A program made the position numbers and the translations under genes. Of a stretch of 64,000 nucleotides of DNA, positions 1-64,000 are shown one piece after another; positions within the stretch are counted from its first letter, which is position 1; the number at the start of each line of letters is the position of its first letter. This DNA comes from an uncultured Lentisphaerota bacterium (GTDB lineage Bacteria; Verrucomicrobiota; Kiritimatiellia; CAIQIC01). The stretch covers positions 3,621 through 67,620 of the forward strand of contig CAIWHP010000084.1 in NCBI GenBank assembly GCA_903912445.1. The letters run 5' to 3'. The notes beneath the pieces are model-generated. The model was not told the origin of the DNA, made no database searches, and worked only from the letters and a program-made list of their open reading frames with translations.

Positions 1-21
1 GGAAGTGGGACGGGCCGTTTT

Positions 22-68
22 TTCCAAGGCTTGGAAAAGTGCGCGGTCAACTTTTCCAAACCTTGGAA
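22..68. repeat. Palindromic 19-bp element array R1 (2 copies, centres about 29 and 61)
   Basis: ttttccaaggcttggaaaa then ttttccaaaccttggaacc, 32 bp apart, about 200 bp upstream of dksA-like gene. Confidence 0.8.
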
Positions 69-270
69 CCCGCTGTGCTGGATGACGCTGCATCAACGGG
101 TTTGTACCCGAAACGCGGGCGGCAGGCAATGGCGGCGAACGCCTCCCGGCCCGTGGCTGCATTTGGGCGCGCGATTTCGTTGACGCGCCGGAGGGGTTCT
201 GTTACAAGCCGCCGCCCATTTTGCGCCGCCGGTGATTCGCGCGGCAGCGGGAAGGGCGGTAAAGTAGCTT

Positions 271-720
271 ATGACGAACAAAAAAACACCGAAGCAAGTG
301 AAGCCTGTTGTCGAGAAAACAGAAGTTCCGGTCGTCAAACGTACCCTGACCCCGGCGGATGAAGTGGTGGCGTTCAAGCAGGTCAAATGGCCGACCACCG
401 AGGTGAAAGAGTTTCGCTCCACGCTGCTCAAGTTGCGCGACCGTGCGGCCGATGGTGTGGCTTTTCTATCGCGTGACAACCCGCAGCTCGTCAGCGGCGG
501 GCAGGAGTCGCTCTACGCCGTCAATGCCGCGCTGCAGCGCCTCGAGCTGGGCACCTATGGCGCCTGCGAGTCGTGCCACGAACTGATTGCCAAGGTCCGC
601 CTGCAGGCCCAGCCGTTTGCCAAGCTGTGCATCAAGTGCCAGTCGGAGGCGGAGAAGGGCAAGCTCCGCTATCGCCCGCTCGGCAAGACCCTGTCGCAGA
701 TCGAAGACCTCGAGGAGTGA
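271..720 (+). CDS. DksA/TraR family C4-type zinc-finger protein
   Basis: 149 aa ORF; CESCH...x17...CIKCQ four-cysteine zinc finger near the C-terminus, typical of DksA/TraR; lysine-rich N-terminus. Confidence 0.65.
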   Translation: MTNKKTPKQVKPVVEKTEVPVVKRTLTPADEVVAFKQVKWPTTEVKEFRSTLLKLRDRAADGVAFLSRDNPQLVSGGQESLYAVNAALQRLELGTYGACESCHELIAKVRLQAQPFAKLCIKCQSEAEKGKLRYRPLGKTLSQIEDLEE

Positions 721-969
721 GCCGGGGCTGCCGCGGGCGCCCACGGGGACTGCTGCGCCAGTACTTGGCGTGCTGATCAGCGGGAGCGTTTGTCGGTGGC
801 GTCTTCATCCCCGCGCAACCCGCAGCCCGGCGACACAGGGGCCGATCGTCCTGTCCGCGCCGTTTGGCTGCGATACGACAGCCCGCCCCTGCACCTCCAG
901 CCCGTACCTTCCGTAGCCGCCCGCGGCAGGGAAGGGCTGCTGGGGGAACAGTTCCGGCGCGCGGGGTCG

Positions 970-3900
970 TTACTTTATATCTTCTTCGCAGACCACGCGG
1001 AAGCCGGTGTTGAAGACCGGTTGCCAGGCGGGATAGGCATAGCGATAGGCGCTGGTGGCGCGGTATGGGCGGTCGTAGAACGAGCCGCCGCGCGCGACCT
1101 TGAGGCCGTCGGCATCGCTGCGGTCGCGGCCATCGTCGGCGTAGGGATAGGGCTGGTAGGTGGTGCGCGTCCACTCGCTGGCGTTGCCGTGCAGATCCTG
1201 CAGCCCCCAAGCGTTCGCCGCGTAGTTGCCGCAGGGCGCGGTGGCGATCGCGCCATCGTTGACGGAATCCACGCGCGGCAACCACTTGGGCGAGTTGCCG
1301 ACGAGCAGCGACGCGAGCCGCTGGTCGGCGAGGTTGGCTTGCTTGCCGAAGTCGGTGTCGAGCGCGCCGTAACTCAGCGGCGTGGTCGAGCCTGCGCGGC
1401 AGGCCCATTCCCACTGTGCTTCCGTCGGCAGCGTGAATTTCTTCCCGGTCTTTTTCGAGAGCCAGTCGCAGAAGGCCATCGCCTTGCTCCAAGAGAGGCG
1501 GATGGCGGGTTGCTTGCCCTGCTGGACCGGGACGCCGGCGGTGCTGTGGTCCTTGTTGAATTGCGAGATGAAGCCGCTGTCGTGGGCGGCATCGAACAGG
1601 CCGTACTGCGCGTTGCTGATCTCGAATTTCGCCATGTAGAACGGCTTCGCAATCTTCACGCGGCAGGTCGGCTGCTCGTCGCGCGCGCCGGCGGCGTCGC
1701 CCATGACGAACTCGCCGGCGGGCACCAGCACCAGTTCCAGCTTCTGCGTCGCGTTCAGGTCCACGCTCATGGTCTTCGGCAGCCCGGCGGATTCCTGCTT
1801 CTTCTTCGCCTCGGCGGCATCAAAGGGCCAGACGTTGGCGATGGTCGCCGGAAGGTTCGCGATCGGCGCGGGCGGCGTTGGTTTCACAAAGGCGACCGGC
1901 GCGGGCGGCGGGGTGGGGTAGACCTCGGGATCAAGGTCGTCGTAGGCGTAGAGCTTGCGCGCGGCCATGCGCTTGGCGTGATAGTCGTTCGAGATCTGGC
2001 GGTGCTCGCCCCACGTGCCGTGGTCGGGCACGTTGAGATCGATCCAGGTGATCAGCCGGTCCCATGCCTCGGCATCGAGCTGCACGCCATGGTGGCCCTT
2101 GCGCAGCATCTGGACCAGTTCCGAGGTCTCGGCGAAATATTCGCACGGCATCTGCATGTAGTAGCTGCTTTCCGGGCCGGGCCGGTAGATGTAGGGATGG
2201 AGAGCGAGGTAGGCGATGTCGAAGGGCAGCACGCGCTTCTTCTTGCCAGCGAGTTCCTTCTCCTCGCGGCCGGGCGAAAAATTCGGGAGCGTCTTGCCAT
2301 CGGGCCGCGCCGCGCCGTTGTGGCAGCCGGCGCAATATTTATCGAGTACCGGCTGGACCTCGCGTGGGAAGCTGAAGCCGCGGCGCGGACCGCGCCACGG
2401 TGTGATGTCCACCGGCGCCGCACGTGCGGCCATGGTAATCCGCGAGGCAGGCACCTCGTCGGTCTTCTCATGACAGCCGACGCACGAGAGGCGCTCGCCC
2501 GGCTGAGCGCTGAACCAGCTCCGCATGATCTGGAGCGCCCGCCCTTGCCCGTCGAGCGGCTGCACGGCGAGCGGCGTGTTGGCCGGCACCTTGAAGAACG
2601 CGGAACCGTCGGCGTTCACCGGCACCGTGCCCACGACGCGGCGCGCGTCCCACGGGCCGTCCACGCCGATGTTGATGTGGCCGCCCATGTGGCGGTAGGC
2701 AAAGTGATATTCGAACACGCGCAGGCTCTTGACCGTGCCGGGCGGCACGCCGGCGAGCCCGCGGCCCGCGTAGACATCGGCGAGATAGACCGTGGCCTCG
2801 CGCTCGCCCAGCTTGACGCGGTCGGGGATGATCGGCGGGCGCGGCGTCGCGCGGAGCGGCACCGGCTCAAACAACGCCATGCCCGGTTGCTCGAGGATCG
2901 GCACGAGGTTGTCGAAAACGTCGGCGAGATAGAGGCCCCACGGCGACTGCGGTGTCGGCTTGCACGACACGAGGAAATATTTTTCGTTCAGCGGGAACGG
3001 GTGCAGGAACCGCGGCCAGCTCGAGTTGACGAGGCCATCCTGAATCACCGGCTCGACCTTCTTGCCGCGGCCGGGGATGCGCTGCACGGCGCCCTCGGCC
3101 TCGAAACGGCCCTTGCCCATGTCGAAGAGAATCAGCTCGCCCATCCGCGGCACGCCGTGGTGGCCGGAAACAATGCCGACGAGCAGCGAGGGGTGGCCCG
3201 GTACCGGGCGCGCGAAAAAGACGCCGTTCGGCCAGTGCGAATTGCTGCCATAGATCGAGGCCTGCCCGGTGCCGTCGGGATTCATCGCGAACAGCAGGCG
3301 CGTGAAGTAGTGCGGCGTGTCGGTGTATTCCCAGCGCGAATAGAGGAGGCGGCCGTCGTTGAGCACCGTCGGGCACCAGTTGTGTTCCTGGTCATAGCAG
3401 AGCATCCGCGTCTGCCCGTTCGTCTCCATCAAGTAGAGGTTGCCCACGTAGTTGCCGCCGCCGACGCATGGCACGCCTTGGAAGCCCGCGGTCGAGTCGA
3501 ACACGATGCGGCCGTCCGGCAGATAGCAGGAGTCATAGTGGTCGATATCCACCTCGTCCGGCGTCACCTGCCGCAGCCCGGAGCCATCGGCCTTGACCTC
3601 CCAGATATGCCACTGCTCTGCGCTGACTTTCCTCTGCTTTTTGTCTGCCTGCTCGACGGTGTTCGTTTTCCGCGCCGGCATGGTGAACATCAGCTTGTCG
3701 GCGTCGAAGTTCAGGTCCACATCGCCCACGAACACGCTCTCCTGCGGACGGAAAAGCGTCGTCAGCTTGCCGTCGGGGCGCACGGGCGAAAGAACCGCGA
3801 TCTCGTTGTCGAATTTCCCGCGCAGGACGTCGTCGCCCTGCCAGTTCTGCGGCAGGCCGAGGCCGCCGCCCTGCGAATTGTTCGGATCGGCGCGCTTCAC

Positions 3901-4320
3901 CAGCATCAGCTTTTCGAAATCCAGCAGCGGATTTTCCAGCAGCGCCTGCCGGCGCAGTGCCAGCAGAGGCGCGCGCAGCTCCTCCGCCGATGCGCCCGCC
4001 GCGAACTTCTGCTCCAGCGTGCCGAGCTGCTTCAGGAAGTCCGCGCCGTGGGTGTACTTTCCGGGGAATGACTTGGTCAGGTCCTCGATCGCCAGCCGCA
4101 GCGCGACGAAGGCGTTGGAGTTGACGCCGCCGACCAGGTCGCGCGCCTCGGCCGCGTTCGCCAGCGCCGCCGGCGCGTTGATCATCCGCTGGGCGGCCTG
4201 TTCTTTCTTGGCCGTCTTGATGGGCGTGGGCTTGTCCGGGTTCTGGTTCTTCGGCGCCGCGTAGGCGGTCGCCATCACCAGGGCCATGCTGGCCGTCAAA
4301 ATTAGGATCCGCATCGTCAT
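970..4320 (-). CDS. Large secreted multidomain protein: N-terminal beta-propeller-like region, two c-type heme motifs (CVGCH, CAGCH), C-terminal FGE-sulfatase (SUMF1/DUF323-like) domain lacking the FGE catalytic Cys pair
   Basis: ATG at 4320 (MTMRILILTASMALVMATAYA signal peptide). CxxCH twice. C-terminal GLQDLHGNASEWT...RGGSFYD...RSAYRYAY matches the FGE-sulfatase fold, but the CxPxxCxxYR catalytic motif is absent. Confidence 0.7.
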   Translation of the reverse strand: MTMRILILTASMALVMATAYAAPKNQNPDKPTPIKTAKKEQAAQRMINAPAALANAAEARDLVGGVNSNAFVALRLAIEDLTKSFPGKYTHGADFLKQLGTLEQKFAAGASAEELRAPLLALRRQALLENPLLDFEKLMLVKRADPNNSQGGGLGLPQNWQGDDVLRGKFDNEIAVLSPVRPDGKLTTLFRPQESVFVGDVDLNFDADKLMFTMPARKTNTVEQADKKQRKVSAEQWHIWEVKADGSGLRQVTPDEVDIDHYDSCYLPDGRIVFDSTAGFQGVPCVGGGNYVGNLYLMETNGQTRMLCYDQEHNWCPTVLNDGRLLYSRWEYTDTPHYFTRLLFAMNPDGTGQASIYGSNSHWPNGVFFARPVPGHPSLLVGIVSGHHGVPRMGELILFDMGKGRFEAEGAVQRIPGRGKKVEPVIQDGLVNSSWPRFLHPFPLNEKYFLVSCKPTPQSPWGLYLADVFDNLVPILEQPGMALFEPVPLRATPRPPIIPDRVKLGEREATVYLADVYAGRGLAGVPPGTVKSLRVFEYHFAYRHMGGHINIGVDGPWDARRVVGTVPVNADGSAFFKVPANTPLAVQPLDGQGRALQIMRSWFSAQPGERLSCVGCHEKTDEVPASRITMAARAAPVDITPWRGPRRGFSFPREVQPVLDKYCAGCHNGAARPDGKTLPNFSPGREEKELAGKKKRVLPFDIAYLALHPYIYRPGPESSYYMQMPCEYFAETSELVQMLRKGHHGVQLDAEAWDRLITWIDLNVPDHGTWGEHRQISNDYHAKRMAARKLYAYDDLDPEVYPTPPPAPVAFVKPTPPAPIANLPATIANVWPFDAAEAKKKQESAGLPKTMSVDLNATQKLELVLVPAGEFVMGDAAGARDEQPTCRVKIAKPFYMAKFEISNAQYGLFDAAHDSGFISQFNKDHSTAGVPVQQGKQPAIRLSWSKAMAFCDWLSKKTGKKFTLPTEAQWEWACRAGSTTPLSYGALDTDFGKQANLADQRLASLLVGNSPKWLPRVDSVNDGAIATAPCGNYAANAWGLQDLHGNASEWTRTTYQPYPYADDGRDRSDADGLKVARGGSFYDRPYRATSAYRYAYPAWQPVFNTGFRVVCEEDIK

Positions 4321-4331
4321 TCCTTCCCGTT

Positions 4332-4408
4332 TTCCAAGGCTTGGAAAACGCGCCACGTTTTATCCCAAAACTTGAAAAAAAGCGCTACTGCTTTTCCCGG
4401 CCTTGAAA
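4332..4408. repeat. Palindromic element array R2 (3 copies, centres about 4339, 4370, 4401; last two degenerate)
   Basis: ttttccaaggcttggaaaa / tcccaaaacttgaaaa / ttcccggccttgaaa, 31 bp phasing, begins 12 bp upstream of the ATG at 4320. Confidence 0.75.
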
Positions 4409-4464
4409 TTCCGCACGCAACAAAGACAGCCCGACAACGCGCCCCTCGGGGCGATATTGTGGCC

Positions 4465-4839
4465 TCACGGCGCGGAAGCATGCGGATACATCCGCGGGAA
4501 ATTCGGCTGGAACGGTTCCTGGTAGCGATAGAGTTCGGGATAGCCGTTCGGCGCGTGCGACGGGGGCGACGGCTCGCCGCGCAGGAACGCGCGCACCACG
4601 CGCAGCCGGTCGCGCGTGGCTTCCAAGCCCACGAAGCGCTCGCCGAAATACCAGCCGCTCCACTTTTCCAGCTCGCCCGCGCGCATCGCGACAAAAACTT
4701 TTTCCAGCGCCGCCAGCGCCTTCTCGATGGAGGTGAGCGCCTGCGCCTTGTCGCCCTTGCCGTAGGCGGTCAGCGCCGCGCCGTAGTTCTCCAGCATCTC
4801 CAGCGCGTGCAAATGAATTTGCAGTTGCGTGAACAGGTG
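4465..4839 (-). pseudogene. In-frame continuation of the GH115-like gene after TAA (C-terminal about 125 aa); the gene is either interrupted or recoded
   Basis: Same reading frame as 4840..6513. Protein-like sequence (ALEMLENYGAALTAYGKGDKAQALTSIEKALAALEKVF...) with no start codon or RBS of its own. Confidence 0.45.
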
Positions 4840-6513
4840 TTACCGGAAAAACGCGCGGCGCTCCGCCGGTATGCGCGCCGCGAGCGCGTTCGCGTCGGTG
4901 GCGAGCTGCGCCACGATGGTGCGGTTGGTGGCGGCGAACGAGAGCATCGCGCGCGCCTTGCCGAGCGCATCCTTGGTGAGCGGCTTGGCGCGGGCCATGA
5001 GCGGCGCCGCGATGCGGTTGAGCGTGCGCTGCATCGTAATCAAGTGGTTGTCGCCGAAGCGCGCTTCCTGCCGCTGATAGGGGATGTCGAAGTAGCGCGT
5101 ATAGAGCGCGGCGAGATCCTCCGCCACCGCCGCGCCCTTTTCGCGGCCGCACCACTCGCGCAGATAGGTGCTCATGTTCTCGGCATCGCTCTTGCCGGCC
5201 TGCGGCGCGGCGTTCCAAGCATAGCGCATCGCGCACTCGGTCGAGAGCGGCACGGGGCGGACATCGCTGACGTTGACGAGGAAAAAGTTCGTCGCGCCCG
5301 TGCGGATAAAGCGGCCAATTTCGCTGTAGATGCGGCTCGGCGGCACCATCTCGCTCAGCTGGTTCGCGCTGCTGTTGAGCATCGCGGTGTGATAGTAGAC
5401 GCCCTGCCCGGCCTGCACGGTGCCGTTGTCGCGGATCATGCCGGAGCCGTCGTCGGGCCAGACCTGCACGACGCCGGCGGGCAGCTTGAGGTGGCCCGCG
5501 TGCATCATCTCCGCGCCCTCCGCCCACAGGTTCGCGATGATCATGCCCTGCGGGTCGGCGGCGCGGATCAGCTCGACCTGCTTGGCAATCGCGGCGGTGA
5601 TGACCGCGCCGCGCGCCTCCGGCGTCTTCAGCTCCGGCTCGTCCACCCAGAACGGCCGGTCGTGCTTGCCGCGGTAGCCCACGGTCCAGACGACCTCGCG
5701 GCCCTTGTAGGCGGCGATGCAGTCGCGCCAGTAGCGCTCCATGAGCTCGGGATGCTTCGAGTAGGAGAAGGGCATGTCCTGCGGCCAGCGGTAGGTGTTC
5801 AGGCCCACGACGAGGATGTGGTGCATGTTCAGCGCCAGCCCGCGGCGCGCCGCCAGTTCCCAGCAGCGCTCGTCGGGATAGTTGAACGTCCCCGGCACGA
5901 GCAGGTTGCCGCGCAGGCGCAGCAGCGTCTCGCAGATGCGGTCGAGCATCTCCAGCGAGAACACATTTTCGCGCAGCGGATCGGGCGCGAAGCCGCCAAG
6001 CAGGTCCTCGTCGTTGATGAACCAGCCGCGGTAGCGGAAGGTGGCCGGGCCGAAATCCTTTTTGAAGCCGGCGGGCACCTCGATCTGCGCGCGGCGCACC
6101 GGTTCGTGATCGGCCCAGTACCACCACGGATCTACGCCCAGGATTTCCTCCGAAAGCGCGTACGCCGCGTAGATCGCGCCGCGCACATCTGCGCCCTGCG
6201 CCACCAACGCCTGGCCCTCCAGCCGCAACGCAAAACTTTCCGGCGCACCCGCCGCGCCCGTCAGCCCGAAGCGGATCACCGGCCCCGTCCACGACTTCGG
6301 CGCCTCCGCCAAAATCACCGGACGGTGGCCGAATACCTTGTACCAGTCGCGCTCGACATCGCAGAGCGCGCGCTGCAACGCCTCCGGCTGGTTCGTCGCC
6401 ACCAGCCACGGCGTATCGGCGTTGAACACGATCCCGCCTTCGCCCGCGATCGCGCCCGCGCGCACCAGCAGCGCCACCACCGCGCCACACCAGAATATTT
6501 TCATGTTCTTCAT
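4840..6513 (-). CDS. GH115-like glycoside hydrolase (alpha-glucuronidase family), N-terminal and catalytic part, ends at an in-frame TAA
   Basis: ATG at 6513 (MKNMKIFWCGAVVALLVRAGA signal). Motifs GWFINDEDLL, GTFNYPDE, VWTVGYRG resemble GH115. TAA at 4840-4842. Confidence 0.6.
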   Translation of the reverse strand: MKNMKIFWCGAVVALLVRAGAIAGEGGIVFNADTPWLVATNQPEALQRALCDVERDWYKVFGHRPVILAEAPKSWTGPVIRFGLTGAAGAPESFALRLEGQALVAQGADVRGAIYAAYALSEEILGVDPWWYWADHEPVRRAQIEVPAGFKKDFGPATFRYRGWFINDEDLLGGFAPDPLRENVFSLEMLDRICETLLRLRGNLLVPGTFNYPDERCWELAARRGLALNMHHILVVGLNTYRWPQDMPFSYSKHPELMERYWRDCIAAYKGREVVWTVGYRGKHDRPFWVDEPELKTPEARGAVITAAIAKQVELIRAADPQGMIIANLWAEGAEMMHAGHLKLPAGVVQVWPDDGSGMIRDNGTVQAGQGVYYHTAMLNSSANQLSEMVPPSRIYSEIGRFIRTGATNFFLVNVSDVRPVPLSTECAMRYAWNAAPQAGKSDAENMSTYLREWCGREKGAAVAEDLAALYTRYFDIPYQRQEARFGDNHLITMQRTLNRIAAPLMARAKPLTKDALGKARAMLSFAATNRTIVAQLATDANALAARIPAERRAFFR

Positions 6514-6530
6514 CGCTCGTTCCTCTCGTA

Positions 6531-6609
6531 TTCCAAGCCTTGGAACTGCGGACGCCAGAGTTTTCCAAGCCTTGGAAAAAGATGCGAGTCTCTTTTCCAA
6601 GCATTGGAA
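6531..6609. repeat. Palindromic element array R3 (3 copies, centres 6538, 6570, 6602)
   Basis: ttccaagccttggaa x2 and ttccaagcattggaa, 32 bp phasing, 18 bp upstream of the GH115-like ATG (6513). Confidence 0.85.
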
Positions 6610-6695
6610 AACCACAGACGTAGTTTGGTTTCGCGCCAAGGCCGCGAAGCTCGCCAAGGTGCTTTTGTAATTCCCGCAACAGATCAACAGCAGAC

Positions 6696-6714
6696 GCCGA
6701 GTCGGAGACTCGGC
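6696..6714 (-). terminator. Stem-loop gccgagtc-gga-gactcggc (8-bp stem), candidate terminator or structured element downstream of GH78-like gene
   Basis: Perfect 8-bp inverted repeat with a 3-nt loop; no U tract. Confidence 0.3.
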
Positions 6715-6742
6715 CTACAATTCAATCAACCTCGCGCTGTAG

Positions 6743-6761
6743 GCCGGGTCTCCGACCCGGC
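6743..6761 (-). terminator. Stem-loop gccgggtc-tcc-gacccggc (8-bp stem), an inverted near-copy of the 6696 hairpin
   Basis: Perfect 8-bp inverted repeat; the a->g/t->c difference from hairpin 1 preserves base pairing; the loop is the complement of hairpin 1's loop. Confidence 0.3.
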
Positions 6762-6831
6762 GCACAACGCCCAAACTTCGATCGCTTGTACACGTGTGAA
6801 TTTGTCATGTGAGGATTTCGGCGTTGCAAGT

Positions 6832-9477
6832 TCAGTGGCTGACCACCGGCATCGTGAATTCCGCGCCGCCGGCGGGGAGGCGGTAGCGGTGCGGGGCGCC
6901 GGGCGGTATGGCGCCGTCGAGGTAGCTGAAGGGCACGCCGACGCCTGCGGGCAGCACGAGTTCGGCTTCGCAAGCGGGCGGCAGCTTGACGCTGATGCGG
7001 TGGACCGTGCCGTCGCGATGCGCCTTGAACTCGATGGGTCCGCGCGGCGTGTGGCTGATCGTTTCGAGGTCGGGCAGGTCGCCGAGCTGCGGGCGCAGTT
7101 GCACGCGCGCGAAGCCGGGCGCGAGCGGGCGCAGGCCGACGATCTCCTGATGCAGAATGAAAACCGGCGCGAGCGGGCAGTGGCTCCATTGCGCGCTGGC
7201 ATCGGTGGGCGCGGTCCAGTTTTCCTGCAAGGAGTTGTTCTCGACCACCGAGCGCATCGTGGCCCAGCGCGTGCGGAAATCTTTCAAGATCACGTCGGTG
7301 CGGCCGAGCTTGCCGAGCGCCCAGTAGCGCCAGCCGGCGTTGCACGGGTAGGAGAAGCCCATGTTCTTTGGCATCTCGACGAGCGCTTTGAGCGCGGCGG
7401 CGGTGTCGCCGCCGGGACACTGGTCGAACAGGATGGAGGTTGCGAGCGCGCGGTCGCTCATGCGCGGGGCTTTGTCCTCGGCGAGCCACGGCAGGTTATC
7501 GAGGAACACGCGCTCGTCCTTGCTCCAGAATTTCGCGGTCGTTGCGCGTAGGAGTTCGGCGCCGCGCTCGCGCGCCTCGGTGGCGCGGGCCCCATCGCCC
7601 ATCGCGGTGGCGAGCGGCGCGAGCGCGTGGGTGAACATCGCGGCGGTGTAGAGGTTGAACGCGCACTGGCGGTCGCGCTGGTTGCGGTAGGCGCTGTGGT
7701 CGATCCAGACATTCGGGATGCCGAGATCCTCGACCGGCAGCAGGCCGTTCCTGTCGCGCAGCGCCCAGAGGTAGTCGCCGAAGCGCAGCAGGCGCGGGAA
7801 CGGCTCGCGCCCGGCGTCGAGGTCGCCGGTTTCGAGGTAGTGGTTCCAGTTGTCGAAGACGAAGCCCACGCCGTGGTCGAGCAGCGGGCCCCAGTAGGCC
7901 GCGTCGAGCTCGCGCTGCGGCAGGCGCGCGAGGCGGTCGAAGGCGGGATAGCAGTCGAGGAAGAAGCCGCTCTTGGTCAGGCCCTCGCTGAACGTGCGGA
8001 GGTAGCGCGCGACGATGCGCTGCTCGCCGAACGCGTAGCGGATCGCGTGCATCTGGTGGCCGCCGTCGCCGCTGTACTGCTGCCGCTCGCGGCCCATGCC
8101 GTCCACGATGGACTCGATGGCGGAATTGCGCAGCGTGTTGATCGAGGCGTCGAAGAGCCGTTGCAGCGGCGCCTCGGAGGTGCGGATCCGGGGCGTTTGC
8201 GGCCAGTCATATTGCCGGCGCCGCAGGCCGACGCCGCGCACGGTCACCGGGCGCGATGCGTTGCGGATGTGAAGCTGGAGCCAGCGGAACGATTCGAAAT
8301 CGAACGTCTCGAATTCGTTCAGGCCTTCGCGGCAGACGAAGCGGCTCCACGAAAAATGGTTGCTGTCGAGCCAGCGCGTCTTCTGCGGGTCATGGCCTTC
8401 CTGCGGAATCAGTTCGACGATGGTGCCCGCCGGCGCCTCGATGGAAAAGCGCGGGAAGCCGACCATCTGCTCGGCGAAGACGAACGTGGCCTCGACGCCC
8501 TCATCCGGTTTCGCCGTCGCCGGCAGTTCCCATGCGTCTGCGCCTTTCGCGACGGCGACGGGCGCGCCAGCCACCACGAAGGCGTCCTTCATCTGCACAT
8601 CGAACCAGTCGGCCGGGTCGCGGTTCCAGTGGACGTGGCCGGAGTGCGCCAGCGCCTGTGCAGCTATGATGGTTTCGCGCGTCGGCGGAATTTGTCGCAT
8701 CCGCAGCGACGAGACTTCCGGCGCGGTGTGGTCCACGCTGTCGCTCGACCAGCCGCCGCCGGCGCACGACGAACCTTTGTCGGGTGGGCACTTGAGTTCC
8801 TGCGCTGCGATCCATTTCGTATCGGGCTGGAAGCCGGTCGTGTCCCAGCCCTGCGGCCAGAGGCGCGCGTCAAATTCTTCCTGTAGCGCGCGCAGGAACC
8901 AGCGCTTGTAGTGGCCCGGCTGGTGCGCGCGGTCGAGCAGCGCCAGCCAGCTTTTATCGCTGACGACATGCTGGCGCGCGCCTGCTACGTCGAGGTCGAG
9001 GTTGAAGAGCAGCCCCGGCTTGCCACCCGGCCACGTGCCCTCGCCGAAGCCGTAGAAGAGCACTTCCACGCCGATCACGTTCTTGCCGGCCTTCAAGAAG
9101 GGTTTCAGGTCGAGCGGGTCGGCGTCGAGGTTGCGCGGGTCGCACGGCGCCGGACCCCACTGTACACGCTGGCCGTTGACCGTGACGAGATAGCGGCTGT
9201 CCGCGGCGATCCAGCCGAACGCGCTCGTCGGCGCGGCGGAGAGTTCGACTTCCTTGCGGAACAACACGAACGTATTCGGCAGCGTGCGCTGCGAGGGCAG
9301 CCAGATCCATTTTGCCGGCGCGAGCGAGAGCGCGCGCGGTTGCGTCGCGGCGTGCGCATCCTTGCCGAACCGGAGCGCCGTCGCCTCCGCCGCCGAAATT
9401 GGCGCGGCGGTCTCTGCGGAGGCTGCGCAGCTCAACAGCCCCGCCGCATACAGTGCGATTGCCCTAGATTTCATCAT
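6832..9477 (-). CDS. GH78-like alpha-L-rhamnosidase family protein (six-hairpin glycosidase), secreted
   Basis: 881 aa. N-terminal signal MMKSRAIALYAAGLLSCAASA. Size and domain order (N-terminal beta-sandwich then alpha/alpha-6 barrel region) resemble bacterial rhamnosidases. Confidence 0.5.
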   Translation of the reverse strand: MMKSRAIALYAAGLLSCAASAETAAPISAAEATALRFGKDAHAATQPRALSLAPAKWIWLPSQRTLPNTFVLFRKEVELSAAPTSAFGWIAADSRYLVTVNGQRVQWGPAPCDPRNLDADPLDLKPFLKAGKNVIGVEVLFYGFGEGTWPGGKPGLLFNLDLDVAGARQHVVSDKSWLALLDRAHQPGHYKRWFLRALQEEFDARLWPQGWDTTGFQPDTKWIAAQELKCPPDKGSSCAGGGWSSDSVDHTAPEVSSLRMRQIPPTRETIIAAQALAHSGHVHWNRDPADWFDVQMKDAFVVAGAPVAVAKGADAWELPATAKPDEGVEATFVFAEQMVGFPRFSIEAPAGTIVELIPQEGHDPQKTRWLDSNHFSWSRFVCREGLNEFETFDFESFRWLQLHIRNASRPVTVRGVGLRRRQYDWPQTPRIRTSEAPLQRLFDASINTLRNSAIESIVDGMGRERQQYSGDGGHQMHAIRYAFGEQRIVARYLRTFSEGLTKSGFFLDCYPAFDRLARLPQRELDAAYWGPLLDHGVGFVFDNWNHYLETGDLDAGREPFPRLLRFGDYLWALRDRNGLLPVEDLGIPNVWIDHSAYRNQRDRQCAFNLYTAAMFTHALAPLATAMGDGARATEARERGAELLRATTAKFWSKDERVFLDNLPWLAEDKAPRMSDRALATSILFDQCPGGDTAAALKALVEMPKNMGFSYPCNAGWRYWALGKLGRTDVILKDFRTRWATMRSVVENNSLQENWTAPTDASAQWSHCPLAPVFILHQEIVGLRPLAPGFARVQLRPQLGDLPDLETISHTPRGPIEFKAHRDGTVHRISVKLPPACEAELVLPAGVGVPFSYLDGAIPPGAPHRYRLPAGGAEFTMPVVSH

Positions 9478-9608
9478 GGAGCGCTCCTCATCTTCCCAAT
9501 GGTTTCGGCGGCAGGATTCTATCCGATGCCGATGGAAAGAGCCATGCCGCGCGAGCGCCGGCTAAGGGCTTGTTGCCAGCGGTGATAGACACCTGCTACA
9601 TTCGGTTC

Positions 9609-10652
9609 ATGAAAAAACACATCGCTCTCACAGTTGTAGCGGGTTGTTTGTTGGCCGCCACCGGCGCGCAGTCTGCGCCCCTGCCTCCGAGTCACTTCAT
9701 CGCGAACGTGCCCTGGCACACGCAGATCAACGGTCTGCTCTGCGGGGCAGGCTCCTTGAACATCGTTTTTGATTTCTGGGGTCCGGACCTCAGCCAGAAG
9801 GCCATCGCCGACGTGGCGCGCAGTTCCTCCATCGGCACCTGGTGTTACGACGTCCAGCGCGCGGGCCACTTCAGCCTCTTGAGCGCGGCTCAAGGCAACT
9901 TCTATCCCGCCGAGGCGCCGATCGCGGGCTTCCCGGAACGGCCGCTCGGCTACGCCTCCTTTGGGCACGCCGCGCCGACCATCTGGCTCAACGAACTCAA
10001 GGCGCTGATCGCGGCGGACATCCCCGTGATCATGCTGATGCATTATGCCCCGGACAGCACCAGCGGCGGCCACTACCGCGTCGCCATCGGCTACGACGAT
10101 GTGCAGGGCGTGATCTACTTCAGCGACCCGTGGGGCCGCGATCTGAAGTATCTGCCCGGCCTGACCGGCGTCATCGCGTGGACCTATGCCGAGGTGGCCA
10201 CCGGCTGGGACTACGTGGCCTACGGCACGCCGCAGCCGTTCTACGGCGTGGCGATCATGCCGTGGAAGGTGGACGTGCAGTCCAAGGGTAAACTGAAGGC
10301 CGGCTCCACCATCACCGTGACGGCCACGGTGAACTATCCGTGCCCGGCCCCGTTCAGCCCCATGCAATTCCCGGCGAGCGACGTCAGCGCGAGCATCGCA
10401 CTCCCCGCCGGCCTGACGCTGCTCGGCGCGCCTAACCTCGCGCTCGGCAACCTGGCCGCCGGCGCGGCCAGAACGGCCACTTGGCAGGTGCGCGTGGACC
10501 AGGTGCCCACCGCGGGCGCGGCGATCACCGTGCAGGCCGGCGGCGTGGTTTCGGGTTCCGTGCCGGAAGCGAACTGGGCCGGCCAGAGCCAGTCCTACCC
10601 GCCCTACAGCTACACCGACCTGATCGGCGGCACGGGTTCGCTCGCGTTCTGA
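9609..10652 (+). CDS. Secreted peptidase C39-like (papain-fold Cys/His) domain protein with C-terminal beta-sandwich domain
   Basis: ATG at 9609 (MKKHIALTVVAGCLLAATGAQSA). QINGLLCGAGSLNIVFDFWG (Cys) ... GGHYRVAIGYDD (His) ... DPWG. Confidence 0.55.
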   Translation: MKKHIALTVVAGCLLAATGAQSAPLPPSHFIANVPWHTQINGLLCGAGSLNIVFDFWGPDLSQKAIADVARSSSIGTWCYDVQRAGHFSLLSAAQGNFYPAEAPIAGFPERPLGYASFGHAAPTIWLNELKALIAADIPVIMLMHYAPDSTSGGHYRVAIGYDDVQGVIYFSDPWGRDLKYLPGLTGVIAWTYAEVATGWDYVAYGTPQPFYGVAIMPWKVDVQSKGKLKAGSTITVTATVNYPCPAPFSPMQFPASDVSASIALPAGLTLLGAPNLALGNLAAGAARTATWQVRVDQVPTAGAAITVQAGGVVSGSVPEANWAGQSQSYPPYSYTDLIGGTGSLAF

Positions 10653-10674
10653 TTCGCAACGCACGACAGTTGAC

Positions 10675-10706
10675 GAGGGGCGGCCAAGTGCCGCCCCTCA
10701 TTTTTT
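10675..10706 (+). terminator. Rho-independent terminator after the C39-like gene
   Basis: gaggggcggc-caagt-gccgcccctc (10-bp GC stem) followed by aTTTTTTgt. Confidence 0.75.
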
Positions 10707-10813
10707 GTCCCGTAGCTGCACTCGTCAGAGTGCGGCGAGCCCAACCCCGCGGAAGCGAAAGCTGATTTGTGAATGGGTGGGGTGGGCGATGGTTGCGCGT
10801 GCTTGGCGTTGCT

Positions 10814-11614
10814 TCAGTAGCCGCCAGCGCCGATGCCGCCGCCTTGGCCGGCGACCTGCTGTCCGGCTTTTTCCGCAGCCTCGCGGCGACGGTATTCGTC
10901 GAGCATCGCGGCCGTGGCGGTCGCGCCGCAGCGTGTGCCGCCGAGGTCGCGGACCTTGATGAGTCCATCGAGATCACGCACGCCCCCGGCAGCCTTGACC
11001 TGCACCTTGGGCGAACAGCTCGCGCGCATCAGCGCGAGGTCGTGTTCGGTCGCGCCCTTGTAGTTATAGCTGCCGTCGGCCTGCTTCACGAAGCCGTAAC
11101 CGGTCGAGGTCTTCACCCAGTCGGCGCCGGCCCGCTCGCAGAGCTGGCAGAGCTTGCGCTTGAAGTCGTCGCTGCCGAGGCCCGCTCCGCCCTTGGTAAG
11201 GTAATCGTTTTCAAAGATGACCTTCACCTGCGCGCTGTGCTTGTGGGCCTCGTCGCAAACGGCCTTCACATCGCGCTCCACGTAGTCCCAGTCGCCGCCA
11301 AGCGCCTTGCCGATGTTGATGACCATGTCGATTTCGACCGCGCCATCGCGGCAGGCGAGTTCGGTCTCGTAGCGTTTGGATTCGGTGCAGGAGTTGCCGT
11401 GCGGGAAGCCGATGACGCAGCCGACCTTGACGCCGGTGCCGCGCAACAGTTCGACCGCGCGCCGGGCTGCGTAGGGCTTGATGCAGACCGAGGCGACGCC
11501 GTACTGCGCCGCGACGCGGCAGCCTTCCTCGAGGTCCGCGTCCGTCATCGTCGGATGCAGCAGCGAGTGGTCAATCATCTTGGCGAGTTCTTCGTAGGTA
11601 TATTTCATGGTCAT
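10814..11614 (-). CDS. deoC: Deoxyribose-phosphate aldolase
   Basis: VCIKP, VIGFPHG, VKTSTGY motifs. ATG at 11614 overlaps the stop of the upstream gene (ATGA). Confidence 0.8.
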
Positions 11615-12525
11615 CCAAAATAGGGCGCGAGCACATGGCGGGCGACGCGGACGGCGGACTGGCGGCCGGCGAGCGTGCTGCCGAAGGTGCCGTCCTCGAC
11701 CTCGATGCACACCGGGCCGTCGTAGCCGACGTCCATCAGCGCGGCCATGAAGCGCGCCCAGTCAATGTCGCCGTAGCCGGGCAGGCGCGGCTGGTGCCAT
11801 TCGAGCGGCGTGGCGAAGATGCCGACATCGTTGATGCGCTCGCGGCGGATGCGGACATCCTTGGCGTGCAGGTGGAAGAGCTTGTCCTTGAATTCGCGCA
11901 ACGGCGAGAGCGGGTCCATGTGCTGGAGAATGAAATGCGACGGGTCATAGTTGAGGCCGAAGTGCTTGCTCGGGATGTCGCTGAAGGCGCGCCGCCAGAT
12001 GACGGGCGTGGTCAGCAGATTTTTCCCGCCGGGCCACTCGTCGCCGGTGAACAGCATCGGGCAGTTCTCGATGCCGATCTTGATGCCGTGGTCCGCGGCG
12101 AAAGCGATCAGCGGCTTCCACGTCTTGAGAAAGCGCGGCCAGTTGGCGTCCACCGATTTCGTCCAGTCGCGGCCGATGAACGTGTTGACGTTCTGCAGGC
12201 CGAGCAGCGCCGCGGCGCGGATGACCTTCTTGATGTGGTCGGTCGCCTTCTTCGCCGTCACCGGATCTGGGTCGAGGGCGTTCGGATAATAGCCGAGGCC
12301 GGACAGGCCGACGCCATAGCGGGCGCAGAGCGCGTTGACGTCGTCGGCCTGTGCCCGGGTGAAGCCGTTGACATCAATGTGGGTGATGCCGGCGTACTTG
12401 CGCTCGGCCTTGCCGACGGGCCAGCACATGACCTCGATGCACGCGAGGCGCTCGGCGGCGGCGAACTTCAGGACTTCCTCCAGCGACAGCTCCGGCAGAA
12501 TCGCGCTGACTAATCCCAGTTTCAT
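11611..12525 (-). CDS. Sugar phosphate isomerase/epimerase (xylose-isomerase-like TIM barrel)
   Basis: 304 aa; metal-binding residues in GIENCP / HLHAKD / IEVEDG pattern. Confidence 0.7.
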
Positions 12526-12566
12526 TTTTTTTCCTTTCGTTGTGAATCAGACCGCACGCAAACCGA

Positions 12567-13534
12567 TCAACCTGGTTTCAGGCCACCGTGCCGGGCGAGG
12601 GCGATGCCGCCCAGCAGCCCGGCCTTGTCGCCGAGCGCGGAGCGCTCGATGCGGATAGCCTGCGTCGGGATCATCCCCACGCGGCGCTGGAGCGTTTCGC
12701 GCATCGGGCCGATCAGCAGCTCGCCCAGCTCGGCCACGCCGCCACCGAGGACAATCAGGTCCGGATGCAACGCCACCACCAGGTTGGCGGCGCCGATGCC
12801 GAGCCATTCGGCGGCGCGGCGGATGGCGGCGGCCACACCGGCATCGCCTGCGCGGGCGGCCGCGCCCATGGTTCTGGGCGAAACCTTTTCCACCTGGCCC
12901 TCGCACAGCTCGTGCAGCTTGGGCGCATTGCCGCTCAACAACAGGCGGACGCCCTCGGCGGTGATGGCCGGGCCGCTGGCCAGCGCTTCGAGACAGCCGC
13001 GGTTGCCGCAACCGCACAGGGGCCCGTCGGGCAAGATGGTTTGGTGTCCGATTTCGCCGGCTGCGCCCAGCGGGCCCAGCCGCAGTTGGCGCTCCACCAC
13101 GATGCCGCCGCCGATGCCCGTGCCGAGCGTGAAGAAGATCATGGTCTGCGCGTCGCGGCCGCTGCCGAAGGTCAGCTCGCCCAGCGCCGCGGCACGCGCG
13201 TCGTTGAGCAGGTAGACGGGATAACCGAGTTTCGGCTCCAGCGTCGCGCGCACCGGCACCTCGCGCCATTGCGTCGGCAGATTCGGCAGAAAGGTGGTGA
13301 CGCCGTTGGCAAGATCGGCCAGGCCTGGGACGCCCATGCCGAGCGCGACCGGCTGCACGCCGCTTTGCCGGGCCAGCCTGCCCAGCAGGGTCGCGATGCG
13401 CCCCAGCACGGCGGGCGGCCCTTCGTGCGAGAGCGTCGGTTCCTTGGCCTCGGCGATGATCCGGCCTGTTTCATCCGCGAGGGCGGCGCTGACGTTCGTG
13501 CCGCCGAGATCCACGCTGGCGAAGATGGACTTCA

Positions 13535-13535
<1 letters not shown>
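12567..13535 (-). CDS. ROK family sugar kinase
   Basis: ATG at 13535 (MKSIFASVDLGGTN). ROK zinc motif CGCGNRGCLE. Start overlaps the stop of the oxidoreductase gene (ATGA). Confidence 0.75.
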
Positions 13536-14671
<1,136 letters not shown>

Positions 14672-14684
14672 GCTCGTATGCTCC

Positions 14685-15464
14685 CTATTGCTTCCGGTTC
14701 AAATCCAACAGCACGCCCGCCGCCGGGCGCGCGGCCTGGATCGGCCCGAGGCGGTTGTGAAATTCGTAGGCGTCGCCGCGGTACAGCGTCAGCTCGCGCC
14801 AGAGCGGCACGCCGCCGCCGAGATAACCCACCGAGGTGACCAGCAGTCCGGCCGTCCCTTCGGCCACGCGCAGCAACCGCGCATCTTCGCCGCGGATCGC
14901 CACCGCGCGGATCACCTGGTCGGCGCCGGCGATCTTCAGCTTCAACTGCTCCGTCCACACGGCATACAGCGAACCCTTGACGGCGCTCTTGTTCAACCCG
15001 GCGCAGAAGTGCGCCACGATGTGGCGGCGTTCCACGATCACCGGCGTGCCGTCGGTCAGCCGCAGGCGCTCAAGATAGAAGAGTTCATCTTGCGGCTGAA
15101 TGCGCAGCGCGCCGAGCACCTCCGCGCCAGCCTGCGCGGCCCGCATCGTGGCGAAGCGCAGCACGCGCGTCGCGGGCTGCTTGCCGGCGGCCGCGGCCTT
15201 GTCGGTGAAGCTCACCAGCGCGGCGAGGTCATAGTCGAGCGCGCCGCCGCGTACGAACGTGCCGACGCCCTTCTTGAATTCCAGCACGCCCTCCGCGACG
15301 AGGTTGGAAACCGCCTTGTTGGCGGTGACGCGGCTGACGCCGAACCGCTCGCCGATCTCGCGCTCGGTGGGGAACTTGTCGCCCGCCTTGAACTCGCCGC
15401 CGCGGAGCAGCGCGCGCAGCTTGTCGTTGAGCTGGCTGTAAATCGGATGTTGGGTCCGGGTCAT
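14685..15464 (-). CDS. GntR family transcriptional regulator (HutC/NagR-like, HTH + UTRA domain)
   Basis: N-terminal KLRALLRGGEFKAGDKFPTEREIGERFGVSRVTANKAVSNLVAEGVL winged HTH; C-terminal UTRA-like domain. Confidence 0.75.
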   Translation of the reverse strand: MTRTQHPIYSQLNDKLRALLRGGEFKAGDKFPTEREIGERFGVSRVTANKAVSNLVAEGVLEFKKGVGTFVRGGALDYDLAALVSFTDKAAAAGKQPATRVLRFATMRAAQAGAEVLGALRIQPQDELFYLERLRLTDGTPVIVERRHIVAHFCAGLNKSAVKGSLYAVWTEQLKLKIAGADQVIRAVAIRGEDARLLRVAEGTAGLLVTSVGYLGGGVPLWRELTLYRGDAYEFHNRLGPIQAARPAAGVLLDLNRKQ

Positions 15465-15597
15465 GGTCGTGGCCTAGCCACGCGCAGTTGGTAGCATGGC
15501 CCGCGTTTGTCCGTCAAGCGCGCGGTTGACAGTTTTCCGCGGAAGAGCTACATACCGCGTGGCTATGCCACCTATCCCTGACAGCCCGGGTTGGCGT

Positions 15598-15705
15598 TTC
15601 CAAGGCTTGGAAAACATCCGCCGTATTTTTCCAAGGCTTGGAAGATTATCCGTGAAACGTTCCAAGCCCTGGAAAAACGCCGGCAATATTTTCCAATCCT
15701 TGGAA
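15598..15705. repeat. Palindromic element array R4 (4 copies, centres 15605, 15636, 15667, 15698)
   Basis: ttccaaggcttggaa x2, ttccaagccctggaa, ttccaatccttggaa; 31 bp phasing; lies in the divergent GntR/sulfatase intergenic region; the last copy overlaps the candidate TTG start of the sulfatase. Confidence 0.85.
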
Positions 15706-16992
15706 CCCCGCACCCTCGCACTCGCCGGTTTGCTGGCGTGGTCGGCGGCCGGGGCGGTGGAAAAGCCCAACATCATCCTCATCAACTGCGACGATCTCGG
15801 CTATGGCGACCTGGGCTGCTGCGGCGCGCAGGACATCCGCACGCCGCAGCTCGACCGCATGGCGGCGGAGGGCACCCGTCTCACCGATTTCTCGGTGACC
15901 TCGGCGCTCTGCACGCCGTCGCGCGCCGCGCTGATGACGGGAAAGTATCCGGGCCGCGTCGGTCTGGCGGCGGGCGTGCTGCGGCCGGATGCGACGAACG
16001 GGCTCGCGGGCTGCGAGGCGACGCTGGCGGAGGTTTTGAAGCCGGCGGGCTATGTGACGGGGTGCATCGGCAAGTGGCATCTCGGCTTCGTCCAAGGCAT
16101 GCGGCCAATGGACCAGGGCTTCGACAGCTACTACGGCGTGCTGCACAACCTGGACAAGTTTGAGACCATCTGCTTCGAGCAGGAGGGCGGCATGCCGGTC
16201 CTGCGCGGCAACGTGGTGGAAAAGCGCCCCGCGGTGCCGGCGGAGATGACCGGGCTGTATACGGCGGAGGCGCTGAAGTTCATCGAGGCCAACCGCGGGC
16301 GTCCGTTCTTCCTTTACCTTGGCCACGCCATGCCGCACCTTCCGTTCGATGCTTCGGCGAAGTTCAAAGGCAAATCCGGCCGCGGTCTCTTTGGCGACGT
16401 GGTGGAGGAACTCGACGACAGCACCGGCCAGATTCTCGACAAGCTGCGCGCGCTTGGCCTGGCGGAGAAGACGCTCGTCATTTTCACGAGCGACAACGGG
16501 CCGGAGCGCAACACGCCCGGCAGCGCGAAACCCTTCCATGGCGGGAAACACACTGTGTTTGAGGGCGGGCTGCGCATGCCGTGCCTCGTGTGGTGGCCCG
16601 GCCATGTGCCCGCCGGCCGCGTGTGCGATGAATTCATGGCCACACTCGATTTTTTGCCCACGTTCGCCCGGTTCGCCGGAACGCCGCTGCCTGCGCAGGT
16701 GGACGGCTTCGATCAGCTTGACGTCCTGCTCGGCCGTCCCGGCGCGAAATCGCCGCGCACCACGCTCTATTCGCTCTATGGCTTCGGCCAGCATCGTTTC
16801 GAGTCCATGCGCGAAGGCCGCTGGAAACTGCACCTCGGTGCGCCGCCCAAGCTCTTCGATCTCGGCAGCGACCTCGGCGAGGCCACCGATGTTGCCGCGC
16901 AGCATCCCGACGGTGTACAAAGGCTGCAGGCGCTCGCGGAGCATATCCGCGGGGAGCTCAAAGACCGTGCGCCAACAGGAGCAACACGATGA
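15700..16992 (+). CDS. Cys-type sulfatase (arylsulfatase family), secreted
   Basis: CTPSRAALMTGK formylglycine signature. Start uncertain: TTG 15700 (MEPRTLALAGLLAWSAAGA) or GTG 15652. The in-frame ATG at 15562 would place all four repeat copies inside the CDS and is rejected. Confidence 0.75.
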   Translation: MEPRTLALAGLLAWSAAGAVEKPNIILINCDDLGYGDLGCCGAQDIRTPQLDRMAAEGTRLTDFSVTSALCTPSRAALMTGKYPGRVGLAAGVLRPDATNGLAGCEATLAEVLKPAGYVTGCIGKWHLGFVQGMRPMDQGFDSYYGVLHNLDKFETICFEQEGGMPVLRGNVVEKRPAVPAEMTGLYTAEALKFIEANRGRPFFLYLGHAMPHLPFDASAKFKGKSGRGLFGDVVEELDDSTGQILDKLRALGLAEKTLVIFTSDNGPERNTPGSAKPFHGGKHTVFEGGLRMPCLVWWPGHVPAGRVCDEFMATLDFLPTFARFAGTPLPAQVDGFDQLDVLLGRPGAKSPRTTLYSLYGFGQHRFESMREGRWKLHLGAPPKLFDLGSDLGEATDVAAQHPDGVQRLQALAEHIRGELKDRAPTGATR

Positions 16993-19373
16993 GTGGCAGG
17001 ATGAAATTTTCGCGCCGTGAATTTCTGGCGGCCTCCGGGCTGGCGGCAGGCGGGCTGGTCATGTTCGGCCGGAGCCGCGTGGCCCTGGCGGCGGTGCAGA
17101 CGCCCAACGCCGACATGGCGGCGCTGCGGCAGGCGCTGCTGGACTCGCCGGTTGACGTCGCGTTGCATCGAGCCAAGATCTTCACGAAAGTCTTCCAGCA
17201 GCACGAGGCAGAGCCGTGGATCGTCCGGAAGGCGCTCGCGCTGCGCGAATATTTCGCGACCGTGCCGCTCTATCTGCGCGAGCACGATGGCTTCGCGGGC
17301 GCGATCAGCGAGACGCCGGGCGCGATGCCGCTGCTGGTCGAGCTGGGCATTGCGGAGAACAACATCTACACGAGCGAGCGCCCCGAGCGCGCGGGCTACC
17401 TTGCCGGGAAAGTACCGGACGACATCCAGGAGTATTGGCTCAATCGCAACATGTGGGGCCGGTATCGCACGGAAATTCTCGGCCAGCCGCCGGCCAAGAG
17501 CCGCGCCGAGCTGAAAGCCAATCCGGGCTACAAGTTCATTTCCAACCAAGGCCACCTCTGCCCCAGCTATGCGGGGCTGCTCCGCGTCGGCATCGGCGGG
17601 CTGCGGCAGAACATCGCGACGCGGCGGCAGGGCGAGGCCGACGCCGCGCAGCTCGCCTTCCTTACGGCGGCGGACCACACGCTCGCCGGCCTCTCCACGT
17701 GGGCGCAGCGCTACAGCGCATTCCTCGCGAAGGAAAAGCAGCAGGCCGAGATGGCGCGTATCTGCGCGAAGATTGCGACGCAGCCGCCGGAGACGTTCCG
17801 CGAGGCGCTACAGTTGATCTGGCTCGCGCACCAGGCGATCCACATCGAGGGTCACGGCTATTCCTGCACGCCCGACCGGCTCGACCAGTTGCTGCTGCCG
17901 TTCTACGAAGCGGATCGCAAGGCCGGCCGGCTCGATGATGCCGGCGTCATCCGGCTGACCGAAAACTTCGTGCTCAAGATGTTCGACAACACCTACTGGG
18001 GACCGGAGCACCATCTGACGCAGGGCTTCGTGGTCGGCGGCTCGACGCCCGACGGGCGCGACCTGACGAACCGCTTGAGCTGGCTGATGCTCGAAGGCGC
18101 GACGAACATGGCGCTGCCGGAACCGCTGGTCTGGGTCCGCTGGCATCCGGCGATCGATCAAAAGTTTTTCGACTTCTGCCTGACGCGGCTGACGCGCACC
18201 ACCTGTTTCCCGATGCTCTGGAACGACAAGGTCGTGCCGCAAGGCCTGATGAATCTCGGCGTCAGCCGCGAGGACGCGTTCAACTACACGCCCGTCGGTT
18301 GCAACGAGCTGGGCATCCCCGGCCAATTCTATTACAACCCCAACGCAAACGTCAGCTACCTTGCCGCGATCGAGGCGGCGCTGACGGGCGGCAAAGGTTA
18401 TCGGCAGCAGTGGAAGTGGTGGAAAATTGCGCCACCAGCGAGCGAACTGAAGACGTTCGACCAGTTCTCTGCCGCGGTCGGCGCCTATATCCGCAAGCAA
18501 CTCGAGCAATCCTACGCCGCCGACATGAAGGTGCTGCAGGCGCAGATGACGTGGGGCGTGACGCCGCTGACTTCCTGCTTCTTCCACGGCTGCATCGAGC
18601 GCGCCCGCGACATGGTGCAAGGCACCAAGTACAACATCCTATCCTGCGGCGGTATCGCCTTTGCCAATGCCGTGGACTGCATGGCCGCCGTGCGCGACGT
18701 GGTCTTTGAAAAGAAAGCGGCCACGCTCGACGAAGTGGCGACGGCCTGCACCGCGAACTTCCAGGGTCACGAACGGCTGCGTGCCAAGCTGTGCGCCGCG
18801 CCGAAGCATGGCAACGACGACCCACGCGTGGACGATATCATCAAGCTGGTCGAGCGCCTGCGGGACGAGCCGATGCAGGACATCTGCCGTGACCCACGCG
18901 ACGGAAGCAAGTTCGGCAACAGCCATGTCGTCCGCAGCGGCGCCGTGACGATGGGCCGCGGCACGCCCGCCACGCCCGACGGCCGCCTCGCCGGGACGCC
19001 GGTGGCCAATTCCGTCGCCGTCTCCGCCGGCTGCGAGCGCAGCGGCCCGACCGCCACGCTCAACTCCGTCTGCAAGCTCGATGCCGCCAAGAGCTGGCAG
19101 TGCGCCTACCAGGTCAACATCCGCTTCCACGCCGGCATGATCGCCGACGAGGGCCAGCGCGAAATACTGCGCGCGATGTTGAACGTCTATTTCCAGAACG
19201 GCGGGCAGGAGCTGCAGATCAACGTCGTGGATTCCGCCGCCCTGCGCGCGGCGCAGAAAAATCCGGAACAATATCGCGACCTCGTCGTCCGCGTCGCCGG
19301 CTTCAGCGAGTTCTTCGTGAACCTCACGCCGGAGATGCAGAACGAAGTCATCGCCCGCACGGAGCACATGTGA
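16989..19373 (+). CDS. Glycyl radical enzyme (pyruvate formate-lyase superfamily; specificity unknown) with N-terminal twin-arginine-like signal peptide
   Basis: ATG 16989 overlaps the sulfatase TGA. N-terminus MSGRMKFSRREFLAASGLAAGGLVMFGRSRVALAA. Glycyl-radical motif RVAGFSEFF near the C-terminus. Cys-loop VGCNELGIP. Confidence 0.8.
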   Translation: MSGRMKFSRREFLAASGLAAGGLVMFGRSRVALAAVQTPNADMAALRQALLDSPVDVALHRAKIFTKVFQQHEAEPWIVRKALALREYFATVPLYLREHDGFAGAISETPGAMPLLVELGIAENNIYTSERPERAGYLAGKVPDDIQEYWLNRNMWGRYRTEILGQPPAKSRAELKANPGYKFISNQGHLCPSYAGLLRVGIGGLRQNIATRRQGEADAAQLAFLTAADHTLAGLSTWAQRYSAFLAKEKQQAEMARICAKIATQPPETFREALQLIWLAHQAIHIEGHGYSCTPDRLDQLLLPFYEADRKAGRLDDAGVIRLTENFVLKMFDNTYWGPEHHLTQGFVVGGSTPDGRDLTNRLSWLMLEGATNMALPEPLVWVRWHPAIDQKFFDFCLTRLTRTTCFPMLWNDKVVPQGLMNLGVSREDAFNYTPVGCNELGIPGQFYYNPNANVSYLAAIEAALTGGKGYRQQWKWWKIAPPASELKTFDQFSAAVGAYIRKQLEQSYAADMKVLQAQMTWGVTPLTSCFFHGCIERARDMVQGTKYNILSCGGIAFANAVDCMAAVRDVVFEKKAATLDEVATACTANFQGHERLRAKLCAAPKHGNDDPRVDDIIKLVERLRDEPMQDICRDPRDGSKFGNSHVVRSGAVTMGRGTPATPDGRLAGTPVANSVAVSAGCERSGPTATLNSVCKLDAAKSWQCAYQVNIRFHAGMIADEGQREILRAMLNVYFQNGGQELQINVVDSAALRAAQKNPEQYRDLVVRVAGFSEFFVNLTPEMQNEVIARTEHM

Positions 19374-20275
19374 GCACCGGACGCGTCTTTGATATCCAGC
19401 GGTTCTCGATCCACGACGGGCCGGGCATCCGCACCACAGTGTTTCTCAAGGGCTGTCCGCTGCGCTGCCTCTGGTGCAGCAACCCGGAGAGCATTGACCC
19501 CAAGCCGCAGCTCTCATTCATGGCCGAAAAATGCATCGCGTGTGGCGCGTGCTATGCGGTCTGCAAGCCGGGCGCGCTGGCGAAGGGCACCGACGGCAAG
19601 GCGCAGCTCGACCGCGCGCGCTGCACGAACTGCGGCGACTGCGCGGGTATCTGCGACGCGCAGGCGCTGGAGCTGGTCGGCCGCGACCTGCGCGCCGGCG
19701 AGGTGCTCGAGGTGGTGCTGCGCGACCGCGACTACTACGTCCAATCCGGAGGCGGCCTTACGCTCTCCGGCGGCGAGCCGCTGCTGCAGCCGGAATTTGT
19801 CGAGGAGCTGCTCCTCGCCGCGCGCAGCCAGGGCTTGCACTGCTGCGTCGAGACCGCCGGTTACGCCGGCTGGGAAGTTTTTGACCGGCTCAAGCGCGGC
19901 GTGGACCTGTGGCTCTTCGACTACAAGGAGAGCGATCCCAGCCTGCACGCCAAATTTACCGGCCGCGAACGCGAAACCATCGTCGCGCGTTTGCAGCAGC
20001 TCCACGACAGCGGCGCGAAAATTCTGCTGCGCTGCCCGATGATTCCGCAGTGCAACACGCGGACGGAACATCTCGACGGCATCGCCGCGCTCGCCCGCCA
20101 GCTGCCGCAGCTCGTCGGCGTGGAACTGCTGCCTTACTTCGACCTCTGGCGCGCCAAGCTCAAACGCTTCGGCCTGACCACCGCGCTGCCCGACACCGTC
20201 AAGCCGCCCTCGCGCGAACAGCTTAAGGGCTGGAGCGATTATCTCCGCACCCGCGGCGTCCGCCTCATCGGCTGA
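19370..20275 (+). CDS. Glycyl-radical-enzyme activating enzyme (radical SAM, with ferredoxin-like insert)
   Basis: GTG 19370 overlaps the GRE stop. CPLRCLWC (CxxxCxxC) plus CIACGACYAVC and CTNCGDCAGIC clusters. No signal peptide. Confidence 0.85.
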   Translation: MSTGRVFDIQRFSIHDGPGIRTTVFLKGCPLRCLWCSNPESIDPKPQLSFMAEKCIACGACYAVCKPGALAKGTDGKAQLDRARCTNCGDCAGICDAQALELVGRDLRAGEVLEVVLRDRDYYVQSGGGLTLSGGEPLLQPEFVEELLLAARSQGLHCCVETAGYAGWEVFDRLKRGVDLWLFDYKESDPSLHAKFTGRERETIVARLQQLHDSGAKILLRCPMIPQCNTRTEHLDGIAALARQLPQLVGVELLPYFDLWRAKLKRFGLTTALPDTVKPPSREQLKGWSDYLRTRGVRLIG

Positions 20276-20285
20276 CCGTTGCAGT

Positions 20286-20380
20286 TTCCAAGGCTTGGGC
20301 CTATTCCTCCGGTAATTCCACGACGGGGAGAAATTCCAATGTTCGGGGAAAGTACCGGTTTGCTTTTACAGCCCTTGGAA
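20286..20380. repeat. Palindromic element array R5 (clear copies centred 20293 and 20373; degenerate copies between)
   Basis: ttccaaggcttgggc ... ttacagcccttggaa. Confidence 0.6.
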
Positions 20381-20443
20381 AACCGTAAAAACCTAAGCTG
20401 AAACGGTGCGCACGGTCATTTGTTCTTTCGTCGGGGCCACGGC

Positions 20444-20471
20444 TTGACTGCGGGAGCGGCGGGGTTAACAT
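20444..20471 (+). promoter_or_regulatory. Sigma70-like promoter candidate TTGACT-N16-TAACAT ending 7 nt before the ATG (possible leaderless mRNA)
   Basis: Sequence only; no RBS between the -10 and the ATG at 20478. Confidence 0.25.
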
Positions 20472-20477
20472 GCGCGC

Positions 20478-22325
20478 ATGTTGTTCAGGCGCTCCAGGGC
20501 TGCGGGCCGCTGCGCACGAGGCCTCTGCCTGGCGGGGTTGTTCGCTGTCACACAGGCGGGCGCCGCGCCGCCGGCCGGGCCACCGCTGACGCGGGCGGAG
20601 CTGGCGCGCGTGACCGCGGGCGCCATCGCCAGCGGCGAGTTCGCCAAGCACCTCGAGTTCCTCGACAACCTGATCCTGAACACCTGCAAGCCGGCGCCGG
20701 GCGCCGCTGGCATCACCGCCTGGGAGCGCGTCCTGGCCGATGAGGCCGCGACGCTGGCCATCGCCCAGTCGGCCGTGCTGCATCAGGTTACACCGGACAC
20801 GCTGGCGGCCCTCGTGAAAGTGGAGACCAACCTGCCAGCCTTCCTCGGCTGGTTCCTGGGCGAACGCGATGCGCTGGAAACCTATCTCAAAACGATCAAG
20901 CCGCAGAACGAGCCGGCGAGGGTCTTGCCGCTGTGGTGCGCGCTCTGGGGCAAGGACCGCGCCGACGGCGCCCGGTATCTCAACCTGGCGCTCGCCTGCG
21001 CGGTGGTGTTCGACAAGCCGCTGCGCGTGTCGCGCGACCTCGATCCGCGCGGCGCGGTGGATGCGGGCGAGCGCTACGATTACTACCGGAATGCCGACAA
21101 GCAGAACCAGCTGAAGACCGACCTGACCAAGCTGCCGGCGTCGGAATTGATCTGGGTCGTGGATGCGCCGGTGCCGACCTCGGAGCTGACGTGGGCGCTC
21201 ACCAACGTCCGCCGCCTGGTCCGCGACCACTGGGGGCGCGCCTATTTCATGGTGGAATACAAGATGGCGAAGATCGCGCAGGGCGGCCAGTTCTACGAGC
21301 ACTACACGCTGGCAGAGATCCTCCAGAAGGGCGGTGTCTGCGCCGACCAGGCCTATTTCGCCTCCATGACAGCCAAGGCCCACGGCATCCCGGCGATCAT
21401 GCTCCTCGGCGAGGGCCAGCGCGGCGGCCACGCGTGGTTCGCCTTCAAGACGACGACGAAGTGGAACATGAAGAACGGCCGCTACCCGAACGACCAGTAT
21501 GTGGCGGGCTACACGACCGACCCGCAGACGCGGCTCTGGCTCAAGGACCACCTGCTCAATTTCCTCACCGACAGCCAGCGGCAGACGCAGGAGTACGGCA
21601 AGGTCAGCCGCCTCACCTGGCTGGCGGGCCTCCTGCTCGCGCGCGGGCAGCAGGCTGAGGCGGGCGCCCTGTACGAGCTGGCCCTCGCATCCGGCCCGCG
21701 GCACATGGCCGCCTGGGCGGCCTATTTCGACTATCTCAAGCAAACCGAGGCGCCCCGCGAACGCTGGAAGACGGTCGTCCAAACCGCGCGCTTCAACTTC
21801 CGGGACTATCCCGACATGCTGACCCGGCTCGACAAGCTGGAGACGGAGACCGTCCTTGACGCGGACAACGTGGACGCCATCCTGAAATCGCTGCGGAACC
21901 AGGTGCGCAAGCTGGAGGTGCGCAGCAAGGAGCGTAGCGACCTGATCATCGAGACGCTGGAGCGCCACATCAAACTCCTGCGCGCGGCCGACGGTACCAC
22001 GGCGGTGCTGACCATCTACGACAAGGCGCTCAGGGAGTTCGGCGACGAGGTCCCTGTCTACGAAGGCCTGTCCGTGCGCTATTTCAAATACGCGCAGGAG
22101 CACAAGGCGCAGAAGAAGGCGCTCGATACGATCGAGGCGGTGTTCCGGAAAAACTTCAGCGCCACCACGCGCGATTTTTTCGAGATGAACACACACGCGC
22201 GCCTGATGAACAGGATTGCGAGCTTTTACCAGGCTGACGGGCAAGCCCAGAAGGCCGCCGCCTACCAGAAGAAAGCCGCCGATCTCGAAAAGCGCGCCAC
22301 CGTCACCCACAAGAACGACCGCTGA
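20478..22325 (+). CDS. Secreted transglutaminase-like cysteine protease superfamily protein with C-terminal helical/TPR-like region
   Basis: GGVCADQAYFASMTAKAHGIP ... GGHAWFAF (Cys...His core of the transglutaminase-like fold); N-terminal signal. Confidence 0.55.
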   Translation: MLFRRSRAAGRCARGLCLAGLFAVTQAGAAPPAGPPLTRAELARVTAGAIASGEFAKHLEFLDNLILNTCKPAPGAAGITAWERVLADEAATLAIAQSAVLHQVTPDTLAALVKVETNLPAFLGWFLGERDALETYLKTIKPQNEPARVLPLWCALWGKDRADGARYLNLALACAVVFDKPLRVSRDLDPRGAVDAGERYDYYRNADKQNQLKTDLTKLPASELIWVVDAPVPTSELTWALTNVRRLVRDHWGRAYFMVEYKMAKIAQGGQFYEHYTLAEILQKGGVCADQAYFASMTAKAHGIPAIMLLGEGQRGGHAWFAFKTTTKWNMKNGRYPNDQYVAGYTTDPQTRLWLKDHLLNFLTDSQRQTQEYGKVSRLTWLAGLLLARGQQAEAGALYELALASGPRHMAAWAAYFDYLKQTEAPRERWKTVVQTARFNFRDYPDMLTRLDKLETETVLDADNVDAILKSLRNQVRKLEVRSKERSDLIIETLERHIKLLRAADGTTAVLTIYDKALREFGDEVPVYEGLSVRYFKYAQEHKAQKKALDTIEAVFRKNFSATTRDFFEMNTHARLMNRIASFYQADGQAQKAAAYQKKAADLEKRATVTHKNDR

Positions 22326-22540
22326 CCAGTAGCCGCCACAGCGGTACCCGACCTGGGAAATAATACCGCCCGCTTTCCCTTCGCTTGGCAAAAGCGCTTG
22401 GTTCAATTCCAAACCATGGAGCTCACCTGCAGCGGCCCCGCATAGGCTGCGCAGGGTGTTGTTTGCGCTGCAGCAATCCAAGCCTAAGTAGCCGCTTGAC
22501 AGAGTGACAGAAACTTAATATTGGCATGGTAGGAGTTGCT

Positions 22541-25500
22541 ATGAAGTTGATTTTTACCTGTTCTTCCTGCGGTACGGAGCTGGAGAGTGGTGGCGCGGCG
22601 ATGGGCTCCAAAGTTACGTGTCCAAAGTGTCAGAAAGAGATCGCAATCCCCCGCAGTGACTTTGGCACCGGTACGCAGATTGCCGGCTTTGAGATCATCC
22701 GCAAGCTGGGGGACGGAGGGATGGGCGCGGTCTATCTCGCCAAACAACTGTCCATGAGCCGCGAGGTCGCGCTCAAAGTGCTTTCCGCCGAGTTTGCCGC
22801 CGCCGAGGGCGCGGTGCCGCGCTTTCTCCAGGAAGTCCATGTGGCCGCCAAACTGGAGCACCCCAACATCGTCACCGCCTTCGACGCCGGCGAGGACGAG
22901 GGCCTCTATTACATGGCCATGAGTTATATCCGCGGCCAGTCGCTCGACGAGCAGCTCCACAAAAAGGGCACCTTGACCGAGAAGGCCGCCCTGCAACTCA
23001 TCCGCAAGATGGCCGGCGCCCTGAACTACGCCTGGCAGCACCACAAGATCATCCATCGCGACATCAAGCCGGCGAATATCCTGCTCGACGACGAGGGCGT
23101 GCCGAAGCTGGCGGACATGGGCCTGTCCAAGAGCGTGGAGGAGGAGGAGGCGCTGACGCTGTCCGGCGAGGTGATGGGCACGCCCAACTACATGAGCCCG
23201 GAACAGATCGAGGGCCGCAGCGATGTGGATGCGCGCGCTGATATGTATGCGCTGGGCGCCACGCTCTACCACATCCTGACCGGCCACATGCCCTTTGCCG
23301 GCAGCAGCATTCTGGAGGTGTTGCGCAAGCAGGCCATCGCGGAGCTGCCGGACCCGCGCGGCTATTATCCTGCGCTCTCCGAACATTGCGTCAGCCTCCT
23401 CGGGATCATGCTGGCGAAAAAACGCGAGGAGCGCCCGGCCGATTGGCCGGCGATGCTCGCCGATATCGATGCGGTATTGCACAGCCGGCCACCCGTCACC
23501 AAGGTGCCTCCCGCGGGGCACTCGGCGCTGATCCGGCGCGGGCATGGGCCCCAGCCCGGGAAAAAAGTCGTCCTGTCACAAACCGGTCCGCTCTCGGCCA
23601 AGCCGCTGGCCATGCCCAGTCCGGCGCCGCCGGTCGCCGCCCGGCCCAAGCTCTCGGGCCAAGCCGCCCGTTGGATCGGGGTGGGCGTGCTGGCCGTGGG
23701 CCTGGTCAGCGTCGGCATCGCGGCGGCGGTCATGGTGGGCAACAAGCGCGCGGAAGCCGAGCGCAGCCGCGCCCGTGCGACGGCGCAAAAGGCGGCGGCG
23801 GCCCAAGCGCAGGCCGAACAGGCCAAGCGGGAAAAAGGCCAGGCGGAATTCTGGCAGGTGGCCGAGGATTTTGCCCGGTCCCACCCGCAGGCCTTCGCGC
23901 AGGCCATCGGCAACTTTACGGAAGTCCAGCAGCGGTTGGCCGGGACGAAATATGCCTTGCTGGCCAAGCATGAAATCGAGCGGCTGCAAGCCGCCAAGAA
24001 CGAGGCGATGACGCAGGCGTTCGCCGAACTGACCGACCGCGCGCAAGCGCTGGCCGCACGCCAGGATTTCACTGGCGCGGCGGACGTGCTTGCCAACTAC
24101 CAAGGGCCCTTCGCGGCCGAACTGAAGGCGTTGCGCAGCGGTCCGGCGGGCAAATACCGGAAGCTGGCGGCGGCCGCCGCCGCCCAGCTGACGCAAGCCG
24201 AACGCGACCAGCGCGAGCGCTGGCAGAACGCGCTGAATGCGGCGGCCGATGCGATCATGGCCGGTGAGCTGGCCAAGGCGCGGAGCCTATGCCTGACCAC
24301 CGCCAGCGACGCCACGCTGACCGGCGACAAGGCGGCCTTCCAGCGCATCGCCGGCTGGCTGGACCAGCTGGCCGGCGTGGATAAGCTCCTGCTCGAATCG
24401 TTTGTGGCGCAGAAGGACAAGGAGCTGGATCTGCCGCTCGATGGCGCGAAGACGCGTCTGCGCATCGCCGGCGTGCGCGGCGAGCGCATCCAGATCGAGC
24501 GTCCGAAAGGCATCGGCTGGATCGGCGGCGCCTTCACGCTCGCGCAGCTGCCGTTGGAGGAAAAACAGGCGCGGCTGACCGGGAAGCTCGACCCCGCGGC
24601 GCTCGCACTCTGGGCCGGCCTGGCCCTGCTCAAGGCCCACCAGCCCGAGCGGGCCGCCGAACAGTTCAAGGGCGCCGGGGAACTCGCCACCCTGCTGCAG
24701 GGAAAAATCGAGGCCGCGCAGAAGGAACTGCTGTCGCGCGCGTTGACCGCGCTGCCGCCGGAGGAACAGGTGCGCCGCGTCCTGGCCGAGCTGAAGGCGC
24801 TCAATGCCGGCTTTGACGGGCGCGCAGCGCACAAGTGCGAAGCCGGCCAGGTGACCGAGCTGGCGCTCGCCGCCGACGCGCTCACGGACCTCACGCCGAT
24901 CAGCAGTCTGAAAGCCCTGCGCCGTTTAACGTGCAGCGGGGCCGTCGCGGGCAAGCGCAGCCCGCTGGCCAATCTGACGCCGCTGGCCGGCCTGCCGCTG
25001 ACGGCGCTTTGTGTGAGCAACACCGCTGTCGCGGACCTGGCGCCGCTCAAAGGCGTGCCCCTGACCATGCTCATGTGCGATGGGACACCGCTCAACGATC
25101 TCGCTCCGCTGACCGGCATGAAGCTGGTCGCGCTCTGTTGCAACAACACCTCCATCCGCGACCTGGGTCCGTTGGAGGGTATGGCGCTGCTCACGTTTGG
25201 CTGTGTTAACACCGAGGTGGAGGACCTCGCCCCGCTCAGGAACATGCCGCTGCAGAGCCTCAAGTGCGATGCCTCCCTCGCCTTGCAGCAGGCCGCCCTG
25301 TTGCGCGAGTGGCGGACGCTGACGACCTTGAACGACACGCCCATCGCGAGCTTTTGGACGCGGATGGCCGGCCAAGGGTCCTCCGCCAAGACGGAGGGCG
25401 GGCGGCCGCTCACGCGCGAGAAAAGCCCCGGCCACGTGACTTTTAACCTCTACCCGGGCGGCTACGTCGCGAAAATTCCCTTCGACTATAAAGAGCGACC

Positions 25501-27184
25501 GCCCAAGGATCAGGCCGGCAAGGAAATCTCCTTCCGCGAAAAATGCGAAAAAGGCTTTTTCAGGTATCAGGGCGAGAGCCACCGCTGGATCAGTTGGGAG
25601 GATGCCTTCCCCGTGGAGCCGGGCAAGCGTTATAAGCTTTCCTTCTACGTGCGGGCGCCCCTCAAGCTGGCCGCCCGGGAAGTGTTGATGCTGGAACTGG
25701 GCAAAACGCCGGCGGGCCGCTTGACCCTGCTGGATCTCCCGGAGAAGGCCTGGGTGAAAGCCCTGCTCGTTTTTGAAGCGGCGCCAGGCGAACTCAAGAA
25801 AATTCAGCTCACGGCGGGCGCTTCCAAGCAGGAGGTGGATATCTGCGACGTGCGCCTTGGCCCGGCGTTGCCGGGTGATGAAACCGGCCTGCTGCTGCCG
25901 GCGGACCCGAAGACTGTCGCGCAAGGAACCGTGCAGGCCGATACCGCCGCCATCTCGTCCAAGGAACAGATCCGCCGCTTCACCGAGGCGATGAAAACCG
26001 CGAACCCCGACTTCGACGGCGTGGTGACCTTTGATGCCACGGGCGGCAAGGTTTTGAAGCTGCGGTTCTCATCGCAAAACGTGGCGGACCTCTCGCCCGT
26101 CCGCATGTTCCCGGCACTGGAAGAGCTCAGCTGTTCCACCCCCTCGAAGGATGGCAAACCCGTCGTCGGGCGCAGCAAGCTCGCGGATTTGTCGCCCCTG
26201 AAGGGCCTGCCCCTGATGAAGCTCAATTGCGCCTATGCCTCCATTACCGACCTCACCCCGCTGACCAATATGCCGCTGCAAACGCTCAACATAGATGGCA
26301 ACCTGCTGACCGACTTGGACACGTTGCGCGGCTTGAAAATCACCTCCCTCTGTGCGCGCCAGATGGCTTCCTTGACCAACATCGCCGGCTTGGAAAAGAT
26401 GCCCCTGACCCTGCTGGAACTGGACGCCACACGCGTCACGGATTTGACGCCGATAGCCGATTGTCCCATCAAGTCGCTATGCCTCCGCTACTCAAGCGTC
26501 AAGGATCTCGCACCCCTGCAGAACATGAAGCTGGAGTATCTTTACCTGCCCGGTTCGCGCGGCATCACCAGTCTGGAGCCGCTCAAGAACATGACGCTCA
26601 AGAAGTTGGATGTATGCGGAGTGTCCTGCGATCTGGCCCCCTTGAAGAGTGTGAACGTCAATGAGTTGATGTGTAGTTTTCATCCCGACAAACACGTCGC
26701 CTTGTTAAAGAGGCATAAATCCTTGGCCACTATCAATGGAGCCCCGGTGGAAGACTTCCTGCAAACCATGGAATTTGCCCTCCGAGCCGAGGAAAGCCCC
26801 AGCACCATAAAATTGGATGCCGACGCCGCTGCGCTTTCCGCTGGCGTGAGAATAGTTGAACGCACCTGGGGGTCCAGCGTTGGTTACTGGACCAATACTG
26901 CCGATACGGTCTCCTGGCCTGCCAAAGCCCGGGGGAGATACATGGTCATCGTCAAGGCGGCCGGTATGACGGGCACCACCCTTATTTTGAAAACCGGCCG
27001 CAACAGCTTGCCCATCGGTCTCTCGCCCCCCAGTGGCGACTGGGGCAACATCAGCTTCTACGTGGCCGGCCCGTTGGAACTGACCGGTGGCAATGAGCAA
27101 ACCCTGGTCCTGGCCCGGGAAGGAAGTCAGCCGACAACCACTTCCGTCAACATCTATGGCTTGCGCCTGTCTCCGGCGAAATGA
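22541..27184 (+). CDS. Receptor-type Ser/Thr protein kinase: N-terminal zinc ribbon, kinase domain, one TM helix, large extracellular region with two leucine-rich-repeat blocks and a C-terminal beta-sandwich domain
   Basis: ATG 22541 preceded by AGGAG. CSSCGTELE...CPKCQKE; HRDIKPANILL, DMGLS, PNYMSPE; TM WIGVGVLAVGLVSVGIAAAVMV; repeated L..L..L.DL.PL units. Confidence 0.8.
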   Translation: MKLIFTCSSCGTELESGGAAMGSKVTCPKCQKEIAIPRSDFGTGTQIAGFEIIRKLGDGGMGAVYLAKQLSMSREVALKVLSAEFAAAEGAVPRFLQEVHVAAKLEHPNIVTAFDAGEDEGLYYMAMSYIRGQSLDEQLHKKGTLTEKAALQLIRKMAGALNYAWQHHKIIHRDIKPANILLDDEGVPKLADMGLSKSVEEEEALTLSGEVMGTPNYMSPEQIEGRSDVDARADMYALGATLYHILTGHMPFAGSSILEVLRKQAIAELPDPRGYYPALSEHCVSLLGIMLAKKREERPADWPAMLADIDAVLHSRPPVTKVPPAGHSALIRRGHGPQPGKKVVLSQTGPLSAKPLAMPSPAPPVAARPKLSGQAARWIGVGVLAVGLVSVGIAAAVMVGNKRAEAERSRARATAQKAAAAQAQAEQAKREKGQAEFWQVAEDFARSHPQAFAQAIGNFTEVQQRLAGTKYALLAKHEIERLQAAKNEAMTQAFAELTDRAQALAARQDFTGAADVLANYQGPFAAELKALRSGPAGKYRKLAAAAAAQLTQAERDQRERWQNALNAAADAIMAGELAKARSLCLTTASDATLTGDKAAFQRIAGWLDQLAGVDKLLLESFVAQKDKELDLPLDGAKTRLRIAGVRGERIQIERPKGIGWIGGAFTLAQLPLEEKQARLTGKLDPAALALWAGLALLKAHQPERAAEQFKGAGELATLLQGKIEAAQKELLSRALTALPPEEQVRRVLAELKALNAGFDGRAAHKCEAGQVTELALAADALTDLTPISSLKALRRLTCSGAVAGKRSPLANLTPLAGLPLTALCVSNTAVADLAPLKGVPLTMLMCDGTPLNDLAPLTGMKLVALCCNNTSIRDLGPLEGMALLTFGCVNTEVEDLAPLRNMPLQSLKCDASLALQQAALLREWRTLTTLNDTPIASFWTRMAGQGSSAKTEGGRPLTREKSPGHVTFNLYPGGYVAKIPFDYKERPPKDQAGKEISFREKCEKGFFRYQGESHRWISWEDAFPVEPGKRYKLSFYVRAPLKLAAREVLMLELGKTPAGRLTLLDLPEKAWVKALLVFEAAPGELKKIQLTAGASKQEVDICDVRLGPALPGDETGLLLPADPKTVAQGTVQADTAAISSKEQIRRFTEAMKTANPDFDGVVTFDATGGKVLKLRFSSQNVADLSPVRMFPALEELSCSTPSKDGKPVVGRSKLADLSPLKGLPLMKLNCAYASITDLTPLTNMPLQTLNIDGNLLTDLDTLRGLKITSLCARQMASLTNIAGLEKMPLTLLELDATRVTDLTPIADCPIKSLCLRYSSVKDLAPLQNMKLEYLYLPGSRGITSLEPLKNMTLKKLDVCGVSCDLAPLKSVNVNELMCSFHPDKHVALLKRHKSLATINGAPVEDFLQTMEFALRAEESPSTIKLDADAAALSAGVRIVERTWGSSVGYWTNTADTVSWPAKARGRYMVIVKAAGMTGTTLILKTGRNSLPIGLSPPSGDWGNISFYVAGPLELTGGNEQTLVLAREGSQPTTTSVNIYGLRLSPAK

Positions 27185-27241
27185 CTCCCCCTTGCAGCAC
27201 GGCGTAAGCGCCAACCCTGTTGCCGCCTGTGCTGCAGGCCT

Positions 27242-29542
27242 TCATGGCGCGGGCGGATGGAAGCAGCGGACGAAGAAATCCACCAGCCGGCGCTGGCCGT
27301 AGGGGCTGCCGCCGGCGCCGTGGCCGGTGCCGGGGAAGACGATCAGCTCGAAATCCTTGTCGGCCTTGATGAGCGCGTTCACCACCTGCAGCGTGCTCGC
27401 CGGATCCACGTTGTGGTCCAGTTCGCCGACCATCAGCAGCAGCTTGCCCCGCAGCTTGTGGGCCTGCGTCACGTTCGACTGCTCGGCGTAGTGCGGGCCG
27501 ACCGGCCAGCCCATCCACTGCTCGTTCCACCAGATCTTGTCCATGCGGTTGTCGTGGCAGCCGCAGTCGGCGGCGGCGGCCTTGTAGACCTCGCCGAACG
27601 CGAGCACCGCCCGCAGCGCGCTCTGGCCGCCCGCGCTGCCGCCGTAGATGCCGACGCGCGTCAGGTCGAGGCCCGGATATTTCTGCGCCGCCGCCTGCAG
27701 CCACAGGATGCGGTCGGGGAAGCCGGAGTCGCCGAGGTTCTGCCAGCAGACGTCGTGGAATTTCTTCGAGCGGTTCGAGGTGCCCATGCCGTCCATCTGC
27801 ACGACCACGAAACCCTTGGCCCGCAGTGCTTCAAAACCTGCTTTGACGCGGAACGCTTTGGGGACGAACGCATCCTGCGGGCCGGCGTAGATATGCTCGA
27901 TCACCGGGTGCTTTTTTCGCACATCGAAATTGTCCGGCCAATGGATCAGGCCGTAGATGTCCGTCGTGCCGTCGCGGCCCTTGGCCACAAAGCGCTGCGG
28001 CGGTTTCCAGCCGGAGGCGAGCAGCGTGCGGGCGTCGGCGCGCTCCAACTCGCAGACGAGCTTGCCGTCGCTTGTGCGGCGCAGCGCGTGGACCGGCGGC
28101 TGGTCCACACGCGACCAGGCATCCACGAGGAAGCGGCGGTCGGGCGAGAACTCGACCGCATGCGTGCCGTCGCCCTCGGTCAACAGCGTCAGGCCGGTGC
28201 CGTCGAAGTTCACGCGTGCCAGGTGCTGGTAATAAGGATCCTGCCCGGGCACGATGCCGGCGCAGCGGAACCAGACCTGCCGTTTTTCCGCGTCCACGCG
28301 CTCGACCTTCCGCACGACCCACGGCCCGCGCGTGACCTGGTTCTTCACCCGGCCGGTCTGCGCGTCATAGAGCCAGAGGTGGTTCCAGCCGTCGCGCTCG
28401 CTCATCCAGAGGATCTCGCCGGTCTTGTCGAGCGGCTCGCAAAAGTATTTTCCGGAATAGCAGATGAAGGTCCTGGCCTGTTCATCCACCAGCGCGCGCG
28501 CCGCGCCGTTCGCCGCGTCCACCGCTACGACGCGCAGGACCTGGTGCCCGCGTTGGTTGTAGACGAAGGTGAAGCGGCTGGAGTCCGGCGCCCAGCGCAG
28601 GTCGCCGAGGCTCCACGGATTCGGGAAGAGCGCGTCGCTGATGGCGATGTGCCGGCCGCTGGCGACCTCGAACAGGTGCGGCTTGGATGTCGCGATGCGG
28701 TCGCCGGGCTTGGGATAGTTGAACGTCTGCACCTTCGGCTGGACTTGGTCGGCGGGCGACGATTCGACGACCGTGACGATGTGTTCCTCGGCCGGCTGCG
28801 TGCGCAGCACGACCAGCTTGCGCGAGTCGGGCGACCAGAACAGGCGGCCACCATAGGCATCGTTGGTCTTGCCGTCGCTGCTCAACGGTTTCTCGACGCC
28901 GTTTTGCACGTCGCGCAGCCAGACGTTGTAGTCGCGGATGGACGCCTGCCAGCGGCCGTCGGGCGACTGGCCGTTGCCGGCCGGCGGTCGCGGCTTGAGC
29001 CGGGGCGCCGTGACGCGGGGCTTGTCGGCCGGCGCTTCGGCGCGGATGTCCGCCTCGGCGGGCTCCTCGCCGGCCTCGAACACGGCGAGCGCCTTGCCGG
29101 CCTCGTTGGCGATGAGCCAGACGTGGCCCGCGTAGGTGCTCATGTCGCGCGCTTTGCCGGCGGCGATCTTGCCATAACTCTTGCGCTTGCCGTCGAAATC
29201 GAGCCAGAACAACTCCACCGGCCCCGTCGTGTGGTTGATGAAATGCAGCGTCGTCTCCGGGCCGGTGCGCTTGCTCGCGCGCGGCGCTTCGGCGACCGCC
29301 AGCGCGTGCAGGTTCGTCGCGCCCGCCGCGACCGTCGCGTTGGTGAGCGTGCGCTGGCCGGCGACGGCGTCCACGAAAACATACTCGTGGGCCTTCGGCC
29401 CGGTCTGCACGCGATACCAGAGCTGCGTGTTGCCGGGCAGCCAGTGCGCTTGAAGGCGGTCGCGATACACGCGCTGCTCCGCGGCCTGCGTCACCAGCGC
29501 CACGCCGCATACGAGCATCAAGATTTTGCTGTAGTGAAACAT
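27242..29542 (-). CDS. S9 family serine peptidase (dipeptidyl-peptidase IV-like: beta-propeller + alpha/beta hydrolase), secreted
   Basis: ATG 29542 ([20 protein letters not shown]). GGSAGG nucleophile elbow; C-terminal D and H present. Confidence 0.8.
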
Positions 29543-29570
29543 GCGCGGAGCATAGCGGGCGGCGGCGCGG

Positions 29571-29617
29571 TTTCCAAGGATGGGGAAAGGGCCGCCCGGG
29601 TTTTTACCAGGCTTGGA
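29571..29617. repeat. Palindromic element array R6 (2 copies, centres about 29578 and 29610)
   Basis: ttccaaggatggggaa, ttaccaggcttggaa; 29 bp upstream of the S9 ATG. Confidence 0.7.
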
Positions 29618-29701
29618 AAAATCGCGGCGGCAGGGCGCACAAAGAGACTTGTAGCGCCCGCAGTCCTTGGATAGCTTCGCGCCAACCTCACGGGGAACTG
29701 T

Positions 29702-30727
29702 ATGGAAACGAACTGGTACTACGCGGTGAACGGGCAGGAGCGCAAGGGGCCTGTTCCCGAAGGCGAGCTGAAGCAGCTGCTCGGCAGCGGCCAGCTGCCC
29801 GCGAGCACGCTGGTGTGGTGCGAGGGCCTGCCCACGTGGACGCCGGCCCAGGACGTGGCGGCGCTGCACGACAGTCCGCCGCCGATGCCGCCGCCGGAGG
29901 CGGAGAGCCAGTGGTTCTATTCTGCGGACGGCAAGGCGCAGCAAGGCCCGGTGGTAACCAGCGAACTCAAGCGCTTGCTCGCCGCCGGCCAGTTGCCCTG
30001 GTCCACGCTCGTCTGGAGCGAGGGCCGCGCGGGCTGGGCGCCGGCTTCCACGCTTGCGGCGTTGCAGCCGGGCGGCGTGCCGCGCCTGAGCGCCGCGCCG
30101 CAGCCGTTGCCGGCGGGTCCGTTCTGCAGCCGCACGCACAACCGCGAGCTGATGACGGCGGCGCGCGGGGTGTTGGCGGGCCAGTGGGGCGCGGCCGTTT
30201 GCCCCGGGCTGCTTTACTTTGCGATCAGCATCGGCTTCCAGCTGCTTTCCCTGCTGCCGCTGGTCAGTTGCGTCGCCAGCATCTGCCAGCTGCTCATCGA
30301 AGGCGCACTGCTGCTGGGCATGACCATGTTCTTCCTTGCGCTGGCGCGGGCACAGCTTCCCAGCGTCGGCATGATGTTCAACGGCTTCAACCAGTTCGGG
30401 ACGGCCTTGGGGGCCTGTCTGCTCATGGCGCTCTTCACGATCCTATGGCTGTTGCTGCTCATCATCCCGGGCATCATCGCTTCCTATCGCTACGCCATGA
30501 CGTATTACATCCTGGCCGATCATCCCGAACTCGGCCCGCTGGAGGCGATCCGCCGCAGCAAGGAGCTGATGCGCGGCAACAAGCTGAAATTGTTCTGCCT
30601 CGGCTGGCGCTTCTTCTGGTGGATACTGTTCTGCCTCCTGACGTGCGGCATCGGCTTCATCTGGCTCGTGCCCTACATGCAGACCAGCCTCGCCAAATTC
30701 TACGAAGATCTGAAACCCGTCGCGTGA
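29702..30727 (+). CDS. Membrane protein with two N-terminal DUF4339 (GYF-like) domains and a C-terminal multi-TM (DUF975-like) domain
   Basis: Duplicated WYYAVNGQ..GPV...L..L...GQLP..TLVWCEGLPTW units, then 4-5 predicted TM helices. Confidence 0.55.
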   Translation: METNWYYAVNGQERKGPVPEGELKQLLGSGQLPASTLVWCEGLPTWTPAQDVAALHDSPPPMPPPEAESQWFYSADGKAQQGPVVTSELKRLLAAGQLPWSTLVWSEGRAGWAPASTLAALQPGGVPRLSAAPQPLPAGPFCSRTHNRELMTAARGVLAGQWGAAVCPGLLYFAISIGFQLLSLLPLVSCVASICQLLIEGALLLGMTMFFLALARAQLPSVGMMFNGFNQFGTALGACLLMALFTILWLLLLIIPGIIASYRYAMTYYILADHPELGPLEAIRRSKELMRGNKLKLFCLGWRFFWWILFCLLTCGIGFIWLVPYMQTSLAKFYEDLKPVA

Positions 30728-30794
30728 GCGTGGCGCAACGTTTCCCGGGATTGACCGCAAAGCCGGCCGGCTCATCAGGCCCGTTTGGCACAAT

Positions 30795-30841
30795 ATCCAA
30801 GGCTTGGAAAATATCGGCCTGCCATTTTCCAAGCTTTGGAA
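30795..30841. repeat. Palindromic element array R7 (2 copies, centres 30802 and 30834)
   Basis: atccaaggcttggaa, ttccaagctttggaa; 32 bp apart; 50 bp upstream of the ATG at 30891. Confidence 0.8.
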
Positions 30842-30890
30842 AACGCGCCGACTCCGTTACACTTGCGGCTCGCAAAAAGTGGAGAGCCTC

Positions 30891-32165
30891 ATGAAAATAT
30901 CGAGCGCGATGGTCCTGGGTTGGATGGTGCTGGCGGGCGCGGCGCGGGCCGACTGGCCGGAGTTTCGCGGGCCGACGGGCGACGGGCAGGCGGGCGCCGC
31001 CGGTCTGCCGCTGACGTGGAGCGAGCAGGAAAACGTGAAGTGGAAGACGGAAATTCCCTTTCGCGGCTGGTCCACGCCGGTCGTCCTCGGCGGGCAGGTG
31101 TGGCTGACCACCGCGACGCCCGACGGCCACGACTACTACGCCCTGTGCCTCGACGCGGCGACGGGCAAAATCCTTTTCAACGAAAAGCTTTTTCACTCCG
31201 ATAATCCTGAGCCGCTGGGCAATGCGGTCAATGGCTACGGCTCGTGTTCGCCGGCGATCGAGCCGGGCCGGGTCTATATCCACTTCGGCAGCTATGGCAC
31301 CGCCTGCCTCGACACCGGCACGTTCAAGGTGCTCTGGCAGCGCACCGACCTGCCGTGCCGCCACTACCGCGGGCCGGCCTCGTCGGTCATCGTGTTCGAG
31401 AATATGCTGATCCTGACGATGGACGGCGTGGACGTGCAGTACCTGATCGCGCTCGACAAGCTCACCGGCAAGACGCTCTGGAAGACCGACCGCTCGGTGC
31501 CCTGGAACGACGAGCACGCGACCTCCCGCTTCGCGAAGGATGGCGACCTGCGCAAGGCCCACAGCACCCCGCTGCTCGTCACCATCAACGGCGAACCCCA
31601 GCTGCTCACCGTGGGGGCCAAGGCGGCCTACGGCTATGTGGCGCGGACCGGCAAGGAACTCTGGCGCGTGCAATATCCCAGCGCCTGGTCGGCCTCGGCG
31701 CGGCCGGTGTTCAGCCACGGCCTCGCGCTGCTCATCACCGGCCTCGGCAAGACGGAGCTGTGGGCCGTGCGCACCGGTGGGCAGGGCGATGTGACCGGTA
31801 CGCATATCGCGTGGAAGTGCGAGAAGAGCGCCGCCAAGACGGCCTCGCCGGTGGTGGTGGACGACCTGCTCTACATGGTCAACGACGACAGCACCGCCTC
31901 GTGCCTCGAGGTCGCGACGGGCCAGCTCGTGTGGCGCGAACGGCTCGGCGGCAATTTTGCCGCGTCGCCGGTCGTCGCCGACGGCCGGATCATCTTCGCG
32001 AACCAGCAGGGCAAGACGACCGTGGTCCAGCCCGGCCGCACCTTCGCGCCGATCGCCACCAACACCCTCGACATCGGCTGCATGGCCTCGCCCGCCGTGG
32101 ATGGCAAGTCGCTCTACCTGCGCACCAAGACCCACCTCTACCGCATCGAAGCCGCGGGGAAGTGA
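30891..32165 (+). CDS. PQQ-like beta-propeller repeat protein, secreted
   Basis: ATG 30891 after GGAGAG. Signal MKISSAMVLGWMVLAGAARA. Repeated G.LW..... blades. Confidence 0.6.
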   Translation: MKISSAMVLGWMVLAGAARADWPEFRGPTGDGQAGAAGLPLTWSEQENVKWKTEIPFRGWSTPVVLGGQVWLTTATPDGHDYYALCLDAATGKILFNEKLFHSDNPEPLGNAVNGYGSCSPAIEPGRVYIHFGSYGTACLDTGTFKVLWQRTDLPCRHYRGPASSVIVFENMLILTMDGVDVQYLIALDKLTGKTLWKTDRSVPWNDEHATSRFAKDGDLRKAHSTPLLVTINGEPQLLTVGAKAAYGYVARTGKELWRVQYPSAWSASARPVFSHGLALLITGLGKTELWAVRTGGQGDVTGTHIAWKCEKSAAKTASPVVVDDLLYMVNDDSTASCLEVATGQLVWRERLGGNFAASPVVADGRIIFANQQGKTTVVQPGRTFAPIATNTLDIGCMASPAVDGKSLYLRTKTHLYRIEAAGK

Positions 32166-32379
32166 GTCGAGCAGAGGTCAGCGCTGAGAGGTCAGAAGTC
32201 AGCGATCAGCGGTCAGCCGGATGAAGAAATCCGCCGTAACGCGGCGGCGTGGCTAAGAGCCTCAGGTGGAGCGTGTGGTCTGTTTTGCCGGCAATGCGCT
32301 GACGCTTTTCAGCGCTTGCCCTACCTGAGGACGGGGCTTTTCGGCCCTGCACCCACCCGCGCGGAAACCGAGGCGGCGA

Positions 32380-32748
32380 TCACGGCTGCTCGCCCGCCGG
32401 GGTCAGCACGCGGACGGTCGGTGTCTTGGCCAGCAACCCGGCGAGGGCTGCGCCTGCGGCGTTGAAGTGGGCGGTGGCCAGGTGCACCGCCAAGGCGTCC
32501 AGGTTGCTCCACCGCTCATGCATGACGAAGCAATCGGGTGCGTCGGTATCCCGGTATAAATCGTAGGCTATGCAGCCCGCCTCCAGGCGCGTGAGGGGGA
32601 TGACCTGCGAGCCGGCTATCGCCGTCGCGACCTCGTCACCCCGGCCAGGCAGGGCATTCAAATCGGCCATGATGCCGAACGGTTGGCTGCTGTCGGCCAA
32701 TTTCCTCCGGAGCATGGCCACTATCGGATGATCGTTCATGATGTTCAC
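32380..32748 (-). CDS. Antibiotic-biosynthesis-monooxygenase (ABM/Dabb) family protein
   Basis: About 120 aa ferredoxin-like fold protein; GTG 32748 or ATG 32739. Confidence 0.5.
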   Translation of the reverse strand: MNIMNDHPIVAMLRRKLADSSQPFGIMADLNALPGRGDEVATAIAGSQVIPLTRLEAGCIAYDLYRDTDAPDCFVMHERWSNLDALAVHLATAHFNAAGAALAGLLAKTPTVRVLTPAGEQP

Positions 32749-32801
32749 TTTTCTTGGATGCCAATGCGCGTGCCGGGCCTGCCGTCATCGGGCACAACTG
32801 C

Positions 32802-33101
32802 TCAGGCGGGAGGTTGGGCCCGCCGGTTGAGCGGCGCCAGCTTTTTGAGCACCCGCTTGAATTCCTTCTCCTCGATTTCAAACTCGGCGAACTCCTCCAG
32901 GTCGAGCGGTTGGTCCGCCATCATGCCGTATTCATCTTCCTCATGGTCCCGATCATAGAGCAGGGCGTTCCCGTTCTCATAGAGCTCCATGTGGCTGACC
33001 GGCGAGCCGTCGGCCTCGACTTCAAAGTAATAGACCGCGGTGCCCCACGCATCGTAATCATCGCCGCGCAACCCATCCCAATGACGCTTGAAAAATCTCA
33101 T
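32802..33101 (-). CDS. Hypothetical acidic small protein
   Basis: 99 aa ORF with protein-like composition (MRFFKRHWDGLRGDDYDAWGTAVYYFEVEADG...). Confidence 0.4.
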   Translation of the reverse strand: MRFFKRHWDGLRGDDYDAWGTAVYYFEVEADGSPVSHMELYENGNALLYDRDHEEDEYGMMADQPLDLEEFAEFEIEEKEFKRVLKKLAPLNRRAQPPA

Positions 33102-33157
33102 AGGACCATTTCATCCGTTTGCCCGCGGGCGGAATGACGCCGCCCCCTGCGGCGATG

Positions 33158-34282
33158 CTACGGCGGCGGCGGCGGGGGCGCAAGAGCGGATGCAGCGGCC
33201 TCCGGCGCGAATTGGCGGAAGACGTCCAACCACGCGCGCCAGAGGGCTTGCGGGATGGTCAATTTGCCGGCGGCCTTGAGGGCGTCGTACTCCTCCGCGG
33301 TGATGCCGTCGTAATGGCCGAGCCAGCCGCACGCCATGGGGCGCGAGGCGCGCAGGAACTGCAGCTCCTCCTCCGGCCCGCAGGCGAGGTTGAACGTCTC
33401 CTCGATCACCACCGGCTTGCCGACGCAGAACCTCTTCAGGCCGTCGAGCGCCTCGGGCACTTTGCCTTTTTCGGGATAGATGTGGACGCTGACGAAATCC
33501 AGCTCCGGCGCGACCGCCTCCGGGATGAAGCCGGAGAGATGTCCCCACTTGGGCACCCACGGCAACAGGCCGGCGGTGATCAGCGTCCTGTTGTCGTGTT
33601 TGCGGATCGCGCGCGTCAGGGCGCGGATCCACTGCTGCGCGATTTCCTCCCGTTTGCGCCCGGCGGAGGCCAGCGCGATGTACTGCACGAAATCGTATTC
33701 GCCCAGCAGCTTGCCGGAGCGCCACTCGCCCGGCTTGCGCGGACCCGCGGGCGAGATCGGCTCGTTCATCAGATCGAAGCAGAACACCGCCGGATTGGTG
33801 GCGCACTGCTTCGCGATGGCCTCCCAGAACGCCGCTTGCGTGGACCAGCGGCCGGCGTCGTCGAGCGCGTCGTACCACGCGGGCACATCGGCCGGGCGAT
33901 AGGAGGCGAGCCCGGTCAGGTCGAGGTAGATGCCCGCCTCGTTTGCGAGCGCGACGAGCTTGCCGAGCTGCGCCAGCGCCGTCGCGTTAGGCTTGGCGGG
34001 CGAGTCCATGAATTTGCCGAACTGCAAGTGGACGCGGGTGACGTTCGCGCCGAGCTTCTTCATCTCCCGGAAATCGCGAGCGACGGCGGCCCAGTCGTTG
34101 GTCCAGAAATCCTCGATCAGCCGGCCGCGGTTGCCGTAATTAAAGCCGAGCGGATGGAACGGCTGCCTGGAATCCGCCAGCACAAAGCCGCGGCCGTCCG
34201 CCGCCACGGCCACGCGCGGCAGCTCCGCCGCGACCGCAGCGCTGGCCAGCAGCAGTGCGCTGAAAAAGATTGTCCGCAGCAT
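33158..34282 (-). CDS. GH5 family glycoside hydrolase (cellulase/mannanase-like), secreted
   Basis: ATG 34282; signal MLRTIFFSALLLASAAVAA; catalytic acid in LMNEP, nucleophile in VIEETF. Confidence 0.65.
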   Translation of the reverse strand: MLRTIFFSALLLASAAVAAELPRVAVAADGRGFVLADSRQPFHPLGFNYGNRGRLIEDFWTNDWAAVARDFREMKKLGANVTRVHLQFGKFMDSPAKPNATALAQLGKLVALANEAGIYLDLTGLASYRPADVPAWYDALDDAGRWSTQAAFWEAIAKQCATNPAVFCFDLMNEPISPAGPRKPGEWRSGKLLGEYDFVQYIALASAGRKREEIAQQWIRALTRAIRKHDNRTLITAGLLPWVPKWGHLSGFIPEAVAPELDFVSVHIYPEKGKVPEALDGLKRFCVGKPVVIEETFNLACGPEEELQFLRASRPMACGWLGHYDGITAEEYDALKAAGKLTIPQALWRAWLDVFRQFAPEAAASALAPPPPPP

Positions 34283-34296
34283 TCTCTGCTCCCGCC

Positions 34297-34344
34297 TTCC
34301 AAGGCTTGGAAGAAATCACGATACTCTTTTCCAGACTTTGGGAA
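34297..34344. repeat. Palindromic element array R8 (2 copies, centres 34304 and about 34336)
   Basis: ttccaaggcttggaa, ttccagactttgggaa; 15 bp upstream of the GH5 ATG. Confidence 0.75.
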
Positions 34345-34737
34345 ACTCCTTTTAGTAACAGCGGAAAGCCCGAACTGCGCCATCACAAAACATACCGGCC
34401 GATTTATTCTGGCTATAACGACCAAGCTTCCACCGCAGATGAGCAGGTTTTCCCCGACTACGATCAGTATGACCCCGGTCCCGTTTACGATTGATTCGCC
34501 CAACGCCGCGCATCCGTATTGTCCTGCCGCGCCTAACGACCGCCGCAACCTCGCTCCCACGCGAAATTTCGCCCAACGAAAAGCTTGCTTTTGCGGGGCG
34601 CTGCGTAAAAATGCGCGCCTGATTTTTCAGTGTCATAGTGCGGTCGATAAGCGGCGCTCCCCCGGTGGGCGCGCCGAAACAATTTCTTATTTGGGTTAAT
34701 TGCTTTGAACTTTATTCTCCGTCGGTAGGGTCAAGCC

Positions 34738-36810
34738 ATGGGATTGCGCGCTTTGATCGGATTACGACTGCTGGCGACGGCCATGACGACGTCGGTCGTC
34801 TCCGCCGAGACCGTCTGGCTCGCCGACCTTAATCTATCGCCGGTCGTCCAGCCCTGGGGTCGACCCCAGAAAAACAGCTGCGCGGCGAGGAAGCCGGAGG
34901 ACGCTGCTCCGCTCAAGATTCGGGGGAAGGTCTTTGCGCGAGGTGTGGGCACGGTCGCCGAAAGCATCTTGGTCGTCTCGCTCGAAGGCGGCGCGAAGAC
35001 GTTTTCAGCCCAGGTCGGCCTGGATGACGCCAAGCGCGGATCTGCCAGGTCGAGCGTGGAATTCTTCGTCATCGGCGACGGCCGGATGCTCTGGCGCAGC
35101 GGCGTGATGCGCACCGGTACGGAAGCGAAGCCCTGCGAGGTGAACGTCGTCGGGGTGCGGCAGCTGATGCTCAAGGTCGGCGACGCGGAGGACGGTAATA
35201 ACGACGATTTCGCGGACTGGGCTGACGCCCGTTTCGAGACGACGGGGGCCAAGACTTTCCGGACCTCAGGAGAGCCCGTCCCCGCGCCGGTCGCGCCGTA
35301 TATTCTGACTCCGCCGCCGCCGGCCTCGCCTAGGATCAACGGACCGGGCGTCTTCGGCGTTCGTCCGGGCTCGCCGTTCCTGTATGCGATTCCGGCGACC
35401 GGTGAGCGCCCGCTCGCATATCAGGCCAAGGGTCTCCCGACGGGCCTGAGGCTGGACCCGAAGACCGGGCGAATCTCCGGCGTATTGTCCGCCAAGGGCG
35501 AATTCATCGTCACCCTCCGCGCCACGAACGCGCGCGGTTCCGCGGAGAAACGGTTCCGCATCGTCTGTGGCGACACCCTCGCGCTGACCCCGCCGATGGG
35601 GTGGAACAGCTGGAACTGCTTCGCCCAGACGGTCTCCGCCGAAAAGATCAAGGCCGCCGCTGACGCGATGGTCAGCACCGGCCTCGCCGACCACGGCTGG
35701 TCCTACGTCAACATCGACGACTACTGGCAGAACCACCTTCCGACGGACGAGAAGACCCTCCAGGACCTGGTTCGCCCGTTTCGTGACGAGCGCGGCGTCA
35801 TCGCCTCCAACGTCCGCTTTCCCGACATGAAGGGCCTCGCGGACTACATCCATGCCCGCGGGCTGAAGGCCGGACTATATTCCTCGCCGGGTCCGACGAC
35901 GTGCGGCAAATGCGCCGGCAGTTGGCTGCACGAGGAGCAGGATGCCCGCACCTTCGCCGAGTGGGGCTTCGATTTCCTTAAATATGACTGGTGCAGCTAC
36001 AGCTCCGTCGTGGAGGGCAAGGTCCCGACTCCTTCGGGCGTCCCGGTCCGGAAGGGCTCCAAGGACGACGCCTATGCGAGCCACCCTTTCAAGGTCATGG
36101 GCGGATACCTGCGCGCGCAGAAGCGCGACATCGTCTTCAGTCTCTGCCAGTACGGTAATAATGACGTGTGGAAATGGGGTGCGGCCGTCGGCGGCAGCAG
36201 CTGGCGCACCACGGGTGATGTGAATGACTCCTGGCGCAGCGTCCGAGAAATCGGCTTCACGCAGGACAAGGCCGCACCCTACGCCAAGCCGGGCAGCTGG
36301 ACCGATACGGACATGCTGATCCTCGGGTGGATCGGCTGGGGTCGTATGCGGCCGACCTCGCTGAGCGCGGATGAGCAATACGCCCACGTCAGCCTCTGGT
36401 GCATGCTCTCCTCGCCTTTGCTGATTGGTTGCGACATGACCAAACTGGATGCTTTCACCTTGAACCTGCTGGCCAATGACGAGGTGCTCGCGGTCAACCA
36501 GGATGAGCTGGGCCGGCAGGCGACGTGCGCGCTCCGGATTGAGGAGGTCGAGGGCAAGGTCGCCGATGTCCGGATCTATGCCAAGGACTTGGCAGATGGC
36601 GGCAGGGCGGTGGCGTTCTTCAATTTAGGCGTCGAGCCGGTAAAGTTGGCATTCAAGGAGTTCGGAAAACTGAAACTCTCGGGCCGACAGGTCGCGCGGG
36701 ATCTGTGGCGCCAACGGGACGTCGCCACGCCTGATACGGCGAAGGATGCCCTGCCGCTTCTCCTTCCCGGACATGGCGTGCTGCTCTATAAGTTCGCCGC
36801 GGCAAAATAG
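34738..36810 (+). CDS. GH27 alpha-galactosidase / alpha-N-acetylgalactosaminidase with N-terminal NPCBM-like carbohydrate-binding domain
   Basis: PPMGWNSWN and KYDWC GH27 catalytic motifs; N-terminal NPCBM/NEW2-like domain; signal peptide. Confidence 0.75.
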   Translation: MGLRALIGLRLLATAMTTSVVSAETVWLADLNLSPVVQPWGRPQKNSCAARKPEDAAPLKIRGKVFARGVGTVAESILVVSLEGGAKTFSAQVGLDDAKRGSARSSVEFFVIGDGRMLWRSGVMRTGTEAKPCEVNVVGVRQLMLKVGDAEDGNNDDFADWADARFETTGAKTFRTSGEPVPAPVAPYILTPPPPASPRINGPGVFGVRPGSPFLYAIPATGERPLAYQAKGLPTGLRLDPKTGRISGVLSAKGEFIVTLRATNARGSAEKRFRIVCGDTLALTPPMGWNSWNCFAQTVSAEKIKAAADAMVSTGLADHGWSYVNIDDYWQNHLPTDEKTLQDLVRPFRDERGVIASNVRFPDMKGLADYIHARGLKAGLYSSPGPTTCGKCAGSWLHEEQDARTFAEWGFDFLKYDWCSYSSVVEGKVPTPSGVPVRKGSKDDAYASHPFKVMGGYLRAQKRDIVFSLCQYGNNDVWKWGAAVGGSSWRTTGDVNDSWRSVREIGFTQDKAAPYAKPGSWTDTDMLILGWIGWGRMRPTSLSADEQYAHVSLWCMLSSPLLIGCDMTKLDAFTLNLLANDEVLAVNQDELGRQATCALRIEEVEGKVADVRIYAKDLADGGRAVAFFNLGVEPVKLAFKEFGKLKLSGRQVARDLWRQRDVATPDTAKDALPLLLPGHGVLLYKFAAAK

Positions 36811-36926
36811 CTCCAGCCCCAGTCTTTTCTCGTTATTCTCTATCGGGGAGGGATGCGATTGCCATCGCATCCGTCTGTATCGGGGTAGGGGCAGCACCGC
36901 GTGCTGCCCTAGGTTATCGGGAAGGG

Positions 36927-37205
36927 TTGAGCGGCCTCGCTAAACCGCGGTTGACCAAGAGTGGTCAGCCCTACCTTGAGGCAGTGATGCAGAACTCAAA
37001 GGAAGACCGGAAACCGGAGTTAACCACGCCGGCCCTGCGGCCCGTGCCGTCCGCGACGTGGAGGGAACTGATCAAGCTGGTGTGGGAGGTCGATCCTCTT
37101 CTCTGCCCGCGGTGCGACGCGGAAATGGTCGCAATCAACGACTTGGTAGTCACAACTAACATTCTGCGGCGGCAGGAATGCCGCCGCTCCCAGCTAGAAG
37201 CATAG
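36927..37205 (+). mobile_element. Remnant of an IS91-family (rolling-circle, Y2) transposase C-terminus
   Basis: WRELIKLVWEVDPLLCPRCDAEMVAINDLVVTTNILRRQ resembles the conserved IS91/IS801 C-terminal ...LLKRVF.ID...CP.CGG.M..IA.I.D..VI..IL.HLG; sits in a lower-GC patch. Confidence 0.35.
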
Positions 37206-37250
37206 TCGCCTCTGTACCTCGTCTTCCCTCTGCGCCCTCTGTGGGTTTCA

Positions 37251-38276
37251 TTATTTTTTTCGCAGCAGCGGCCGGATGATGACCCACCAGCCGTGCAGCA
37301 GGCCGCTCAAGATTTTGCCGAACAGTGCGAGGGCTTTCTTCTCCTGCACGGCACCGGGGAGTTCGAGCGTGCCGCCGGTCAGGGTCTGGCGGTCGGGCAC
37401 GCGCTTGTGCGCCATGACGAACTGCTGCTTCGTGCGGATTTTGCTGCGCGAGCGAGCCGCGTCCCAGCAGCCGCCGAGGAATGCGCCGCCCTGGCCTTTG
37501 ATGGCGAAGAAAAATCCGGCGCACAGCTGGTAGAGCAGGATGCCGGGCAGCGCGAGCCAGAAGGTGCGCGTGTCGTAGTGCGTCATCAGGAAACGCCAGC
37601 GGTTGCGCACCTGGAGGCGCACCCACTTGGTGCTGCGGCCGGCGCTCATGTGCCAGCAGACGGCCTGGCTGACGGCGTAGCAGGGGCGGCCGCAGACGGT
37701 CATGCGGAACGTCAGGTCACCATCCTCCCAGCCGAACATCAGGTCCTCGTCGTAGGCGCCGAGGTCGAGCGCGGCACGGCGGTTGAACAGCGCCGCGCCG
37801 GCGGAGACGGTGCCGACGACGAACGGGGCGGCGTGCACGGCACGGTTGACGACGACTTCGCCGGCGTAGTGGATGTCGGCGCCGTTGTACTGGACGCGCT
37901 CGGGCTCGGCGTGGAACCGGATCTGGCCGGTGACCGCGCCGGCGTCGGGGTGCTGGTCGAAGACGGCGGCGAGGCGCGCAGCATAGTCGGGCGCGAAGAG
38001 GATGTCATTGTCGAGCAGCAGCACGAGGTCGGTCTGCGCCTCGCGCAGCGCGCGGTTCCGGGCGGGGTTGGGGCCGCGGTTGTCTCCCATGTCGATCACG
38101 CGGACGCGGCTGCCGTAGCGTTCGCGCACCATCTGCGCCGAGCCGTCGGGCGAGGCGTTGTCCACCAGCAGGATCTCGGCGGTCTCGACGCCTGCCTGGG
38201 CGAACAGGCGCTCGAGCACCGGCGGCAGTGTGGCGGCGCCGTTGTAGTTGACGATGCCGAAGGTGATGCGGTGCAT
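37251..38276 (-). CDS. Family 2 glycosyltransferase
   Basis: ATG 38276 (MHRITFGIVNYNGA...); DNASPDGS, LDNDI (DXD). Confidence 0.75.
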   Translation of the reverse strand: MHRITFGIVNYNGAATLPPVLERLFAQAGVETAEILLVDNASPDGSAQMVRERYGSRVRVIDMGDNRGPNPARNRALREAQTDLVLLLDNDILFAPDYAARLAAVFDQHPDAGAVTGQIRFHAEPERVQYNGADIHYAGEVVVNRAVHAAPFVVGTVSAGAALFNRRAALDLGAYDEDLMFGWEDGDLTFRMTVCGRPCYAVSQAVCWHMSAGRSTKWVRLQVRNRWRFLMTHYDTRTFWLALPGILLYQLCAGFFFAIKGQGGAFLGGCWDAARSRSKIRTKQQFVMAHKRVPDRQTLTGGTLELPGAVQEKKALALFGKILSGLLHGWWVIIRPLLRKK

Positions 38277-38278
38277 GG

Positions 38279-39415
38279 TCAGGGCGAGGCCTCGACGGTG
38301 AGGTTCGGCGTGACCACCAGCGGCTGCGGCACGGCGGCGGCCTTGTGGCCGGGGGCCCACGCGCCGGCGCAGGGCAGGTGGTTCCGGTTCCGGTCGCCCG
38401 GGGTGAGCGCGATATCCATGGTGTAGCTGCCGGGCTGGAAGGCCGGTGGCGGCACCTTGAGCGTCTCGGTTTCTTTCCACACATCGCCGCCGTGGGGCAG
38501 GCCGCAGTCGAAGGTGAACGGGCCGCCCGCGCCGCGCAGCGTAAGCCAGACGTGCGCGCTGCTGCGCACCAGCGCGGCGGGCAGCTGCCAGTGCATCCGG
38601 ACGGCGACTTCCTTGGAGGACGCGACCCGTTCCGGCCATTGCACGCCGAGCAACTGCACGCCGTTGGCGTAGGCGGCCGGCGGCGCGACCGCGGCGGCCA
38701 GCAGCTCGGGGATCGTGACGAAGCGGTAGCCGCGCGCCTTGACCTGCGGGATCAGCCGCGCGACGGCCTGCACGGAGGCGACGCGGTGCGGGCCGTCGTT
38801 GGTCTCCTTGCCGTCGTGCAGCAGGAAGATCGCGCCGGGCGCGAGCTGGTCGAGCAGCGCGCCGGCGATTTCCTCCGGCGTATGCGGGTTCCAGTCGCTC
38901 GCCGCGGCCGACCAGCCGCCGATCACGTGGCCCGTGTCGCGGCAGATTTCGAAGTAGTCCTGGCCGTAGAGGCCGAACGGCGGGCGCATGAGGAGGGGCT
39001 TCTGGCCGGTCAGCTTCTCGAAGATGGCGTCGGCTTGCGTGATCTCCTCGCGGATGACCGCGGGCGTGCTCCGGTCAAAGCGCGGATGGCTGAGCGAGTG
39101 GTTGCCGATCGCGTGTCCGCCGGCGACGATCTCCTGGACGATGTCGGGGTGCTTCGCGGCGTTCAGGCCGATGAGCATGAACGTGACGTGGACGTTCTCC
39201 TTGGCGCAGATGGCGAGCAGCTGCCGCGTGCAGGGATCGTTGGGCCCGTCATCGAAGCTCAGGGCGACGAGCTTTTCCGCCACCGGCACGAAGTGCAGCA
39301 GCTCGCCCGGCTGCGCGACGAAACGCGGCGGCGCAGGCGGCGGCGGTGGCTGCCGTTGCCCGCAGCCGGTCATGAGCAACGCCGCAGCCAGCGCTCCGAA
39401 AATCATCCTGTTCAT
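38279..39415 (-). CDS. Polysaccharide deacetylase (NodB homology domain) lipoprotein
   Basis: LMTGC lipobox; SFDDGP, HSLSHP motifs; stop abuts the GT2 start. Confidence 0.75.
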   Translation of the reverse strand: MNRMIFGALAAALLMTGCGQRQPPPPPAPPRFVAQPGELLHFVPVAEKLVALSFDDGPNDPCTRQLLAICAKENVHVTFMLIGLNAAKHPDIVQEIVAGGHAIGNHSLSHPRFDRSTPAVIREEITQADAIFEKLTGQKPLLMRPPFGLYGQDYFEICRDTGHVIGGWSAAASDWNPHTPEEIAGALLDQLAPGAIFLLHDGKETNDGPHRVASVQAVARLIPQVKARGYRFVTIPELLAAAVAPPAAYANGVQLLGVQWPERVASSKEVAVRMHWQLPAALVRSSAHVWLTLRGAGGPFTFDCGLPHGGDVWKETETLKVPPPAFQPGSYTMDIALTPGDRNRNHLPCAGAWAPGHKAAAVPQPLVVTPNLTVEASP

Positions 39416-39448
39416 CTCATCTCCCCATTGCTAACGTCGTCGCCCGAT

Positions 39449-40435
39449 ATGAAACGATGGCAAAAAAATCTGTTGAAACTCGCCTTCATCACGGCCTGTT
39501 TCGCCATCATCTTTTCCAAAATTCACCCCGCCGAACTGAAACAGCACTTTGCCGAGGTGTCGCCCGGCTGGGTGCTGGCGGCGTGGCTCACCGTCCTCGC
39601 CGAGCCGCTGCTGGTCGCGGTGAAGTGGAATCTACTGCTAGGCGAAAAAGGAATCAACCTCGGCCTGCTGCGCATCGCGCGCATCGTTTTCACCAGCAAC
39701 TTCCTGTGCGTCGCGGTGCCGGTCAGCGTGGGCGCCGACGCGCTGCGGCTGATGATGGTCACGGGCGCGCAGCAGAGCTTCACCCATGCCGCCGGCGCGC
39801 TGGTCGCCGACCGCATCCTGGGGGCGCTGGCGATCATGGTGCTCTCGCTCGTCGGCGTCGCTTGGGCCGGGCTGGCGCTGCTGGGCGTGCAGACGCTCTG
39901 GACCATCCTCGTCCTCGCGGCCGCGGTCCTGACGCTGATCGGGCTGCTGCTCTCGCCGCTGCCGGTGTTCTGGGTGCCGCTGCTCAAGCGCCGGCTGGCC
40001 GGGCGCGGCCGGCTGGCGGCGCGCCTCGTCGCGGTCGCCGAGCGCGCCGTGGCGGTTCACGACTCGCTCACCTCGTTCCGGCATCATCCGGCCCAACTGG
40101 TGCGGGTCTTCGCGCTGAACCTGCTGGCCCAGATGCTGCGCGTGCTGCAGATCGTGCTGCTGTTCCGCGCCGTCGGCCACCCGGTGCCGGTGAGCCAGGC
40201 CGCGGCGTTCGTGCCGATCATCAACATGTTCACCCTGCTGCCGATCTCCTACTTCGGGCTGGGCGTCAAGGAAGGCGCGTTCCTCTATTTCTTCGGCCGC
40301 GCCGGCCTCGCGAAGGCGCTGTGCCTGACGGTCTCGTTCATCACCTACCCGCTGATCCTCGGCGCGATGCTGCCCGGCGCGCTCTTTGCGCTGCTCGACG
40401 CCCTCAAACGCCCCGCCGCTCCCAAGCCGGAGTGA
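39449..40435 (+). CDS. UPF0104 / MprF-like flippase-like integral membrane protein
   Basis: ATG 39449; about 8 TM helices; resembles the lysylphosphatidylglycerol-synthase TM-region family (TIGR00374). Confidence 0.6.
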   Translation: MKRWQKNLLKLAFITACFAIIFSKIHPAELKQHFAEVSPGWVLAAWLTVLAEPLLVAVKWNLLLGEKGINLGLLRIARIVFTSNFLCVAVPVSVGADALRLMMVTGAQQSFTHAAGALVADRILGALAIMVLSLVGVAWAGLALLGVQTLWTILVLAAAVLTLIGLLLSPLPVFWVPLLKRRLAGRGRLAARLVAVAERAVAVHDSLTSFRHHPAQLVRVFALNLLAQMLRVLQIVLLFRAVGHPVPVSQAAAFVPIINMFTLLPISYFGLGVKEGAFLYFFGRAGLAKALCLTVSFITYPLILGAMLPGALFALLDALKRPAAPKPE

Positions 40436-40437
40436 CC

Positions 40438-40515
40438 TTTCCCCGCCTTGGAAGCTGTTTCCTCCGGGTTTTCCGTGACTTGGAATGACGGCGGGCGGAG
40501 TTTTCTGGTCTGGAA
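40438..40515. repeat. Palindromic element array R9 (3 degenerate copies, centres about 40446, 40478, 40509)
   Basis: ttccccgccttggaa, ttccgtgacttggaa, ttctggtctggaa. Confidence 0.6.
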
Positions 40516-40565
40516 ACCAGTGGCAATGCAAAAGAAAATCTTGCTTTGAGCCCGCGTGGACGGCT

Positions 40566-42809
40566 ATGAAAGTCGCCGTTTGCCGTATTCCGGGACAAAA
40601 AATGACTCAACAAGATCCGATTCCATCCGATTCTTCGAAGCATGACGAGTGGTTCCTCGCCCAATTGGAAAAGCTGCCGGACATGGCGCCGGCCTTGCTG
40701 GACTTTCTCGATGCGCAGACGGCGCAGGGGCGGCTGGAGCAGGCCGATCAATGGTCCGAACTGCTGCTGGATGTGCTGGTCGAGCGCGCGGCGGTGGCCT
40801 TGGCGGTCGAATGCGTTCGTCGCCGTGCGTCGTGGTGGCCGGGCGTGCCGGAGAAGCGCGCGCTCTGGATGAAGCTCGCGCAACGGGCCCTGTCGCCGGT
40901 CCGCGAACTGCAGGGGCTCGCCAGTCACTCCGGCTTCGAGTCGCCGGTGCCGATGGCCGAATGTTTCCGCCGCCTGAAGCTCCTCTTGCTCCTGAAGCCG
41001 GGCTTGATGTGCCTCGACAAGACCTGGGGTTTTGGCGTGGTCCAGCGCGCGGACACGTTCTACGGGCGGGTGACGATCGATTTCGAGAAAAAGCGCGCCC
41101 ACGAGATGTCGCTGAGCTATGCGGCGGAGGCGCTGCAGTTGCCGGCCGCGGATCACATCCTCGTGCTGCGGCACCAGCAGCCCGACGAACTGCGCGCACT
41201 GGTCAAGGACGACGCGGCCGAGGTGGTCCGCCGGGCGCTGCGCAGTTTCGGCGCGCTGACGGCCGACGCGCTGCAGAAGCGGCTGGTGCCGGACGTCGTC
41301 GGCGAGGCCGACTGGAAGCGCTTCTGGGACGCCGCGCGCAAGGGGCTCAAGCAGGACCCGCTCGTCAAGCTGCCGGCCAAGCGCACCGAGACGATCCAGC
41401 TGCTGCAGAAGGCGCACGCCTACGATGCGGACTGGTTTGCCGTGTTTGCCAGGGAGCGTCACGTCCAGCCGATCCTCGACCACAGCGATGAACTGATCGT
41501 GGCGGGCGCCGAGGTGACGTGGAACGAGATGACGCGCGCGGCGGCCGCCGAACGGCTCGCCTTTGCGGCCAAGGGCGCCGGCCCGCGCCATCCGGCGCAG
41601 CTCGCGCGCCTGCTGATCAACGCCGACGCGCTCGGCCTGACGCTGACCGCCCAGGCCCACGTGCCCACGCCGGATGTCTTCCTGAACGCGAAATTGTTGA
41701 TCGCCACCCTGCACGATCTGCCGGTGCGGCTGGCCGCCCCGTTCCTCGACTGGCTGGCGACGAAGGATGCCGCGCGCACCGCGGAGCTGCTGCTCTCCGT
41801 TCTGCCGCAGCTCGAGCTTTCCGCGCTGACCGAGGCGATGGAACTGCTGCTCAAGAGTGACCACTCCGCGACCGCGGCGCAGACGTTCCGTGCCAGCATC
41901 GCGATGCAGAAGGCCGAGGTCGAGTTCCTGCTCTGGCTCTTCCGCCACCTTGAGCAGCTCAATGCGTGGGTGCCGGATACCTGGCCGGTGCTCGCCGGCC
42001 TGGTGCTGACGGAATTGGAGAAGGATTACATGGGCGAGCGGCTGCGGGCGCAGAACCAGCTCCGCGAGCTGGTCGAGGACGAGGCGTGGGTGCGGACCAC
42101 GCTCTCGCCGATGAGCGACGTGCAGCGCCGCGATTTCCTCGAACGCGTCAAGAAGGCGCCGAACTGGGCCGAGCTGGACCGGCGTTCGGCCATGGGCTGC
42201 ATCGTGCGGATGTTCCCCGACCTGGCCGGCGTGCTGGCGAACAAGCCGGAGGCCGTCGCGGCGCCCGCGCGCCCGGCCGTCACCGCGCGCCGCAGCTACC
42301 GCGCGCGGCAGCTGCAGTTCGAGAAGATCACCAACGTCGAGATCCCGCGGATTGCGCGCGAGATCGGCGTCGCGCGCGCCCACGGCGACTTGCGCGAGAA
42401 TTTCGAGTTCAAGGCGGCCAAGGAGATGCAGTCCGTGCTGGTGCGCCGCCAGGCGGAGCTGGAGGAGATGCTCTCCCGGATCCAGCCGAGCGACTTCCGC
42501 GACCTGCCGCGCGACCGCGCGGGCCTGGGCACATGCATCGCGCTGCTCTACGCCGACGGCCACCGCGAGACGTACAACATCCTCGGCGAGTGGGACCGCG
42601 AAGAGTCGCTGAACATCATCTCGTGCAACTCGCAGCTCGCGCTCGCGGTCGAAGGCAAGCGCGCCGGCGAAGCCGTCCGGGTGCCCGCGAACGACGGCGG
42701 CACCGAGTGCCAGCTGGCCGAGGTCGGCGACCTGCCCCCGGCGGTGCAGGCGTGGATCGTCTCCGAGCCCCCGCCGCCCGAGGATGTGGGTGCCGAGAGG
42801 ACAGCATGA
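40566..42809 (+). CDS. Large protein with complete C-terminal GreA/GreB transcript-cleavage-factor domain and about 580-aa N-terminal helical region of unknown function
   Basis: C-terminal ARAHGDLRENFEFKAAKEMQ (GreA coiled coil) and YNILGEWDREESLNIISCNSQLALAVEGKRAGEAV (FKBP-like domain). Start ATG 40566 or 40602. Stop overlaps the gtrA-like start. Confidence 0.65.
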   Translation: MKVAVCRIPGQKMTQQDPIPSDSSKHDEWFLAQLEKLPDMAPALLDFLDAQTAQGRLEQADQWSELLLDVLVERAAVALAVECVRRRASWWPGVPEKRALWMKLAQRALSPVRELQGLASHSGFESPVPMAECFRRLKLLLLLKPGLMCLDKTWGFGVVQRADTFYGRVTIDFEKKRAHEMSLSYAAEALQLPAADHILVLRHQQPDELRALVKDDAAEVVRRALRSFGALTADALQKRLVPDVVGEADWKRFWDAARKGLKQDPLVKLPAKRTETIQLLQKAHAYDADWFAVFARERHVQPILDHSDELIVAGAEVTWNEMTRAAAAERLAFAAKGAGPRHPAQLARLLINADALGLTLTAQAHVPTPDVFLNAKLLIATLHDLPVRLAAPFLDWLATKDAARTAELLLSVLPQLELSALTEAMELLLKSDHSATAAQTFRASIAMQKAEVEFLLWLFRHLEQLNAWVPDTWPVLAGLVLTELEKDYMGERLRAQNQLRELVEDEAWVRTTLSPMSDVQRRDFLERVKKAPNWAELDRRSAMGCIVRMFPDLAGVLANKPEAVAAPARPAVTARRSYRARQLQFEKITNVEIPRIAREIGVARAHGDLRENFEFKAAKEMQSVLVRRQAELEEMLSRIQPSDFRDLPRDRAGLGTCIALLYADGHRETYNILGEWDREESLNIISCNSQLALAVEGKRAGEAVRVPANDGGTECQLAEVGDLPPAVQAWIVSEPPPPEDVGAERTA

Positions 42810-43300
42810 AGCACCTGCTCAAGCAGTTCACGCAGCGCGAGGCCAACGTCCACATCCAGTTCATCAAGTACGCCATCGCCGGCGGCATCGCCACGGCGGT
42901 GGACATGGTGACGTTCTCGCTCTGCGCGTGGCTGCTGCTGCCGGCGCTGTCGGAGAACGAGTGGATCGTGAAGCTGTTTCATATCCAGGTGCCGGTGATG
43001 AGCGACCAGGTGCGCGCGTGGCACTTCGTCGCCTGTACGGCGATCGCGTTCTGCTTCTCGAACACCACGGCCTATATCATTGACGTCCTCTGGGTATTTC
43101 ATCCCGGCCGTCATTCACGCCTCAAGGAGTTCCTCCTGTTCTTCGGCGTTTCGCTCACCTCGACCTTCGTCGGCACCGGCCTCGGCTGGATGCTGATCCG
43201 TTGGATGGGCTGGGGTGCGGCCATGTCCTACATCGCCAAAGTCGGCGCCGCGCTGGCCATCAACTACGCTGGCCGCAAGTTCTTCGTCTTCCAGCGGTGA
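42806..43300 (+). CDS. GtrA family membrane protein
   Basis: IKYAIAGGIATAVD ... NYAGRKFFVF; 4 TM helices. Confidence 0.7.
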   Translation: MKHLLKQFTQREANVHIQFIKYAIAGGIATAVDMVTFSLCAWLLLPALSENEWIVKLFHIQVPVMSDQVRAWHFVACTAIAFCFSNTTAYIIDVLWVFHPGRHSRLKEFLLFFGVSLTSTFVGTGLGWMLIRWMGWGAAMSYIAKVGAALAINYAGRKFFVFQR

Positions 43301-43303
43301 CCC

Positions 43304-44842
43304 ATGGCCCTTCCGCGCGCCAGCGGAATTCTGCTGCATCCGACCTCGCTGCCGGGCCCGTGGGGCATCGGCGAGCTCGGCCCGCAGGCCGCCGCCTTCG
43401 TCCGCGACCTCGCCGCGATGCGCCAAAAATATTGGCAGGTCCTGCCGCTCGGTCCGACCGGCTACGGCGACTCGCCCTATCAATCCTTCTCCAGTTTCGC
43501 CGGCAATCCGCTGCTGATCAGCTTCGATGCGTTGCTCGCCGATGGTTTGCTGACGCGCGCCGAGCTGGAAAAGTTCCCCGTGCTGCCGGAAGACCGCGTG
43601 GATTTCGGCGCCGTCATCCCGGCCCGCTACGCCGTGCTTCGCGCCGTCACCGCCGCGTTTGCGCAGCGCGCCTCCGCCGCGCTGCAAGACGAGTTCCGCC
43701 GCTTCTGCGCGCGGCACGCCGGCTGGCTCGATGACTACGCTTTGTTCATGGCGCTCAAGGCCGCGCACGGCGGCGGCTCGTGGACCGGCTGGCCCGCGGC
43801 ATATGCGCGCCGTGACCCGGCCGCGCTCGCCGCCGCGCGCGAACGCTGGCGCACCGAGATCGACGACGTGCGCATCCTGCAATTCCTCTTTGACCGCCAG
43901 TGGCAGGCGTTGCGCCAGCTCGCGCGGCAGCAGGGCATCCAGGTGATCGGCGACGCGCCGATCTTCGTCGCCCAGGACAGCGCCGATGTCTGGGCCAACC
44001 GGGAGCTTTTCTACCTCGACGAGGCCGGCCGCCCGACGGCGGTCGCCGGCGTGCCGCCGGATTATTTCAGCGCCACCGGCCAGCTCTGGGGCAATCCCCT
44101 CTACCGCTGGGACGCGCACGCCGCGACCGGCTACGCGTGGTGGCTTGCGCGCCTGCGCCGCACGCTGGAGCTGGTGGACCTCGTGCGGCTCGATCATTTT
44201 CGCGGCTTCGAGGCCTACTGGGAAGTTCCCGCCGGCGAGCCGACGGCGATCCACGGCCGCTGGGTGCAAGGCCCAGGCGCGCCGTTCCTCGCCGCGCTGC
44301 GCGACGCGCTGGGCGGATTGCCGTTGATCGCCGAGGATCTCGGGCTGATCACCGACGCCGTCCACCGCCTGCGCGACGAGTTCGCGCTGCCGGGGATGCG
44401 CATCCTGCAATTCAGCTTCGGCCATCTGGGGCGCGAGCCGCAGCAGCTGCCGGAGGCGTTTCCGGAAAATTGCGCCGTCTATTCCGGCACGCACGACAAC
44501 GACACCACCTGCGGCTGGTTTCACGCCGCGCCCGGCGCGAGCGACACGCGCGCCGGCGATGCCGTCCTCGCCGAGCGCGCCTACATCCTGAAATATCTCC
44601 ACAAGCGCAAAGCCACCGACATCCACTGGGCCTTCATCAGGCTCGCCTTTCAGAATCAGGCGCGGCTCGCCATCGTGCCGCTGCAGGACGTGCTCGGGCT
44701 CGGCTCCGAGGCGCGGATGAACACGCCCGGCATTCCCGGCGGCAACTGGCAGTGGCGCCTGGGCCGCGGCGCGCTCACCCGCGCGCTGAAGAATCGCCTC
44801 GCCCTCCTGACCGTGGCGACCGGCCGCGCCAGCCACGCGTAG
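43304..44842 (+). CDS. malQ: 4-alpha-glucanotransferase (amylomaltase, GH77)
   Basis: GILLHPTSLPG, YGDSPYQS, GDAPIFVA, LGNPLY, HDNDT motifs. Confidence 0.85.
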   Translation: MALPRASGILLHPTSLPGPWGIGELGPQAAAFVRDLAAMRQKYWQVLPLGPTGYGDSPYQSFSSFAGNPLLISFDALLADGLLTRAELEKFPVLPEDRVDFGAVIPARYAVLRAVTAAFAQRASAALQDEFRRFCARHAGWLDDYALFMALKAAHGGGSWTGWPAAYARRDPAALAAARERWRTEIDDVRILQFLFDRQWQALRQLARQQGIQVIGDAPIFVAQDSADVWANRELFYLDEAGRPTAVAGVPPDYFSATGQLWGNPLYRWDAHAATGYAWWLARLRRTLELVDLVRLDHFRGFEAYWEVPAGEPTAIHGRWVQGPGAPFLAALRDALGGLPLIAEDLGLITDAVHRLRDEFALPGMRILQFSFGHLGREPQQLPEAFPENCAVYSGTHDNDTTCGWFHAAPGASDTRAGDAVLAERAYILKYLHKRKATDIHWAFIRLAFQNQARLAIVPLQDVLGLGSEARMNTPGIPGGNWQWRLGRGALTRALKNRLALLTVATGRASHA

Positions 44843-44939
44843 AGGAGAGGTGCGGTCGGCTGCCCTGGGTTTCGGGGCGTCGCGTGCAGTTCAAGGTTGA
44901 GAAGCAACGCGCCGTTGGCTACAAAGCTCGCACCACCGC

Positions 44940-46067
44940 ATGAAGATTTTGCTAATAGAGTTCCGCGACATCACCCATCCCGAGGCGGGCGGCGCCGAGG
45001 TGGTGCTGCAGCAGGTGTTCCGGCGGATCGCCGCCGCCGGGCACCAGGTGGATTATCTCTGCAACCATTACCCCGGCGCCGCGCGCGAGGAAAGGCGCGA
45101 CGGCATCCGCATCATCCGGCGCGGGCGGCAGCCCTATTTCAATTTCTTCGTCCCGTGGGTCTATCATCGCGAGCTGCGGCGGAACGGCTACGACGTGATT
45201 GTCGAGGGCATCGACAAGGTCCCGTTCAACATGCCTTGGTTCGAGCGGCGTGTGCCGGTGGTGTGCATCGTGCCGCACCTGTTCGGCACCACGGTCTTCC
45301 GCGAGGCCTCGAAGCCGGTCGCCGCCTACGTCTATCTGCTGGAGCGCTCGATCTCCCGCGCCTACCGCCACTGCCTGTTTTCCGTGCTTTCCGACAGCAC
45401 CAAGGCCGACCTCACCGGGCGGGGCATCCCCGCCGCGCAGGTGCGCGTGATCCGCAGCGGACTCACGCAGGACGACTACAGCGCGCCCGCGGCCAAGCCG
45501 GCGGGCGATCACCCCGTCATCCTCTATGTCGGCCGCCTCAAGCGCTACAAGGGCATCGAGCTGGGCTTCGAGGCGGTGCGGCAGCTGCGCGCCAAGCATC
45601 CGCGCATCGAATATGCGATCGTGGGCGGTGGCGATTATCTGCCGGAGCTGAAGCGGCAGGTCGCCGCGCTCGGACTCGAGGGGCACGTCAGCTTCCGCGG
45701 TTACGTGGAGCACGCCGAGAAGGTGGCGCTGTTGCAGCGGGCGTCCGTGCTGATCTACACCTCGCCCAAGGAAGGCTGGGGCCTGTCGGTCATCGAGGCC
45801 AACGCATGCGGCACGCCGGTGGTCGCCAGCGACGCGCCGGGGCTGCGCGAGTCGGTGAAGCACGGCGAGACGGGGTTTCTCGTGCCGCACGGCGATGCCA
45901 CCGCGCTGGCGCAGCGGATCGACCAGCTGCTCTCCGACGGCGCGCTCTACGCCGCCTTCCGCCAGAACGGTCTGGCGTGGGCGCACTCGTTCACGTGGGA
46001 ACGCGCCAGCGCCGAGACGCTCGCCCTGCTCGAAGAGGCCCGCCTCCGCGGCCCGGTCCACGCCTAA
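44940..46067 (+). CDS. Family 4 (GT-B) glycosyltransferase
   Basis: EGWGLSVIEANACGTPVVASD ... ETGFLV. Confidence 0.8.
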   Translation: MKILLIEFRDITHPEAGGAEVVLQQVFRRIAAAGHQVDYLCNHYPGAAREERRDGIRIIRRGRQPYFNFFVPWVYHRELRRNGYDVIVEGIDKVPFNMPWFERRVPVVCIVPHLFGTTVFREASKPVAAYVYLLERSISRAYRHCLFSVLSDSTKADLTGRGIPAAQVRVIRSGLTQDDYSAPAAKPAGDHPVILYVGRLKRYKGIELGFEAVRQLRAKHPRIEYAIVGGGDYLPELKRQVAALGLEGHVSFRGYVEHAEKVALLQRASVLIYTSPKEGWGLSVIEANACGTPVVASDAPGLRESVKHGETGFLVPHGDATALAQRIDQLLSDGALYAAFRQNGLAWAHSFTWERASAETLALLEEARLRGPVHA

Positions 46068-46098
46068 ACCCGAAACAAAGTATGGCGCAAGCGCGGGT

Positions 46099-46127
46099 TT
46101 GACGGGCTGCGGATTTCTCCGCATACT
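46099..46127 (+). promoter_or_regulatory. Sigma70-like promoter candidate TTGACG-N17-CATACT
   Basis: Sequence match only, 60-80 bp upstream of the 46187/46205 start. Confidence 0.3.
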
Positions 46128-46204
46128 GCGGCCGCGCTTTGTGGCGCCGGTGGGGCACCCGGATGGCGCCCCGCGCGGCACCCGATATGCTTTCAACAGG
46201 CAGC

Positions 46205-46663
46205 ATGGAAACGACACGCATCGCAATTTGGAAACGGCCCAATCCGCTCGAATGGATCGCCTTCTGGCAGTTTATGGGCTTCCTGCTGCTGGTGGCGGTG
46301 GTCTGGGTGGACCAGGTGCTGGATCTGCAGGAGGTCTTCTTTGGTGTGGCGCGCACCAAGGATTCGTGGCTGGGCGCGACGCTCCTGACGGTGGCGATCA
46401 TCCTCATCGGGTTCATCACGATCGCCCACACGTTCGTCCAGCAGCGGCACGCGCTGCACGGTTTTCTGCGCATCTGCACCTACTGCAAGCGGATCAAGCT
46501 CGACAACCAGAAGTGGGAGCAGATGGAGAAGTATGTGTCGGACCGCTCGCGCGCCGAGTTCTCGCACGGCATCTGCCCCGACTGCTTCCGGCGCACCGTG
46601 GCGGACCTGGAGGCGCAGGGCCTGATGGCACCCGAGCCCGCCGAAAGAAAAGATCATGCCTGA
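46205..46663 (+). CDS. Small membrane protein with C-terminal CxxC...CxxC zinc-ribbon
   Basis: 2-3 TM helices then CTYCKRIK...x24...CPDCFRR; alternative ATG 46187. Confidence 0.5.
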   Translation: METTRIAIWKRPNPLEWIAFWQFMGFLLLVAVVWVDQVLDLQEVFFGVARTKDSWLGATLLTVAIILIGFITIAHTFVQQRHALHGFLRICTYCKRIKLDNQKWEQMEKYVSDRSRAEFSHGICPDCFRRTVADLEAQGLMAPEPAERKDHA

Positions 46664-47681
46664 ACAAACCCTTGGTCGATTGCTCGCCGGTGCCCCCGAG
46701 GCCCTCGCGCGCGGCGCCGCCCGTTTCGCGGCGCAGCCGGTGGATTGGGATCTGCTGGCGGAGCCGGCCGCGCCGCTGCCGGCGCGGCAGACGACGCTCC
46801 AGCGAGCCTTCACCGTCGAAGGCCCGGGCACCTTCCTCGGCCGGCACCTGCGCCGGCTGACGTTCGAGCCGCGCGAGACCGGCGGCTGGTGGATCCAGCG
46901 CGACGATCAGACCGATGCCTTGCCCTTCAACGTGGCGGCGCGCAACGTGTGGACCACCGGGGACGTGGTCAGCAACATCGTCCTGCGCGCCGGCCCGCTG
47001 CACAACTATCTGCGCATGGTCGAGCACATCATCGCGCTCAAGGTCGGGCTGGGGCTCGACCACGTGCTGGTCCGCACCGAGGCCGGCGATCCGCCGCTCT
47101 TCGCGCGCGGCAGCCTCGACCTCGTCGAGGGCATCGAAAAGGCCGGGCTGCGGGAGCTCGCGGCGCCCGCGGAATATTGGACGGTGAAGGAGCCGGTCGT
47201 GATGTGCACGCCGTCCGGCGCCTTCCTCGCGCTCGCTCCGTGCCGCGGCGCGCAGCCGGAACTGCGGCTGGATTGCGCCGTGGATTTCCCGAACGCCCTA
47301 GGCCGGCAGCGCATCCGCTTCCGCGTCAATCCCGCGCTGACGCGCTACGCCTCCGAGGCGCGCACGAACACGCCGCTGTGGAAAATGTTTTACTGCAAGA
47401 CGGTCGGGAAACTCTTCGCCGACATCCGCCACCTGGGCTACACGACGGAAAACATCCTGATCGCCGGCCGCAACAGCTACTACAACACGCCGCGGCTGCT
47501 GCACGAGGGCAAGAGCCTGGAGGCGGTCTGGCACCGGGCCGTGCTCGACCTCCTCGCCGCGATCGCGCTGATCGAGGAAGGCCGTTTCTGCGGCGAGATC
47601 ACCTCGTTCAAGGCCGGGCACCACCTCGATGTGCAGCTGGTCTGCCAGCTCTACCGGCACGGGCTGCTGCGGAAATTCTGA
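46656..47681 (+). CDS. LpxC-like (UDP-3-O-acyl-GlcNAc deacetylase family) protein, paralog embedded in the glycoconjugate cluster
   Basis: MVEHIIALKVGLGLDHVLVRTEAGDPPLFARGS resembles the LpxC HTxEHLLAAL.GLGIDN..IE....E.PIMDGS; SFKAGHHLDVQLV resembles the LpxC HH..N motif. Confidence 0.6.
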   Translation: MPEQTLGRLLAGAPEALARGAARFAAQPVDWDLLAEPAAPLPARQTTLQRAFTVEGPGTFLGRHLRRLTFEPRETGGWWIQRDDQTDALPFNVAARNVWTTGDVVSNIVLRAGPLHNYLRMVEHIIALKVGLGLDHVLVRTEAGDPPLFARGSLDLVEGIEKAGLRELAAPAEYWTVKEPVVMCTPSGAFLALAPCRGAQPELRLDCAVDFPNALGRQRIRFRVNPALTRYASEARTNTPLWKMFYCKTVGKLFADIRHLGYTTENILIAGRNSYYNTPRLLHEGKSLEAVWHRAVLDLLAAIALIEEGRFCGEITSFKAGHHLDVQLVCQLYRHGLLRKF

Positions 47682-47696
47682 CGCCGGGACGCGCCC

Positions 47697-48824
47697 ATGC
47701 TGCAACTCTGCCCTGCGCTGATGGACTGGCTGCTGTTCCTGACGATGTTCGCCATCCTCTACGGCGCCGGCGCCCACGGCTTTTCGCCCGCGCAGTGGAC
47801 CTGGCTGGGCGTGCTCATGCAAATCACCTACCTGCTGGGCAGCCTCGCCACCGGCCACCTGCTCACGCCGCGCACGACGCGTCCGCTGCTGCTCGGCAGC
47901 ACGCTGGCGAGCATCGCGCTGATGACCGCCGCGCTCTGGGCGCAGAGCTTCGTCCCGCTCGCGGCGTTGAGCGCGGGCATCGGGCTGTTCGCGGCGGTTT
48001 TCTTTACGGCGTTCCAGACCTTCATGCGCCTCGTCGCCCCGCCGGACCAGCTCCATCGCACGGCGGGCATCTATACCTGTTCCTGGAGCCTGGGCGCGGG
48101 CCTGGGGTTCCTCTCGGCGGGCAGCCTCTACAGCTTTGGCCCGGGCGGTTTGACCGCCCTCACGCTGCTGGTCGGCGGGGTGATGCTCGCCATCCTGCTC
48201 TCCAGGCACGCGCCCGCGCAATCCGTCGCCGGTGCGGAACCGCCCGCCGGCGCCCCGGAAACGGCGCACGTGCCGGAAGCCATCCGGCGCCGGTATGTCT
48301 GGATCGGCTGGCTGCTGATTTTCATCGTCGTGTTCGCCCTGCGGCCCGTGCAGACCTTCCTGCCGCCGCTCGGCGCGACGGCGCACCGCTCGGCGCTGCT
48401 GACCACGCTGCCGCTCTTCCTGCAGATCACCCTGCAGGGGCTGGCCGGCTACGCCATGCACACGCAAACCCGCTGGCTCTATCGCCGCACGCCGCTCGTG
48501 CTGCTGCAGGTGGGCGCGGCGCTCGTCTTCGTCGCGCTCGCCTGGGCGCCATCCGCCGCGGCGCTCGTCGGGCTGCCGCTGATCGGCCTCTGGTGCGGCT
48601 ACGCCTATTTCCAGGCCGTCTACTATTCCAGCAACGCCGGGCGGCGCGCGTGGAACCTGGGCGTCAACGAATTCCTCGTCGGCGGGGCGGCGCTGCTCGG
48701 GCTGTTTGCCGTAGAATTTTTCATGAAGCACACCGCGCGGCCCGAGACCGCGCTCTACCTCTGCGCCGCCGGCAGCCTGCTGGTGGCCGCGTTCGCGCTC
48801 GCCGCCCTTGCTCCGCGCCGTTGA
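47697..48824 (+). CDS. MFS-type transporter-like integral membrane protein
   Basis: About 12 predicted TM helices; 375 aa. Confidence 0.55.
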   Translation: MLQLCPALMDWLLFLTMFAILYGAGAHGFSPAQWTWLGVLMQITYLLGSLATGHLLTPRTTRPLLLGSTLASIALMTAALWAQSFVPLAALSAGIGLFAAVFFTAFQTFMRLVAPPDQLHRTAGIYTCSWSLGAGLGFLSAGSLYSFGPGGLTALTLLVGGVMLAILLSRHAPAQSVAGAEPPAGAPETAHVPEAIRRRYVWIGWLLIFIVVFALRPVQTFLPPLGATAHRSALLTTLPLFLQITLQGLAGYAMHTQTRWLYRRTPLVLLQVGAALVFVALAWAPSAAALVGLPLIGLWCGYAYFQAVYYSSNAGRRAWNLGVNEFLVGGAALLGLFAVEFFMKHTARPETALYLCAAGSLLVAAFALAALAPRR

Positions 48825-48852
48825 GTGCAGGGTTGGAAACCGCCACGACGGC

Positions 48853-48878
48853 GCTGCCCTGGCGCGGCAGCCTTTATC
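48853..48878 (+). terminator. Terminator-like hairpin gctgcc-ctggcgc-ggcagc followed by CTTTATC
   Basis: 6-bp stem and a weak U-rich tail, between convergent genes. Confidence 0.3.
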
Positions 48879-48932
48879 AATCGAGGGTCTGCGCGGGCGC
48901 GCCGCGCTGCGCCGCTGGGGCCTGCGGTGCGT

Positions 48933-49799
48933 TCAGCGGCTGGGCGCGCCGGGGGGCGGGGTGTAGTCGGCCGGGTAGCCGCCGCGGGCCTGCGCATAGG
49001 CGGCCATGGCGGCCGGCAGCAGTTCCAGCAGCGCCTCGTAACGCGCTTTGTCGGAGGGGTGATCGGCGAACAGGTTGAAGCCGGAGCCGCCCACGGCGCC
49101 GCCGCCCTTCTGGCCTTGCTGCATCGCGCGCTGCCAGATGCGCGGCGCGGCGCGCGGGTCGTAGCCGGCCTTGGCCATGTACATCAGCCCGACGGCGTCG
49201 GCCTGCGCCTCGTCCTTGCGCGAGTACGCCGGCAGGGCCAGCGCGCCGGTTAGCGCAAAGCCCGCGGCCAGCACCTGCGCCCACTCCTGCTGGTCCCTGA
49301 CCTCCAGCACCGCCGCCCCCACCTCGGCGGCCAGCACGAAGGGCGTGATGACGCTCAGCCGTTTGGTGGTGTGCCGGCAGTTGACGTGTGCGAGCTCGTG
49401 GGCCATGACGGCGGCCATCTCGTTCTCGTCGCGCACGAGGCCTTTCTGCGGGTGATAGAGCCCCTCGAAGACCATCATCGGGCCGCCGGGGAACGCGGCG
49501 GCGTTGACAATGTTGGTGTGGAAGATCGTGACCGTGTACGGCATGTTCGGCAGGTGGGTCACCGCGCCGATGCGGTGGACGATCGTGTTGAGTTGCGCCA
49601 CGCGGACTGGGTCGGCATTGATCGGGCAGCGCGCCTTCTTCATCTGCGCGGCATTCTGCGCCATCGCCTGCGTGCCCAGGCGGATATCGTCGTCAAGGGT
49701 GTAGTAGTTATAGGCCGAGCGGCCCGTCACCGGATCCGTCGCGCAGCCGGCGAGGCCCAGCAGCGCGAGCGAAAGCACAAACTGGAACAGCTTTTTCAT
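48933..49799 (-). CDS. M48 family zinc metallopeptidase lipoprotein
   Basis: ATG 49799 (MKKLFQFVLSLALLGLAGC lipobox); HELAHVNCRH (HExxH). Confidence 0.75.
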   Translation of the reverse strand: MKKLFQFVLSLALLGLAGCATDPVTGRSAYNYYTLDDDIRLGTQAMAQNAAQMKKARCPINADPVRVAQLNTIVHRIGAVTHLPNMPYTVTIFHTNIVNAAAFPGGPMMVFEGLYHPQKGLVRDENEMAAVMAHELAHVNCRHTTKRLSVITPFVLAAEVGAAVLEVRDQQEWAQVLAAGFALTGALALPAYSRKDEAQADAVGLMYMAKAGYDPRAAPRIWQRAMQQGQKGGGAVGGSGFNLFADHPSDKARYEALLELLPAAMAAYAQARGGYPADYTPPPGAPSR

Positions 49800-50021
49800 C
49801 AACGGGTCCAAACCGTACCGGCGAACGCAGCAACGTAGCCGGACACTACACCCAATGACAAGATTTTCCATGCGGCAGGTGCCCACCGTTCCCTTCCATG
49901 GCCCACCGCGGGCTGGCGCTCAGGCCGCACGCCAGGCCGTGTCGTTTTCCACTGCCCGGGAAATACAGCCTTGGCGTCAGCGGCGTTGTACGATATGTGG
50001 GAGCTTCACTGGAGACAATCC

Positions 50022-50430
50022 ATGAACAGGCGATGGTTGATCTGCTTGCTGGCTTTTGTGTCGGCCGCACACGGCGTCGGCGTTGCGCCACTAGTGCCCG
50101 AACCCGTGCGGCAAAAGGGCGTAGATGCGCTGCAATCCCTGCCGAAAGCCGGGTGGCGTTTCGGTGGCGGAGTGGCGCTGCGTCTGGACGCAAACATTGA
50201 CCAGTGGCTGCTGCACGCGCCGGAGGCGAACCCGGCGACGGTCGAGATGTTTCGACTGCGCGACCGCCGCAGTGCCCACCGTTGTCGCCACGCAAGCCCG
50301 CGCCTGCGCGCTCGGCGGCAACCCTGCGTACACCGGCGCGCCGGAATTCCTCGCCGCCGATTTCGCCGACCTCCTGATCCGCAACCGCGCCTCGTCAGAC
50401 GAAGAAATCGCCGCGCTAAAGCACCCTTAG
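50022..50430 (+). pseudogene. Small secreted-protein ORF apparently split by a frameshift near 50260
   Basis: Frame A: MNRRWLICLLAFVSAAHGVGV...PATVEMF. Frame B continues protein-like ...TVVATQARACALGGNPAYTGAPEFLAADFADLLIRNRASSDEEIAALKHP to the TAG at 50428. Confidence 0.3.
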
Positions 50431-50441
50431 TCGTAGCCGGT

Positions 50442-50519
50442 TTCCAAACATTGGAAACCGGAAAGGGTGTTTTTCCAAGCCTTGGAAAAGTTGGCGCGCG
50501 GCGCTTCCAAGGTTTGGAA
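50442..50519. repeat. Palindromic element array R10 (3 copies, centres 50449, 50480, 50512)
   Basis: ttccaaacattggaa, ttccaagccttggaa, ttccaaggtttggaa; 31-32 bp phasing. Confidence 0.85.
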
Positions 50520-50563
50520 AGCGGACTCCGCCGGCGGCCGTCGTGCACATTATTATCGGCGGA

Positions 50564-51838
50564 TCAAGGCTCGCGCGGCTGCAGCCAGCCACGCGCGGCC
50601 AGGTCGCGCTCCAGATATTCCGCGAGCACGCGGTGGCCGGCGGGCGCCGGGTGCATAAAGTGGACGCCAAAGTTCGCGGGATATTTCCCCGCGGCAATTT
50701 CGTGGCGGGTGTTGAACATCTCCACGCCGGTCTCGCGGCAGAGTTGCCGGATTTCCGGCCCGAGCGGACCGAACAACAAGAGGTGAAAGTGATGCTCGCG
50801 GCTCATCTGGAGCATGTTCTGCAGCGCGCGCCGCACGCCGCTTTCCTCCACGCCATCCTTGATACCCTGCAACAAGGCGTCCTGGTTGAAATCACGCCGC
50901 TCGGTAAAGCGCACGCCCGTCCACTCGCGCAGAAAAAGCTGGCGCCGGAAAATCAGGCGCAACACATAGGAGACGTCGCGACGGTGGAAGTTCGCCTTTT
51001 CCAACATGAAAAACGGCAGGTCGAAATCGTTTTCGCACCAGCCGACAATGACGATATCGGGCTGGTAGGCCAGCGCCTTGCGCCGCAGAGTCTCGCTTTC
51101 GAGCTGTGTGTTATAGCCCGGCACCGCGAAGTTCATGACTTCGCAGACAACGCCCGCGAGGTGTTGGTTCAGGTTCCGCTCCAGCACCGTCAGGTAGGGT
51201 TCGTCCTGCTCCACGTCCCAGCCGAACATGCCGCTATCGCCGATGCCCACGATCCGCAGGCTGTGGGGAGCGCGCGCCAGGGGATAGTCTTTGTCGGCGC
51301 GCAGGCCGAGGTGGTTAATGTGCACGCGGTGATGGCCAAAATCCATTTCGAGATCGGGTTGCAGGTCATAGACGATCTGCGGATCGTCGGAAGGCCGGAT
51401 GATTTCGGACAGCGGGTGCGTCGTGTTCACGGACGGTTTCTTGCCCGCCCGAAACGCGGTCTTCAGGCGGTCCAGCGAATTGAACTCCCGCTGCGAGATC
51501 AGATAGGCGCGCAGGCCCACCTCGCACACGACCAGCGGCAGCGCAATACTGAACGCCAGCATCACCAGCTTGCCGGCGAAGTGCGCCCAGTCGCGCGCGG
51601 TGTTGCGGCGTAACCGGAGCAAAATCCAACCGACGAGCCAGGCGCCGCAACCGACGATGAAATATTTCAACGGATGTCCCGCGTAGATGCCGTGACTGCG
51701 CCAGAAGAACCACGCCGTCTCGCCGCCCTTGATGAACATCAGCGCCAGCTTCAAAACCATCAGCGCGGCCAGCAGCAAAAAGCACACGGCGGCAAACAGG
51801 CGCGCGGCATGCAGCCAGCGGGCTTCGGAGTGCATCAC
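50564..51838 (-). CDS. Membrane-anchored SGNH/GDSL hydrolase family protein
   Basis: N-terminal TM helices; IVGIGDSGMFG (GDS block I), later GxND and DxxH-like blocks. Confidence 0.6.
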   Translation of the reverse strand: MMHSEARWLHAARLFAAVCFLLLAALMVLKLALMFIKGGETAWFFWRSHGIYAGHPLKYFIVGCGAWLVGWILLRLRRNTARDWAHFAGKLVMLAFSIALPLVVCEVGLRAYLISQREFNSLDRLKTAFRAGKKPSVNTTHPLSEIIRPSDDPQIVYDLQPDLEMDFGHHRVHINHLGLRADKDYPLARAPHSLRIVGIGDSGMFGWDVEQDEPYLTVLERNLNQHLAGVVCEVMNFAVPGYNTQLESETLRRKALAYQPDIVIVGWCENDFDLPFFMLEKANFHRRDVSYVLRLIFRRQLFLREWTGVRFTERRDFNQDALLQGIKDGVEESGVRRALQNMLQMSREHHFHLLLFGPLGPEIRQLCRETGVEMFNTRHEIAAGKYPANFGVHFMHPAPAGHRVLAEYLERDLAARGWLQPREP

Positions 51839-52003
51839 GCGAACCTCGTCACGACGCAGCGCTCGCGTTTCCGGTGGCTCGAACGCTGCTTTTCAAAAAT
51901 GATATTCGGCATGAATTTTCTCGCGGTGCAGAGGCGCGGTTCTATAACACACCGTCCCGTCCGCCGCAACGCGGAGCGCTCCGCCGGCTGCGGGGCGTGA
52001 CGT

Positions 52004-52082
52004 TTCCAGGCAGTGGAAAACCGGAACGCTAGCTTTTCCACTACTTGGAAAAACCATGGGTTCCCGTTTTCAATGCTTGGAA
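52004..52082. repeat. Palindromic element array R11 (3 copies, centres 52011, 52043, 52075)
   Basis: ttccaggcagtggaa, ttccactacttggaa, tttcaatgcttggaa; 32 bp phasing; the third copy abuts the truncated end of the M48 pseudogene. Confidence 0.8.
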
Positions 52083-52087
52083 AACTT

Positions 52088-52539
52088 CAGCGCGTCGCCA
52101 CGCGAGCGCGCCGACCACCGCGAAACCGCCCACGAGGATCTTCGCCCACTGCTGCTGATCCTTGGCCTCCGCACCGCCGCGCCGTTCTCGGCGGCGAGCG
52201 CGTAAGGCGTTACGACACTCAAGCGGCGCGTCGTGTGGCGGCAGTTGACGTGTGCGAGTTCGTGGGCCATGACCGCGGCCATCTTGTCATCGTCGTGCAC
52301 AAGTCCGCGCCGCGGATCATAAAGCCCCGCGAAGACCATCATCGGCCCGCCGGGAAACGCGGCGGCGTTGACGATGTTCGTGTGAAAGAGCGTGACTGTG
52401 CAGGGCATGTTCGGCAGGTGCATCACGGCGCCGATGCGGTGGACGATGGTGTTGAGCTGCGCGACGCGCACCGGATCGGTGGCGCAGCCGTTGAGTCCGA
52501 CGAGCGCGAGGAACAGAAACAGCTGTAAAACTTTTTCAT
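52088..52539 (-). pseudogene. Decayed paralog of the M48 peptidase gene (48933..49799)
   Basis: High nucleotide identity to 49285-49799 including the upstream ...aatgacaaga(t/g)tttt... region; 1-nt deletion after ATGAAAAAG puts the ATG out of frame; about 117-nt internal deletion; 3' third missing. Confidence 0.6.
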
Positions 52540-52741
52540 CATCCGAACGGAACGTGCGAGGCAAGCGCGGGAACGCTGCGCAAGTTCGCTGGGAATGACA
52601 AGAGTTTTGTGCCGCGCTCTCTCCGGTGCAGTCGTCCGTCACACGGCACGCGCACAAGCTAATTGCGCCGGGATCGCCGATCCCGGCGAAACCAGCGAGG
52701 CCCTTGGATGCGAAACCGCGGCCGCAGTCCGCACCCGCGAA

Positions 52742-54202
52742 CTATTTCGCGTTCGCGGGCTTGAAGACCAAATCCATGTTCTTGGCGGCGGCGACCTCGT
52801 CGAGGCGCCCGACGGGCATGGTGACGGGCGCGCGGTGGAGCGCGTCGGGGTCGCGCTGGGCCAGCGCGACCAGCTCGGCCACGGTTTGCACGAAGGTGTC
52901 GAGCGTCTCGCGGCTCTCGCTCTCGGTCGGCTCGACCATGATGGCCTCGGGGACGTTGAGCGGGAAGTAGATCGTCGGCGGATGGATGCCGCGGTCCACC
53001 AGGCCCTTCGCGAGGTCGAGCGTGTGGACGCCGGTGGCCTTGAGCGGCTCGCCGCTGAACACGCACTCGTGCATGCAGCGGCCGGGCGCGACGGCCTTGA
53101 GCAGCGGGCGCAGCTTTTCCTGGATGTAGTTGGCGTTGAGCACGGCCGCGTCGCTGGTCTCGCGCAGGCCCTCCCGGCCGAGCATCAACAGGTAGGCGTA
53201 GGCCCGCACGATCACGCCGAAGTTGCCGTAGAACGGCGCGATGTAGCCGATGCTCTTGGGCGCGTCGTAGTCCAGCACGAACGTGCCGTCGCCGCGCTTG
53301 ACCACGCGCGAGATCGGCAGGAACGGCCGCAGCTTCTCGACGACGCCGACCGGGCCGGCACCGGGCCCGCCGCCGCCGTGCGGCGTGGAGAAGCTCTTGT
53401 GCAGGTTGAGCTGGCAGAGATCGAAGCCGATCTGGCCGGGCTTCACGCGGCCCAGGATCGCGTTGAGGTTCGCGCCGTCGTAGTACATCAGCCCGTCCAC
53501 GCCGTGGATGATGTCCGCGATCTCGGTGAGATGGTCCACGAACAGGCCGAGCGTCGAGGGGCAGGTCATCATCAGGCCCGCGGTCTCGCTGTTGACCGCC
53601 GCGCGGAGCGCGTCGAGGTGCATGTTCCCCTGCGCGTCGGAGGGCACCGTGCGTACGTCGTAGCCGCCGATCGCGGCGCTCGCGGGGTTCGTGCCGTGCG
53701 CGCTGTCCGGGATCAGGATGTGCGTCTTCTTGTTGCCGCGGTCGCGGTGGTAGGCGGCCATGATCATGCAGCCGGTGAGCTCGCCGTGCGCGCCGGCCAG
53801 CGGCTGGAGCGTGAACTCCGCCATGCCGCAGATTTCGGAGAGCATCCGCTCGGTTTCGTGGAGCAGCTGCAGCGCGCCCTGCGTCAGCAGCCCGCCGTGC
53901 CGGAGCTGCGGCCAGAGCGGGTGCAGGTCGGAGAGTCCGGGCAGGGCGCAGGCCACCTCGCACGCCTTCGGGTTGTACTTCATCGTGCAGGAGCCGAGCG
54001 GGTAGAAGTGCGTGTCCACCGAGAAATTCCGGCGGCTCAGCTCCGTGTAGTGCCGCACCACGTCCAGCTCGCTCAGCTCCGGCAGCGCCGCCGGCTGCGC
54101 GCGCAGCAGCTTGGGGTTGATCTTCGGCCGCGCATCGTCGCCCCGCTTCGGCAGCCGCACCGCCCGCCGCCCCGCCACGCTCTTCTCGTAAATCAGTTGC
54201 AT
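52742..54202 (-). CDS. gcvPB: Glycine dehydrogenase (decarboxylating) subunit 2
   Basis: PLP-dependent P-protein C-terminal half; NLHKSFSTPHGGGGPG (PLP lysine region). ATG 54202 with GAGGT RBS. Confidence 0.85.
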   Translation of the reverse strand: MQLIYEKSVAGRRAVRLPKRGDDARPKINPKLLRAQPAALPELSELDVVRHYTELSRRNFSVDTHFYPLGSCTMKYNPKACEVACALPGLSDLHPLWPQLRHGGLLTQGALQLLHETERMLSEICGMAEFTLQPLAGAHGELTGCMIMAAYHRDRGNKKTHILIPDSAHGTNPASAAIGGYDVRTVPSDAQGNMHLDALRAAVNSETAGLMMTCPSTLGLFVDHLTEIADIIHGVDGLMYYDGANLNAILGRVKPGQIGFDLCQLNLHKSFSTPHGGGGPGAGPVGVVEKLRPFLPISRVVKRGDGTFVLDYDAPKSIGYIAPFYGNFGVIVRAYAYLLMLGREGLRETSDAAVLNANYIQEKLRPLLKAVAPGRCMHECVFSGEPLKATGVHTLDLAKGLVDRGIHPPTIYFPLNVPEAIMVEPTESESRETLDTFVQTVAELVALAQRDPDALHRAPVTMPVGRLDEVAAAKNMDLVFKPANAK

Positions 54203-54229
54203 GATAACCTCGGATGTAAACAAAATTGG

Positions 54230-55573
54230 TTACTTCAAAACGCTTTCCAGGTGCGCCGCGAGGATGTCGACCTCGGCCTTGGTCCGCTTCTCGGTGCAGG
54301 CCAGCAGCAGCACGTTCTGCATCCCGGCGTAGTAGCGGCCGACCGGGAAGCCCGCCGCGATGCCGCGCTCGATCAGCGCGCTGATCACCTCGCCGGCATC
54401 GCGGGGCAGGGTGACGGCGAACTCGTTGAAGAAGTGCCGGTCGGCGTAGGTCGCCTTGACACCCGGGATCGCGCGCAGGCGGTCGAACGCGTAGGCCGCG
54501 CGGGCGGCGCACTGGTAGGCGCACCGGGCGAAGCCCTCCTTGCCCATCAGCGCCAGGTAGATCGTCGCCCGCAGCGCGCAGAGCCCCTCGTTCGTGCAGA
54601 TGTTGCTCATCGCCTTCTCGCGCCGGATGTGCTGCTCGCGCGCCTGCAGCGTCAGCACGAAGCCGCGCCGCCCCTGCGCGTCGTGCGTCGCGCCCACGAT
54701 GCGGCCGGGCATCTTGCGCACATACTGCTTGCGCGTGGCCATGAACCCGAGGTAGGGCCCGCCGAACGAGAGCGGCAGCCCGAGGCTCTGGCCCTCGCCC
54801 GTCACCACGTCTGCGCCCATCGCGCCCGGCGTCTGCACCATGCCCAGCGACATCGGATAGACCGAGAACACCGCCAGCGCGCCCACGGCGTGCGCCGCCG
54901 CGACCAGCCCCGACAGGTCGTCGAGGCAGCCGAAGAAGTTCGGGTTCTGCACCAGCACCGCGGCGACGGTCTTGTCCAGTTTCGCCGTGAACGCCGCGAG
55001 GTCGGCCAGTCCGCCCGCGAGCGGGACCTCCTCGTAGGCGATCGACAGGTTCGCCGTGTAGCACTTGAGCATCGTGCGGTAGATCGGGTTGACGCCCTCG
55101 CAGACCAGCACCTTGTTGCGGCCCGTGATGCGCAGCGCCATCATCAGTCCCTCGAACAGCGCCGTGCCGCCGTCGTAGAGCGACGCGTTGGCCACCTCCA
55201 TGTCGGTCAGCCGCGCGATCGCGGTCTGATATTCATAGATGGCCTGCAGCGTCCCCTGCGACGCTTCCGGCTGGTAGGGCGTATAGGCCGTGAAAAATTC
55301 GCCGCGGCTCGCCAGCGCGTCCACCGCTGCCGGGATGAAGTGATCGTAGAAGCCGCCGCCGCAGAAGTTGGTCAGTGTCGAGTTCTTTGCCGCCAGGGAG
55401 CGCAGCACCTGGAGCATTTCCAGCTCCGAGCGCCCCTCCGGCACCTTGAAATCCGCCGTCTGGAACTCCGCCGGCACATCCGCAAACAGCTCATCGAAGC
55501 TCTTGGCCCCGATGGTCGCCAGCATCTCCCGCTGCTCCGCGCTGCCCGAACCCAAGAACGTTGTGTGTGACAT
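54230..55573 (-). CDS. gcvPA: Glycine dehydrogenase (decarboxylating) subunit 1
   Basis: P-protein N-terminal half; FLGGG, YTPYQPE motifs. Confidence 0.85.
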   Translation of the reverse strand: MSHTTFLGSGSAEQREMLATIGAKSFDELFADVPAEFQTADFKVPEGRSELEMLQVLRSLAAKNSTLTNFCGGGFYDHFIPAAVDALASRGEFFTAYTPYQPEASQGTLQAIYEYQTAIARLTDMEVANASLYDGGTALFEGLMMALRITGRNKVLVCEGVNPIYRTMLKCYTANLSIAYEEVPLAGGLADLAAFTAKLDKTVAAVLVQNPNFFGCLDDLSGLVAAAHAVGALAVFSVYPMSLGMVQTPGAMGADVVTGEGQSLGLPLSFGGPYLGFMATRKQYVRKMPGRIVGATHDAQGRRGFVLTLQAREQHIRREKAMSNICTNEGLCALRATIYLALMGKEGFARCAYQCAARAAYAFDRLRAIPGVKATYADRHFFNEFAVTLPRDAGEVISALIERGIAAGFPVGRYYAGMQNVLLLACTEKRTKAEVDILAAHLESVLK

Positions 55574-55622
55574 GAGTCTACTCCTGAAATTCGCCGCAGA
55601 CTCTACTCGCCCGCCAGCCGTT

Positions 55623-55668
55623 TTCCAAGGCTTGGAAATGGATCAGCCCGCTTTTCCAAGGCTTGGAA
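55623..55668. repeat. Palindromic element array R12 (2 perfect copies, centres 55630 and 55661)
   Basis: ttttccaaggcttggaaa x2, 31 bp apart, 50 bp upstream of the gcvPA ATG. Confidence 0.9.
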
Positions 55669-55849
55669 AAGTGCGCGCAAGGAAGCGCGGAAGGGAAACA
55701 TCCAGTCGAGCCGGCCTCTCGACCGGATGACGAAGCAGCTCCCCCGAGATCAAAAACAAAAACTAATCGCAGGATATCGAGCAAGGGATGCCGAACGATG
55801 AAAGGGCCGGTTTCTGCAGCGGCGACAGGCGGACGCGGTCGCGGAGTGT

Positions 55850-57682
55850 TCAATACGGCAGGATGAGAGCGCTTTTTCCCGCCAGTGTTGTCACCACGCC
55901 TGCTGGTGAGATTTTTCGGATCGTGCAGTCGTCCTCGTCGGCCACAAAGACGTTGCCCGACTTATCCACGGCTACGCTGGTGGGTGAATTAAAGCGCGCG
56001 CCGTTGCCCGTACCATCCACGCTGCCATACTCCCCTGCGGTGCCAGCCAGCGTGGTGACCACACCGTTTGGCGTGATCTTTCTGACCGTGCAATTGCCCA
56101 GTTCAGTCAAATAGAGATTACCTGCTAGATCCACAGCCAAACCCGCCGGCCAACAAAACCGTGCCAGATGGCAGGGGCCGTCCAGGCTGCCCTTCTCCCC
56201 GGCGCGGCCCGCCCAGGTGGTAACGACACGCGCAGGCGTGATCTTCCGAATCGTATGGCTCCCCCAATCTGCCACGAACAGGTTTCCCGTCCGGTCCATG
56301 GCTATGCCCGCTGGCGCAGTGAAGCGAGCCGACGCGCCGGCGCCGTCGGCATGGCCCTGGTTCCCTGCGCTCCCGGCGAAGGTTGTCACCTCTCCAGCAG
56401 GGGTCATCTTTCGGATCGTGCAATCGCTGCGGTCAGTCACAAACACATTGCCAGTGCTGTCCACGACCAGATCACCTGGGCGTCGGAACCGCGCAGCGCT
56501 CCCCGTGCCATCGGTGCTGCCCTTCTCTCCGGCGCAACCGGCGAGTGTCGTCACCACGCCCTCCGGCGTAACTTTCCGAATGACCTTGTCATAGTCGTCC
56601 GTCACATAGAGATTGCCTGCTTGGTCGATGGCGATGCCGGAAGGTTCGTTAAACCGCGCCGCGTTGCCCGTCCCATCGACTGTCCCGCACATTTCCGCCG
56701 CGTTGCCCACGAACGTCGTGACCACACCTTTGGGCGTCACCTTCCGAAGCACCCGGTTGCGATTATCCACCACAGAGAGGTTGCCCGCAGCATCCACGAC
56801 CACCCCGCAAGGTGCATTGAAACGTGCCACGGTGCCCGCGCCGTCCACGTAACGCGGTTCTTCCACGCGGACATCCGCATCCATCCAAGCTCGATATCTC
56901 GAATAATGTTCATGAAATTCTTTATAGGTGGTGGTCAGGTACTCGTTAAATTTCCCATTCAGGAAAAACTCGGCTGGATTGCCCTTGCCATCCAACTTGA
57001 TTTCAAGACAATCACGGTTCGGGCTGTTTTGCACCTGGATATACTTGGTCGGCTGCCCGGTGAGCGGCTCCCGCTCCAGCCGAACTTCACGGGTCTTATA
57101 GTTCCTGGAAAAAAGTTCATAGTGGTAGCCGAAGTTTTTGCCTGCCCTCGTCTCTGCTTCCTTGATGGAATCGTAGAGTTCATGGTGAAACTCGTAGTGA
57201 AACATCGCTGCATGCTCCACCGACAGGCGAATGCGCATAATGGCGACATCATCATCGCTAAGACGATGCAGCAGATTCGTCGCCTCGTAACCATCCACGG
57301 TCCACCAGTCCTGCGCAGCATTTCTCGAAACATGTAAACAGAAATCGGCCAGACGGCCATCTTTTGCGGAGCCATACCAGGCGATTTTATCGAAGCTGTT
57401 CGTCGCTTTCCGATGCAGTATCCCGCCCCAAGCTTGTCTGGCTGTGGGCACGAGAGATTGGCCCCCCGGGAAGGAGCGTGTGTCATCGCGACAAAACTCA
57501 AGCAACCGCTCGATGGGCCAGCGTTCCTCCAGTAAGCGCGTGACTGCCTCGGGCGAAGAAAGGCCCGCTGGCTCGAGTGGTGTCTGGCAGCCAGCAAACG
57601 GCAAGAACATGCCGCCAAAAATAACGACACCGCACAAGCCGCTCACCGCATGTCCGGCGCTTCCGTTAATGCGACTCCTCAA
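55850..57682 (-). CDS. NHL-repeat beta-propeller lipoprotein
   Basis: 6-7 repeats of ...G..DGTG.AARF..P.GIA.D..GN.YV.D...; TTG 57682 start with lipobox FAGC. Confidence 0.6.
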   Translation of the reverse strand: MRSRINGSAGHAVSGLCGVVIFGGMFLPFAGCQTPLEPAGLSSPEAVTRLLEERWPIERLLEFCRDDTRSFPGGQSLVPTARQAWGGILHRKATNSFDKIAWYGSAKDGRLADFCLHVSRNAAQDWWTVDGYEATNLLHRLSDDDVAIMRIRLSVEHAAMFHYEFHHELYDSIKEAETRAGKNFGYHYELFSRNYKTREVRLEREPLTGQPTKYIQVQNSPNRDCLEIKLDGKGNPAEFFLNGKFNEYLTTTYKEFHEHYSRYRAWMDADVRVEEPRYVDGAGTVARFNAPCGVVVDAAGNLSVVDNRNRVLRKVTPKGVVTTFVGNAAEMCGTVDGTGNAARFNEPSGIAIDQAGNLYVTDDYDKVIRKVTPEGVVTTLAGCAGEKGSTDGTGSAARFRRPGDLVVDSTGNVFVTDRSDCTIRKMTPAGEVTTFAGSAGNQGHADGAGASARFTAPAGIAMDRTGNLFVADWGSHTIRKITPARVVTTWAGRAGEKGSLDGPCHLARFCWPAGLAVDLAGNLYLTELGNCTVRKITPNGVVTTLAGTAGEYGSVDGTGNGARFNSPTSVAVDKSGNVFVADEDDCTIRKISPAGVVTTLAGKSALILPY

Positions 57683-57715
57683 TAGCGTTCCTCTTAACCC
57701 TAAACGCTGACGGGG

Positions 57716-58162
57716 CTACCCGGCGCCCAAGGCTTCGATGTCAGCCAGATCTTTCTTGCGGCCGGCGGCGCGTTTATTTGCAATGAATTGTTCGCGACCG
57801 ATGAAAAAGACTGGCACATCGCCGTAGGTTCCGGCGGCTTTGTGGGCGGCAGCTTCCTCCCACGAGACACCCGAGATGGAGGTGATCAGGTCAATACGCA
57901 CTGGCGGCATACCCAGCTGAACGACCTTGTCGGGAGAATGAAAATCTTCAGCCGCAAGACCCGGCAAATTGAAGCCGAACGCCTCAAGGGCACGCATGAT
58001 GCGCTGGGCATTCTCAGGGTGCGGACGAACAAAAACGTCAATATCTCCTGTAAAGCGCGGAGCACCGTGGAAGGCCAAGGCGAATCCGCCGACGATGAGG
58101 TATTCAACCTTTTGCTCGTTCAACAACACGAGCAGCTCTTTGAAGTCGGGCTGTATTTCCAT
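57716..58162 (-). CDS. Minimal nucleotidyltransferase (MNT/Pol-beta-like NTase fold) protein
   Basis: GGFALAFHGAPRFTGDIDVFV (GS...DxD NTase motif); 148 aa. Confidence 0.5.
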   Translation of the reverse strand: MEIQPDFKELLVLLNEQKVEYLIVGGFALAFHGAPRFTGDIDVFVRPHPENAQRIMRALEAFGFNLPGLAAEDFHSPDKVVQLGMPPVRIDLITSISGVSWEEAAAHKAAGTYGDVPVFFIGREQFIANKRAAGRKKDLADIEALGAG

Positions 58163-58351
58163 AAAATTGCCGGCGAAGGATTTCGACCGCGCTGACGCGC
58201 TCTTCGGGCGGGCGGCTCAACCAGTAGGCGAGATCTCGCCGCGTGGAGCCGTCACGCAGGCTGTGCTTGGATATGACGCGTTGAATCACGGCGGCAGTAT
58301 AGCCGATTTGCGCGCGCAGGAAACGCTTTTCCCTCTCGCGCGGACAGAGCT

Positions 58352-58392
58352 TTCCAAGGATTGGAAACAGGCGTTTTTCCAAGCATTGGGAA
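58352..58392. repeat. Palindromic element array R13 (2 copies, centres 58359 and about 58384)
   Basis: ttccaaggattggaa, ttccaagcattgggaa. Confidence 0.7.
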
Positions 58393-58662
58393 AACTCACG
58401 CTGCGTGTTTCAGGCCTTGATATTGCGCTAAGCATAGAGGGTGAGAGCCTGACACTAGCTAGGAGCGGTGGTCCCGCCACGGCGGGACCGCCGCAGTGGA
58501 ACCGTCAGGCGTGGGCGTTGCACTCGTGTCTGCGCCCACAGCCAAACGACCCCACTATGCGGGGCGGTGAGGACACCGCCCCTCCCAGCTAGTCGGACAA
58601 CCTCGCGTCTGTTCTTGGCGCAATATCTCCCCTTGGAAAACGTCGGTGCGTGATGAACCGGC

Positions 58663-59115
58663 TCAGCAGGCGCGGCAAGGGCGGGCGCGGGCGGCGGCCG
58701 GCTTCTGCAGGACGCGCAGGTCGTCGCGCGCGGCCCAGCCGGTGTGCAGCCAGAAGGCCTGGCCGCTGGTGTTTTGGCGATAGACGAAGATGTTGCATTT
58801 CTGGATTTTTTGCCGCGCCAGCACCGCGAGGCAGCGCGCGACCAGCTCCGCGCCGATGCCGCGCTTGCGGCGCGTCTGCGCAACCGCGAGATGGTGCAGC
58901 GCGCCGCGCCGGCCGTCGTGGCCGCAGAGCACCGCGCCGACAAGCTGTGCGCCATCGAACGCGACGAAGCTCATGCGGGGGTTGCGGCGCAGAAAGCGCA
59001 GGATGCCGGCGCGCGCGTCATCCGCGGCGTGCAAGCCCATGCCGGGCGTCGCGCGCCAGAGGTGTGTCACTGCGGCATAATCGCGCGGCATCATGCAGCG
59101 GATTTTGATGCTCAT
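58663..59115 (-). CDS. GNAT family N-acetyltransferase
   Basis: 150 aa; acetyl-CoA-binding pattern TRRKRGIGAELV; ATG 59115 overlaps the stop of the upstream gene (ATGA). Confidence 0.7.
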   Translation of the reverse strand: MSIKIRCMMPRDYAAVTHLWRATPGMGLHAADDARAGILRFLRRNPRMSFVAFDGAQLVGAVLCGHDGRRGALHHLAVAQTRRKRGIGAELVARCLAVLARQKIQKCNIFVYRQNTSGQAFWLHTGWAARDDLRVLQKPAAARARPCRAC

Positions 59116-62100
59116 TTTTCCTGTAAAAGGGTGACGGGCCCGAGCAGCCCGGCGGGCTGGGGCAGCGGCGTGGCCTTCCGCTTGTGCGATTCCTTGATGC
59201 GGATGTTCGTCTTCGTCAGGCGCTGGTCGTCCGGCAGGGCTTCGTCGGCCAGCACGCGGTTCCACCAGCCGTTGACCACGTCGATTTCGAGCGCGTTGCC
59301 TGTGGGCTTGACCGCGCCGGTGATCTCGACCTGAAACGGCGCCGCCCAGACGACGCCGAGGTTCTGCCCGTTCAGCCGGACCTCGGCGATGAAGCCGAGA
59401 CTGCCGAGGTTGAGGAAGAGCGGGTTGGATGGTGGATGGTGGATGGCGGATGGCAGGTCGAACGTTTTCCGATACGTCGCCGTGCCGCTGTAGGCCTTGA
59501 GGCCCGGTTCGGGGCGCTCGGTCCAGCTGACGAGCTGCGCGAACTCGGCCGCGGCCGGCGCGCCCCACTTGGCGTCGAACGTCACATGCCAGGCGCCGGT
59601 GAGCTCGCCGACCTGCGTCAGCGTCGGGAAATTATTACCGTTGCCGTTGGTTGTGGCGGGCTTCTGGAAGATCACGAACTGCGAGCCATAGGCCGGCAGC
59701 TCCAACGGCACGGTCGTGCGCCCGTCGGCCTGTGTGAAGGCGGCGGCGTCGCGGCGCGCGCCGGTCACGGCGTCCCACAGCTCCGGCTGCTTGCCGCTGA
59801 CGCGGAAGGTGGCGGCAATTTTCTGCGCTTCGGCTTCCTGGTTGCTGATGAAATAAATGTCGACACCCCCATCGCAGCGATGAATCCAATCCATCCTTGG
59901 ATGTTCGATGTTGGATGTTCGGTGTTCGATGTTCAATTCCACGTCCGGCTTGACCGAGAGCGCGGCGAGCGCCGCCTTCGCGGACACCGGCTTGATGCGG
60001 CCGCTGTCCCAGAGTTCGTCGGCGATCTGCTTCAACTCGGCGTCGCCCTGCCGTCCGGTGGTGCGCTCCGGCTTCGGACCGATGACGACCGCGCCGGCGA
60101 GCACCAGTTCGCGGATTTTTCGCGCGGCGGCGAGTGACATGGTCTTGACGCTCGGCAGCGCGAGCACGCGGTAGCTCATGCCGTCGGGCAACACGAGGCG
60201 CCCGTCCTTGACGCTCATGCGCGTCAGCAGCACTTCCTCGTTGCAGACGTCGTAGTCGTATTCCGGCAGCACCTTGGCGGGATCATCCTTTTTCAGGCGG
60301 ACAAAATTCGGGACGTGGTCGCCGTAGTAGAAGCAAACGTCGCCGACGAACCTGCCGCGCTGGAGCAGGAACTGGCTGCGGTCGAGGTACGAGATGAACG
60401 CGTGCGCCTGTTTCGCCCAGGTGATCTGCGGATTGAAATGCGTACCGGCGAAATACTCCTGACCTGGCAGCCCCATTTCCGGCGGCGAACAGGTGAACGC
60501 GTGCCAGAAGACCAGGTTCAGCCCGGCGCACGCCTCGTGGTCAAAGCTCGGCTTCTGCGAGCACCACAGCAGATCGTTCCACTGCGGACCGATCGAGGTG
60601 AAGCCCTCGGCGCAGGCGATCTGTTTGCCGTAAATGTGCGCGGCGGAGGAAGCCTGCTTGACGAAGAAGCGCTGCTCGTCGGCTGGCCGGTGCGGCGAGG
60701 GCACCCAGAATTCGCTCATCGGCATCGAGTTCAGGCCGAAGTTTTGCAAGCCGTCGAGGCACGCGCAGTGCGGGCCGCCGGATTCCGGCTGGATGCCCAT
60801 GCCAACTTTTTGCGCATACTCCGCCATCAGCGCGTAGTGGTTGTCGTGTACGAGGTCGGCGATGGTGCGGCGGAAATCGTTGAGGAATTTGTTGCTCTCG
60901 CCACGGCTGCTGACGATCCGGCCGGCAATCACGGGCAGCCACGGCTGGATCGCGTAGCCGCGCCGCTTCGCAAATTCCGCGGCAAAGATCCTCGTCCAGT
61001 TGACGCCGCCGAGTTCCCAGCTATCGGACTGGAAATTCTTCAGCGTCTTGCCCGCGAGCGGCCCGGCGTCGGCCAAGAGCGGCGCGATCATCTGCTGCCA
61101 GTAGCCGCGGAACGCGTCGGCGTCGAGATAGTCGAGGACCATGCCCCGCCACTCGCCGCTCGCGGTCGAGACGCGCGCGCCGTTGAGTGTGTAGCCGAAG
61201 CGCAACACCTGCCAGTTGCCCGCGGGCACGTCCCAGTTCAATTTGCCGTCGGTGAATTTGTCCGTCAGGTCAAGCACGTCGGCTGCGGCCACGTCTTCCT
61301 CGCCGGGCGTCGCGGGCACGTCTTCGAGCAGCGGTGCGCAGTCGGTGGCGCTGCCGCCGAGTTCATGGAAGGCGGCCTTCTGCTGCAAATCCCGGATCGG
61401 CGCACGGCCGCGGCCGGTGAGCAGCGGCGCGCCCTTGGCGTCGAGGGGGACGATTTCTGCGATCTGCACGTTGCGCGGCGTCTTCGGCTCGCGCGGATCA
61501 TAGGCGCCGCGGATCAGCAGGCGGAAATCCGCCGCGGTCTGGGGCGCGAAATGAATTTCCGCGGGCTTTTTGTTCTCCACGGTGAAGGCCTGCACGGTCT
61601 TGAATTTCTTGCCGTCGTCGGAGACCTGCCACTCGCATTCGCGCGGGCCGTAGCCGGGCCGGCCGACCACGCGCACGCCGCCGAGCGTCACCGGCTGTGG
61701 GAACGCGAGCGCGACCCACTCGGGGTTTTTCGCGCTCGGACCCTGGCCGACCGTGCTGCCGTGGCTGACCCAGAACGTGGCCTCCGAGCCATCGAGCATC
61801 GCCGCCGTGTTGCCCTCCACCTGCGCGGAGCTGACGCTGAGCTGCGGCAGCGGCGTGCCCGCGCCTTCCTTCTGCCGATAGGCGAGGACGAACGTGTCGC
61901 GGTAAAAATCGTCGCGCGCCTTCGGCTGCGGCAGCGAGCCGGAAAATTTTTGCGGCCCCGCGAGGCGCGCCTCCGCGAAGGCGATGCGCTTCGCCGACTC
62001 CTCCGGCTGCACGACCGGCCCGCCGAGATTCCAGCCGCTCTGGATGTTCAGGCTCACCTCAAGCCCGAGGCGATCGGCTTCCTTGAGCGCGTGTTTGAAC

Positions 62101-62390
62101 AACTCGCGCCACTCGGGGCTGCCGAACAGTGGCCCCGCTGGTACCGGCACATGCCCGCCCTGCGTTGCGCCGCCCGCGTCGAAAATCAAACCGCCGCCCA
62201 TGCCGATGGACTGCATCCACTCGAGGTCGTGCGTGATCGCCTGCTTGGTGACGTTGCCGTTGAGCCACCACCAATAGGCGCGCGTCCGCGCCGCGAGCGG
62301 CGGCTGGTTCCAGCCGGTTTCCAGCTCGCCGGCGCCGACGGCCAACGTGAGCAAGGCACCGCACGCGAGGAGTAGAGATGAGGTATTCAT
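59112..62390 (-). CDS. Large secreted glycoside-hydrolase-like protein with F5/8 type C (discoidin) domain; family uncertain (GH106-like?)
   Basis: ATG 62390 (MNTSSLLLACGALLTLAVGA). Discoidin-like GSEATFWVSHGS...ECEWQVSDDGKKFKTV. About 1090 aa. Confidence 0.55.
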   Translation of the reverse strand: MNTSSLLLACGALLTLAVGAGELETGWNQPPLAARTRAYWWWLNGNVTKQAITHDLEWMQSIGMGGGLIFDAGGATQGGHVPVPAGPLFGSPEWRELFKHALKEADRLGLEVSLNIQSGWNLGGPVVQPEESAKRIAFAEARLAGPQKFSGSLPQPKARDDFYRDTFVLAYRQKEGAGTPLPQLSVSSAQVEGNTAAMLDGSEATFWVSHGSTVGQGPSAKNPEWVALAFPQPVTLGGVRVVGRPGYGPRECEWQVSDDGKKFKTVQAFTVENKKPAEIHFAPQTAADFRLLIRGAYDPREPKTPRNVQIAEIVPLDAKGAPLLTGRGRAPIRDLQQKAAFHELGGSATDCAPLLEDVPATPGEEDVAAADVLDLTDKFTDGKLNWDVPAGNWQVLRFGYTLNGARVSTASGEWRGMVLDYLDADAFRGYWQQMIAPLLADAGPLAGKTLKNFQSDSWELGGVNWTRIFAAEFAKRRGYAIQPWLPVIAGRIVSSRGESNKFLNDFRRTIADLVHDNHYALMAEYAQKVGMGIQPESGGPHCACLDGLQNFGLNSMPMSEFWVPSPHRPADEQRFFVKQASSAAHIYGKQIACAEGFTSIGPQWNDLLWCSQKPSFDHEACAGLNLVFWHAFTCSPPEMGLPGQEYFAGTHFNPQITWAKQAHAFISYLDRSQFLLQRGRFVGDVCFYYGDHVPNFVRLKKDDPAKVLPEYDYDVCNEEVLLTRMSVKDGRLVLPDGMSYRVLALPSVKTMSLAAARKIRELVLAGAVVIGPKPERTTGRQGDAELKQIADELWDSGRIKPVSAKAALAALSVKPDVELNIEHRTSNIEHPRMDWIHRCDGGVDIYFISNQEAEAQKIAATFRVSGKQPELWDAVTGARRDAAAFTQADGRTTVPLELPAYGSQFVIFQKPATTNGNGNNFPTLTQVGELTGAWHVTFDAKWGAPAAAEFAQLVSWTERPEPGLKAYSGTATYRKTFDLPSAIHHPPSNPLFLNLGSLGFIAEVRLNGQNLGVVWAAPFQVEITGAVKPTGNALEIDVVNGWWNRVLADEALPDDQRLTKTNIRIKESHKRKATPLPQPAGLLGPVTLLQEK

Positions 62391-62420
62391 GGCGCGCTTT
62401 ATAGGCGACCGCGTGCCGCT

Positions 62421-62435
62421 TTCCAAGCTTTGGAA
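62421..62435. repeat. Palindromic element R14 (1 clear copy, centre 62428; degenerate copy about 62460)
   Basis: ttccaagctttggaa, 31 bp upstream of the 62390 ATG. Confidence 0.7.
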
Positions 62436-62581
62436 ATCGGCGCCGGTGTTTTGTCCGGGGCTGGGAGGCGCTGAGGCGGGCAGGCCCCCGGCGCAGCGCA
62501 GCGGCCGGAGGGGGTATAAAAAACACCAAGACCGGAAGAAGTTGGTCCTTCCGGTCTTGGCAAACGTGGCGGGACGCCAGC

Positions 62582-62851
62582 TTACTTTGCGGCGACGGCG
62601 CGCACTTTGTTGGCGGCGCGGGTCTTGCGGCGCTGGGCGGTGTTGCTGGTGATGATGCCGCGCTTGGCCAGCTTGTCGAGCATGGAGCAATAGGCCTTGT
62701 ATTCGGCCGTGCCCATGACCTTGTCCTGCTTCTCCACCGCGGCAAACAGCTTGCTGCGCTGGGTCTTCAGGCTGCTCTTGGCGTTGACATTCCGGCTGTG
62801 CCGGCCGATCGCCTGACGAGCTCGTTTCGCTGCACCTTTGATATTTGGCAT
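62582..62851 (-). CDS. rpsT: 30S ribosomal protein S20
   Basis: MPNIKGAAKRARQ... basic 89-aa protein. Confidence 0.85.
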   Translation of the reverse strand: MPNIKGAAKRARQAIGRHSRNVNAKSSLKTQRSKLFAAVEKQDKVMGTAEYKAYCSMLDKLAKRGIITSNTAQRRKTRAANKVRAVAAK

Positions 62852-62986
62852 CGTGTACTCCTGCTGGTAAAAAAAAGCGGCGTCATGATACGGGCCGCGC
62901 CCCGAATGTCAACCGCTTTTCACGATTTTGCGCCAGCGGGTGCGCCCGTTTCCCCCAACTTTCGGCAGGATCGCGCAACAACCTTC

Positions 62987-63015
62987 TTGATTTGGGCGGC
63001 GGCAGGCTCTATTTT
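62987..63015 (+). promoter_or_regulatory. Sigma70-like promoter candidate TTGATT-N17-TATTTT
   Basis: Followed by AGGAGA (63031-63036) and the ATG at 63042. Confidence 0.35.
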
Positions 63016-63041
63016 CCGGCCGACCTTTTCAGGAGAACAGC

Positions 63042-64000
63042 ATGCCCAAAGAATTAGCTTTCGCGTTGATCAATCCGTACACGATCGCCAAGTCGCGCAC
63101 CGGCGGCGCGATCGGCCGGTTGATGAGCCGCACCGGGCTCGACCTGGTCGGGGCGCGCATGTTCGGCCCCAGCCGCGAGCTGGTCGAGCAGTATGCGACC
63201 AGCATCCGCAGCGACAAGGACCTCGACGTGGTCGAGCGGCAGCTGCTGAGCGACTACGTGCTCGGCGCCTACCTGCCCGACGTGCGCAGCGGCCGCCGTC
63301 GCCGCGTGCTGATGCTGCTCTTCGAGGGCGAGGACGCGGTGCAGAAGATCATCAAGGCCACCGGCCACATCGGCACCGGCCTCGATTCCGCCGAGACCGT
63401 CCGCGACACTTACGGCGACTACGTCCTCGACGAGCACGGCACGGTCCGCTATTTCGAACCGGCCGTGTTGATCGGGGCGAGCGCCGCGTCCGTCCAAGTC
63501 GCGCTCCAGCTGTGGTCGCAGCACTCGGCCAAGGATGGCGGCATCGTCGAGGAAGCGATGGATGTGCCGGGCGGCGAGACGTCGCAGAAGACGCTGGTGC
63601 TGATCAAGCCGGACAATTTCCGGTTCCCGAGTTCGCGGCCGGGCAACATCATCGACCTTTTCTCCGGCTCCGGCCTGCGCATCGTGGCCGCCAAGGTCCA
63701 CCGCATGAGCGTGGCGGAGGCCGAGCAGTTCTACGGGCCGGTGCAGCAGGTGCTGCGCGAGAAGTTGCAGGGCGTAGTCGCCGAGAAGGCCGCCAAGGCG
63801 CTGAACACCGAACTCGGCCTAGAGATTCCCGACGATATCAAGCGCACGCTCGGCGCGAGCCTCGGCCCGCTTTACGGCGACAACCAGTTCTTCCAGATCA
63901 TCCAGTTCATGACCGGCCAGATGCCGAACCACTGCCCCGCGGCGGAGAAGGCGCTGCCCGGCAAAGAGCGCTGCCTGGCGCTGATCTATGCCGGCCCGGG
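63042..64000 (+). CDS. Tandem nucleoside-diphosphate-kinase-like (NDK fold) domain protein, partial (runs off the window end)
   Basis: Two units resembling the NDK N-terminus (ALINPYTIAKSRTGGAIGRLMSR..., LVLIKPDNFRFPSSRPGNIIDLFSGSGLRIVAAK...); the canonical NxxHGSD motif is not intact. Confidence 0.45.
   Translation, partial: MPKELAFALINPYTIAKSRTGGAIGRLMSRTGLDLVGARMFGPSRELVEQYATSIRSDKDLDVVERQLLSDYVLGAYLPDVRSGRRRRVLMLLFEGEDAVQKIIKATGHIGTGLDSAETVRDTYGDYVLDEHGTVRYFEPAVLIGASAASVQVALQLWSQHSAKDGGIVEEAMDVPGGETSQKTLVLIKPDNFRFPSSRPGNIIDLFSGSGLRIVAAKVHRMSVAEAEQFYGPVQQVLREKLQGVVAEKAAKALNTELGLEIPDDIKRTLGASLGPLYGDNQFFQIIQFMTGQMPNHCPAAEKALPGKERCLALIYAGP

Follow-up and report, generated by a model that had tools for sequence, protein, structure and literature searches.

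Among the closest described counterparts of the element analyzed here are the REP/BIME repeats (Di Nocera et al. 2013, PMC3733652), short intergenic palindromes that number hundreds to thousands, stand alone or form pairs or clusters, often lie past stop codons and between convergent genes, are shared by related species and are occasionally intragenic. Among cooperative operators, the nearest comparison is offered by the arrays of the Lrp/FFRP family, dimers of which occupy sites 2 or 3 turns apart on one face of the DNA and wrap it (PMC2995911). More generally, such operators resemble the present element in that their boxes are palindromic, with half-sites that are offset by one turn and decay independently, and in occurring as pairs up to a few boxes, with centers at integral turns and dimers sharing a face. 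NrdR boxes are 31–32 bp apart. Three further systems share some traits with the element: CRISPR arrays have partly palindromic direct repeats with unique spacers of constant length, intrinsic (bidirectional) terminators are palindromes at the ends of genes, bordered by runs of A and T, and DNA uptake sequences (DUS of Neisseria, USS of Pasteurellaceae) are lineage-specific, highly over-represented motifs read on the duplex, sometimes as inverted pairs after genes.

A phased dyad repeated at 14 loci

The stretch of DNA analyzed here, 64 kb in length (hereafter, the window), contains a 19-base palindrome, TTTTCCAAG-S-CTTGGAAAA, with approximately 30–37 occurrences over 14 loci, compared to approximately 0.02 expected by chance. 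A search for the 19-mer allowing up to 3 mismatches returned 37 strand-hits versus 0.02 expected, a number matched by none of 100 shuffles, and a search for the core yielded 27 matches versus 0.10 expected. All of these matches fall within the 14 loci of the initial annotation, the coordinates of which correspond to the 15-nt cores rather than full 19-mers. When degenerate copies phased to a strong copy are included, the count is 30 under a strict rule and approximately 37 by eye, in agreement with the at least 34 copies reported initially.

The dyad symmetry of the element is genuine: each unit comprises 2 half-sites of 7 bp, set one helical turn from each other (TTTCCAA-N3-TTGGAAA), with T/A tracts on either side. 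Information content is maximal on TTTCCAA and TTGGAAA and dips at the 3 central bases; at the very center, 448 of 458 copies carry G or C, with near-equal use of the two (G 228, C 220). Comparison of copies confirms that the half-sites degrade independently, as first proposed. None of the reading frames of the motif contains a stop codon, and the suspicion that it creates false N-terminal extensions was justified: ORF 15496–16992 runs through 4 copies, read as FQGLE, FPRLG, SKPWK and FQSLE.

Arrays comprise 1 to 5 copies, with pairs being most frequent. Across the window and its relatives, neighboring copies are separated by 31 or 32 bp in 206 of 222 links (94 and 112, respectively), with a mean of 31.53 bp, or 3 × 10.51 bp. 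In the window, the 31–32 bp spacing described previously holds generally, except at copies 58350 and 58375, which are only 25 bp apart, and at the decayed locus 20286–20382, which reads as 2 pairs, the successive gaps being 30, 18 and 32 bp. The 12–13 bp linkers are constant in length and unrelated in sequence (adjacent, 0.391; random, 0.389), with spacer centers rich in G/C (A+T 17%). Neighboring copies are in a dyad arrangement, with center-base GC pairs exceeding CG pairs (81 vs 36, p = 4e-5). The exact three-turn phasing (10.51 bp per turn), for which Lrp-family geometry provides a precedent (PMC2995911), is an argument for the previously suggested cooperative binding along a single face of the DNA.

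Gene context of the arrays

The first array (20–70), with a perfect copy at 20–38 and one with 3 mismatches at 52–70, lies upstream of a DksA/TraR-type zinc-finger gene (268–720, plus strand). Three copies at 4330–4410, perfect at 4330 and decayed at 4361 and 4392, are located 11 nt before the ATG of an FGE/HZS-alpha gene (970–4299, minus strand) and downstream of a small ORF (4465–4839, minus), whereas the 3 copies at 6529–6611, spaced by 32 bp, precede the GH115 ATG (6506, minus) by 24 nt, with a Shine-Dalgarno sequence, GAGAGGAA, in between. Four copies spaced by 31 bp (15596–15707) occupy the divergent gap between GntR (minus) and a sulfatase/glycyl-radical enzyme/activase operon (plus), downstream of both a promoter-like TTGACA-17-TACATA (15526–15554) and the GntR operator (15559–15571). 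The sole canonical start for the sulfatase signal peptide, a TTG at 15700, lies within the last of these copies, and 4 of 4 copies are kept in relative L011. The decayed array at 20284–20382 (cores 20286/20316 and 20334/20366) starts 8 nt past the stop of the radical-SAM activase gene (19394–20275, plus), upstream of 20478–22325 (plus).

Pairs of copies are found at 29570–29620, where the S9 peptidase (minus) and GYF/DUF975 (plus) genes diverge, 29 nt from the peptidase start; at 30793–30843, between the GYF/DUF975 stop (30727) and a PQQ beta-propeller gene (plus); and at 34295–34345, 13 nt upstream of the GH5 ATG (34282, minus), in a divergent gap shared with an alpha-galactosidase gene (plus). 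Three decayed copies at 40437–40518 begin 1 nt past the stop of 39457–40435 (plus) and overlap the annotated start of a GreA-fusion gene (plus). A GDSL hydrolase gene (50564–51838, minus) has 3 copies 42 nt downstream of its stop (50440–50521) and 3 others (52002–52084) between its start and an M48-peptidase-like gene (52070–52741, minus), the stop codon of which is overlapped by the final copy. The remaining loci are a pair at 55621–55670, 49 nt upstream of gcvPA (minus), 3 irregularly spaced copies at 58350–58426 (58350, 58375 and a decayed one near 58406) in a lower-GC stretch adjoining an NHL-repeat gene, and a single copy (62419–62437) 30 nt from the GH106 start.

Most window loci thus conform to the initial description of arrays ending 10–60 bp upstream of start codons, and in the window alone there is a promoter-side bias (0 of 6 convergent gaps vs 13 of 18 others, p = 0.003), but neither trait is general across the family. 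In relatives, arrays are as frequent in convergent gaps as in divergent or tandem ones and fill the 52–144 bp separating the stop codons of housekeeping genes that converge (e.g., ETF-QO/GlgC, an SDR, an E2 acyltransferase, SodA, RRF). In tandem gaps, they crowd the upstream stop codon (23 of 59 within 9 nt), and a few arrays lie inside coding sequence, with 17 of 458 copies being genic and 96% intergenic. No shared function was found among the array-flanked genes of the window and relatives. Hence, of the operator for a single regulator envisaged upstream of genes, the dyad unit, phasing and conservation stand, whereas specificity for promoters and a single gene set do not. GntR, put forward as a binder, is a poor candidate, since its own operator differs (GTGGCTATGCCAC, 15559–15571; GTGGCCTAGCCAC, 15469–15481). 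With approximately 2.5 copies per locus and roughly one locus per 4.6 kb, the motif is, to our knowledge, far denser than the sites of any characterized sequence-specific regulator.

The outer half-site also serves as a −35 box at 3 loci of the window. TTGGAA (29572–29577, minus) is 17 nt from TATGCT (29549–29554) at the S9 peptidase gene and TTGGAA (62421–62426, minus) is 17 nt from TATAAA (62398–62403) at GH106, followed 6 nt and 7 nt further on by the respective ATGs (29542; 62390, minus), a leaderless-type promoter layout. At gcvPA, TTGGAA (55623–55628, minus) is 17 nt from TAGAGT (55600–55605), and relative L059, which has a third copy, keeps this distance despite a changed spacer sequence. 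Overall, TAnnnT occurs 16–17 nt past the terminal TTGGAA at 8 of 95 start-facing ends (1.5 expected, p = 2e-4) and at 0 of 91 stop-facing ends. Together with the avoidance of convergent gaps in the window, this layout speaks for a lineage-specific promoter architecture, in which the motif would be a bidirectional −35 element, presenting TTGGAA on each strand, and upstream copies would be UP-element-like or activator sites. However, approximately 90% of start-facing ends lack a correctly placed −10 box, the neighboring copy puts TCCAAG/TTCCAA at the −10 position, the sulfatase array is downstream of a good promoter-like site, and arrays fill gaps between convergent stop codons and crowd upstream stop codons, making this explanation very improbable.

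Conservation and turnover in relatives

Conservation in relatives, on which a regulatory role had been made to depend, is evident at 2 levels. First, at least 7 other species-level MAGs, labeled Kiritimatiellales, "Lentisphaerae" or "Verrucomicrobia", carry the same phased arrays, and approximately 6 further MAGs have the motif as single copies; the arrays really do span a whole family of uncultured Kiritimatiellales-type bacteria. Second, in orthologous arrays, which persist across approximately 70–83% identical genomes, the motif is kept while spacers diverge: the 14 half-site positions are 94.6% identical versus 56.6% for spacers (Fisher p = 1e-15), showing that half-sites, and not spacers, are under selection.

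In 2 species, a phased pair lies within thiD-thiE and aligns gap-free to solved ThiD structures (PNFPELGKLLGRNFQGLEE vs PNLPEAEVLLGRPIRTEEE), with protein length unchanged; substitution rather than insertion therefore created this pair in place. Translation passes through its 2 copies in different frames, indicating that the constraint acts on nucleic acid. Uptake signals of Haemophilus and Neisseria likewise appear within genes by substitution, and the present motif is also lineage-specific, very abundant, recognizable on the duplex and common to many species, as would be a sequence favored by uptake or recombination machinery and accumulating by mutation and biased transmission. Known uptake signals are non-palindromic and common within genes, unlike the mostly intergenic copies described here, and such molecular drive predicts neither three-turn phased arrays nor the dyad arrangement of neighbors. 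We therefore give it hardly any credence.

Relatives also differ by whole arrays: where L047 has 5 copies, the window (positions 9388–9692) has none, and there is a further difference between L038 (7407) and the window (about 44880). Unit-sized indels are seen as well (L073 vs L097; window vs L059). This turnover is also compatible with a repeat-element dynamic, that is, REP/BIME-like semi-selfish extragenic palindromes that would be propagated by a dedicated (RAYT-like or other) enzyme and tolerated in intergenic DNA only, the transcribed hairpins of which would, as side effects, stabilize mRNA ends or modulate translation close to stop codons. Indeed, the element is REP/BIME-like in its ecology, being a high-copy, lineage-specific, almost purely intergenic family of singles, pairs and clusters with preferred mutual orientation of neighbors, frequently 0–9 nt past stop codons and in convergent gaps; its arrays fold strongly as single strands, and even its intragenic copies have precedent in the REPs within genes reported in PMC3733652. 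Yet it fails the REP tag test, with neither GTAG/CGTC nor any conserved unpaired end, and its A/T-rich stem is weak (−5.1 kcal/mol, z = −1.8) and devoid of compensatory covariation. Constant-length, sequence-unrelated linkers at an exact helical repeat are not predicted by a hairpin/transposition model, divergent gaps hold arrays just as commonly, the thiD pair arose without insertion, selection holds orthologous copies in place, and no target-site duplications were seen at the presence/absence sites compared between relatives. Accordingly, an element of this kind is unlikely, and its promoter-targeting version, proposed initially, fails on the targeting as well as on the tag.

Possible pairing at the RNA level

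Arrays abut start codons, at 0 nt in L073 (GGAAAATG) and 11 nt at the FGE gene, with the sulfatase start inside a copy, and stop codons are abutted too, so that many arrays are certainly transcribed. The palindromes could, accordingly, be hairpins in 5′ and 3′ untranslated regions that protect or process mRNA ends, the symmetric unit working in either orientation and the reader being an RNA-binding protein or RNase, which could require both sequence and shape. A 19-bp stem is possible in arrays of 2 copies (−25 kcal/mol, z = −3.9), copy-on-copy folding of single-stranded arrays could reach −25 to −55 kcal/mol, and complementary neighbor centers (GC + CG = 117) slightly exceed GG + CC (86). However, compensatory changes are at expectation both within copies (25 double changes vs 23.9, with 225 single breaks) and between copies (24 vs 24.6), the flanking bases of the copies do not prolong the palindrome, there is no Rfam match, and the center base on the sense strand is C as often as G (61 vs 59). 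GC pairs far outnumber CG pairs, though both could pair, and the ±0.5 nt spacing tolerance around 3 × 10.5 is a property of duplex DNA. At 3 window loci the motif is upstream of the −10 box, hence outside that gene's transcript. The hairpin option of the initial annotation thus gains no support from covariation, and an RNA element appears quite improbable.

A proposed docking site on duplex DNA

The sequences themselves show the site anatomy and phasing, selection on half-sites but not on spacers, the absence of pairing covariation and of polarity relative to transcription, the in situ origin of the thiD pair, and the spread over all classes of intergenic gap. The phasing, half-site selection, lack of a pairing signal and in situ origin of the thiD pair favor a dyad site for a stacking dimer. 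These sequence features suggest that the element is a docking site, present in great abundance, for a DNA-binding protein rather than a control site dedicated to a single gene set. Its likeliest reader is a dimeric protein, probably of the (winged-)helix-turn-helix type, that recognizes it in double-stranded form; we infer the binding, fold and oligomeric state of this protein and the effect of binding. A family-wide, high-copy DNA site for a stacked-dimer protein with an architectural or boundary role is the explanation that we favor, albeit with about even confidence; the unusual density of the sites, the turnover of whole arrays, the strong single-strand folding of transcribed arrays and the promoter-side bias of the window weigh against it. 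Dimers would touch along one helix face, forming dimers of dimers and longer stacks. Given that arrays occupy the borders of genes and operons in every orientation, the protein would be an abundant factor with an architectural or boundary role rather than a pathway regulator. Such a factor might act as a silencer, roadblock or topological barrier, and where the outermost half-site is a −35 box, its occupancy would gate that promoter directly.

Comparison with known systems

Compared to CRISPR, both the 19-bp repeat and the 12–13 bp spacer are far below the CRISPR ranges, loci contain at most 5 repeats, the 14 loci are scattered in 64 kb amid ordinary genes, spacers are compositionally constrained with a G/C-rich center, and no cas genes are present in the 64-kb window. 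DNA uptake sequences, although similarly lineage-specific, over-represented and able to arise in coding sequence by substitution, are non-palindromic, are not helically phased or arrayed, and have a large coding fraction. Relative to intrinsic terminators, the polarity is reversed, with the T run before and the A run after the stem on both strands, the stem is weak, and the space between a promoter and a start codon can hold arrays too. Canonical terminators are also present in this genome (e.g., 10675–10699). The element differs from REP/BIME in its untagged, perfect dyad with a weak A/T-rich stem lacking covariation, in the unrelated 12–13 bp linkers at an exact three-turn repeat, in its equal presence in divergent gaps and in one pair made in situ in thiD. 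Finally, whereas cooperative operators serve particular regulons and number in the tens or are degenerate, the present element consists of near-consensus 19-bp sites at approximately one locus per 4.6 kb, beside functionally unrelated neighbors, at 3′ ends and in convergent gaps.

Abundance and anatomy of the palindromic element

The palindromic element is real, statistically overwhelming and family-wide among uncultured Kiritimatiellales-type bacteria. In the 64-kb window, the 19-mer TTTTCCAAGGCTTGGAAAA yielded 37 strand-hits at ≤3 mismatches versus 0.02 expected, and the 15-nt core TTCCAAGNCTTGGAA matched 27 times at ≤2 mismatches versus 0.10 expected, with every match falling into one of the 14 loci reported in the initial annotation. 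The latter had estimated at least 34 copies, which is borne out by our counts of 30 (strict rule) and about 37 (by eye), both including phased decayed copies. Because the G+C content of the window is 65%, an A/T-flanked palindrome is strongly conspicuous. Of the 63 occurrences of the half-site hexamer TTCCAA/TTGGAA in the window, 47 are within copies of the motif. A possible link to CCWWGG restriction sites was examined and nothing special was found.

The anatomy of the unit was analyzed on 458 copies, 17 of them genic, from the window and 106 further loci (879 kb in total). Information content peaks on TTTCCAA and TTGGAAA, the centers of which are 10 bp apart, and dips on the 3 central bases, with the center base being G in 228 copies, C in 220 and A or T in 10. 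T5 and A5 tracts extend the motif, so that the palindrome spans 19 bp, or 21 bp counting these tracts. No conservation past the tracts was detected in the position profile of 901 flanks, and the unit is symmetric.

Searching 185,579 species-representative genomes for perfect copies of the 19-mer (center G or C) revealed at least 106 motif-bearing stretches. Among the matches listed, 105 of 106 belong to 13 MAGs of uncultured bacteria that carry the label Lentisphaerae, Verrucomicrobia, Kiritimatiellaeota or Kiritimatiellales. The lone match outside is in a Leisingera genome. Phased arrays are present in at least 7 of the 13 MAGs, not counting the window's own genome. The closest relative of the window among the matches listed is MAG CAISWQ01 (83–90% identity over genes), and none of the at least 106 listed loci matches the window exactly. 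The motif is thus a property of the lineage and is not confined to the window locus. In the lower-GC relatives CAYYYX, JAEIOF and CAZABK, the motif is mostly single or phased less strictly, and the strict 31/32-bp arrays may represent a derived state of a high-GC sub-lineage. In 4 stretches from lower-GC relatives (L104, positions 4698–4831; L029 and L053 of MAG CAYYYX01; L054 of JAEIOF01), the palindrome is mostly single or at 52–65 bp spacings, with an unrelated hairpin sometimes located between the copies. Viral contigs contained 5 singleton matches, all in unrelated low-GC sequences, as would fit chance, and a phage origin was rejected. Searches of the accessible literature returned primers and unrelated matches only for the exact sequence, and nothing for a Kiritimatiellales repeat.

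Arrays are phased at three helical turns

Neighboring copies are 31 bp (94 links) or 32 bp (112 links) apart in 206 of the 222 links, with a mean spacing of 31.53 bp, equal to 10.51 bp per turn across 3 turns. This spacing supports the one-face cooperative geometry that had been proposed in the initial annotation. The sample comprises 82 single copies, 109 pairs, 33 triplets, 11 four-copy and 3 five-copy arrays, 5 being the maximum. The spacers (12–13 bp) display no consensus but have G/C-rich centers (A+T 17%), an enrichment that the terminal flanks lack. Adjacent spacers are no more similar to each other than random ones (0.391 versus 0.389, in either orientation); thus, there is no sign of recent tandem duplication of the units, and this origin was ruled out. 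The center base, which is the only asymmetry of the unit, follows a dyad arrangement within arrays (G-then-C 81, C-then-G 36; p = 4e-5), and arrays tend to open with a G-centered copy and to close with a C-centered one regardless of the direction of the flanking genes.

CRISPR arrays consist of repeats of about 23–55 bp and spacers of about 21–72 bp, are long and have cas genes nearby. With 19-bp repeats, 12–13 bp spacers, at most 5 copies and cas domains not found in the window, the arrays described here do not belong to this class.

Arrays are located at gene borders of all orientations

In the window, each of the 14 loci is on the promoter side of one gene or more, and none of the 6 convergent gaps holds an array. 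The flanked genes encode a DksA-type zinc-finger protein, the FGE protein, GH115, GH5, GH106, alpha-galactosidase, the sulfatase/glycyl-radical enzyme/activase operon, an S9 peptidase, a PQQ propeller protein, the GreA fusion, a GDSL hydrolase and gcvPA. In the relatives, arrays occupy 45–47% of gaps whether these are tandem, divergent or convergent; where gaps did not drive the sampling, the proportions were 18%, 30% and 31%, respectively. Several convergent gaps in the relatives, with 52–144 bp between 2 stop codons, are nearly all array, and convergent cases were verified by Pfam domains reaching both C-termini (ETF-QO/GlgC, SDR, E2 acyltransferase, SodA, and RRF). An operator of a single regulon was rejected, because the neighboring genes share no function and arrays also reside in convergent gaps and within genes. 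The original reading of the arrays as a promoter-specific or single-regulon feature does not survive the convergent-gap arrays and the unrelated functions of the neighbors.

In co-directional gaps, the array usually lies close to the upstream stop codon (≤9 nt in 23 of 59), with a median of roughly 55–80 nt to the next start. Some arrays abut the start codon, as does GGAAAATG in L073, a genome stretch of a relative, and the array of the FGE gene (970–4299) is 11 nt from its start codon. The only canonical start of the sulfatase gene is a TTG inside copy 4 of an array that is downstream of both a TTGACA-17-TACATA site and a likely GntR operator. Given such positions next to start codons or downstream of a promoter-like site, many arrays must be transcribed.

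A 4-copy array stands at the 5′ end of the sulfatase operon (15700–20275), which also encodes a PFL-like glycyl-radical enzyme (16989–19373) and a radical-SAM activase (19394–20275), and a decayed array follows 8 nt past the last stop codon of the operon. The sole irregularly spaced array (58350/58375, 25 bp) is within a segment (55850–58600) with a G+C content of 58% versus 65% and a minus-strand NHL/beta-propeller repeat gene; this segment is possibly acquired DNA. In L095, another relative's stretch, a tRNA-like sequence, GCGCCGGCGTAGCTCAGTGGTAGAGCAGCGG (about 3210–3250), adjoins a two-copy array.

Candidate binding proteins and other proteins of the window

The gap between the GntR/UTRA gene and the sulfatase operon contains 2 palindromes of 13 bp, GTGGCCTAGCCAC (15469–15481) and GTGGCTATGCCAC (15559–15571), the latter located just after the TTGACA-17-TACATA site (15526–15554). 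Both are kept in the corresponding stretch of a relative (L011) and are likely GntR operators, mediating autoregulation and control of the sulfatase/glycyl-radical enzyme operon. GntR, initially put forward as a candidate binder of the arrays, was rejected as such, given that it has likely, conserved operators of its own next to the array. The small ORF at 50091–50426 was also rejected, its translation looking non-coding. A search for large arrays preceding a regulator's own gene found none.

In the GreA fusion (40485–42809; 774 aa), the recognizable GreA/GreB N- and C-terminal domains are confined to the final 170 residues and are preceded by roughly 600 residues without a Pfam match. In the FGE protein (970–4299; 1109 aa), a hydrazine-synthase-alpha domain in the middle is joined to an FGE-sulfatase domain at the C-terminus, and in a relative (L015, 2718–5804) FGE is also fused to a Ser/Thr kinase. 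A Ser/Thr protein kinase of 1552 aa that bears leucine-rich repeats is encoded in the window itself (22526–27184).

Relationship to promoters and terminators

The outward-facing half-site TTGGAA is similar to a −35 box. In sigma-70-type promoters, a −35 and a −10 hexamer precede the gene with 16–18 bp between them. Of the 95 start-facing ends, 8 carry a TAnnnT sequence 16–17 nt past TTGGAA (1.5 expected, p = 2e-4), compared to 0 of 91 stop-facing ends. The spacer is exactly 17 nt at 3 window genes, gcvPA (TAGAGT), S9 peptidase (TATGCT) and GH106 (TATAAA), and at gcvPA this distance is kept in the relative's stretch L059 despite a different spacer sequence. About 90% of start-facing ends lack a suitably placed −10 box, and the −35 role looks like a secondary use of the motif. 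With −10 boxes being rare and arrays present in convergent gaps with Pfam-verified gene ends, a promoter-only element was rejected. The −10 box precedes the ATG by 6 nt at the S9 peptidase gene (29540–29578) and 7 nt at the GH106 gene (62388–62426), which would imply leaderless mRNAs in this organism.

Intrinsic terminators consist of a stable G+C-rich hairpin with a U tract immediately behind it. An element of this type was likewise rejected: on both strands the U tract comes before the stem and the A tract after it, the hairpin is weak, and the flanks do not extend the stem. To see whether arrays stand in for canonical terminators, a crude terminator caller was applied; independent terminators were detected in 2 of 11 convergent gaps with arrays versus 7 of 13 without (p = 0.10), and in 21 of 56 tandem gaps with arrays versus 17 of 80 without (p = 0.05); with the same crude caller, the order of terminator and array was 10:9. 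A convergent gap of the window without an array (10675–10707) carries a canonical intrinsic terminator, GAGGGGCGGCCAAGTGCCGCCCCTC (10675–10699), followed by a T run; thus, the organism uses ordinary terminators too.

Recognition at the DNA or RNA level

A lone unit forms a weak hairpin with an A/T stem (−5.1 kcal/mol, z = −1.8), and copy-on-copy folding of the palindromic copies within arrays is possible (−25 to −55 kcal/mol). Within copies, there are 225 pair-breaking single changes and 25 pair-restoring double changes versus 23.9 expected, consistent with the earlier observation that half-sites decay independently. Between neighboring copies, 24 restoring changes were observed versus 24.6 expected, and extension of the palindrome into the flanks revealed no flank complementarity. 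With covariation and flank complementarity both absent, a selected hairpin, whether intra-copy, inter-copy or flank-extended, was rejected. The sense-strand center in co-directional gaps is C in 61 and G in 59 cases, so transcript polarity is absent. A search of the window against Rfam 15 at gathering score gave 0 matches, by which a known RNA family was rejected. An RNA-level element, one of the main rival explanations, against which the absence of covariation, flank complementarity, transcript polarity and an Rfam match all speak, is improbable.

The lack of selection for pairing, of polarity and of an Rfam match, together with a spacing tolerance of half a bp, centered on a whole multiple of the helical repeat of duplex DNA, favors a symmetric dimer that would read double-stranded DNA, with contacts between dimers 3 turns apart. 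The arrays also have two hallmarks of cooperative transcription-factor operator arrays, namely inverted half-sites about 1 turn apart that decay independently and spacing by an integral number of turns; a functionally coherent set of targets in promoter regions, also typical of such arrays, was not seen.

Selection, origin in situ and turnover

The presence of the motif in relatives, proposed initially as a check, is accompanied by strong conservation of the half-sites. Across orthologous arrays with flanking genes of 72–90% identity, identity is 94.6% over the 14 half-site positions, 77% over the 3 center bases and 56.6% over the spacers (half-sites versus spacers, p = 1e-15). The strongest single result on selection comes from a thiD–thiE fusion gene, which in 2 species contains a phased motif pair (stretches L030, 2331–2381, and L071, 5324–5376) spanned by the Pfam kinase domain. 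Alignment of the motif-bearing ThiD with solved ThiD structures needs no gaps (PNFPELGKLLGRNFQGLEE versus PNLPEAEVLLGRPIRTEEE), and the copies, 32 bp apart, are read in different frames. Because the alignment is gap-free, the length unchanged and the frames different, the pair was written by substitution, with amino-acid changes as the cost, rather than inserted. Further intragenic copies are located in an ABC-permease loop, a kinase–FGE linker and a flippase.

Array sizes vary between relatives. One 30-bp unit is extra in L097 compared to L073, the gcvPA array has a third copy in L059 that is absent from the window, and recombination between neighboring identical copies would explain unit-sized deletions. 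Whole arrays also differ in comparisons between relatives at about 76–85% identity: 5 copies are present in L047 versus none at window positions 9388–9692, and an array at L038 7407 is absent at the corresponding window position (about 44880). Inspection of these presence/absence sites revealed neither clean indels nor target duplications.

A putative mark of gene borders

Collectively, we see about an even chance that the arrays are highly abundant, phased binding sites of a putative dimeric DNA-binding protein. The dimer would recognize the symmetric motif on double-stranded DNA, contact its neighbors 3 turns away and act at gene borders. A more far-reaching possibility, which we regard as tentative, is a new bacterial chromatin mark, whereby a putative clade-specific, highly sequence-specific architectural protein would polymerize on border arrays and serve the whole genome as a boundary, a roadblock or a means of silencing; selection would then place arrays at gene or operon borders, even in coding sequence where gaps are lacking. 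There is an appreciable chance that the arrays constitute a boundary mark of a new class that acts throughout the genome.

If a protein reads the arrays, each genome of this uncultured, polysaccharide-degrading lineage would have roughly a thousand of its gene borders marked by a precise, phased, high-information site, providing a handle on the insulation or silencing of transcription units and on the spread of a site family by substitution rather than transposition. To our knowledge, no model bacterium marks its gene borders in this way. The motif is also a compact sequence marker of the clade and, for some promoters, a ready-made −35 box, relevant to promoter prediction and expression engineering in Kiritimatiellales. 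Because it is open in all 6 reading frames, it causes false N-terminal extensions, as correctly recognized in the initial annotation, and fused ORFs in gene calling of these MAGs.

Comparison with known systems

The known kinds of elements resembling this family are high-copy intergenic palindromes and operator arrays. REP sequences are 20–40 bp extragenic palindromic repeats of high copy number that are found mainly past coding regions, where the neighboring ORFs are unidirectional or convergent; an unpaired tetranucleotide tag, GTAG or CGTC, marks one end of their palindrome (PMC3733652). The ecology of our motif is similar to that of REP/BIME, including size, high copy number and extragenic location (458 copies in 879 kb, 17 of them genic), and the motif is frequent past stop codons and in convergent gaps. 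However, it is equally frequent in divergent gaps, and the convergent gaps of the window hold no copies. The motif further differs from REP/BIME in lacking the GTAG/CGTC tag, in its weak A/T stem without covariation, unlike the G-C-rich hairpin of a REP, which is kept as a structure by compensatory changes, and in its linkers of fixed length and unrelated sequence. REPs are accompanied by a RAYT transposase gene with repeats on either side; no transposase was seen among the window genes. A REP-like repeat, one of the main rival explanations, is unlikely. As for operator arrays, paired NrdR boxes have a geometry alike to that of the motif arrays. The array geometry also has a precedent in Lrp-family regulators, with phasing of 2 or 3 turns on one face and 3 dimers wrapping about 100 bp (PMC2995911).

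Follow-up and report, generated by a model that had tools for sequence, protein, structure and literature searches.

The window, the whole 64,000-nucleotide stretch of DNA that was analysed, contains at 15652–20275 a three-gene operon encoding a Sec-type sulfatase, a 794-residue glycyl radical enzyme (GRE) and the activase of this enzyme. The features of this operon and of the divergent operon beside it are as follows.

10814–11608, reverse strand: DeoC-type (deoxyribose-phosphate) aldolase, without signal peptide; last gene of the divergent operon
11611–12525, reverse strand: xylose-isomerase-like TIM-barrel enzyme (AP_endonuc_2; Pfam PF01261, 2.6e-38), without signal peptide
12567–13553, reverse strand: ROK-family sugar kinase, glucokinase-like (Pfam ROK, 2.1e-66), without signal peptide
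13535–14671, reverse strand: Gfo/Idh/MocA NAD(P) oxidoreductase (Pfam GFO_IDH_MocA and C-terminal domains), without signal peptide
14685–15464, reverse strand: GntR/HutC-type regulator with a GntR helix-turn-helix and a UTRA domain (Pfam UTRA 2.3e-31, GntR 3.2e-19); a GRE neighbour in 12 loci
15598–15705, no strand assigned: four copies of the palindrome TTCCAAGGCTTGGAA, period 31 nt, reaching from the divergent intergenic region into the annotated 5′ end of the sulfatase gene
15700–16992, forward strand: S1-type sulfatase with a short Sec-type signal peptide and a CTPSR formylglycine motif; alternative GTG start at 15652
16989–17093, forward strand: predicted twin-arginine signal peptide of the GRE, residues 1–35, comprising an n-region, S8-R9-R10-E-F-L13, the uncharged stretch F12–G27, basic R28 and R30, and A32-L-A-A35
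16989–19373, forward strand: GRE, 794 residues, PFL-like barrel and glycyl radical domain
17553–17555, 18300–18302, 18306–18308 and 19299–19301, forward strand: GRE catalytic residues His189, Cys438, Glu440 and Gly771, respectively
19370–20275, forward strand: GRE-activating radical SAM enzyme with CPLRCLWC and two ferredoxin-like cluster motifs, without signal peptide

The three genes had been described, from the sequence alone, as a translationally coupled unit, and both junctions bear out the coupling. The sulfatase open reading frame ends at 16992 and the GRE ATG lies at 16989, which gives an ATGA overlap, and the GRE TGA (19371–19373) overlaps the activase GTG (19370–19372) as GTGA. An AGGAG sequence is located at 16977–16981, 7 nt 5′ of the GRE ATG. 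The unit is, however, larger than three genes, as a divergent, tightly packed operon running from 15464 down to 10814 and encoding the GntR, Gfo/Idh/MocA, ROK, TIM-barrel and DeoC proteins also belongs to it. The two divergent operons probably share the GntR/HutC protein as their regulator. A promoter and terminator scan gave no signal above shuffled expectation.

The sulfatase matches Pfam Sulfatase (PF00884, 1.4e-57) and SGSH_C, and reaches no curated equivalog cutoff. Its formylglycine motif (LCTPSR) conforms to the C-x-P-x-R pattern of S1 sulfatases and Sec-like N-termini are present in the window protein and its orthologs, in agreement with what had been read from the sequence. The activase exceeds the TIGR02494 cutoff (318.7 bits versus 174) and matches Pfam Radical_SAM, Fer4_12 and Fer4; the absence of a signal peptide that had been noted for it extends to its orthologs, none of which has an N-terminal extension. 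In the divergent operon, the aldolase scores 186.4 bits against TIGR00126 deoC (cutoff 117.3), the kinase 220 bits against TIGR00744 (cutoff 260) and the Gfo/Idh/MocA protein a full-length but sub-threshold 191.9 bits against its best match, levoglucosan dehydrogenase (NF052479, cutoff 650). Assignment of a substrate from curated models was rejected, given that the GRE, sulfatase, kinase and dehydrogenase all fall under their equivalog cutoffs and that DeoC alone passes.

The GRE is composed of a PFL-like domain (PF02901, 1.6e-113) and a Gly_radical domain (PF01228, 1e-22), and Foldseek returned TM scores of 0.76–0.79 to many GRE structures, with 0.78 to GDH, CutC, PD and YbiW. Gly771 lies in RVAGFS, which fits the pattern RVxG[FWY], and R[VI]AGFS is present in 119 of 120 homologs. 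Cys438 aligns with Cys433 of GDH, within a VGCNEL loop that is found in 117 of the 120; in one homolog (P0013), the catalytic Cys is replaced by Arg. The sequence-only reading had remarked that this loop departs from the common GCVE. The mismatch is real (GCNE), but the remark understated the fact that the functional CXE motif of eliminases and isomerases is intact as C438-N-E440, in which Glu440 is invariant across a 32-sequence alignment. This motif is the definition of GRE eliminases and isomerases (PMC13450708). Judged by alignment, the GRE has the full eliminase/isomerase catalytic set: Gly771 (RVAGFS), Cys438 and Glu440 (CXE), and His189. The AlphaFold model of the enzyme rests on a shallow family alignment, and an active-site reading from it was rejected, as its catalytic loops (188–190, 289–292, 336–344 and 763–779) have pLDDT below 50.

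By profile scores, the GRE matches no characterised GRE. Its best family match, TIGR01774 (the PFL2/glycerol dehydratase subfamily), reaches 425.7 bits, under the cutoff of 678.2, and scores against the NCBIfam equivalogs (HpsG, HpfG, CutC, HypD, PflD-type, indoleacetate/HPA decarboxylases and PFL) range from 100 to 308 bits, with cutoffs of 994–1150. The best solved matches are the 1,2-eliminases GDH (DhaB1, PDB 1r8w; E 2.6e-95, TM 0.78) and 1,2-propanediol dehydratase (PD; 5i2g). These enzymes share with the window GRE the Gly loop, the CXE Cys loop and a His aligned to GDH His164, and the window activase, which has two extra ferredoxin-like clusters, belongs to the same type as theirs. However, identity is only ~26–30%, the catalytic Cys is followed by Asn in the window GRE and by Val in GDH and PD, and both of the latter, which reside in the cytoplasm or in microcompartments, lack a signal peptide. 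Among the residues that we take to bind glycerol in 1r8w (His164, His281, Ser282, Tyr339 and Asp447), His164 and Ser282 are kept as His189 and Ser292, whereas His281, Tyr339 and Asp447 align with Tyr291, Thr344 and Pro451.

Similarity to the CXE-loop sugar GREs YbiW and PflD (PDB 8id7, 8id0 and 8yjo) is comparable to that to GDH, at 297 and 271 bits, and their equivalog cutoff is unmet (NF007437, 303 versus 1109). YbiW and PflD are the C–O lyases of ‘anhydroglycolysis’, in which a downstream aldolase splits the deoxy-keto sugar that they produce (PMC13450708). That aldolase belongs to the FSA family, whereas the window locus encodes a DeoC-family enzyme; moreover, YbiW and PflD are cytoplasmic and act on 6-phosphorylated substrates, which would be impossible for a periplasmic enzyme. 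The second-best NCBIfam match is HpsG (NF048011, 307.9 bits; cutoffs 1000), which with HpfG and IslA/IseG constitutes a group of GRE eliminases linked to organosulfur metabolism. These enzymes cleave sulfonate C–S bonds in the cytoplasm, whereas the sulfur link at the window locus is a sulfate-ester hydrolase that is present in a subset of loci.

The feature that sets the window GRE apart is its N-terminus, MSGRMKFSRREFLAASGLAAGGLVMFGRSRVALAA. GRE profiles and all solved GREs align from residue ~41–56 onwards, and in the AlphaFold model residues 1–33 have pLDDT of 25–49 and the fold begins near residue 41. The extension that had been recognized ahead of the GRE-aligning region, which measures ~35 residues, therefore lies outside the GRE fold. 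It fits the S/T-R-R-x-F-L-K consensus with S8-R-R-E-F-L13 and has an h-region, a basic c-region and a small-x-small site, as claimed for a canonical twin-arginine (Tat) signal, with an uncharged Ala/Gly-rich stretch of ~15 residues followed by the basic c-region and A-L-A-A. The extension is retained in orthologs: R9 and R10 are invariant in the 32-sequence alignment (67–92% identity), 116 of 120 homologs have an N-terminal RR motif, the other four being apparently N-truncated, and the motif is present at nearly every full-length locus drawn from genome assemblies. In 109 scorable homologs (66–100% identity, at least four phyla), [ST]RRxFL occurs in about 90, with the RR at a median position of 9. 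Relative to RR, 104 of these sequences have S or T at −1, 104 have F at +2 and 98 have L at +3. The uncharged stretch that follows RR has a median length of 16 residues, 46% Ala + Gly and a mean hydropathy of 1.39, and ends in K or R in 87 of the 109. The sequence flanking the motif drifts among homologs in the manner of signal peptides.

Profile models of Tat signals gave a divided result. TIGR01409 (TAT_signal_seq) accepts the GRE at 17.9 bits against a cutoff of 16.7, whereas Pfam TAT_signal (PF10518) does not (16.3 versus 22.7); when TIGR01409 was applied to six orthologs, two were above the cutoff and four were under it. Searches by tblastn with Escherichia coli TatA and TatC returned only noise in the 64-kb window and ~80 fetched loci. 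Tat systems have been reported for Verrucomicrobia, Acidobacteria and Kiritimatiella genomes, which constitutes support at the level of phyla only (PMC3827258; PMC5148204). On this sequence evidence, the GRE N-terminus is judged to be a genuine, selectively maintained twin-arginine signal peptide, from which export itself is inferred.

The GREs that bear this signal form a monophyletic clade with members in Verrucomicrobiota, Planctomycetota, Lentisphaerota, Kiritimatiellales and Acidobacteriota, and every carrier found is a metagenome-assembled genome. The sister group consists of the signal-less proteins P0124 (57%), P0123 (47%) and P0126 (43%). Among 150 representatives of other GRE clusters, N-terminal RR signals appear only in the window's clade and one other, which argues that the signal did not arise by chance. 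Pattern matches to RR in P0124 and P0136 were discarded as false positives, because the RR there sits in an ALRRAI motif of the mature region. The other signal-bearing group, clade B, comprises distant GREs (30% identity) with a GCEE loop, about half of which carry RR signals; the signal therefore arose at least twice. The closest signal-less relatives, of an Armatimonadetes type, are 54–60% identical and have the same GCNE Cys loop and the same gene neighbourhood, and the GREs at three Armatimonadetes loci (L049, L055 and L061) have no signal.

The neighbourhood is itself conserved. The order GntR–GfoIdh–TIM–DeoC–GRE–activase is found in at least ten loci from several phyla, and the same partner genes are present at L075, L076 and L077. 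The activase gene adjoins the GRE gene in most loci. The most constant neighbour is DeoC, which adjoins or is near the GRE gene in 18 loci; the window copy is 86% identical to the ortholog at L003. The TIM-barrel gene is a neighbour in 18 loci and the Gfo/Idh/MocA gene is present in 19; all copies of the former open with MKLGFVSAIL and all copies of the latter begin at the Rossmann motif. The ROK kinase recurs at L003, L017, L038, L050, L075 and L076. Sulfatase orthologs (65–81% identity) adjoin the GRE gene in about ten loci, and a sulfatase gene is found at only a subset of GRE loci. TonB-dependent-receptor-like outer-membrane genes directly adjoin the GRE gene in the Acidobacteria loci L034, L038 and L070, and one lies 3 nt upstream of the gene for the clade-B protein P0196. 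No conserved inner-membrane transporter gene was found in the PVC operons examined. RR signals are also present on Gfo/Idh/MocA proteins (cluster 8) encoded by the same contigs. The conserved partners of the GRE (DeoC, Gfo/Idh/MocA, TIM barrel and ROK) are suggestive of a sugar pathway that has not been described.

The earlier proposal that the GRE is exported by Tat is supported by these sequence data, with both export and activation before export remaining inferences. Neither of the two refuting conditions examined came out against it: orthologs do not lack the extension, and Tat models accept the peptide in part. In the model that we favour, with moderate confidence, the locus is a sugar-catabolic cluster in which a pre-activated GRE is exported by Tat beside a Sec-dependent sulfatase and cytoplasmic enzymes finish the pathway. 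The GRE would fold, and probably dimerize, in the cytoplasm, where the activase would install the glycyl radical using S-adenosylmethionine and a reduced Fe–S cluster. The Tat translocon, a carrier of folded proteins, would then export the activated enzyme, and signal peptidase would cut after A-L-A-A35. In an anoxic periplasm, the GRE may perform radical C–O cleavage or dehydration of a non-phosphorylated sugar, which the adjacent sulfatase would desulfate before or after the GRE step. The deoxy-keto product would be imported, and the ROK kinase, Gfo/Idh/MocA dehydrogenase, TIM-barrel enzyme and DeoC-type aldolase would complete the route, which would thus be a periplasm-initiated analogue of the YbiW/PflD-plus-aldolase route. 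The GREs of the sister lineages are cytoplasmic in the same operon, so relocation makes sense only if the GRE catalyses the first step, on a substrate that carries no phosphate. The stronger claim that Tat carries a live glycyl radical, for periplasmic C–O cleavage of desulfated glycan sugars or glycosides by the first extracytoplasmic GRE, evolved at least twice (clade A, GCNE; clade B, GCEE), seems to us evenly poised between true and false.

A periplasmic site fits the coupling of the GRE to a signal-bearing sulfatase, the outer-membrane receptor neighbours and the sole Armatimonadetes operon seen (L076), in which sulfatase and GRE both lack signals. A general statement that the two proteins lose their signals together was not upheld: it would rest on L076 only, a single case that is weak because its sulfatase, only 28% identical to that of the window, belongs to a different subfamily and the contig is frameshifted. 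Counting against the export model are the predicted cytoplasmic location of all the tightly linked partners (DeoC, TIM barrel, GfoIdh and ROK), the exposure to oxygen of an exported GRE that could not be re-activated, the want of a conserved inner-membrane transporter in the PVC operons, the sub-threshold Tat-model scores given above, and the lack of any experimental localisation. The first of these objections leads to the alternative that the GRE stays in the cytoplasm and uses its RR peptide for chaperone binding or quality control, regulated retention or membrane recruitment, or is exported only as an inactive form. The activase and every pathway partner are cytoplasmic, sister enzymes with the same Cys loop act in the cytoplasm within the same operon, the presumed product has no conserved importer, and vestigial Tat-like leaders are known on cytoplasm-facing enzymes such as NarG. 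Vestigial leaders decay, though, yet the RR, F and L here are essentially invariant in at least four phyla, with the h-region, basic c-region and A-x-A features all preserved; signal-less lineages have lost, or never had, the entire extension, and no degraded copy was seen. Neither the window nor ~80 loci contain a TorD/NarJ-like Tat chaperone gene, and the co-occurring exported sulfatases and outer-membrane receptors fit export. We therefore regard retention in the cytoplasm as unlikely, while continuing to take it seriously.

If the signal does function in export, it might remain uncleaved and serve, as in Rieske proteins, as an N-terminal membrane anchor that tethers the GRE to the inner membrane, on its periplasmic side. 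Some ortholog N-termini score similarly against Rieske/UCR Tat-anchor models and the generic Tat model (PF10399 reaches 25.5 bits against a 24-bit cutoff in one ortholog), and the small-x-small site varies across orthologs. Most sequences nonetheless have an Ala-rich c-region and an A-x-A-like site, separated from the first helix by a linker rich in Pro and Thr, and a stable anchor would be expected to be longer and more hydrophobic than the uncharged stretch described above; this makes an anchored GRE decidedly unlikely. Far less probable is that the extension is an annotation artefact and that translation begins at the internal ATG at 17115 (Met43), an outcome that the sequence-only reading had named as one of its refutations. 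Met43 does lie just ahead of the region that aligns with other GREs, but the 42 upstream codons are conserved as protein, with an invariant RR, in more than 100 homologs, and the AGGAG and the overlap with the sulfatase stop belong to the ATG at 16989. Moreover, Met43 cannot be a general start, because a Met is found there in only 57 of 115 orthologs, and 49 of the 115 lack any Met within the 26 residues preceding the first conserved helix. Targeting to a bacterial microcompartment would have precedent, as GRE-associated microcompartments use N-terminal extensions (encapsulation peptides) and PVC bacteria have microcompartments. A tblastn search with PduA, however, found no BMC shell homolog in the window or in ~80 loci, and the motif is a Tat consensus with a cleavage-type c-region and not an amphipathic helix, such that this last explanation is scarcely credible.

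With export still an inference from sequence, the preferred reading suggests that radical sugar chemistry is sent to the periplasm beside a sulfatase. Tat-exported cofactor enzymes, such as the glucose–fructose oxidoreductase of Zymomonas (the namesake of the Gfo/Idh/MocA family), TorA and [NiFe] hydrogenases, have the same consensus signal as the GRE; they acquire their catalytic equipment in the cytoplasm and are then exported folded. Unlike in these enzymes, the ‘cofactor’ of the GRE would be a protein glycyl radical that a radical SAM activase has introduced, and no dedicated Tat chaperone gene was seen in the window or in ~80 loci. To our knowledge, no glycyl-radical Tat cargo has been described, and GREs have been treated as strictly intracellular, whether in the cytoplasm or in microcompartments. 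A search of the full-text literature found no paper on an exported GRE, and in a comprehensive review of June 2026 the periplasm, signal peptides, Tat and export are all absent. If the model is correct, radical enzymology would reach, with a Tat-exported GRE, as far as the cell envelope, the cargoes of Tat would be joined by a new kind, a protein radical installed after translation, and the question would arise of how a radical that is not renewable outside the cytoplasm is kept alive. Planctomycetes, Verrucomicrobia and Acidobacteria are major degraders of sulfated polysaccharides, and this large and sharply delimited family could explain the oxygen-free attack of their anaerobic members on recalcitrant, often sulfated, sugars. 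The export hypothesis is directly testable, because signal-less natural controls exist in the same operon context.

The start of the sulfatase gene and the repeat array upstream of the operon bear on one another. The GTG at 15652 had been taken as the sulfatase start; the TTG at 15700 (MEPRTLALAGLLAWSAAGA/VEKP) is more likely, because the signals of the orthologs are short and of the TTG-15700 type and because copies 3 and 4 of the palindrome (15660–15674 and 15691–15705) fall within the 15652 reading. The four-copy array noted upstream of the operon is real, with copies beginning at 15598, 15629, 15660 and 15691, but it is not private to the operon, because 14 or more intergenic sites dispersed over the window carry the palindrome (61 matches versus 1.07 expected). 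This dispersal, together with the restriction of the palindrome elsewhere to the closest relatives (L003 and L075), rules out the array as the GntR operator.

Three successive ORFs on the plus strand, at 15496–20275 of the window, encode a sulfatase, a glycyl radical enzyme (GRE) and a GRE-activating radical SAM enzyme (activase). As the sequence-only reading had proposed, the three are translationally coupled, with ATGA at 16989–16992 joining the sulfatase to the GRE and GTGA at 19370–19373 joining the GRE to the activase; the GRE start codon is preceded by AGGAG at a spacing of 7 nt. The three-gene operon is thus confirmed, but the unit is larger than had been described, as a tightly packed minus-strand operon diverges from the sulfatase.

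Genes of the two divergent operons
10814–11608, minus strand: DeoC aldolase (TIGR00126, 186 bits, above cutoff)
11611–12525, minus strand: xylose-isomerase-like TIM barrel
12567–13553, minus strand: ROK kinase
13535–14671, minus strand: Gfo/Idh/MocA oxidoreductase (best match levoglucosan dehydrogenase, sub-threshold)
14685–15464, minus strand: GntR/HutC regulator
within 15496–16992, plus strand: sulfatase (Pfam Sulfatase, 1.4e-57; motif LCTPSR)
16989–19373, plus strand: GRE, 794 aa (PFL-like, 1.6e-113, and Gly_radical, 1e-22, domains)
19370–20275, plus strand: activase, 301 aa (TIGR02494, 318.7 bits, cutoff 174; CPLRCLWC plus two ferredoxin-like cluster motifs)

The GRE begins with MSGRMKFSRREFLAASGLAAGGLVMFGRSRVALAAVQTP, an N-terminus that had been taken for a twin-arginine (Tat) signal preceding the region alignable with other GREs. 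Its placement is borne out: curated GRE profiles and all solved GREs align only from residues 41–56, and in the AlphaFold model (32 family members) residues 1–33 have pLDDT values of 25–49, with the fold beginning near residue 41. A search of 5.8 billion proteins listed at least 120 GRE homologs (66–100% identity), from metagenome-assembled genomes of Verrucomicrobia and Planctomycetes. The orthologs keep the extension, with an N-terminal RR motif in 116 of the 120 listed homologs; the other four look truncated. All 32 members of an alignment spanning 67–92% identity have both R9 and R10. Among 109 scorable sequences, [ST]-R-R-x-F-L is present in 89, with the RR at a median position of 9. An uncharged stretch comes next, with a median length of 16 residues, an Ala+Gly content of 46% and a mean hydropathy of 1.39; in 87 of the 109 it ends at a Lys or Arg. 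Between these landmarks the residues drift freely, in the manner of a signal peptide. To judge from sequence, these are the textbook features of a Tat signal. The profile models accept the window peptide only in part: TIGR01409 scores 17.9 bits (cutoff 16.7), but Pfam TAT_signal reaches 16.3 against a cutoff of 22.7.

A one-genome-per-species scan recovered 72 GRE loci from Verrucomicrobiota, Planctomycetota, Lentisphaerae, Kiritimatiellales, Acidobacteria (Bryobacteraceae and Solibacteraceae) and Armatimonadetes. The RR extension is encoded in nearly all full-length loci, the exceptions being three Armatimonadetes loci (54–60% identity). The activase had been described as lacking a signal, and its orthologs, approximately 50 in number, are all without an extension at the N-terminus. 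Tat systems have been reported for the carrier groups at the phylum level only (PMC3827258, PMC5148204). We consider it probable that the GRE peptide is a genuine Tat signal, with the reservations that there are no localisation data and no cultured carrier, and that tatA and tatC are unverified in this genome.

Searched exhaustively with HMMER, 1.84 billion cluster representatives delimit the family sharply, to a single cluster at 50% identity (P0121, 65%) and some fragments. The next-nearest GREs in that search are P0124 (57%), P0123 (47%), P0126 (43%) and P0130 (37%), and all others lie at about 30–36%. Neighbour joining places the Tat-bearing GREs in one monophyletic clade, whose sisters are the signal-less P0124, P0123 and P0126. 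Among the 150 best GRE representatives, N-terminal RR signals occur in only one further clade, typified by P0196 (30% identity to the window GRE; Cys loop GCEE[PL]; RVGGFS; N-terminus MKGAIPRREFLYGAVAAPCALAA) and drawn from Planctomycetota, Verrucomicrobia and Kiritimatiellales. RRxF[LI] signals are found in about half of 33 close P0196 members, and the remainder begin at the mature region. Because part of this distant clade also carries them, RR signals must have been added to GREs at least twice. Members of this clade lie at 8001–10298 in both L073 and L074; P0196 itself begins 3 nt past a CarboxypepD_reg/OMP beta-barrel (TonB-dependent-receptor-like) gene, and the 8 kb around it contain no activase.

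In superposition, the GRE model reaches a TM of about 0.78 with glycerol dehydratase, CutC, propanediol dehydratase and YbiW. Gly771 (RVAGFS) is conserved in 119 and Cys438 (VGCNEL) in 117 of the 120 listed homologs, and Glu440 and the His aligned with His164 of glycerol dehydratase are invariant in the 32-sequence alignment. At the positions that we take to bind glycerol in glycerol dehydratase (1r8w), the alignment places Tyr for His281, Thr for Tyr339 and Pro for Asp447. The GRE approached no characterised GRE equivalog (100–308 bits against cutoffs of about 1000) and missed the PFL2/GDH subfamily cutoff (425.7 against 678.2). Given these missed cutoffs and differing positions, no substrate can be assigned. 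The Cys loop had been said not to match the common GCVE; it does read GCNE, but the CXE motif, which defines GRE eliminases and isomerases (PMC13450708, a 2026 review), is intact. In one 81% homolog (P0013, locus L005), Arg replaces the catalytic Cys (VGRNEL); this could be an inactive paralog, or an error made in sequencing or assembly.

Recurrent partners of the GRE were identified by de novo clustering of the neighbours in the 72 loci. The activase accompanies the GRE in most of them, followed by Gfo/Idh/MocA (19), TIM barrel (18), DeoC (18), GntR (12) and ROK (several) genes. An orthologous sulfatase (65–81% identity) adjoins the GRE in about 10 of the 72, and other sulfatases lie near it in many more. 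Genes in the co-directional order GntR–GfoIdh–TIM–DeoC–GRE–activase(–sulfatases) turn up repeatedly in Verrucomicrobia, Lentisphaerae, Kiritimatiellales and Planctomycetes, and a 92% ortholog on a 1.13-Mb contig has a layout identical to that of the window. Every GfoIdh and TIM-barrel copy begins directly at its catalytic domain, without a signal, and the PVC operons share no conserved importer. At P0196 and in Acidobacteria loci, the GRE has a TonB-dependent-receptor-like outer-membrane gene as its immediate neighbour, an arrangement compatible with a periplasmic step after outer-membrane uptake. Paired GRE genes lie close together in several Acidobacteria and Planctomycetes loci (L041, 10001–15762; L022, 2721–8016; L059; and L034). 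In L034, the GREs at 1243–3483 and 10001–12340 each stand behind a TonB-dependent-receptor-like gene, with sulfatases in between.

The signal-less sister GREs have the same gene neighbourhood as the Tat-bearing clade. The P0124 locus (GCNEL loop; L076, 1238–10274) reads sulfatase–TIM–GfoIdh–TIM/ROK fusion–DeoC–GRE, and its sulfatase starts MPNSRPNIIF, without a signal. The P0123 operon (L077, 1–18328) comprises a GH-like gene, an ABC sugar importer, DeoR, a DeoC that overlaps the GRE start, the GRE, two TIM barrels, three GfoIdh, a KDPG-type aldolase, a PfkB kinase and a second GRE. Both resemble wholly cytoplasmic forms of one and the same pathway, as yet undescribed. Since the neighbourhood is shared, this pathway seemingly exists in two forms, one all-cytoplasmic and one in which the GRE, and the sulfatase where present, bear export signals. 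That sulfatase and GRE both lack signals in the P0124 locus lends export weak support only, because this sulfatase is 28% identical to that of the window and the contig is frameshifted.

These observations suggest a scheme in which the motifs and how well they are conserved, the translational coupling and the shared gene order were seen directly, and the remaining steps are inferred. Tat exports folded proteins. The GRE would fold in the cytoplasm and have its Gly771 radical installed there by the coupled, signal-less activase, a location inferred from the need of the activase for S-adenosylmethionine and reductant. Tat would then move the pre-activated enzyme to the periplasm, with cleavage of the signal after A-L-A-A35. 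There, Cys438 and Glu440 might carry out a 1,2-elimination or ring-opening C–O cleavage of a non-phosphorylated sugar desulfated by the Sec-exported sulfatase; this specific chemistry is a guess. The deoxy-keto product would be imported and processed by the ROK kinase, GfoIdh, TIM barrel and DeoC aldolase, in parallel to the 'anhydroglycolysis' route of YbiW/PflD plus an aldolase (PMC13450708). A GRE eliminase is chemically suited to an anoxic periplasm because it needs no diffusible cofactor once activated, and the homolog sources (deep lake water, groundwater, anaerobic bioreactors and sediments, from record titles) fit such a setting.

A mis-called GRE start is contradicted by the AGGAG before the ATG, the ATGA overlap and the conserved RR; the internal Met43 is matched by Met in only 57 of 115 orthologs, and in 49 of the 115 the 26 residues before it lack Met entirely, making Met43 implausible as a general start. 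Retention of the GRE in the cytoplasm, with another role for the peptide, would sit well with two weak points of a periplasmic location, namely that all conserved partners are cytoplasmic and that a conserved importer is missing from the PVC operons; we know of no means by which the GRE, once exported, could be re-activated. Retention is contradicted by the family-wide maintenance of the Tat features, by an extension that is cleanly present or absent among lineages and by the absence of a TorD-like gene from the window and about 80 loci. The peptide might instead target a microcompartment, but no shell genes were found in the same set. A further rival retains Tat and leaves the signal uncleaved, as a membrane anchor holding the GRE on the periplasmic face. 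With export inferred, and in the absence of localisation data or a cultured carrier, we lean only slightly towards a GRE that acts in the periplasm. GRE plus activase, Tat signal and sulfatase are each of a known kind; their combination and the implied compartment are new. Full-text searches found no literature on exported GREs, and a June 2026 GRE review does not contain the words periplasm, signal peptide, twin-arginine, secret-, export or sulfatase.

The four-copy repeat noticed upstream of the operon is real but not private to it: the same palindrome occurs at at least 14 intergenic window sites (22–68, 4332–4408, 6531–6609, 15598–15705, 20286–20380, 29572–29618, 30795–30841, 34297–34311, 40439–40485, 50442–50519, 52004–52082, 55623–55668, 58352–58391 and 62421–62435). 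It is a 7-1-7 palindrome, TTCCAAGGCTTGGAA, in arrays of 2–4 copies with a period of 31–32 nt, almost always intergenic or in 5′ regions, and yields 61 window matches against 1.07 expected (up to 3 mismatches). Beyond the window it was found only in the two closest relatives, L003 and L075, and in none of 73 other loci; it is a lineage-specific dispersed repeat. Translated, it gives spurious 'FQGLE/FPRLGK' N-termini on several ORFs. Because the sulfatase start formerly placed at 15652 is overlapped by repeat copies 3 and 4, TTG 15700 is preferred as the more likely true start.

The window is a glycan-degradation neighbourhood, with GH115 alpha-glucuronidase-like, GH78-like rhamnosidase, GH5-like and NPCBM plus alpha-galactosidase genes at 4840–9477 (minus strand) and 33158–36810. 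At 970–4356 (minus strand) lies a gene for a 1128-aa exported protein whose middle domain is HZS_alpha and whose C-terminus is an FGE-sulfatase (SUMF1-like) domain. The gene immediately upstream of the L026 GRE encodes a protein 50% identical to it, and a gene within the L004 cluster one that is 47% identical; 9 of the 72 loci contain relatives, and the protein may be functionally tied to the sulfatase/GRE module. After the activase, the 92% ortholog locus has a 52-aa ORF and a rhodanese-domain gene (L075, 13290–13836), where the window instead has, at 20478–22325, an unannotated 615-aa signal-bearing protein without a Pfam match. Immediately downstream of the cluster, 22526–27184 (plus strand) encodes a 1552-aa Ser/Thr protein kinase that has a zinc-ribbon-like segment at its N-terminus, together with a transmembrane region and leucine-rich repeats.

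What the first reader, a model, noticed from the sequence alone, without database searches (positions are those of the whole stretch)
40566..43300. About 750-aa protein ending in a complete GreA/GreB domain, co-translated with gtrA inside a glycoconjugate cluster
The C-terminal 160 aa align with full-length GreA (coiled-coil ARAHGDLRENFEFKAAKEMQ and FKBP-like YNILGEWDREESLNIISCNSQLALAVEG). The preceding roughly 580 aa are helical and of unknown function. The stop overlaps the ATG of a GtrA-family membrane protein (ATGA at 42806-42809), and the gene follows a repeat array (R9). A secondary-channel-binding domain fused to a large extension, placed in a polysaccharide/glycolipid biosynthesis cluster, suggests a specialised transcription factor or a non-transcriptional reuse of the Gre fold.
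Basis: partly seen in the sequence, partly recalled or inferred. Interest (0 to 1): 0.55.

Follow-up and report, generated by a model that had tools for sequence, protein, structure and literature searches.

The report
Long GreA with extra polymerase-docking module
This gene encodes the long form of the transcription rescue factor GreA that is standard in Verrucomicrobia-like bacteria, chlamydiae and spirochaetes, and its unexplained front part contains a small barrel domain of the kind other proteins use to dock onto RNA polymerase, so it is an ordinary housekeeping gene with a partly new domain reading.

Summary
The ORF is real, but it starts at 40602, not 40566, giving 735 aa (40602-42809, + strand). 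Its last 175 aa are a complete GreA. Both Pfam domains score above threshold, the acidic tip GDLREN is invariant across the family, and the model matches E. coli GreA with a TM-score of 0.79. The stop codon overlaps the gtrA start (ATGA, 42806-42809).

The fusion is a known kind. More than 900 protein clusters share the N-terminal part. Of 114 related ORFs with an intact 3' end, 113 carry it fused to GreA. NCBI already has models for the chlamydial (718 aa) and spirochaete (906 aa) versions, and Pfam lists PF27167 HTH_GRAD on this branch.

The extension is not simply helical. It contains a helical array, a Tudor-like barrel (131-180), a winged helix (181-275) and an alpha-solenoid. The barrel resembles the RNA-polymerase-binding Tudor domains of UvrD/PcrA, CarD and Mfd, which suggests a second anchor on the polymerase.

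The glycoconjugate cluster is not conserved around the gene. Even so, gtrA follows it in 33 of 103 evaluable loci and a GT2 in six more. No repeat array lies upstream.

Verdict: a housekeeping Gre factor, not a cluster-specific regulator.

The parts
40602..42809 (+). Long greA coding sequence, 735 aa plus stop. The true start is the ATG at 40602.
   Evidence: ORF. The start is fixed by the N-termini of homologues. GC3 is 0.88.
40632..40991 (+). N-terminal helical-hairpin array (residues 11-130). It is poorly conserved, absent in Chthoniobacterales/Akkermansiaceae forms and expanded in spirochaete forms.
   Evidence: AF2 model helices 11-130, pLDDT above 86. Alignment A4. Mean identity is 34% in the close set and 17% in the diverse set.
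40992..41141 (+). Tudor-like five-stranded beta-barrel (residues 131-180) with the family-wide WGxG motif (W142, G143, G145) plus F161 and H167.
   Evidence: AF2 strands 136-170, pLDDT 95-98. The Foldseek top hits are UvrD, UvrD1 and PcrA Tudor domains and CarD/CdnL. A profile hits the T. thermophilus UvrD CTD at E=0.0037. Individual members hit Pfam DUF3553, CarD_TRCF_RID and PcrA_UvrD_tudor. G143 and G145 are invariant in 28 diverse sequences.
41142..41426 (+). Winged helix-turn-helix (residues 181-275). The putative recognition helix carries the invariant motif W238-K239-x-x-W242-x-x-A245-R246-x-x-L249, followed by a beta-hairpin wing. It probably corresponds to Pfam PF27167 HTH_GRAD.
   Evidence: The order of secondary-structure elements fits a winged helix. 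NCBIfam chlamydial and spirochaete models match residues 119-288.
41427..42239 (+). Alpha-solenoid / TPR-like helical array (residues 276-546).
   Evidence: AF2 helices 276-546. Only weak Foldseek matches to TPR and solenoid proteins. Mean identity is 37% and 17%.
42240..42278 (+). Flexible linker (residues 547-559).
   Evidence: pLDDT is below 50 at residues 548-555. It is the least conserved segment.
42279..42491 (+). GreA N-terminal coiled coil (residues 560-630).
   Evidence: Pfam PF03449 at 60.5 bits. Alignment to 1grj. Foldseek match to GreA, GreB and Gfh1.
42384..42401 (+). Acidic tip GDLREN (residues 595-600). D596 and E599 correspond to E. coli GreA D41 and E44.
   Evidence: Alignment to 1grj. 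G595, D596, L597, E599 and N600 are invariant in alignments A1 and A4. Coordinates.
42492..42761 (+). GreA C-terminal FKBP-like globular domain (residues 631-720).
   Evidence: Pfam PF01272 at 37.6 bits. Fold match.
42797..42809 (+). Translational-coupling junction: Shine-Dalgarno-like GAGGA (42797-42801), then ATGA (42806-42809), where the gtrA ATG overlaps the greA TGA.
   Evidence: Sequence read. The same -3 overlap, or a gap of only about 8-12 nt, occurs in many relatives.
42806..43300 (+). gtrA, a 164-aa GtrA/DPMS-type membrane protein.
   Evidence: PF04138 at 59.2 bits. Orthologues of 164-167 aa lie directly downstream in 33 of 103 evaluable loci.
43304..44842 (+). malQ (4-alpha-glucanotransferase, GH77), 3 nt after gtrA. 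Probably the same transcript.
   Evidence: PF02446 at 590 bits. It lies downstream of greA in 13 loci. No terminator-like site lies between the genes.
44940..46067 (+). GT4-type glycosyltransferase, possibly the last gene of the same transcript.
   Evidence: PF00534 at 160.9 bits. It is also present after malQ in L001.

Best explanation
The gene encodes this lineage's ordinary Gre transcript-cleavage factor in its long form. Residues 560-720 are a complete GreA. [quoted passage not shown] This activity is inferred from homology. The 555-aa extension is a conserved accessory module with four parts: a helical array, a Tudor-like barrel, a winged helix and an alpha-solenoid. The Tudor barrel belongs to the structural and sequence class that UvrD/PcrA, CarD/CdnL and Mfd use to dock on the RNAP beta subunit. 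I therefore propose that it gives the factor a second anchor on RNAP beside the secondary channel. I also propose that the adjacent winged helix, with its invariant W-K-x-x-W-x-x-A-R motif, contacts nucleic acid. Both steps are inferred. The helical arrays would act as spacers. The gene is housekeeping. It heads a probable operon with gtrA (translationally coupled), malQ and perhaps a GT4. It is not a regulator dedicated to the surrounding glyco-genes. My confidence by step: family identity about 0.95, cleavage-factor activity about 0.8, Tudor domain as an RNAP anchor about 0.5.
For: Both Gre domains score above the Pfam cut-offs. The protein aligns with E. coli GreA residues 9-154 at E=3e-15, with GDLKEN matched by GDLREN. 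The AF2 model has pLDDT 89.9 and matches 1grj at TMt 0.79, and also GreB and Gfh1 in RNAP complexes. The tip residues are invariant in 57 close and 28 diverse sequences. The N-terminal part alone retrieves 918 clusters, nearly all about 720 aa long. Of 114 related ORFs with an intact 3' end, 113 carry the GreA domains. Residues 119-288 match the chlamydial NF004969 model (5e-18) and the spirochaete NF011309 model (1e-20). Real chlamydial and treponemal relatives pass those models' cut-offs. For the Tudor barrel, the core model has pLDDT 92.5. Its top Foldseek hits are 7egt_B, the T. thermophilus UvrD CTD (TMt 0.86, rmsd 1.5 A, 30% identity), then 4kbm_B CarD-RNAP beta, 9dqs UvrD1 Tudor, 2lqk CdnL, 7egs_B UvrD CTD on the RNAP lobe, and 5dma PcrA Tudor. 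An independent sequence profile hits the same UvrD CTD at E=0.0037. Individual members hit CarD_TRCF_RID (6), PcrA_UvrD_tudor (5) and DUF3553 (8). PcrA residues H681, W684, K712 and L714 are needed for RNAP binding (PMC5397179). By register with the UvrD alignment, they fall on the family's H/D139, W142, H167 and M169, of which W142 and H167 are invariant in the close set. The Tudor and wHTH segments are as conserved (64% and 54%) as the Gre coiled coil (60%) and more conserved than the helical arrays (34-37%). Upstream neighbours differ in every relative examined.
Against: No biochemical data exist for any long GreA in the literature I could search. The Foldseek E-values for the 50-residue barrel are weak (0.03-0.3), and no member reaches a Pfam gathering score for a Tudor family. 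KOW domains of NusG/Spt5 and histone-reader Tudor domains appear in the same hit list, so the barrel's partner is not determined. The window protein has Asp rather than His at the position equivalent to PcrA H681. The inter-domain geometry is uncertain (pTM 0.52), so the model does not show that both anchors can bind at once. I could not check whether the genome also holds a short canonical GreA. The recurrent gtrA/GT2 neighbour (39 of 103 loci) is not explained by this account.
Confidence: 0.7

Rival explanations
1. This is a dedicated regulator of envelope glycoconjugate genes. In this reading the long Gre factor is specialised to help transcription of, or is functionally coupled to, the gtrA/GT2/malQ genes that follow it.
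For: gtrA lies directly downstream, often with a 4-nt overlap, in 33 of 103 evaluable loci, in relatives whose N-terminal part is as little as 30% identical to the window's. The other neighbours differ. A membrane GT2 overlaps the greA stop in 6 more loci.
Against: Sixty-four of 103 loci have neither gene. Other loci have a DksA-like gene, enolase or coproporphyrinogen oxidase downstream. Upstream genes are never conserved. The family includes the chlamydial GreA, where C. trachomatis is listed as greA-positive and greB-negative. A Gre factor acts on RNAP in general and has no known way to select genes. Housekeeping operons often carry unrelated passenger genes.
Confidence: 0.08
2. The barrel is a KOW/Tudor adaptor for a partner other than RNAP, for example ribosomal protein S10, a helicase or a repair protein. 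The extension would then couple the Gre factor to translation or repair machinery rather than anchor it to the polymerase.
For: NusG/Spt5 KOW domains (9bct_G, 4zn1_A, 6gov_G) and eukaryotic Tudor readers are in the same Foldseek hit list. One member hits KOWx_SPT5 weakly. The UvrD CTD also binds UvrB (7egt is a UvrD CTD-UvrB complex).
Against: The best structural and sequence matches are the bacterial RNAP-interacting Tudor domains. The residues needed for RNAP binding in PcrA map onto the most conserved positions of this barrel.
Confidence: 0.15
3. The protein is a Gfh1-like inhibitor, or a non-transcriptional (for example chaperone) reuse of the Gre fold. It would occupy the secondary channel without stimulating cleavage, or not bind RNAP at all.
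For: Gfh1 structures are among the fold matches. Sequence alone cannot separate activating from inhibitory Gre homologues with certainty. The protein scores below the TIGR01462 greA cut-off (94.8 against 139).
Against: The GDLxEN tip is invariant in all lineages. The best sequence match is GreA itself, not GreB or the NDK regulator. In Chlamydia the long form is the annotated greA and greB is absent.
Confidence: 0.05
4. The long ORF is an annotation artefact: two genes read as one, or a start far downstream that gives a normal 160-aa GreA.
For: There is no Shine-Dalgarno sequence before the ATG at 40602. In high-GC DNA long spurious ORFs are common; a 719-aa antisense ORF overlaps this gene.
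Against: GC3 is 0.88 over the whole frame. Of 114 related ORFs with an intact 3' end, 113 are single ORFs with both parts. The N-terminal part is conserved at the protein level in 918 clusters. AF2 folds the whole chain with pLDDT 89.9.
Confidence: 0.01

Closest known systems
Chlamydial long GreA (NCBIfam NF004969 / PRK06330, 'transcript cleavage factor/unknown domain fusion protein', 718 aa; C. trachomatis CTL0004, 715 aa)
   Same: It has about the same length and the same domain order, with an N-terminal extension followed by a complete GreA. Residues 119-273 of the window protein match model positions 125-281 (5e-18), and the Gre part matches as well. A Neptunochlamydia relative found through the window's N-terminal part passes this model at 844 bits.
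   Different: The window protein scores 135.8 bits against a cut-off of 697, so it is not an equivalog. Outside the Tudor-wHTH core and the Gre domains the helical arrays are barely alignable (17% identity). The one chlamydial locus examined (L038) has no gtrA downstream.
Spirochaete long GreA (NCBIfam NF011309 / PRK14720, 906 aa)
   Same: It shares the same Tudor-wHTH core (window residues 133-288 match model positions 308-463, 1e-20) and the same C-terminal GreA. A Treponemataceae relative passes the model at 939 bits.
   Different: The spirochaete form carries about 190 extra N-terminal residues of helical repeats. The window protein scores 167 bits against a cut-off of 714.
Canonical GreA (E. 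coli, 158 aa, PDB 1GRJ)
   Same: Residues 560-720 have both Gre domains, the acidic tip and the same fold.
   Different: Canonical GreA has no extension. The window protein scores below the cut-offs of all short-GreA equivalog models.
Tudor-like RNAP-interaction domains of UvrD/PcrA (PF21196), CarD/CdnL and Mfd (PF02559)
   Same: All share a five-stranded barrel with an aromatic-G-x-G first hairpin. These are the best structural and profile matches. Per PMC5397179, these domains bind the RNAP beta subunit.
   Different: In this protein the barrel sits inside a Gre factor and is followed by a winged helix, not attached to a helicase, a translocase or the CarD helical domain. No member reaches a Pfam gathering score, and binding to RNAP is untested.
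Pfam PF27167 HTH_GRAD
   Same: This is the precomputed Pfam hit on the N-terminal part of every full-length homologue listed, including ones 88-90% identical to the window protein.
   Different: The model is not in the local Pfam copy, so I could see neither its boundaries nor its description, and I found no paper that names it.

Membership tests
Gre factor family (GreA/GreB) | N-terminal coiled-coil domain (Pfam PF03449) above the gathering score | tested here: met
   60.5 bits against 24.5, covering profile positions 5-70 of 71.
Gre factor family (GreA/GreB) | C-terminal globular domain (Pfam PF01272) above the gathering score | tested here: met
   37.6 bits against 26.9.
Gre factor family (GreA/GreB) | Two acidic residues at the coiled-coil tip (E. 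coli GreA D41 and E44) | tested here: met
   D596 and E599 in GDLREN align with GDLKEN of 1grj. They are invariant in alignments A1 and A4.
Gre factor family (GreA/GreB) | Gre fold | tested here: met
   Foldseek: 1grj at TMt 0.79 (rmsd 3.1 A), 2p4v at 0.73, and Gfh1 in an RNAP complex at 0.76.
Gre factor family (GreA/GreB) | Stimulates endonucleolytic transcript cleavage by RNAP | not testable with these tools
   This needs an in vitro cleavage assay.
Short GreA equivalogs (TIGR01462, NF001260-NF001264) | Whole-protein score at or above the curated cut-off | tested here: not met
   TIGR01462 gives 94.8 bits against 139. The best short equivalog gives 86.7 against 167.
NCBIfam NF004969 (chlamydial GreA fusion) | Whole-protein score at or above 697 bits | tested here: not met
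   135.8 bits. A chlamydial relative scores 844.5.
NCBIfam NF011309 (spirochaete long GreA) | Whole-protein score at or above 714 bits | tested here: not met
   167.1 bits. A treponemal relative scores 939.3.
Long GreA superfamily (Tudor-wHTH extension plus GreA in one chain) | The N-terminal core is homologous to that of the chlamydial and spirochaete forms and fused to GreA | tested here: met
   The N-terminal part alone matches both models at 5e-18 and 1e-20. Of 114 related ORFs with an intact 3' end, 113 are fused.
Pfam PF27167 HTH_GRAD | Match to the PF27167 model | not testable with these tools
   The model is absent from the local Pfam copy (one search returned nothing relevant). As a proxy, all full-length homologues, including ones 88-90% identical, carry the precomputed hit.
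Tudor-like RNAP-interaction domains (UvrD/PcrA, CarD/CdnL, Mfd) | Five-stranded Tudor/SH3-like barrel | tested here: met
   Core model pLDDT is 92.5. 7egt_B gives TMt 0.86 at rmsd 1.5 A, 9dqs gives 0.72 and 5dma gives 0.69.
Tudor-like RNAP-interaction domains (UvrD/PcrA, CarD/CdnL, Mfd) | Significant sequence match to the family models | tested here: inconclusive
   The profile hits the UvrD CTD at E=0.0037. The best per-member Pfam E-values are 9e-4 (CarD_TRCF_RID), 7e-4 (PcrA_UvrD_tudor) and 2e-4 (DUF3553), found in 6, 5 and 8 of 28 members. The window sequence itself does not hit the first two families, and its weak DUF3553 hit (13.4 bits) is below the 20.3-bit gathering score.
Tudor-like RNAP-interaction domains (UvrD/PcrA, CarD/CdnL, Mfd) | Binds the RNAP beta subunit | not testable with these tools
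   This needs a pull-down, a two-hybrid assay, or a complex structure or prediction.
GtrA family (downstream gene) | PF04138 above the gathering score | tested here: met
   59.2 bits against 26.1, with the full profile 1-117 matched.

The most novel reading that the evidence does not exclude
The long Gre factors of the PVC group (Planctomycetota, Verrucomicrobiota, Chlamydiota and relatives), spirochaetes and related phyla may be held on RNAP by two anchors: the Gre domain in the secondary channel and a UvrD/Mfd/CarD-type Tudor barrel on the beta subunit. The winged helix would touch DNA or RNA. The factor would then behave almost like a resident subunit and would occupy or compete for the docking site used by repair and initiation factors. 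In a large sub-clade, its translational coupling to a GtrA-type membrane protein might reflect a real functional tie between transcription rescue and envelope glycosylation genes rather than operon inertia.
Probability: 0.3. Interest if true: 0.55.

Novelty: new member of a known kind. Interest (0 to 1): 0.3.

Why it matters
Long GreA proteins are the Gre factors annotated in chlamydiae and spirochaetes, which include major pathogens, and across the Verrucomicrobia-like phyla. NCBI still labels the chlamydial extension 'unknown domain', and a 2024 review says only that the protein is unusually large (PMC10995303). Reading the conserved core of the extension as a Tudor-type polymerase-docking barrel plus a winged helix gives a concrete hypothesis that mutants can test. 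The hypothesis is that the extension gives these Gre factors an extra hold on the polymerase. It also points to possible competition with Mfd, UvrD and CarD at stalled polymerases. For this window the practical result is that the gene should be annotated as a housekeeping greA. It should not be treated as a regulator of the neighbouring polysaccharide genes.

Tried and rejected
1. Alternative starts at 40485 or 40566: rejected, because all homologues start at the residue matching 40602.
2. A repeat array upstream ('R9'): TRF and the repeat finder found only two-copy GC-rich chance matches in 38000-40700.
3. A regulatory RNA in the 166-nt gap before the gene or elsewhere in 36000-47000: no Rfam match at E<=0.1.
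4. A promoter and terminator scan of 40300-46200 gave nothing above shuffle expectation inside the greA-gtrA-malQ stretch.
5. Pfam on the N-terminal 563 aa of the window protein alone gave only noise. A PDB sequence search with the whole protein found only GreA and GreB.
6. Foldseek with the whole model gave only Gre factors plus weak TPR/solenoid hits. The barrel became visible only after I folded residues 100-290 separately.
8. Literature searches for studies of long GreA or for the name HTH_GRAD found no functional work. One apparent hit (PMC7203096) was a word-prefix artefact.
9. A metagenome scan with the diverse core alignment A5 failed for lack of a conserved stretch. It worked with the closer set A6.
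10. I could not test whether the same genomes also hold a short GreA, because only flanks of 5-8 kb were available.
Full report
**Observation**

The + strand ORF 40485-42809 is present. It has the codon bias of a real gene in this 65-69% GC window, with GC3 of 0.88. Every close and distant homologue begins at the residue that matches the ATG at 40602, with the pattern M-x-x-Q-x-x-IPSDPSQHEEWFL. The protein is therefore 735 aa (40602-42809).

Pfam finds both Gre domains above their gathering scores. GreA_GreB_N scores 60.5 bits and GreA_GreB scores 37.6 bits. The C-terminal 160 residues align with residues 9-154 of the 158-aa E. coli GreA at E=3e-15. The tip motif GDLREN (residues 595-600, 42384-42401) lines up with E. 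coli GDLKEN, so the equivalents of D41 and E44 are present.

The stop codon overlaps the start of the next gene (ATGA at 42806-42809), and a GAGGA sits 5 nt before that ATG. The next gene is a 164-aa GtrA-family protein (PF04138, 59.2 bits). The 'repeat array' said to precede the gene is not there. Both repeat tools return only two-copy GC-rich chance matches inside coding sequence.

**How common the fusion is**

A search with the whole protein returned 233 hits. The 120 listed are nearly all 705-780 aa and carry the same three precomputed Pfam hits: PF27167, PF03449 and PF01272. Source names include Verrucomicrobia, Kiritimatiellaeota, Lentisphaerota and Spartobacteria MAGs, and the nearest is 90% identical.

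The N-terminal 563 aa alone, scored against 1.84 billion cluster representatives, matched 918 proteins at E<=0.001 and 204 at E<=1e-30. Nearly all of the best 150 are about 720 aa.

I fetched DNA for 125 related loci from genomes and metagenomes and scanned their ORFs with profiles built from the window's own parts. Of 114 ORFs with an intact 3' end, 113 carry the N-terminal module and the GreA domains in one reading frame. The labelled genomes include:
- Pontiellaceae and other Kiritimatiellota
- Chthoniobacterales, Pedosphaera and Akkermansiaceae
- Omnitrophota
- Planctomycetota
- Neptunochlamydia
- Treponemataceae, Brevinemataceae and other spirochaetes
- Thermoanaerobaculia

**What is already known**

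NCBI's family library contains two full-length models of this kind. NF004969 ('transcript cleavage factor/unknown domain fusion protein', 718 aa) and NF011309 ('transcription elongation factor GreA', 906 aa) are the window protein's two best hits. Both fall far below the models' cut-offs: 136 bits against 697 and 167 bits against 714.

The match is not limited to the Gre part. The N-terminal 555 aa alone match both models through residues 119-288, at 5e-18 and 1e-20. A Neptunochlamydia relative passes NF004969 at 844 bits and a Treponemataceae relative passes NF011309 at 939 bits. Akkermansiaceae and Planctomycetota relatives behave like the window protein and pass neither.

The window protein therefore belongs to a third branch of a known superfamily, one that NCBI has not modelled as an equivalog. 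The precomputed tables name PF27167 as 'HTH_GRAD'. That model is not in the local Pfam copy, and I found no paper that uses the name.

The only literature statement I found on a long GreA is in a 2024 review. It notes that C. trachomatis GreA is 715 aa against 158 aa in E. coli and that greB is absent. [quoted passage not shown]

**Anatomy of the extension**

With a 57-sequence alignment, AlphaFold2 gives a confident model with mean pLDDT 89.9. The pTM is only 0.52, so the domains are well defined but their mutual arrangement is not. The parts, in order, are:
- helical hairpins, residues 11-130
- a small beta-barrel, strands 136-170
- a helix-strand-helix-helix-hairpin unit with winged-helix topology, residues 186-267
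- a long alpha-solenoid, residues 276-546
- a disordered linker, residues 548-555
- the Gre coiled coil and globular domain, residues 560-720

The whole model matches GreA, GreB and Gfh1 (1grj at TMt 0.79). Otherwise it matches only TPR-like repeat proteins, and weakly.

Conservation is uneven. Against the 56 closer homologues, the barrel (64%) and the winged helix (54%) are about as conserved as the Gre coiled coil (60%). The helical arrays are at 34-37%. Across 28 sequences from all lineages, the only invariant positions outside the Gre domain are G143 and G145 of a W-G-x-G motif in the barrel. In the closer set, invariant residues cluster in the barrel (T141, W142, G143, G145, F161, H167) and in the putative recognition helix and wing (W238, K239, W242, A245, R246, L249, D252, P258, R261). 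The N-terminal hairpins are missing in Chthoniobacterales and Akkermansiaceae forms and are expanded by about 190 residues in spirochaetes.

**Identity of the barrel**

Residues 100-290 folded on their own give pLDDT 92.5. The Foldseek hits against the PDB are led by bacterial Tudor-like domains that bind RNA polymerase (RNAP):
- T. thermophilus UvrD C-terminal domain (7egt_B; TMt 0.86, rmsd 1.5 A, 30% identity over 50 columns)
- M. tuberculosis CarD bound to RNAP beta (4kbm_B)
- M. smegmatis UvrD1 Tudor domain (9dqs)
- CdnL N-terminal domain (2lqk)
- E. coli UvrD C-terminal domain on the RNAP lobe (7egs_B)
- PcrA Tudor domain (5dma)

NusG/Spt5 KOW domains and eukaryotic Tudor readers rank lower in the same list. 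The E-values are weak (0.03-0.3), as expected for a 50-residue domain.

I therefore looked for independent sequence evidence. A profile of the core from 28 diverse sequences hits the same T. thermophilus UvrD domain as its best PDB match, at E=0.0037. When the 28 members are scanned one by one, the three most frequent Pfam families are DUF3553 (8 members, best 2e-4), CarD_TRCF_RID (6 members, 9e-4) and PcrA_UvrD_tudor (5 members, 7e-4). All of these are sub-threshold.

In G. stearothermophilus PcrA, residues H681, W684, K712 and L714 are each required for RNAP binding (PMC5397179). The HMM alignment to UvrD (VVHPRFGPG ... GLKRLSL) lets me place these residues by register. They would correspond to position 139 (His in most lineages, Asp in the window's branch), W142, H167 and M169. 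Two of the four are invariant in the close set. This mapping is an inference from alignment register and was not tested.

**Mechanism**

The Gre part carries everything that defines an active Gre factor, and these features are invariant across phyla. The default reading is therefore a working transcript-cleavage factor that enters the secondary channel.

I propose that the barrel adds a second contact with the RNAP beta subunit and that the winged helix contacts DNA or RNA. From my own knowledge of E. coli RNAP, not tested here, the beta lobe and its SI1 insertion border the secondary channel and are touched by DksA. A Tudor barrel on the lobe and a Gre domain on the beta' rim helices would then be neighbours rather than far apart.

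The alternative partners suggested by the KOW-like hits (ribosomal protein S10, or UvrB as in 7egt) cannot be excluded. Nothing shown here proves binding.

**Genomic context**

In the window the gene sits among glyco-genes:
- GT2 (37251-38276, - strand)
- polysaccharide deacetylase (38279-39415, - strand)
- LPG_synthase_TM protein (39449-40435, + strand)
- gtrA
- malQ
- GT4
- an LpxC-like protein
- an MFS transporter

In seven relatives looked up by exact protein, the upstream genes are different every time. They include a cellulase, PEPCK, VIT1 and hypothetical proteins. Six of the seven nevertheless have gtrA directly downstream, and four also have malQ further downstream.

Over all evaluable loci, gtrA follows within 200 nt in 33 of 103, counting the window. 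The breakdown is 7 of 8 protein look-ups, 2 of 33 species genomes and 23 of 61 metagenome loci. The junction often shows the same 4-nt overlap or a gap of 8-12 nt. Other recurrent downstream genes are:
- a membrane GT2 that overlaps the greA stop (6 loci)
- a DksA/TraR zinc-finger protein (about 8 loci)
- coproporphyrinogen oxidase (4 loci)
- enolase in Akkermansiaceae

The greA-gtrA pair is therefore a real, clade-level synteny and not a peculiarity of this window. The wider 'cluster' is not conserved, and two thirds of the family have no such neighbour. I read the pair as an inherited operon arrangement with a passenger gene. A functional tie cannot be excluded and is not explained.

No terminator-like or promoter-like site above shuffle expectation separates greA, gtrA and malQ. 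No Rfam family matches the region.

**Verdict**

The protein is a Gre factor fused to a large extension, but it is the lineage's normal long GreA. It is a new member of a known and already annotated kind. It is neither a cluster-specific regulator nor a reuse of the fold outside transcription.

This work adds two things. The first is a domain-level reading of the 'unknown' extension as a Tudor-type RNAP-docking barrel plus a winged helix flanked by helical spacers, together with the hypothesis that follows from it. The second is the count showing that a GtrA-type gene is a frequent, tightly coupled downstream partner. Interest is modest at 0.3.

Noticed in passing
window 42806-43300; loci L001-L007, L011, L012, L046, L047, L049, L051 and others: A 164-167-aa GtrA-family gene lies directly after the long greA in 33 of 103 evaluable loci. 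It often shows a 4-nt ATGA overlap or an 8-12 nt gap, while the upstream genes differ. malQ lies further downstream in 13 loci. The reason for this conserved pairing is unexplained.
   Followed up: partly
L008 8269-8940; L053 6970-7581; L013, L014, L015, L072: In about eight loci the gene after the long greA is a DksA/TraR-type zinc-finger protein of about 200-220 aa with a Lys/Ala/Pro-rich N-terminus. This places two putative secondary-channel factors side by side.
   Followed up: partly
L009 7115-8302; L059, L063, L064, L065, L069: In six loci a membrane GT2 glycosyltransferase starts at or just before the greA stop. This is a second kind of envelope-glycosylation gene tightly joined to the long greA.
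   Followed up: partly
L054 1897-3456: This is the only related ORF with an intact 3' end that lacks the GreA domains (519 aa). A GtrA-like ORF lies 463 nt downstream. It may be a frameshift or an assembly error.
   Followed up: no
L013, L015, L021 (genome contigs): Contigs labelled Muribaculaceae, Faecalibacterium and Bifidobacteriaceae encode about 630-680-aa long GreA proteins typical of Kiritimatiellae/Verrucomicrobiota. These are probably binning contaminants in those MAGs.
   Followed up: no
window 40404-42563, - strand: A 719-aa antisense ORF overlaps almost the whole greA gene. Its translation is Arg/Gly/Leu-rich, as expected from high-GC codon bias on the opposite strand. It is not a gene.
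   Followed up: partly
window 46626-47681 and 47682-48824: An LpxC-family deacetylase homologue (PF03331, 101 bits) is followed directly by an MFS transporter, downstream of the GT4. This could be a non-lipid-A use of an LpxC-like enzyme in a glycolipid pathway.
   Followed up: no
window 34729-36810: A 693-aa protein combines an NPCBM domain, a He_PIG Ig-like domain and an alpha-galactosidase (Melibiase_2 plus its C-terminal domain). It lies next to a GH5-like gene at 33158-34315 on the - strand.
   Followed up: no
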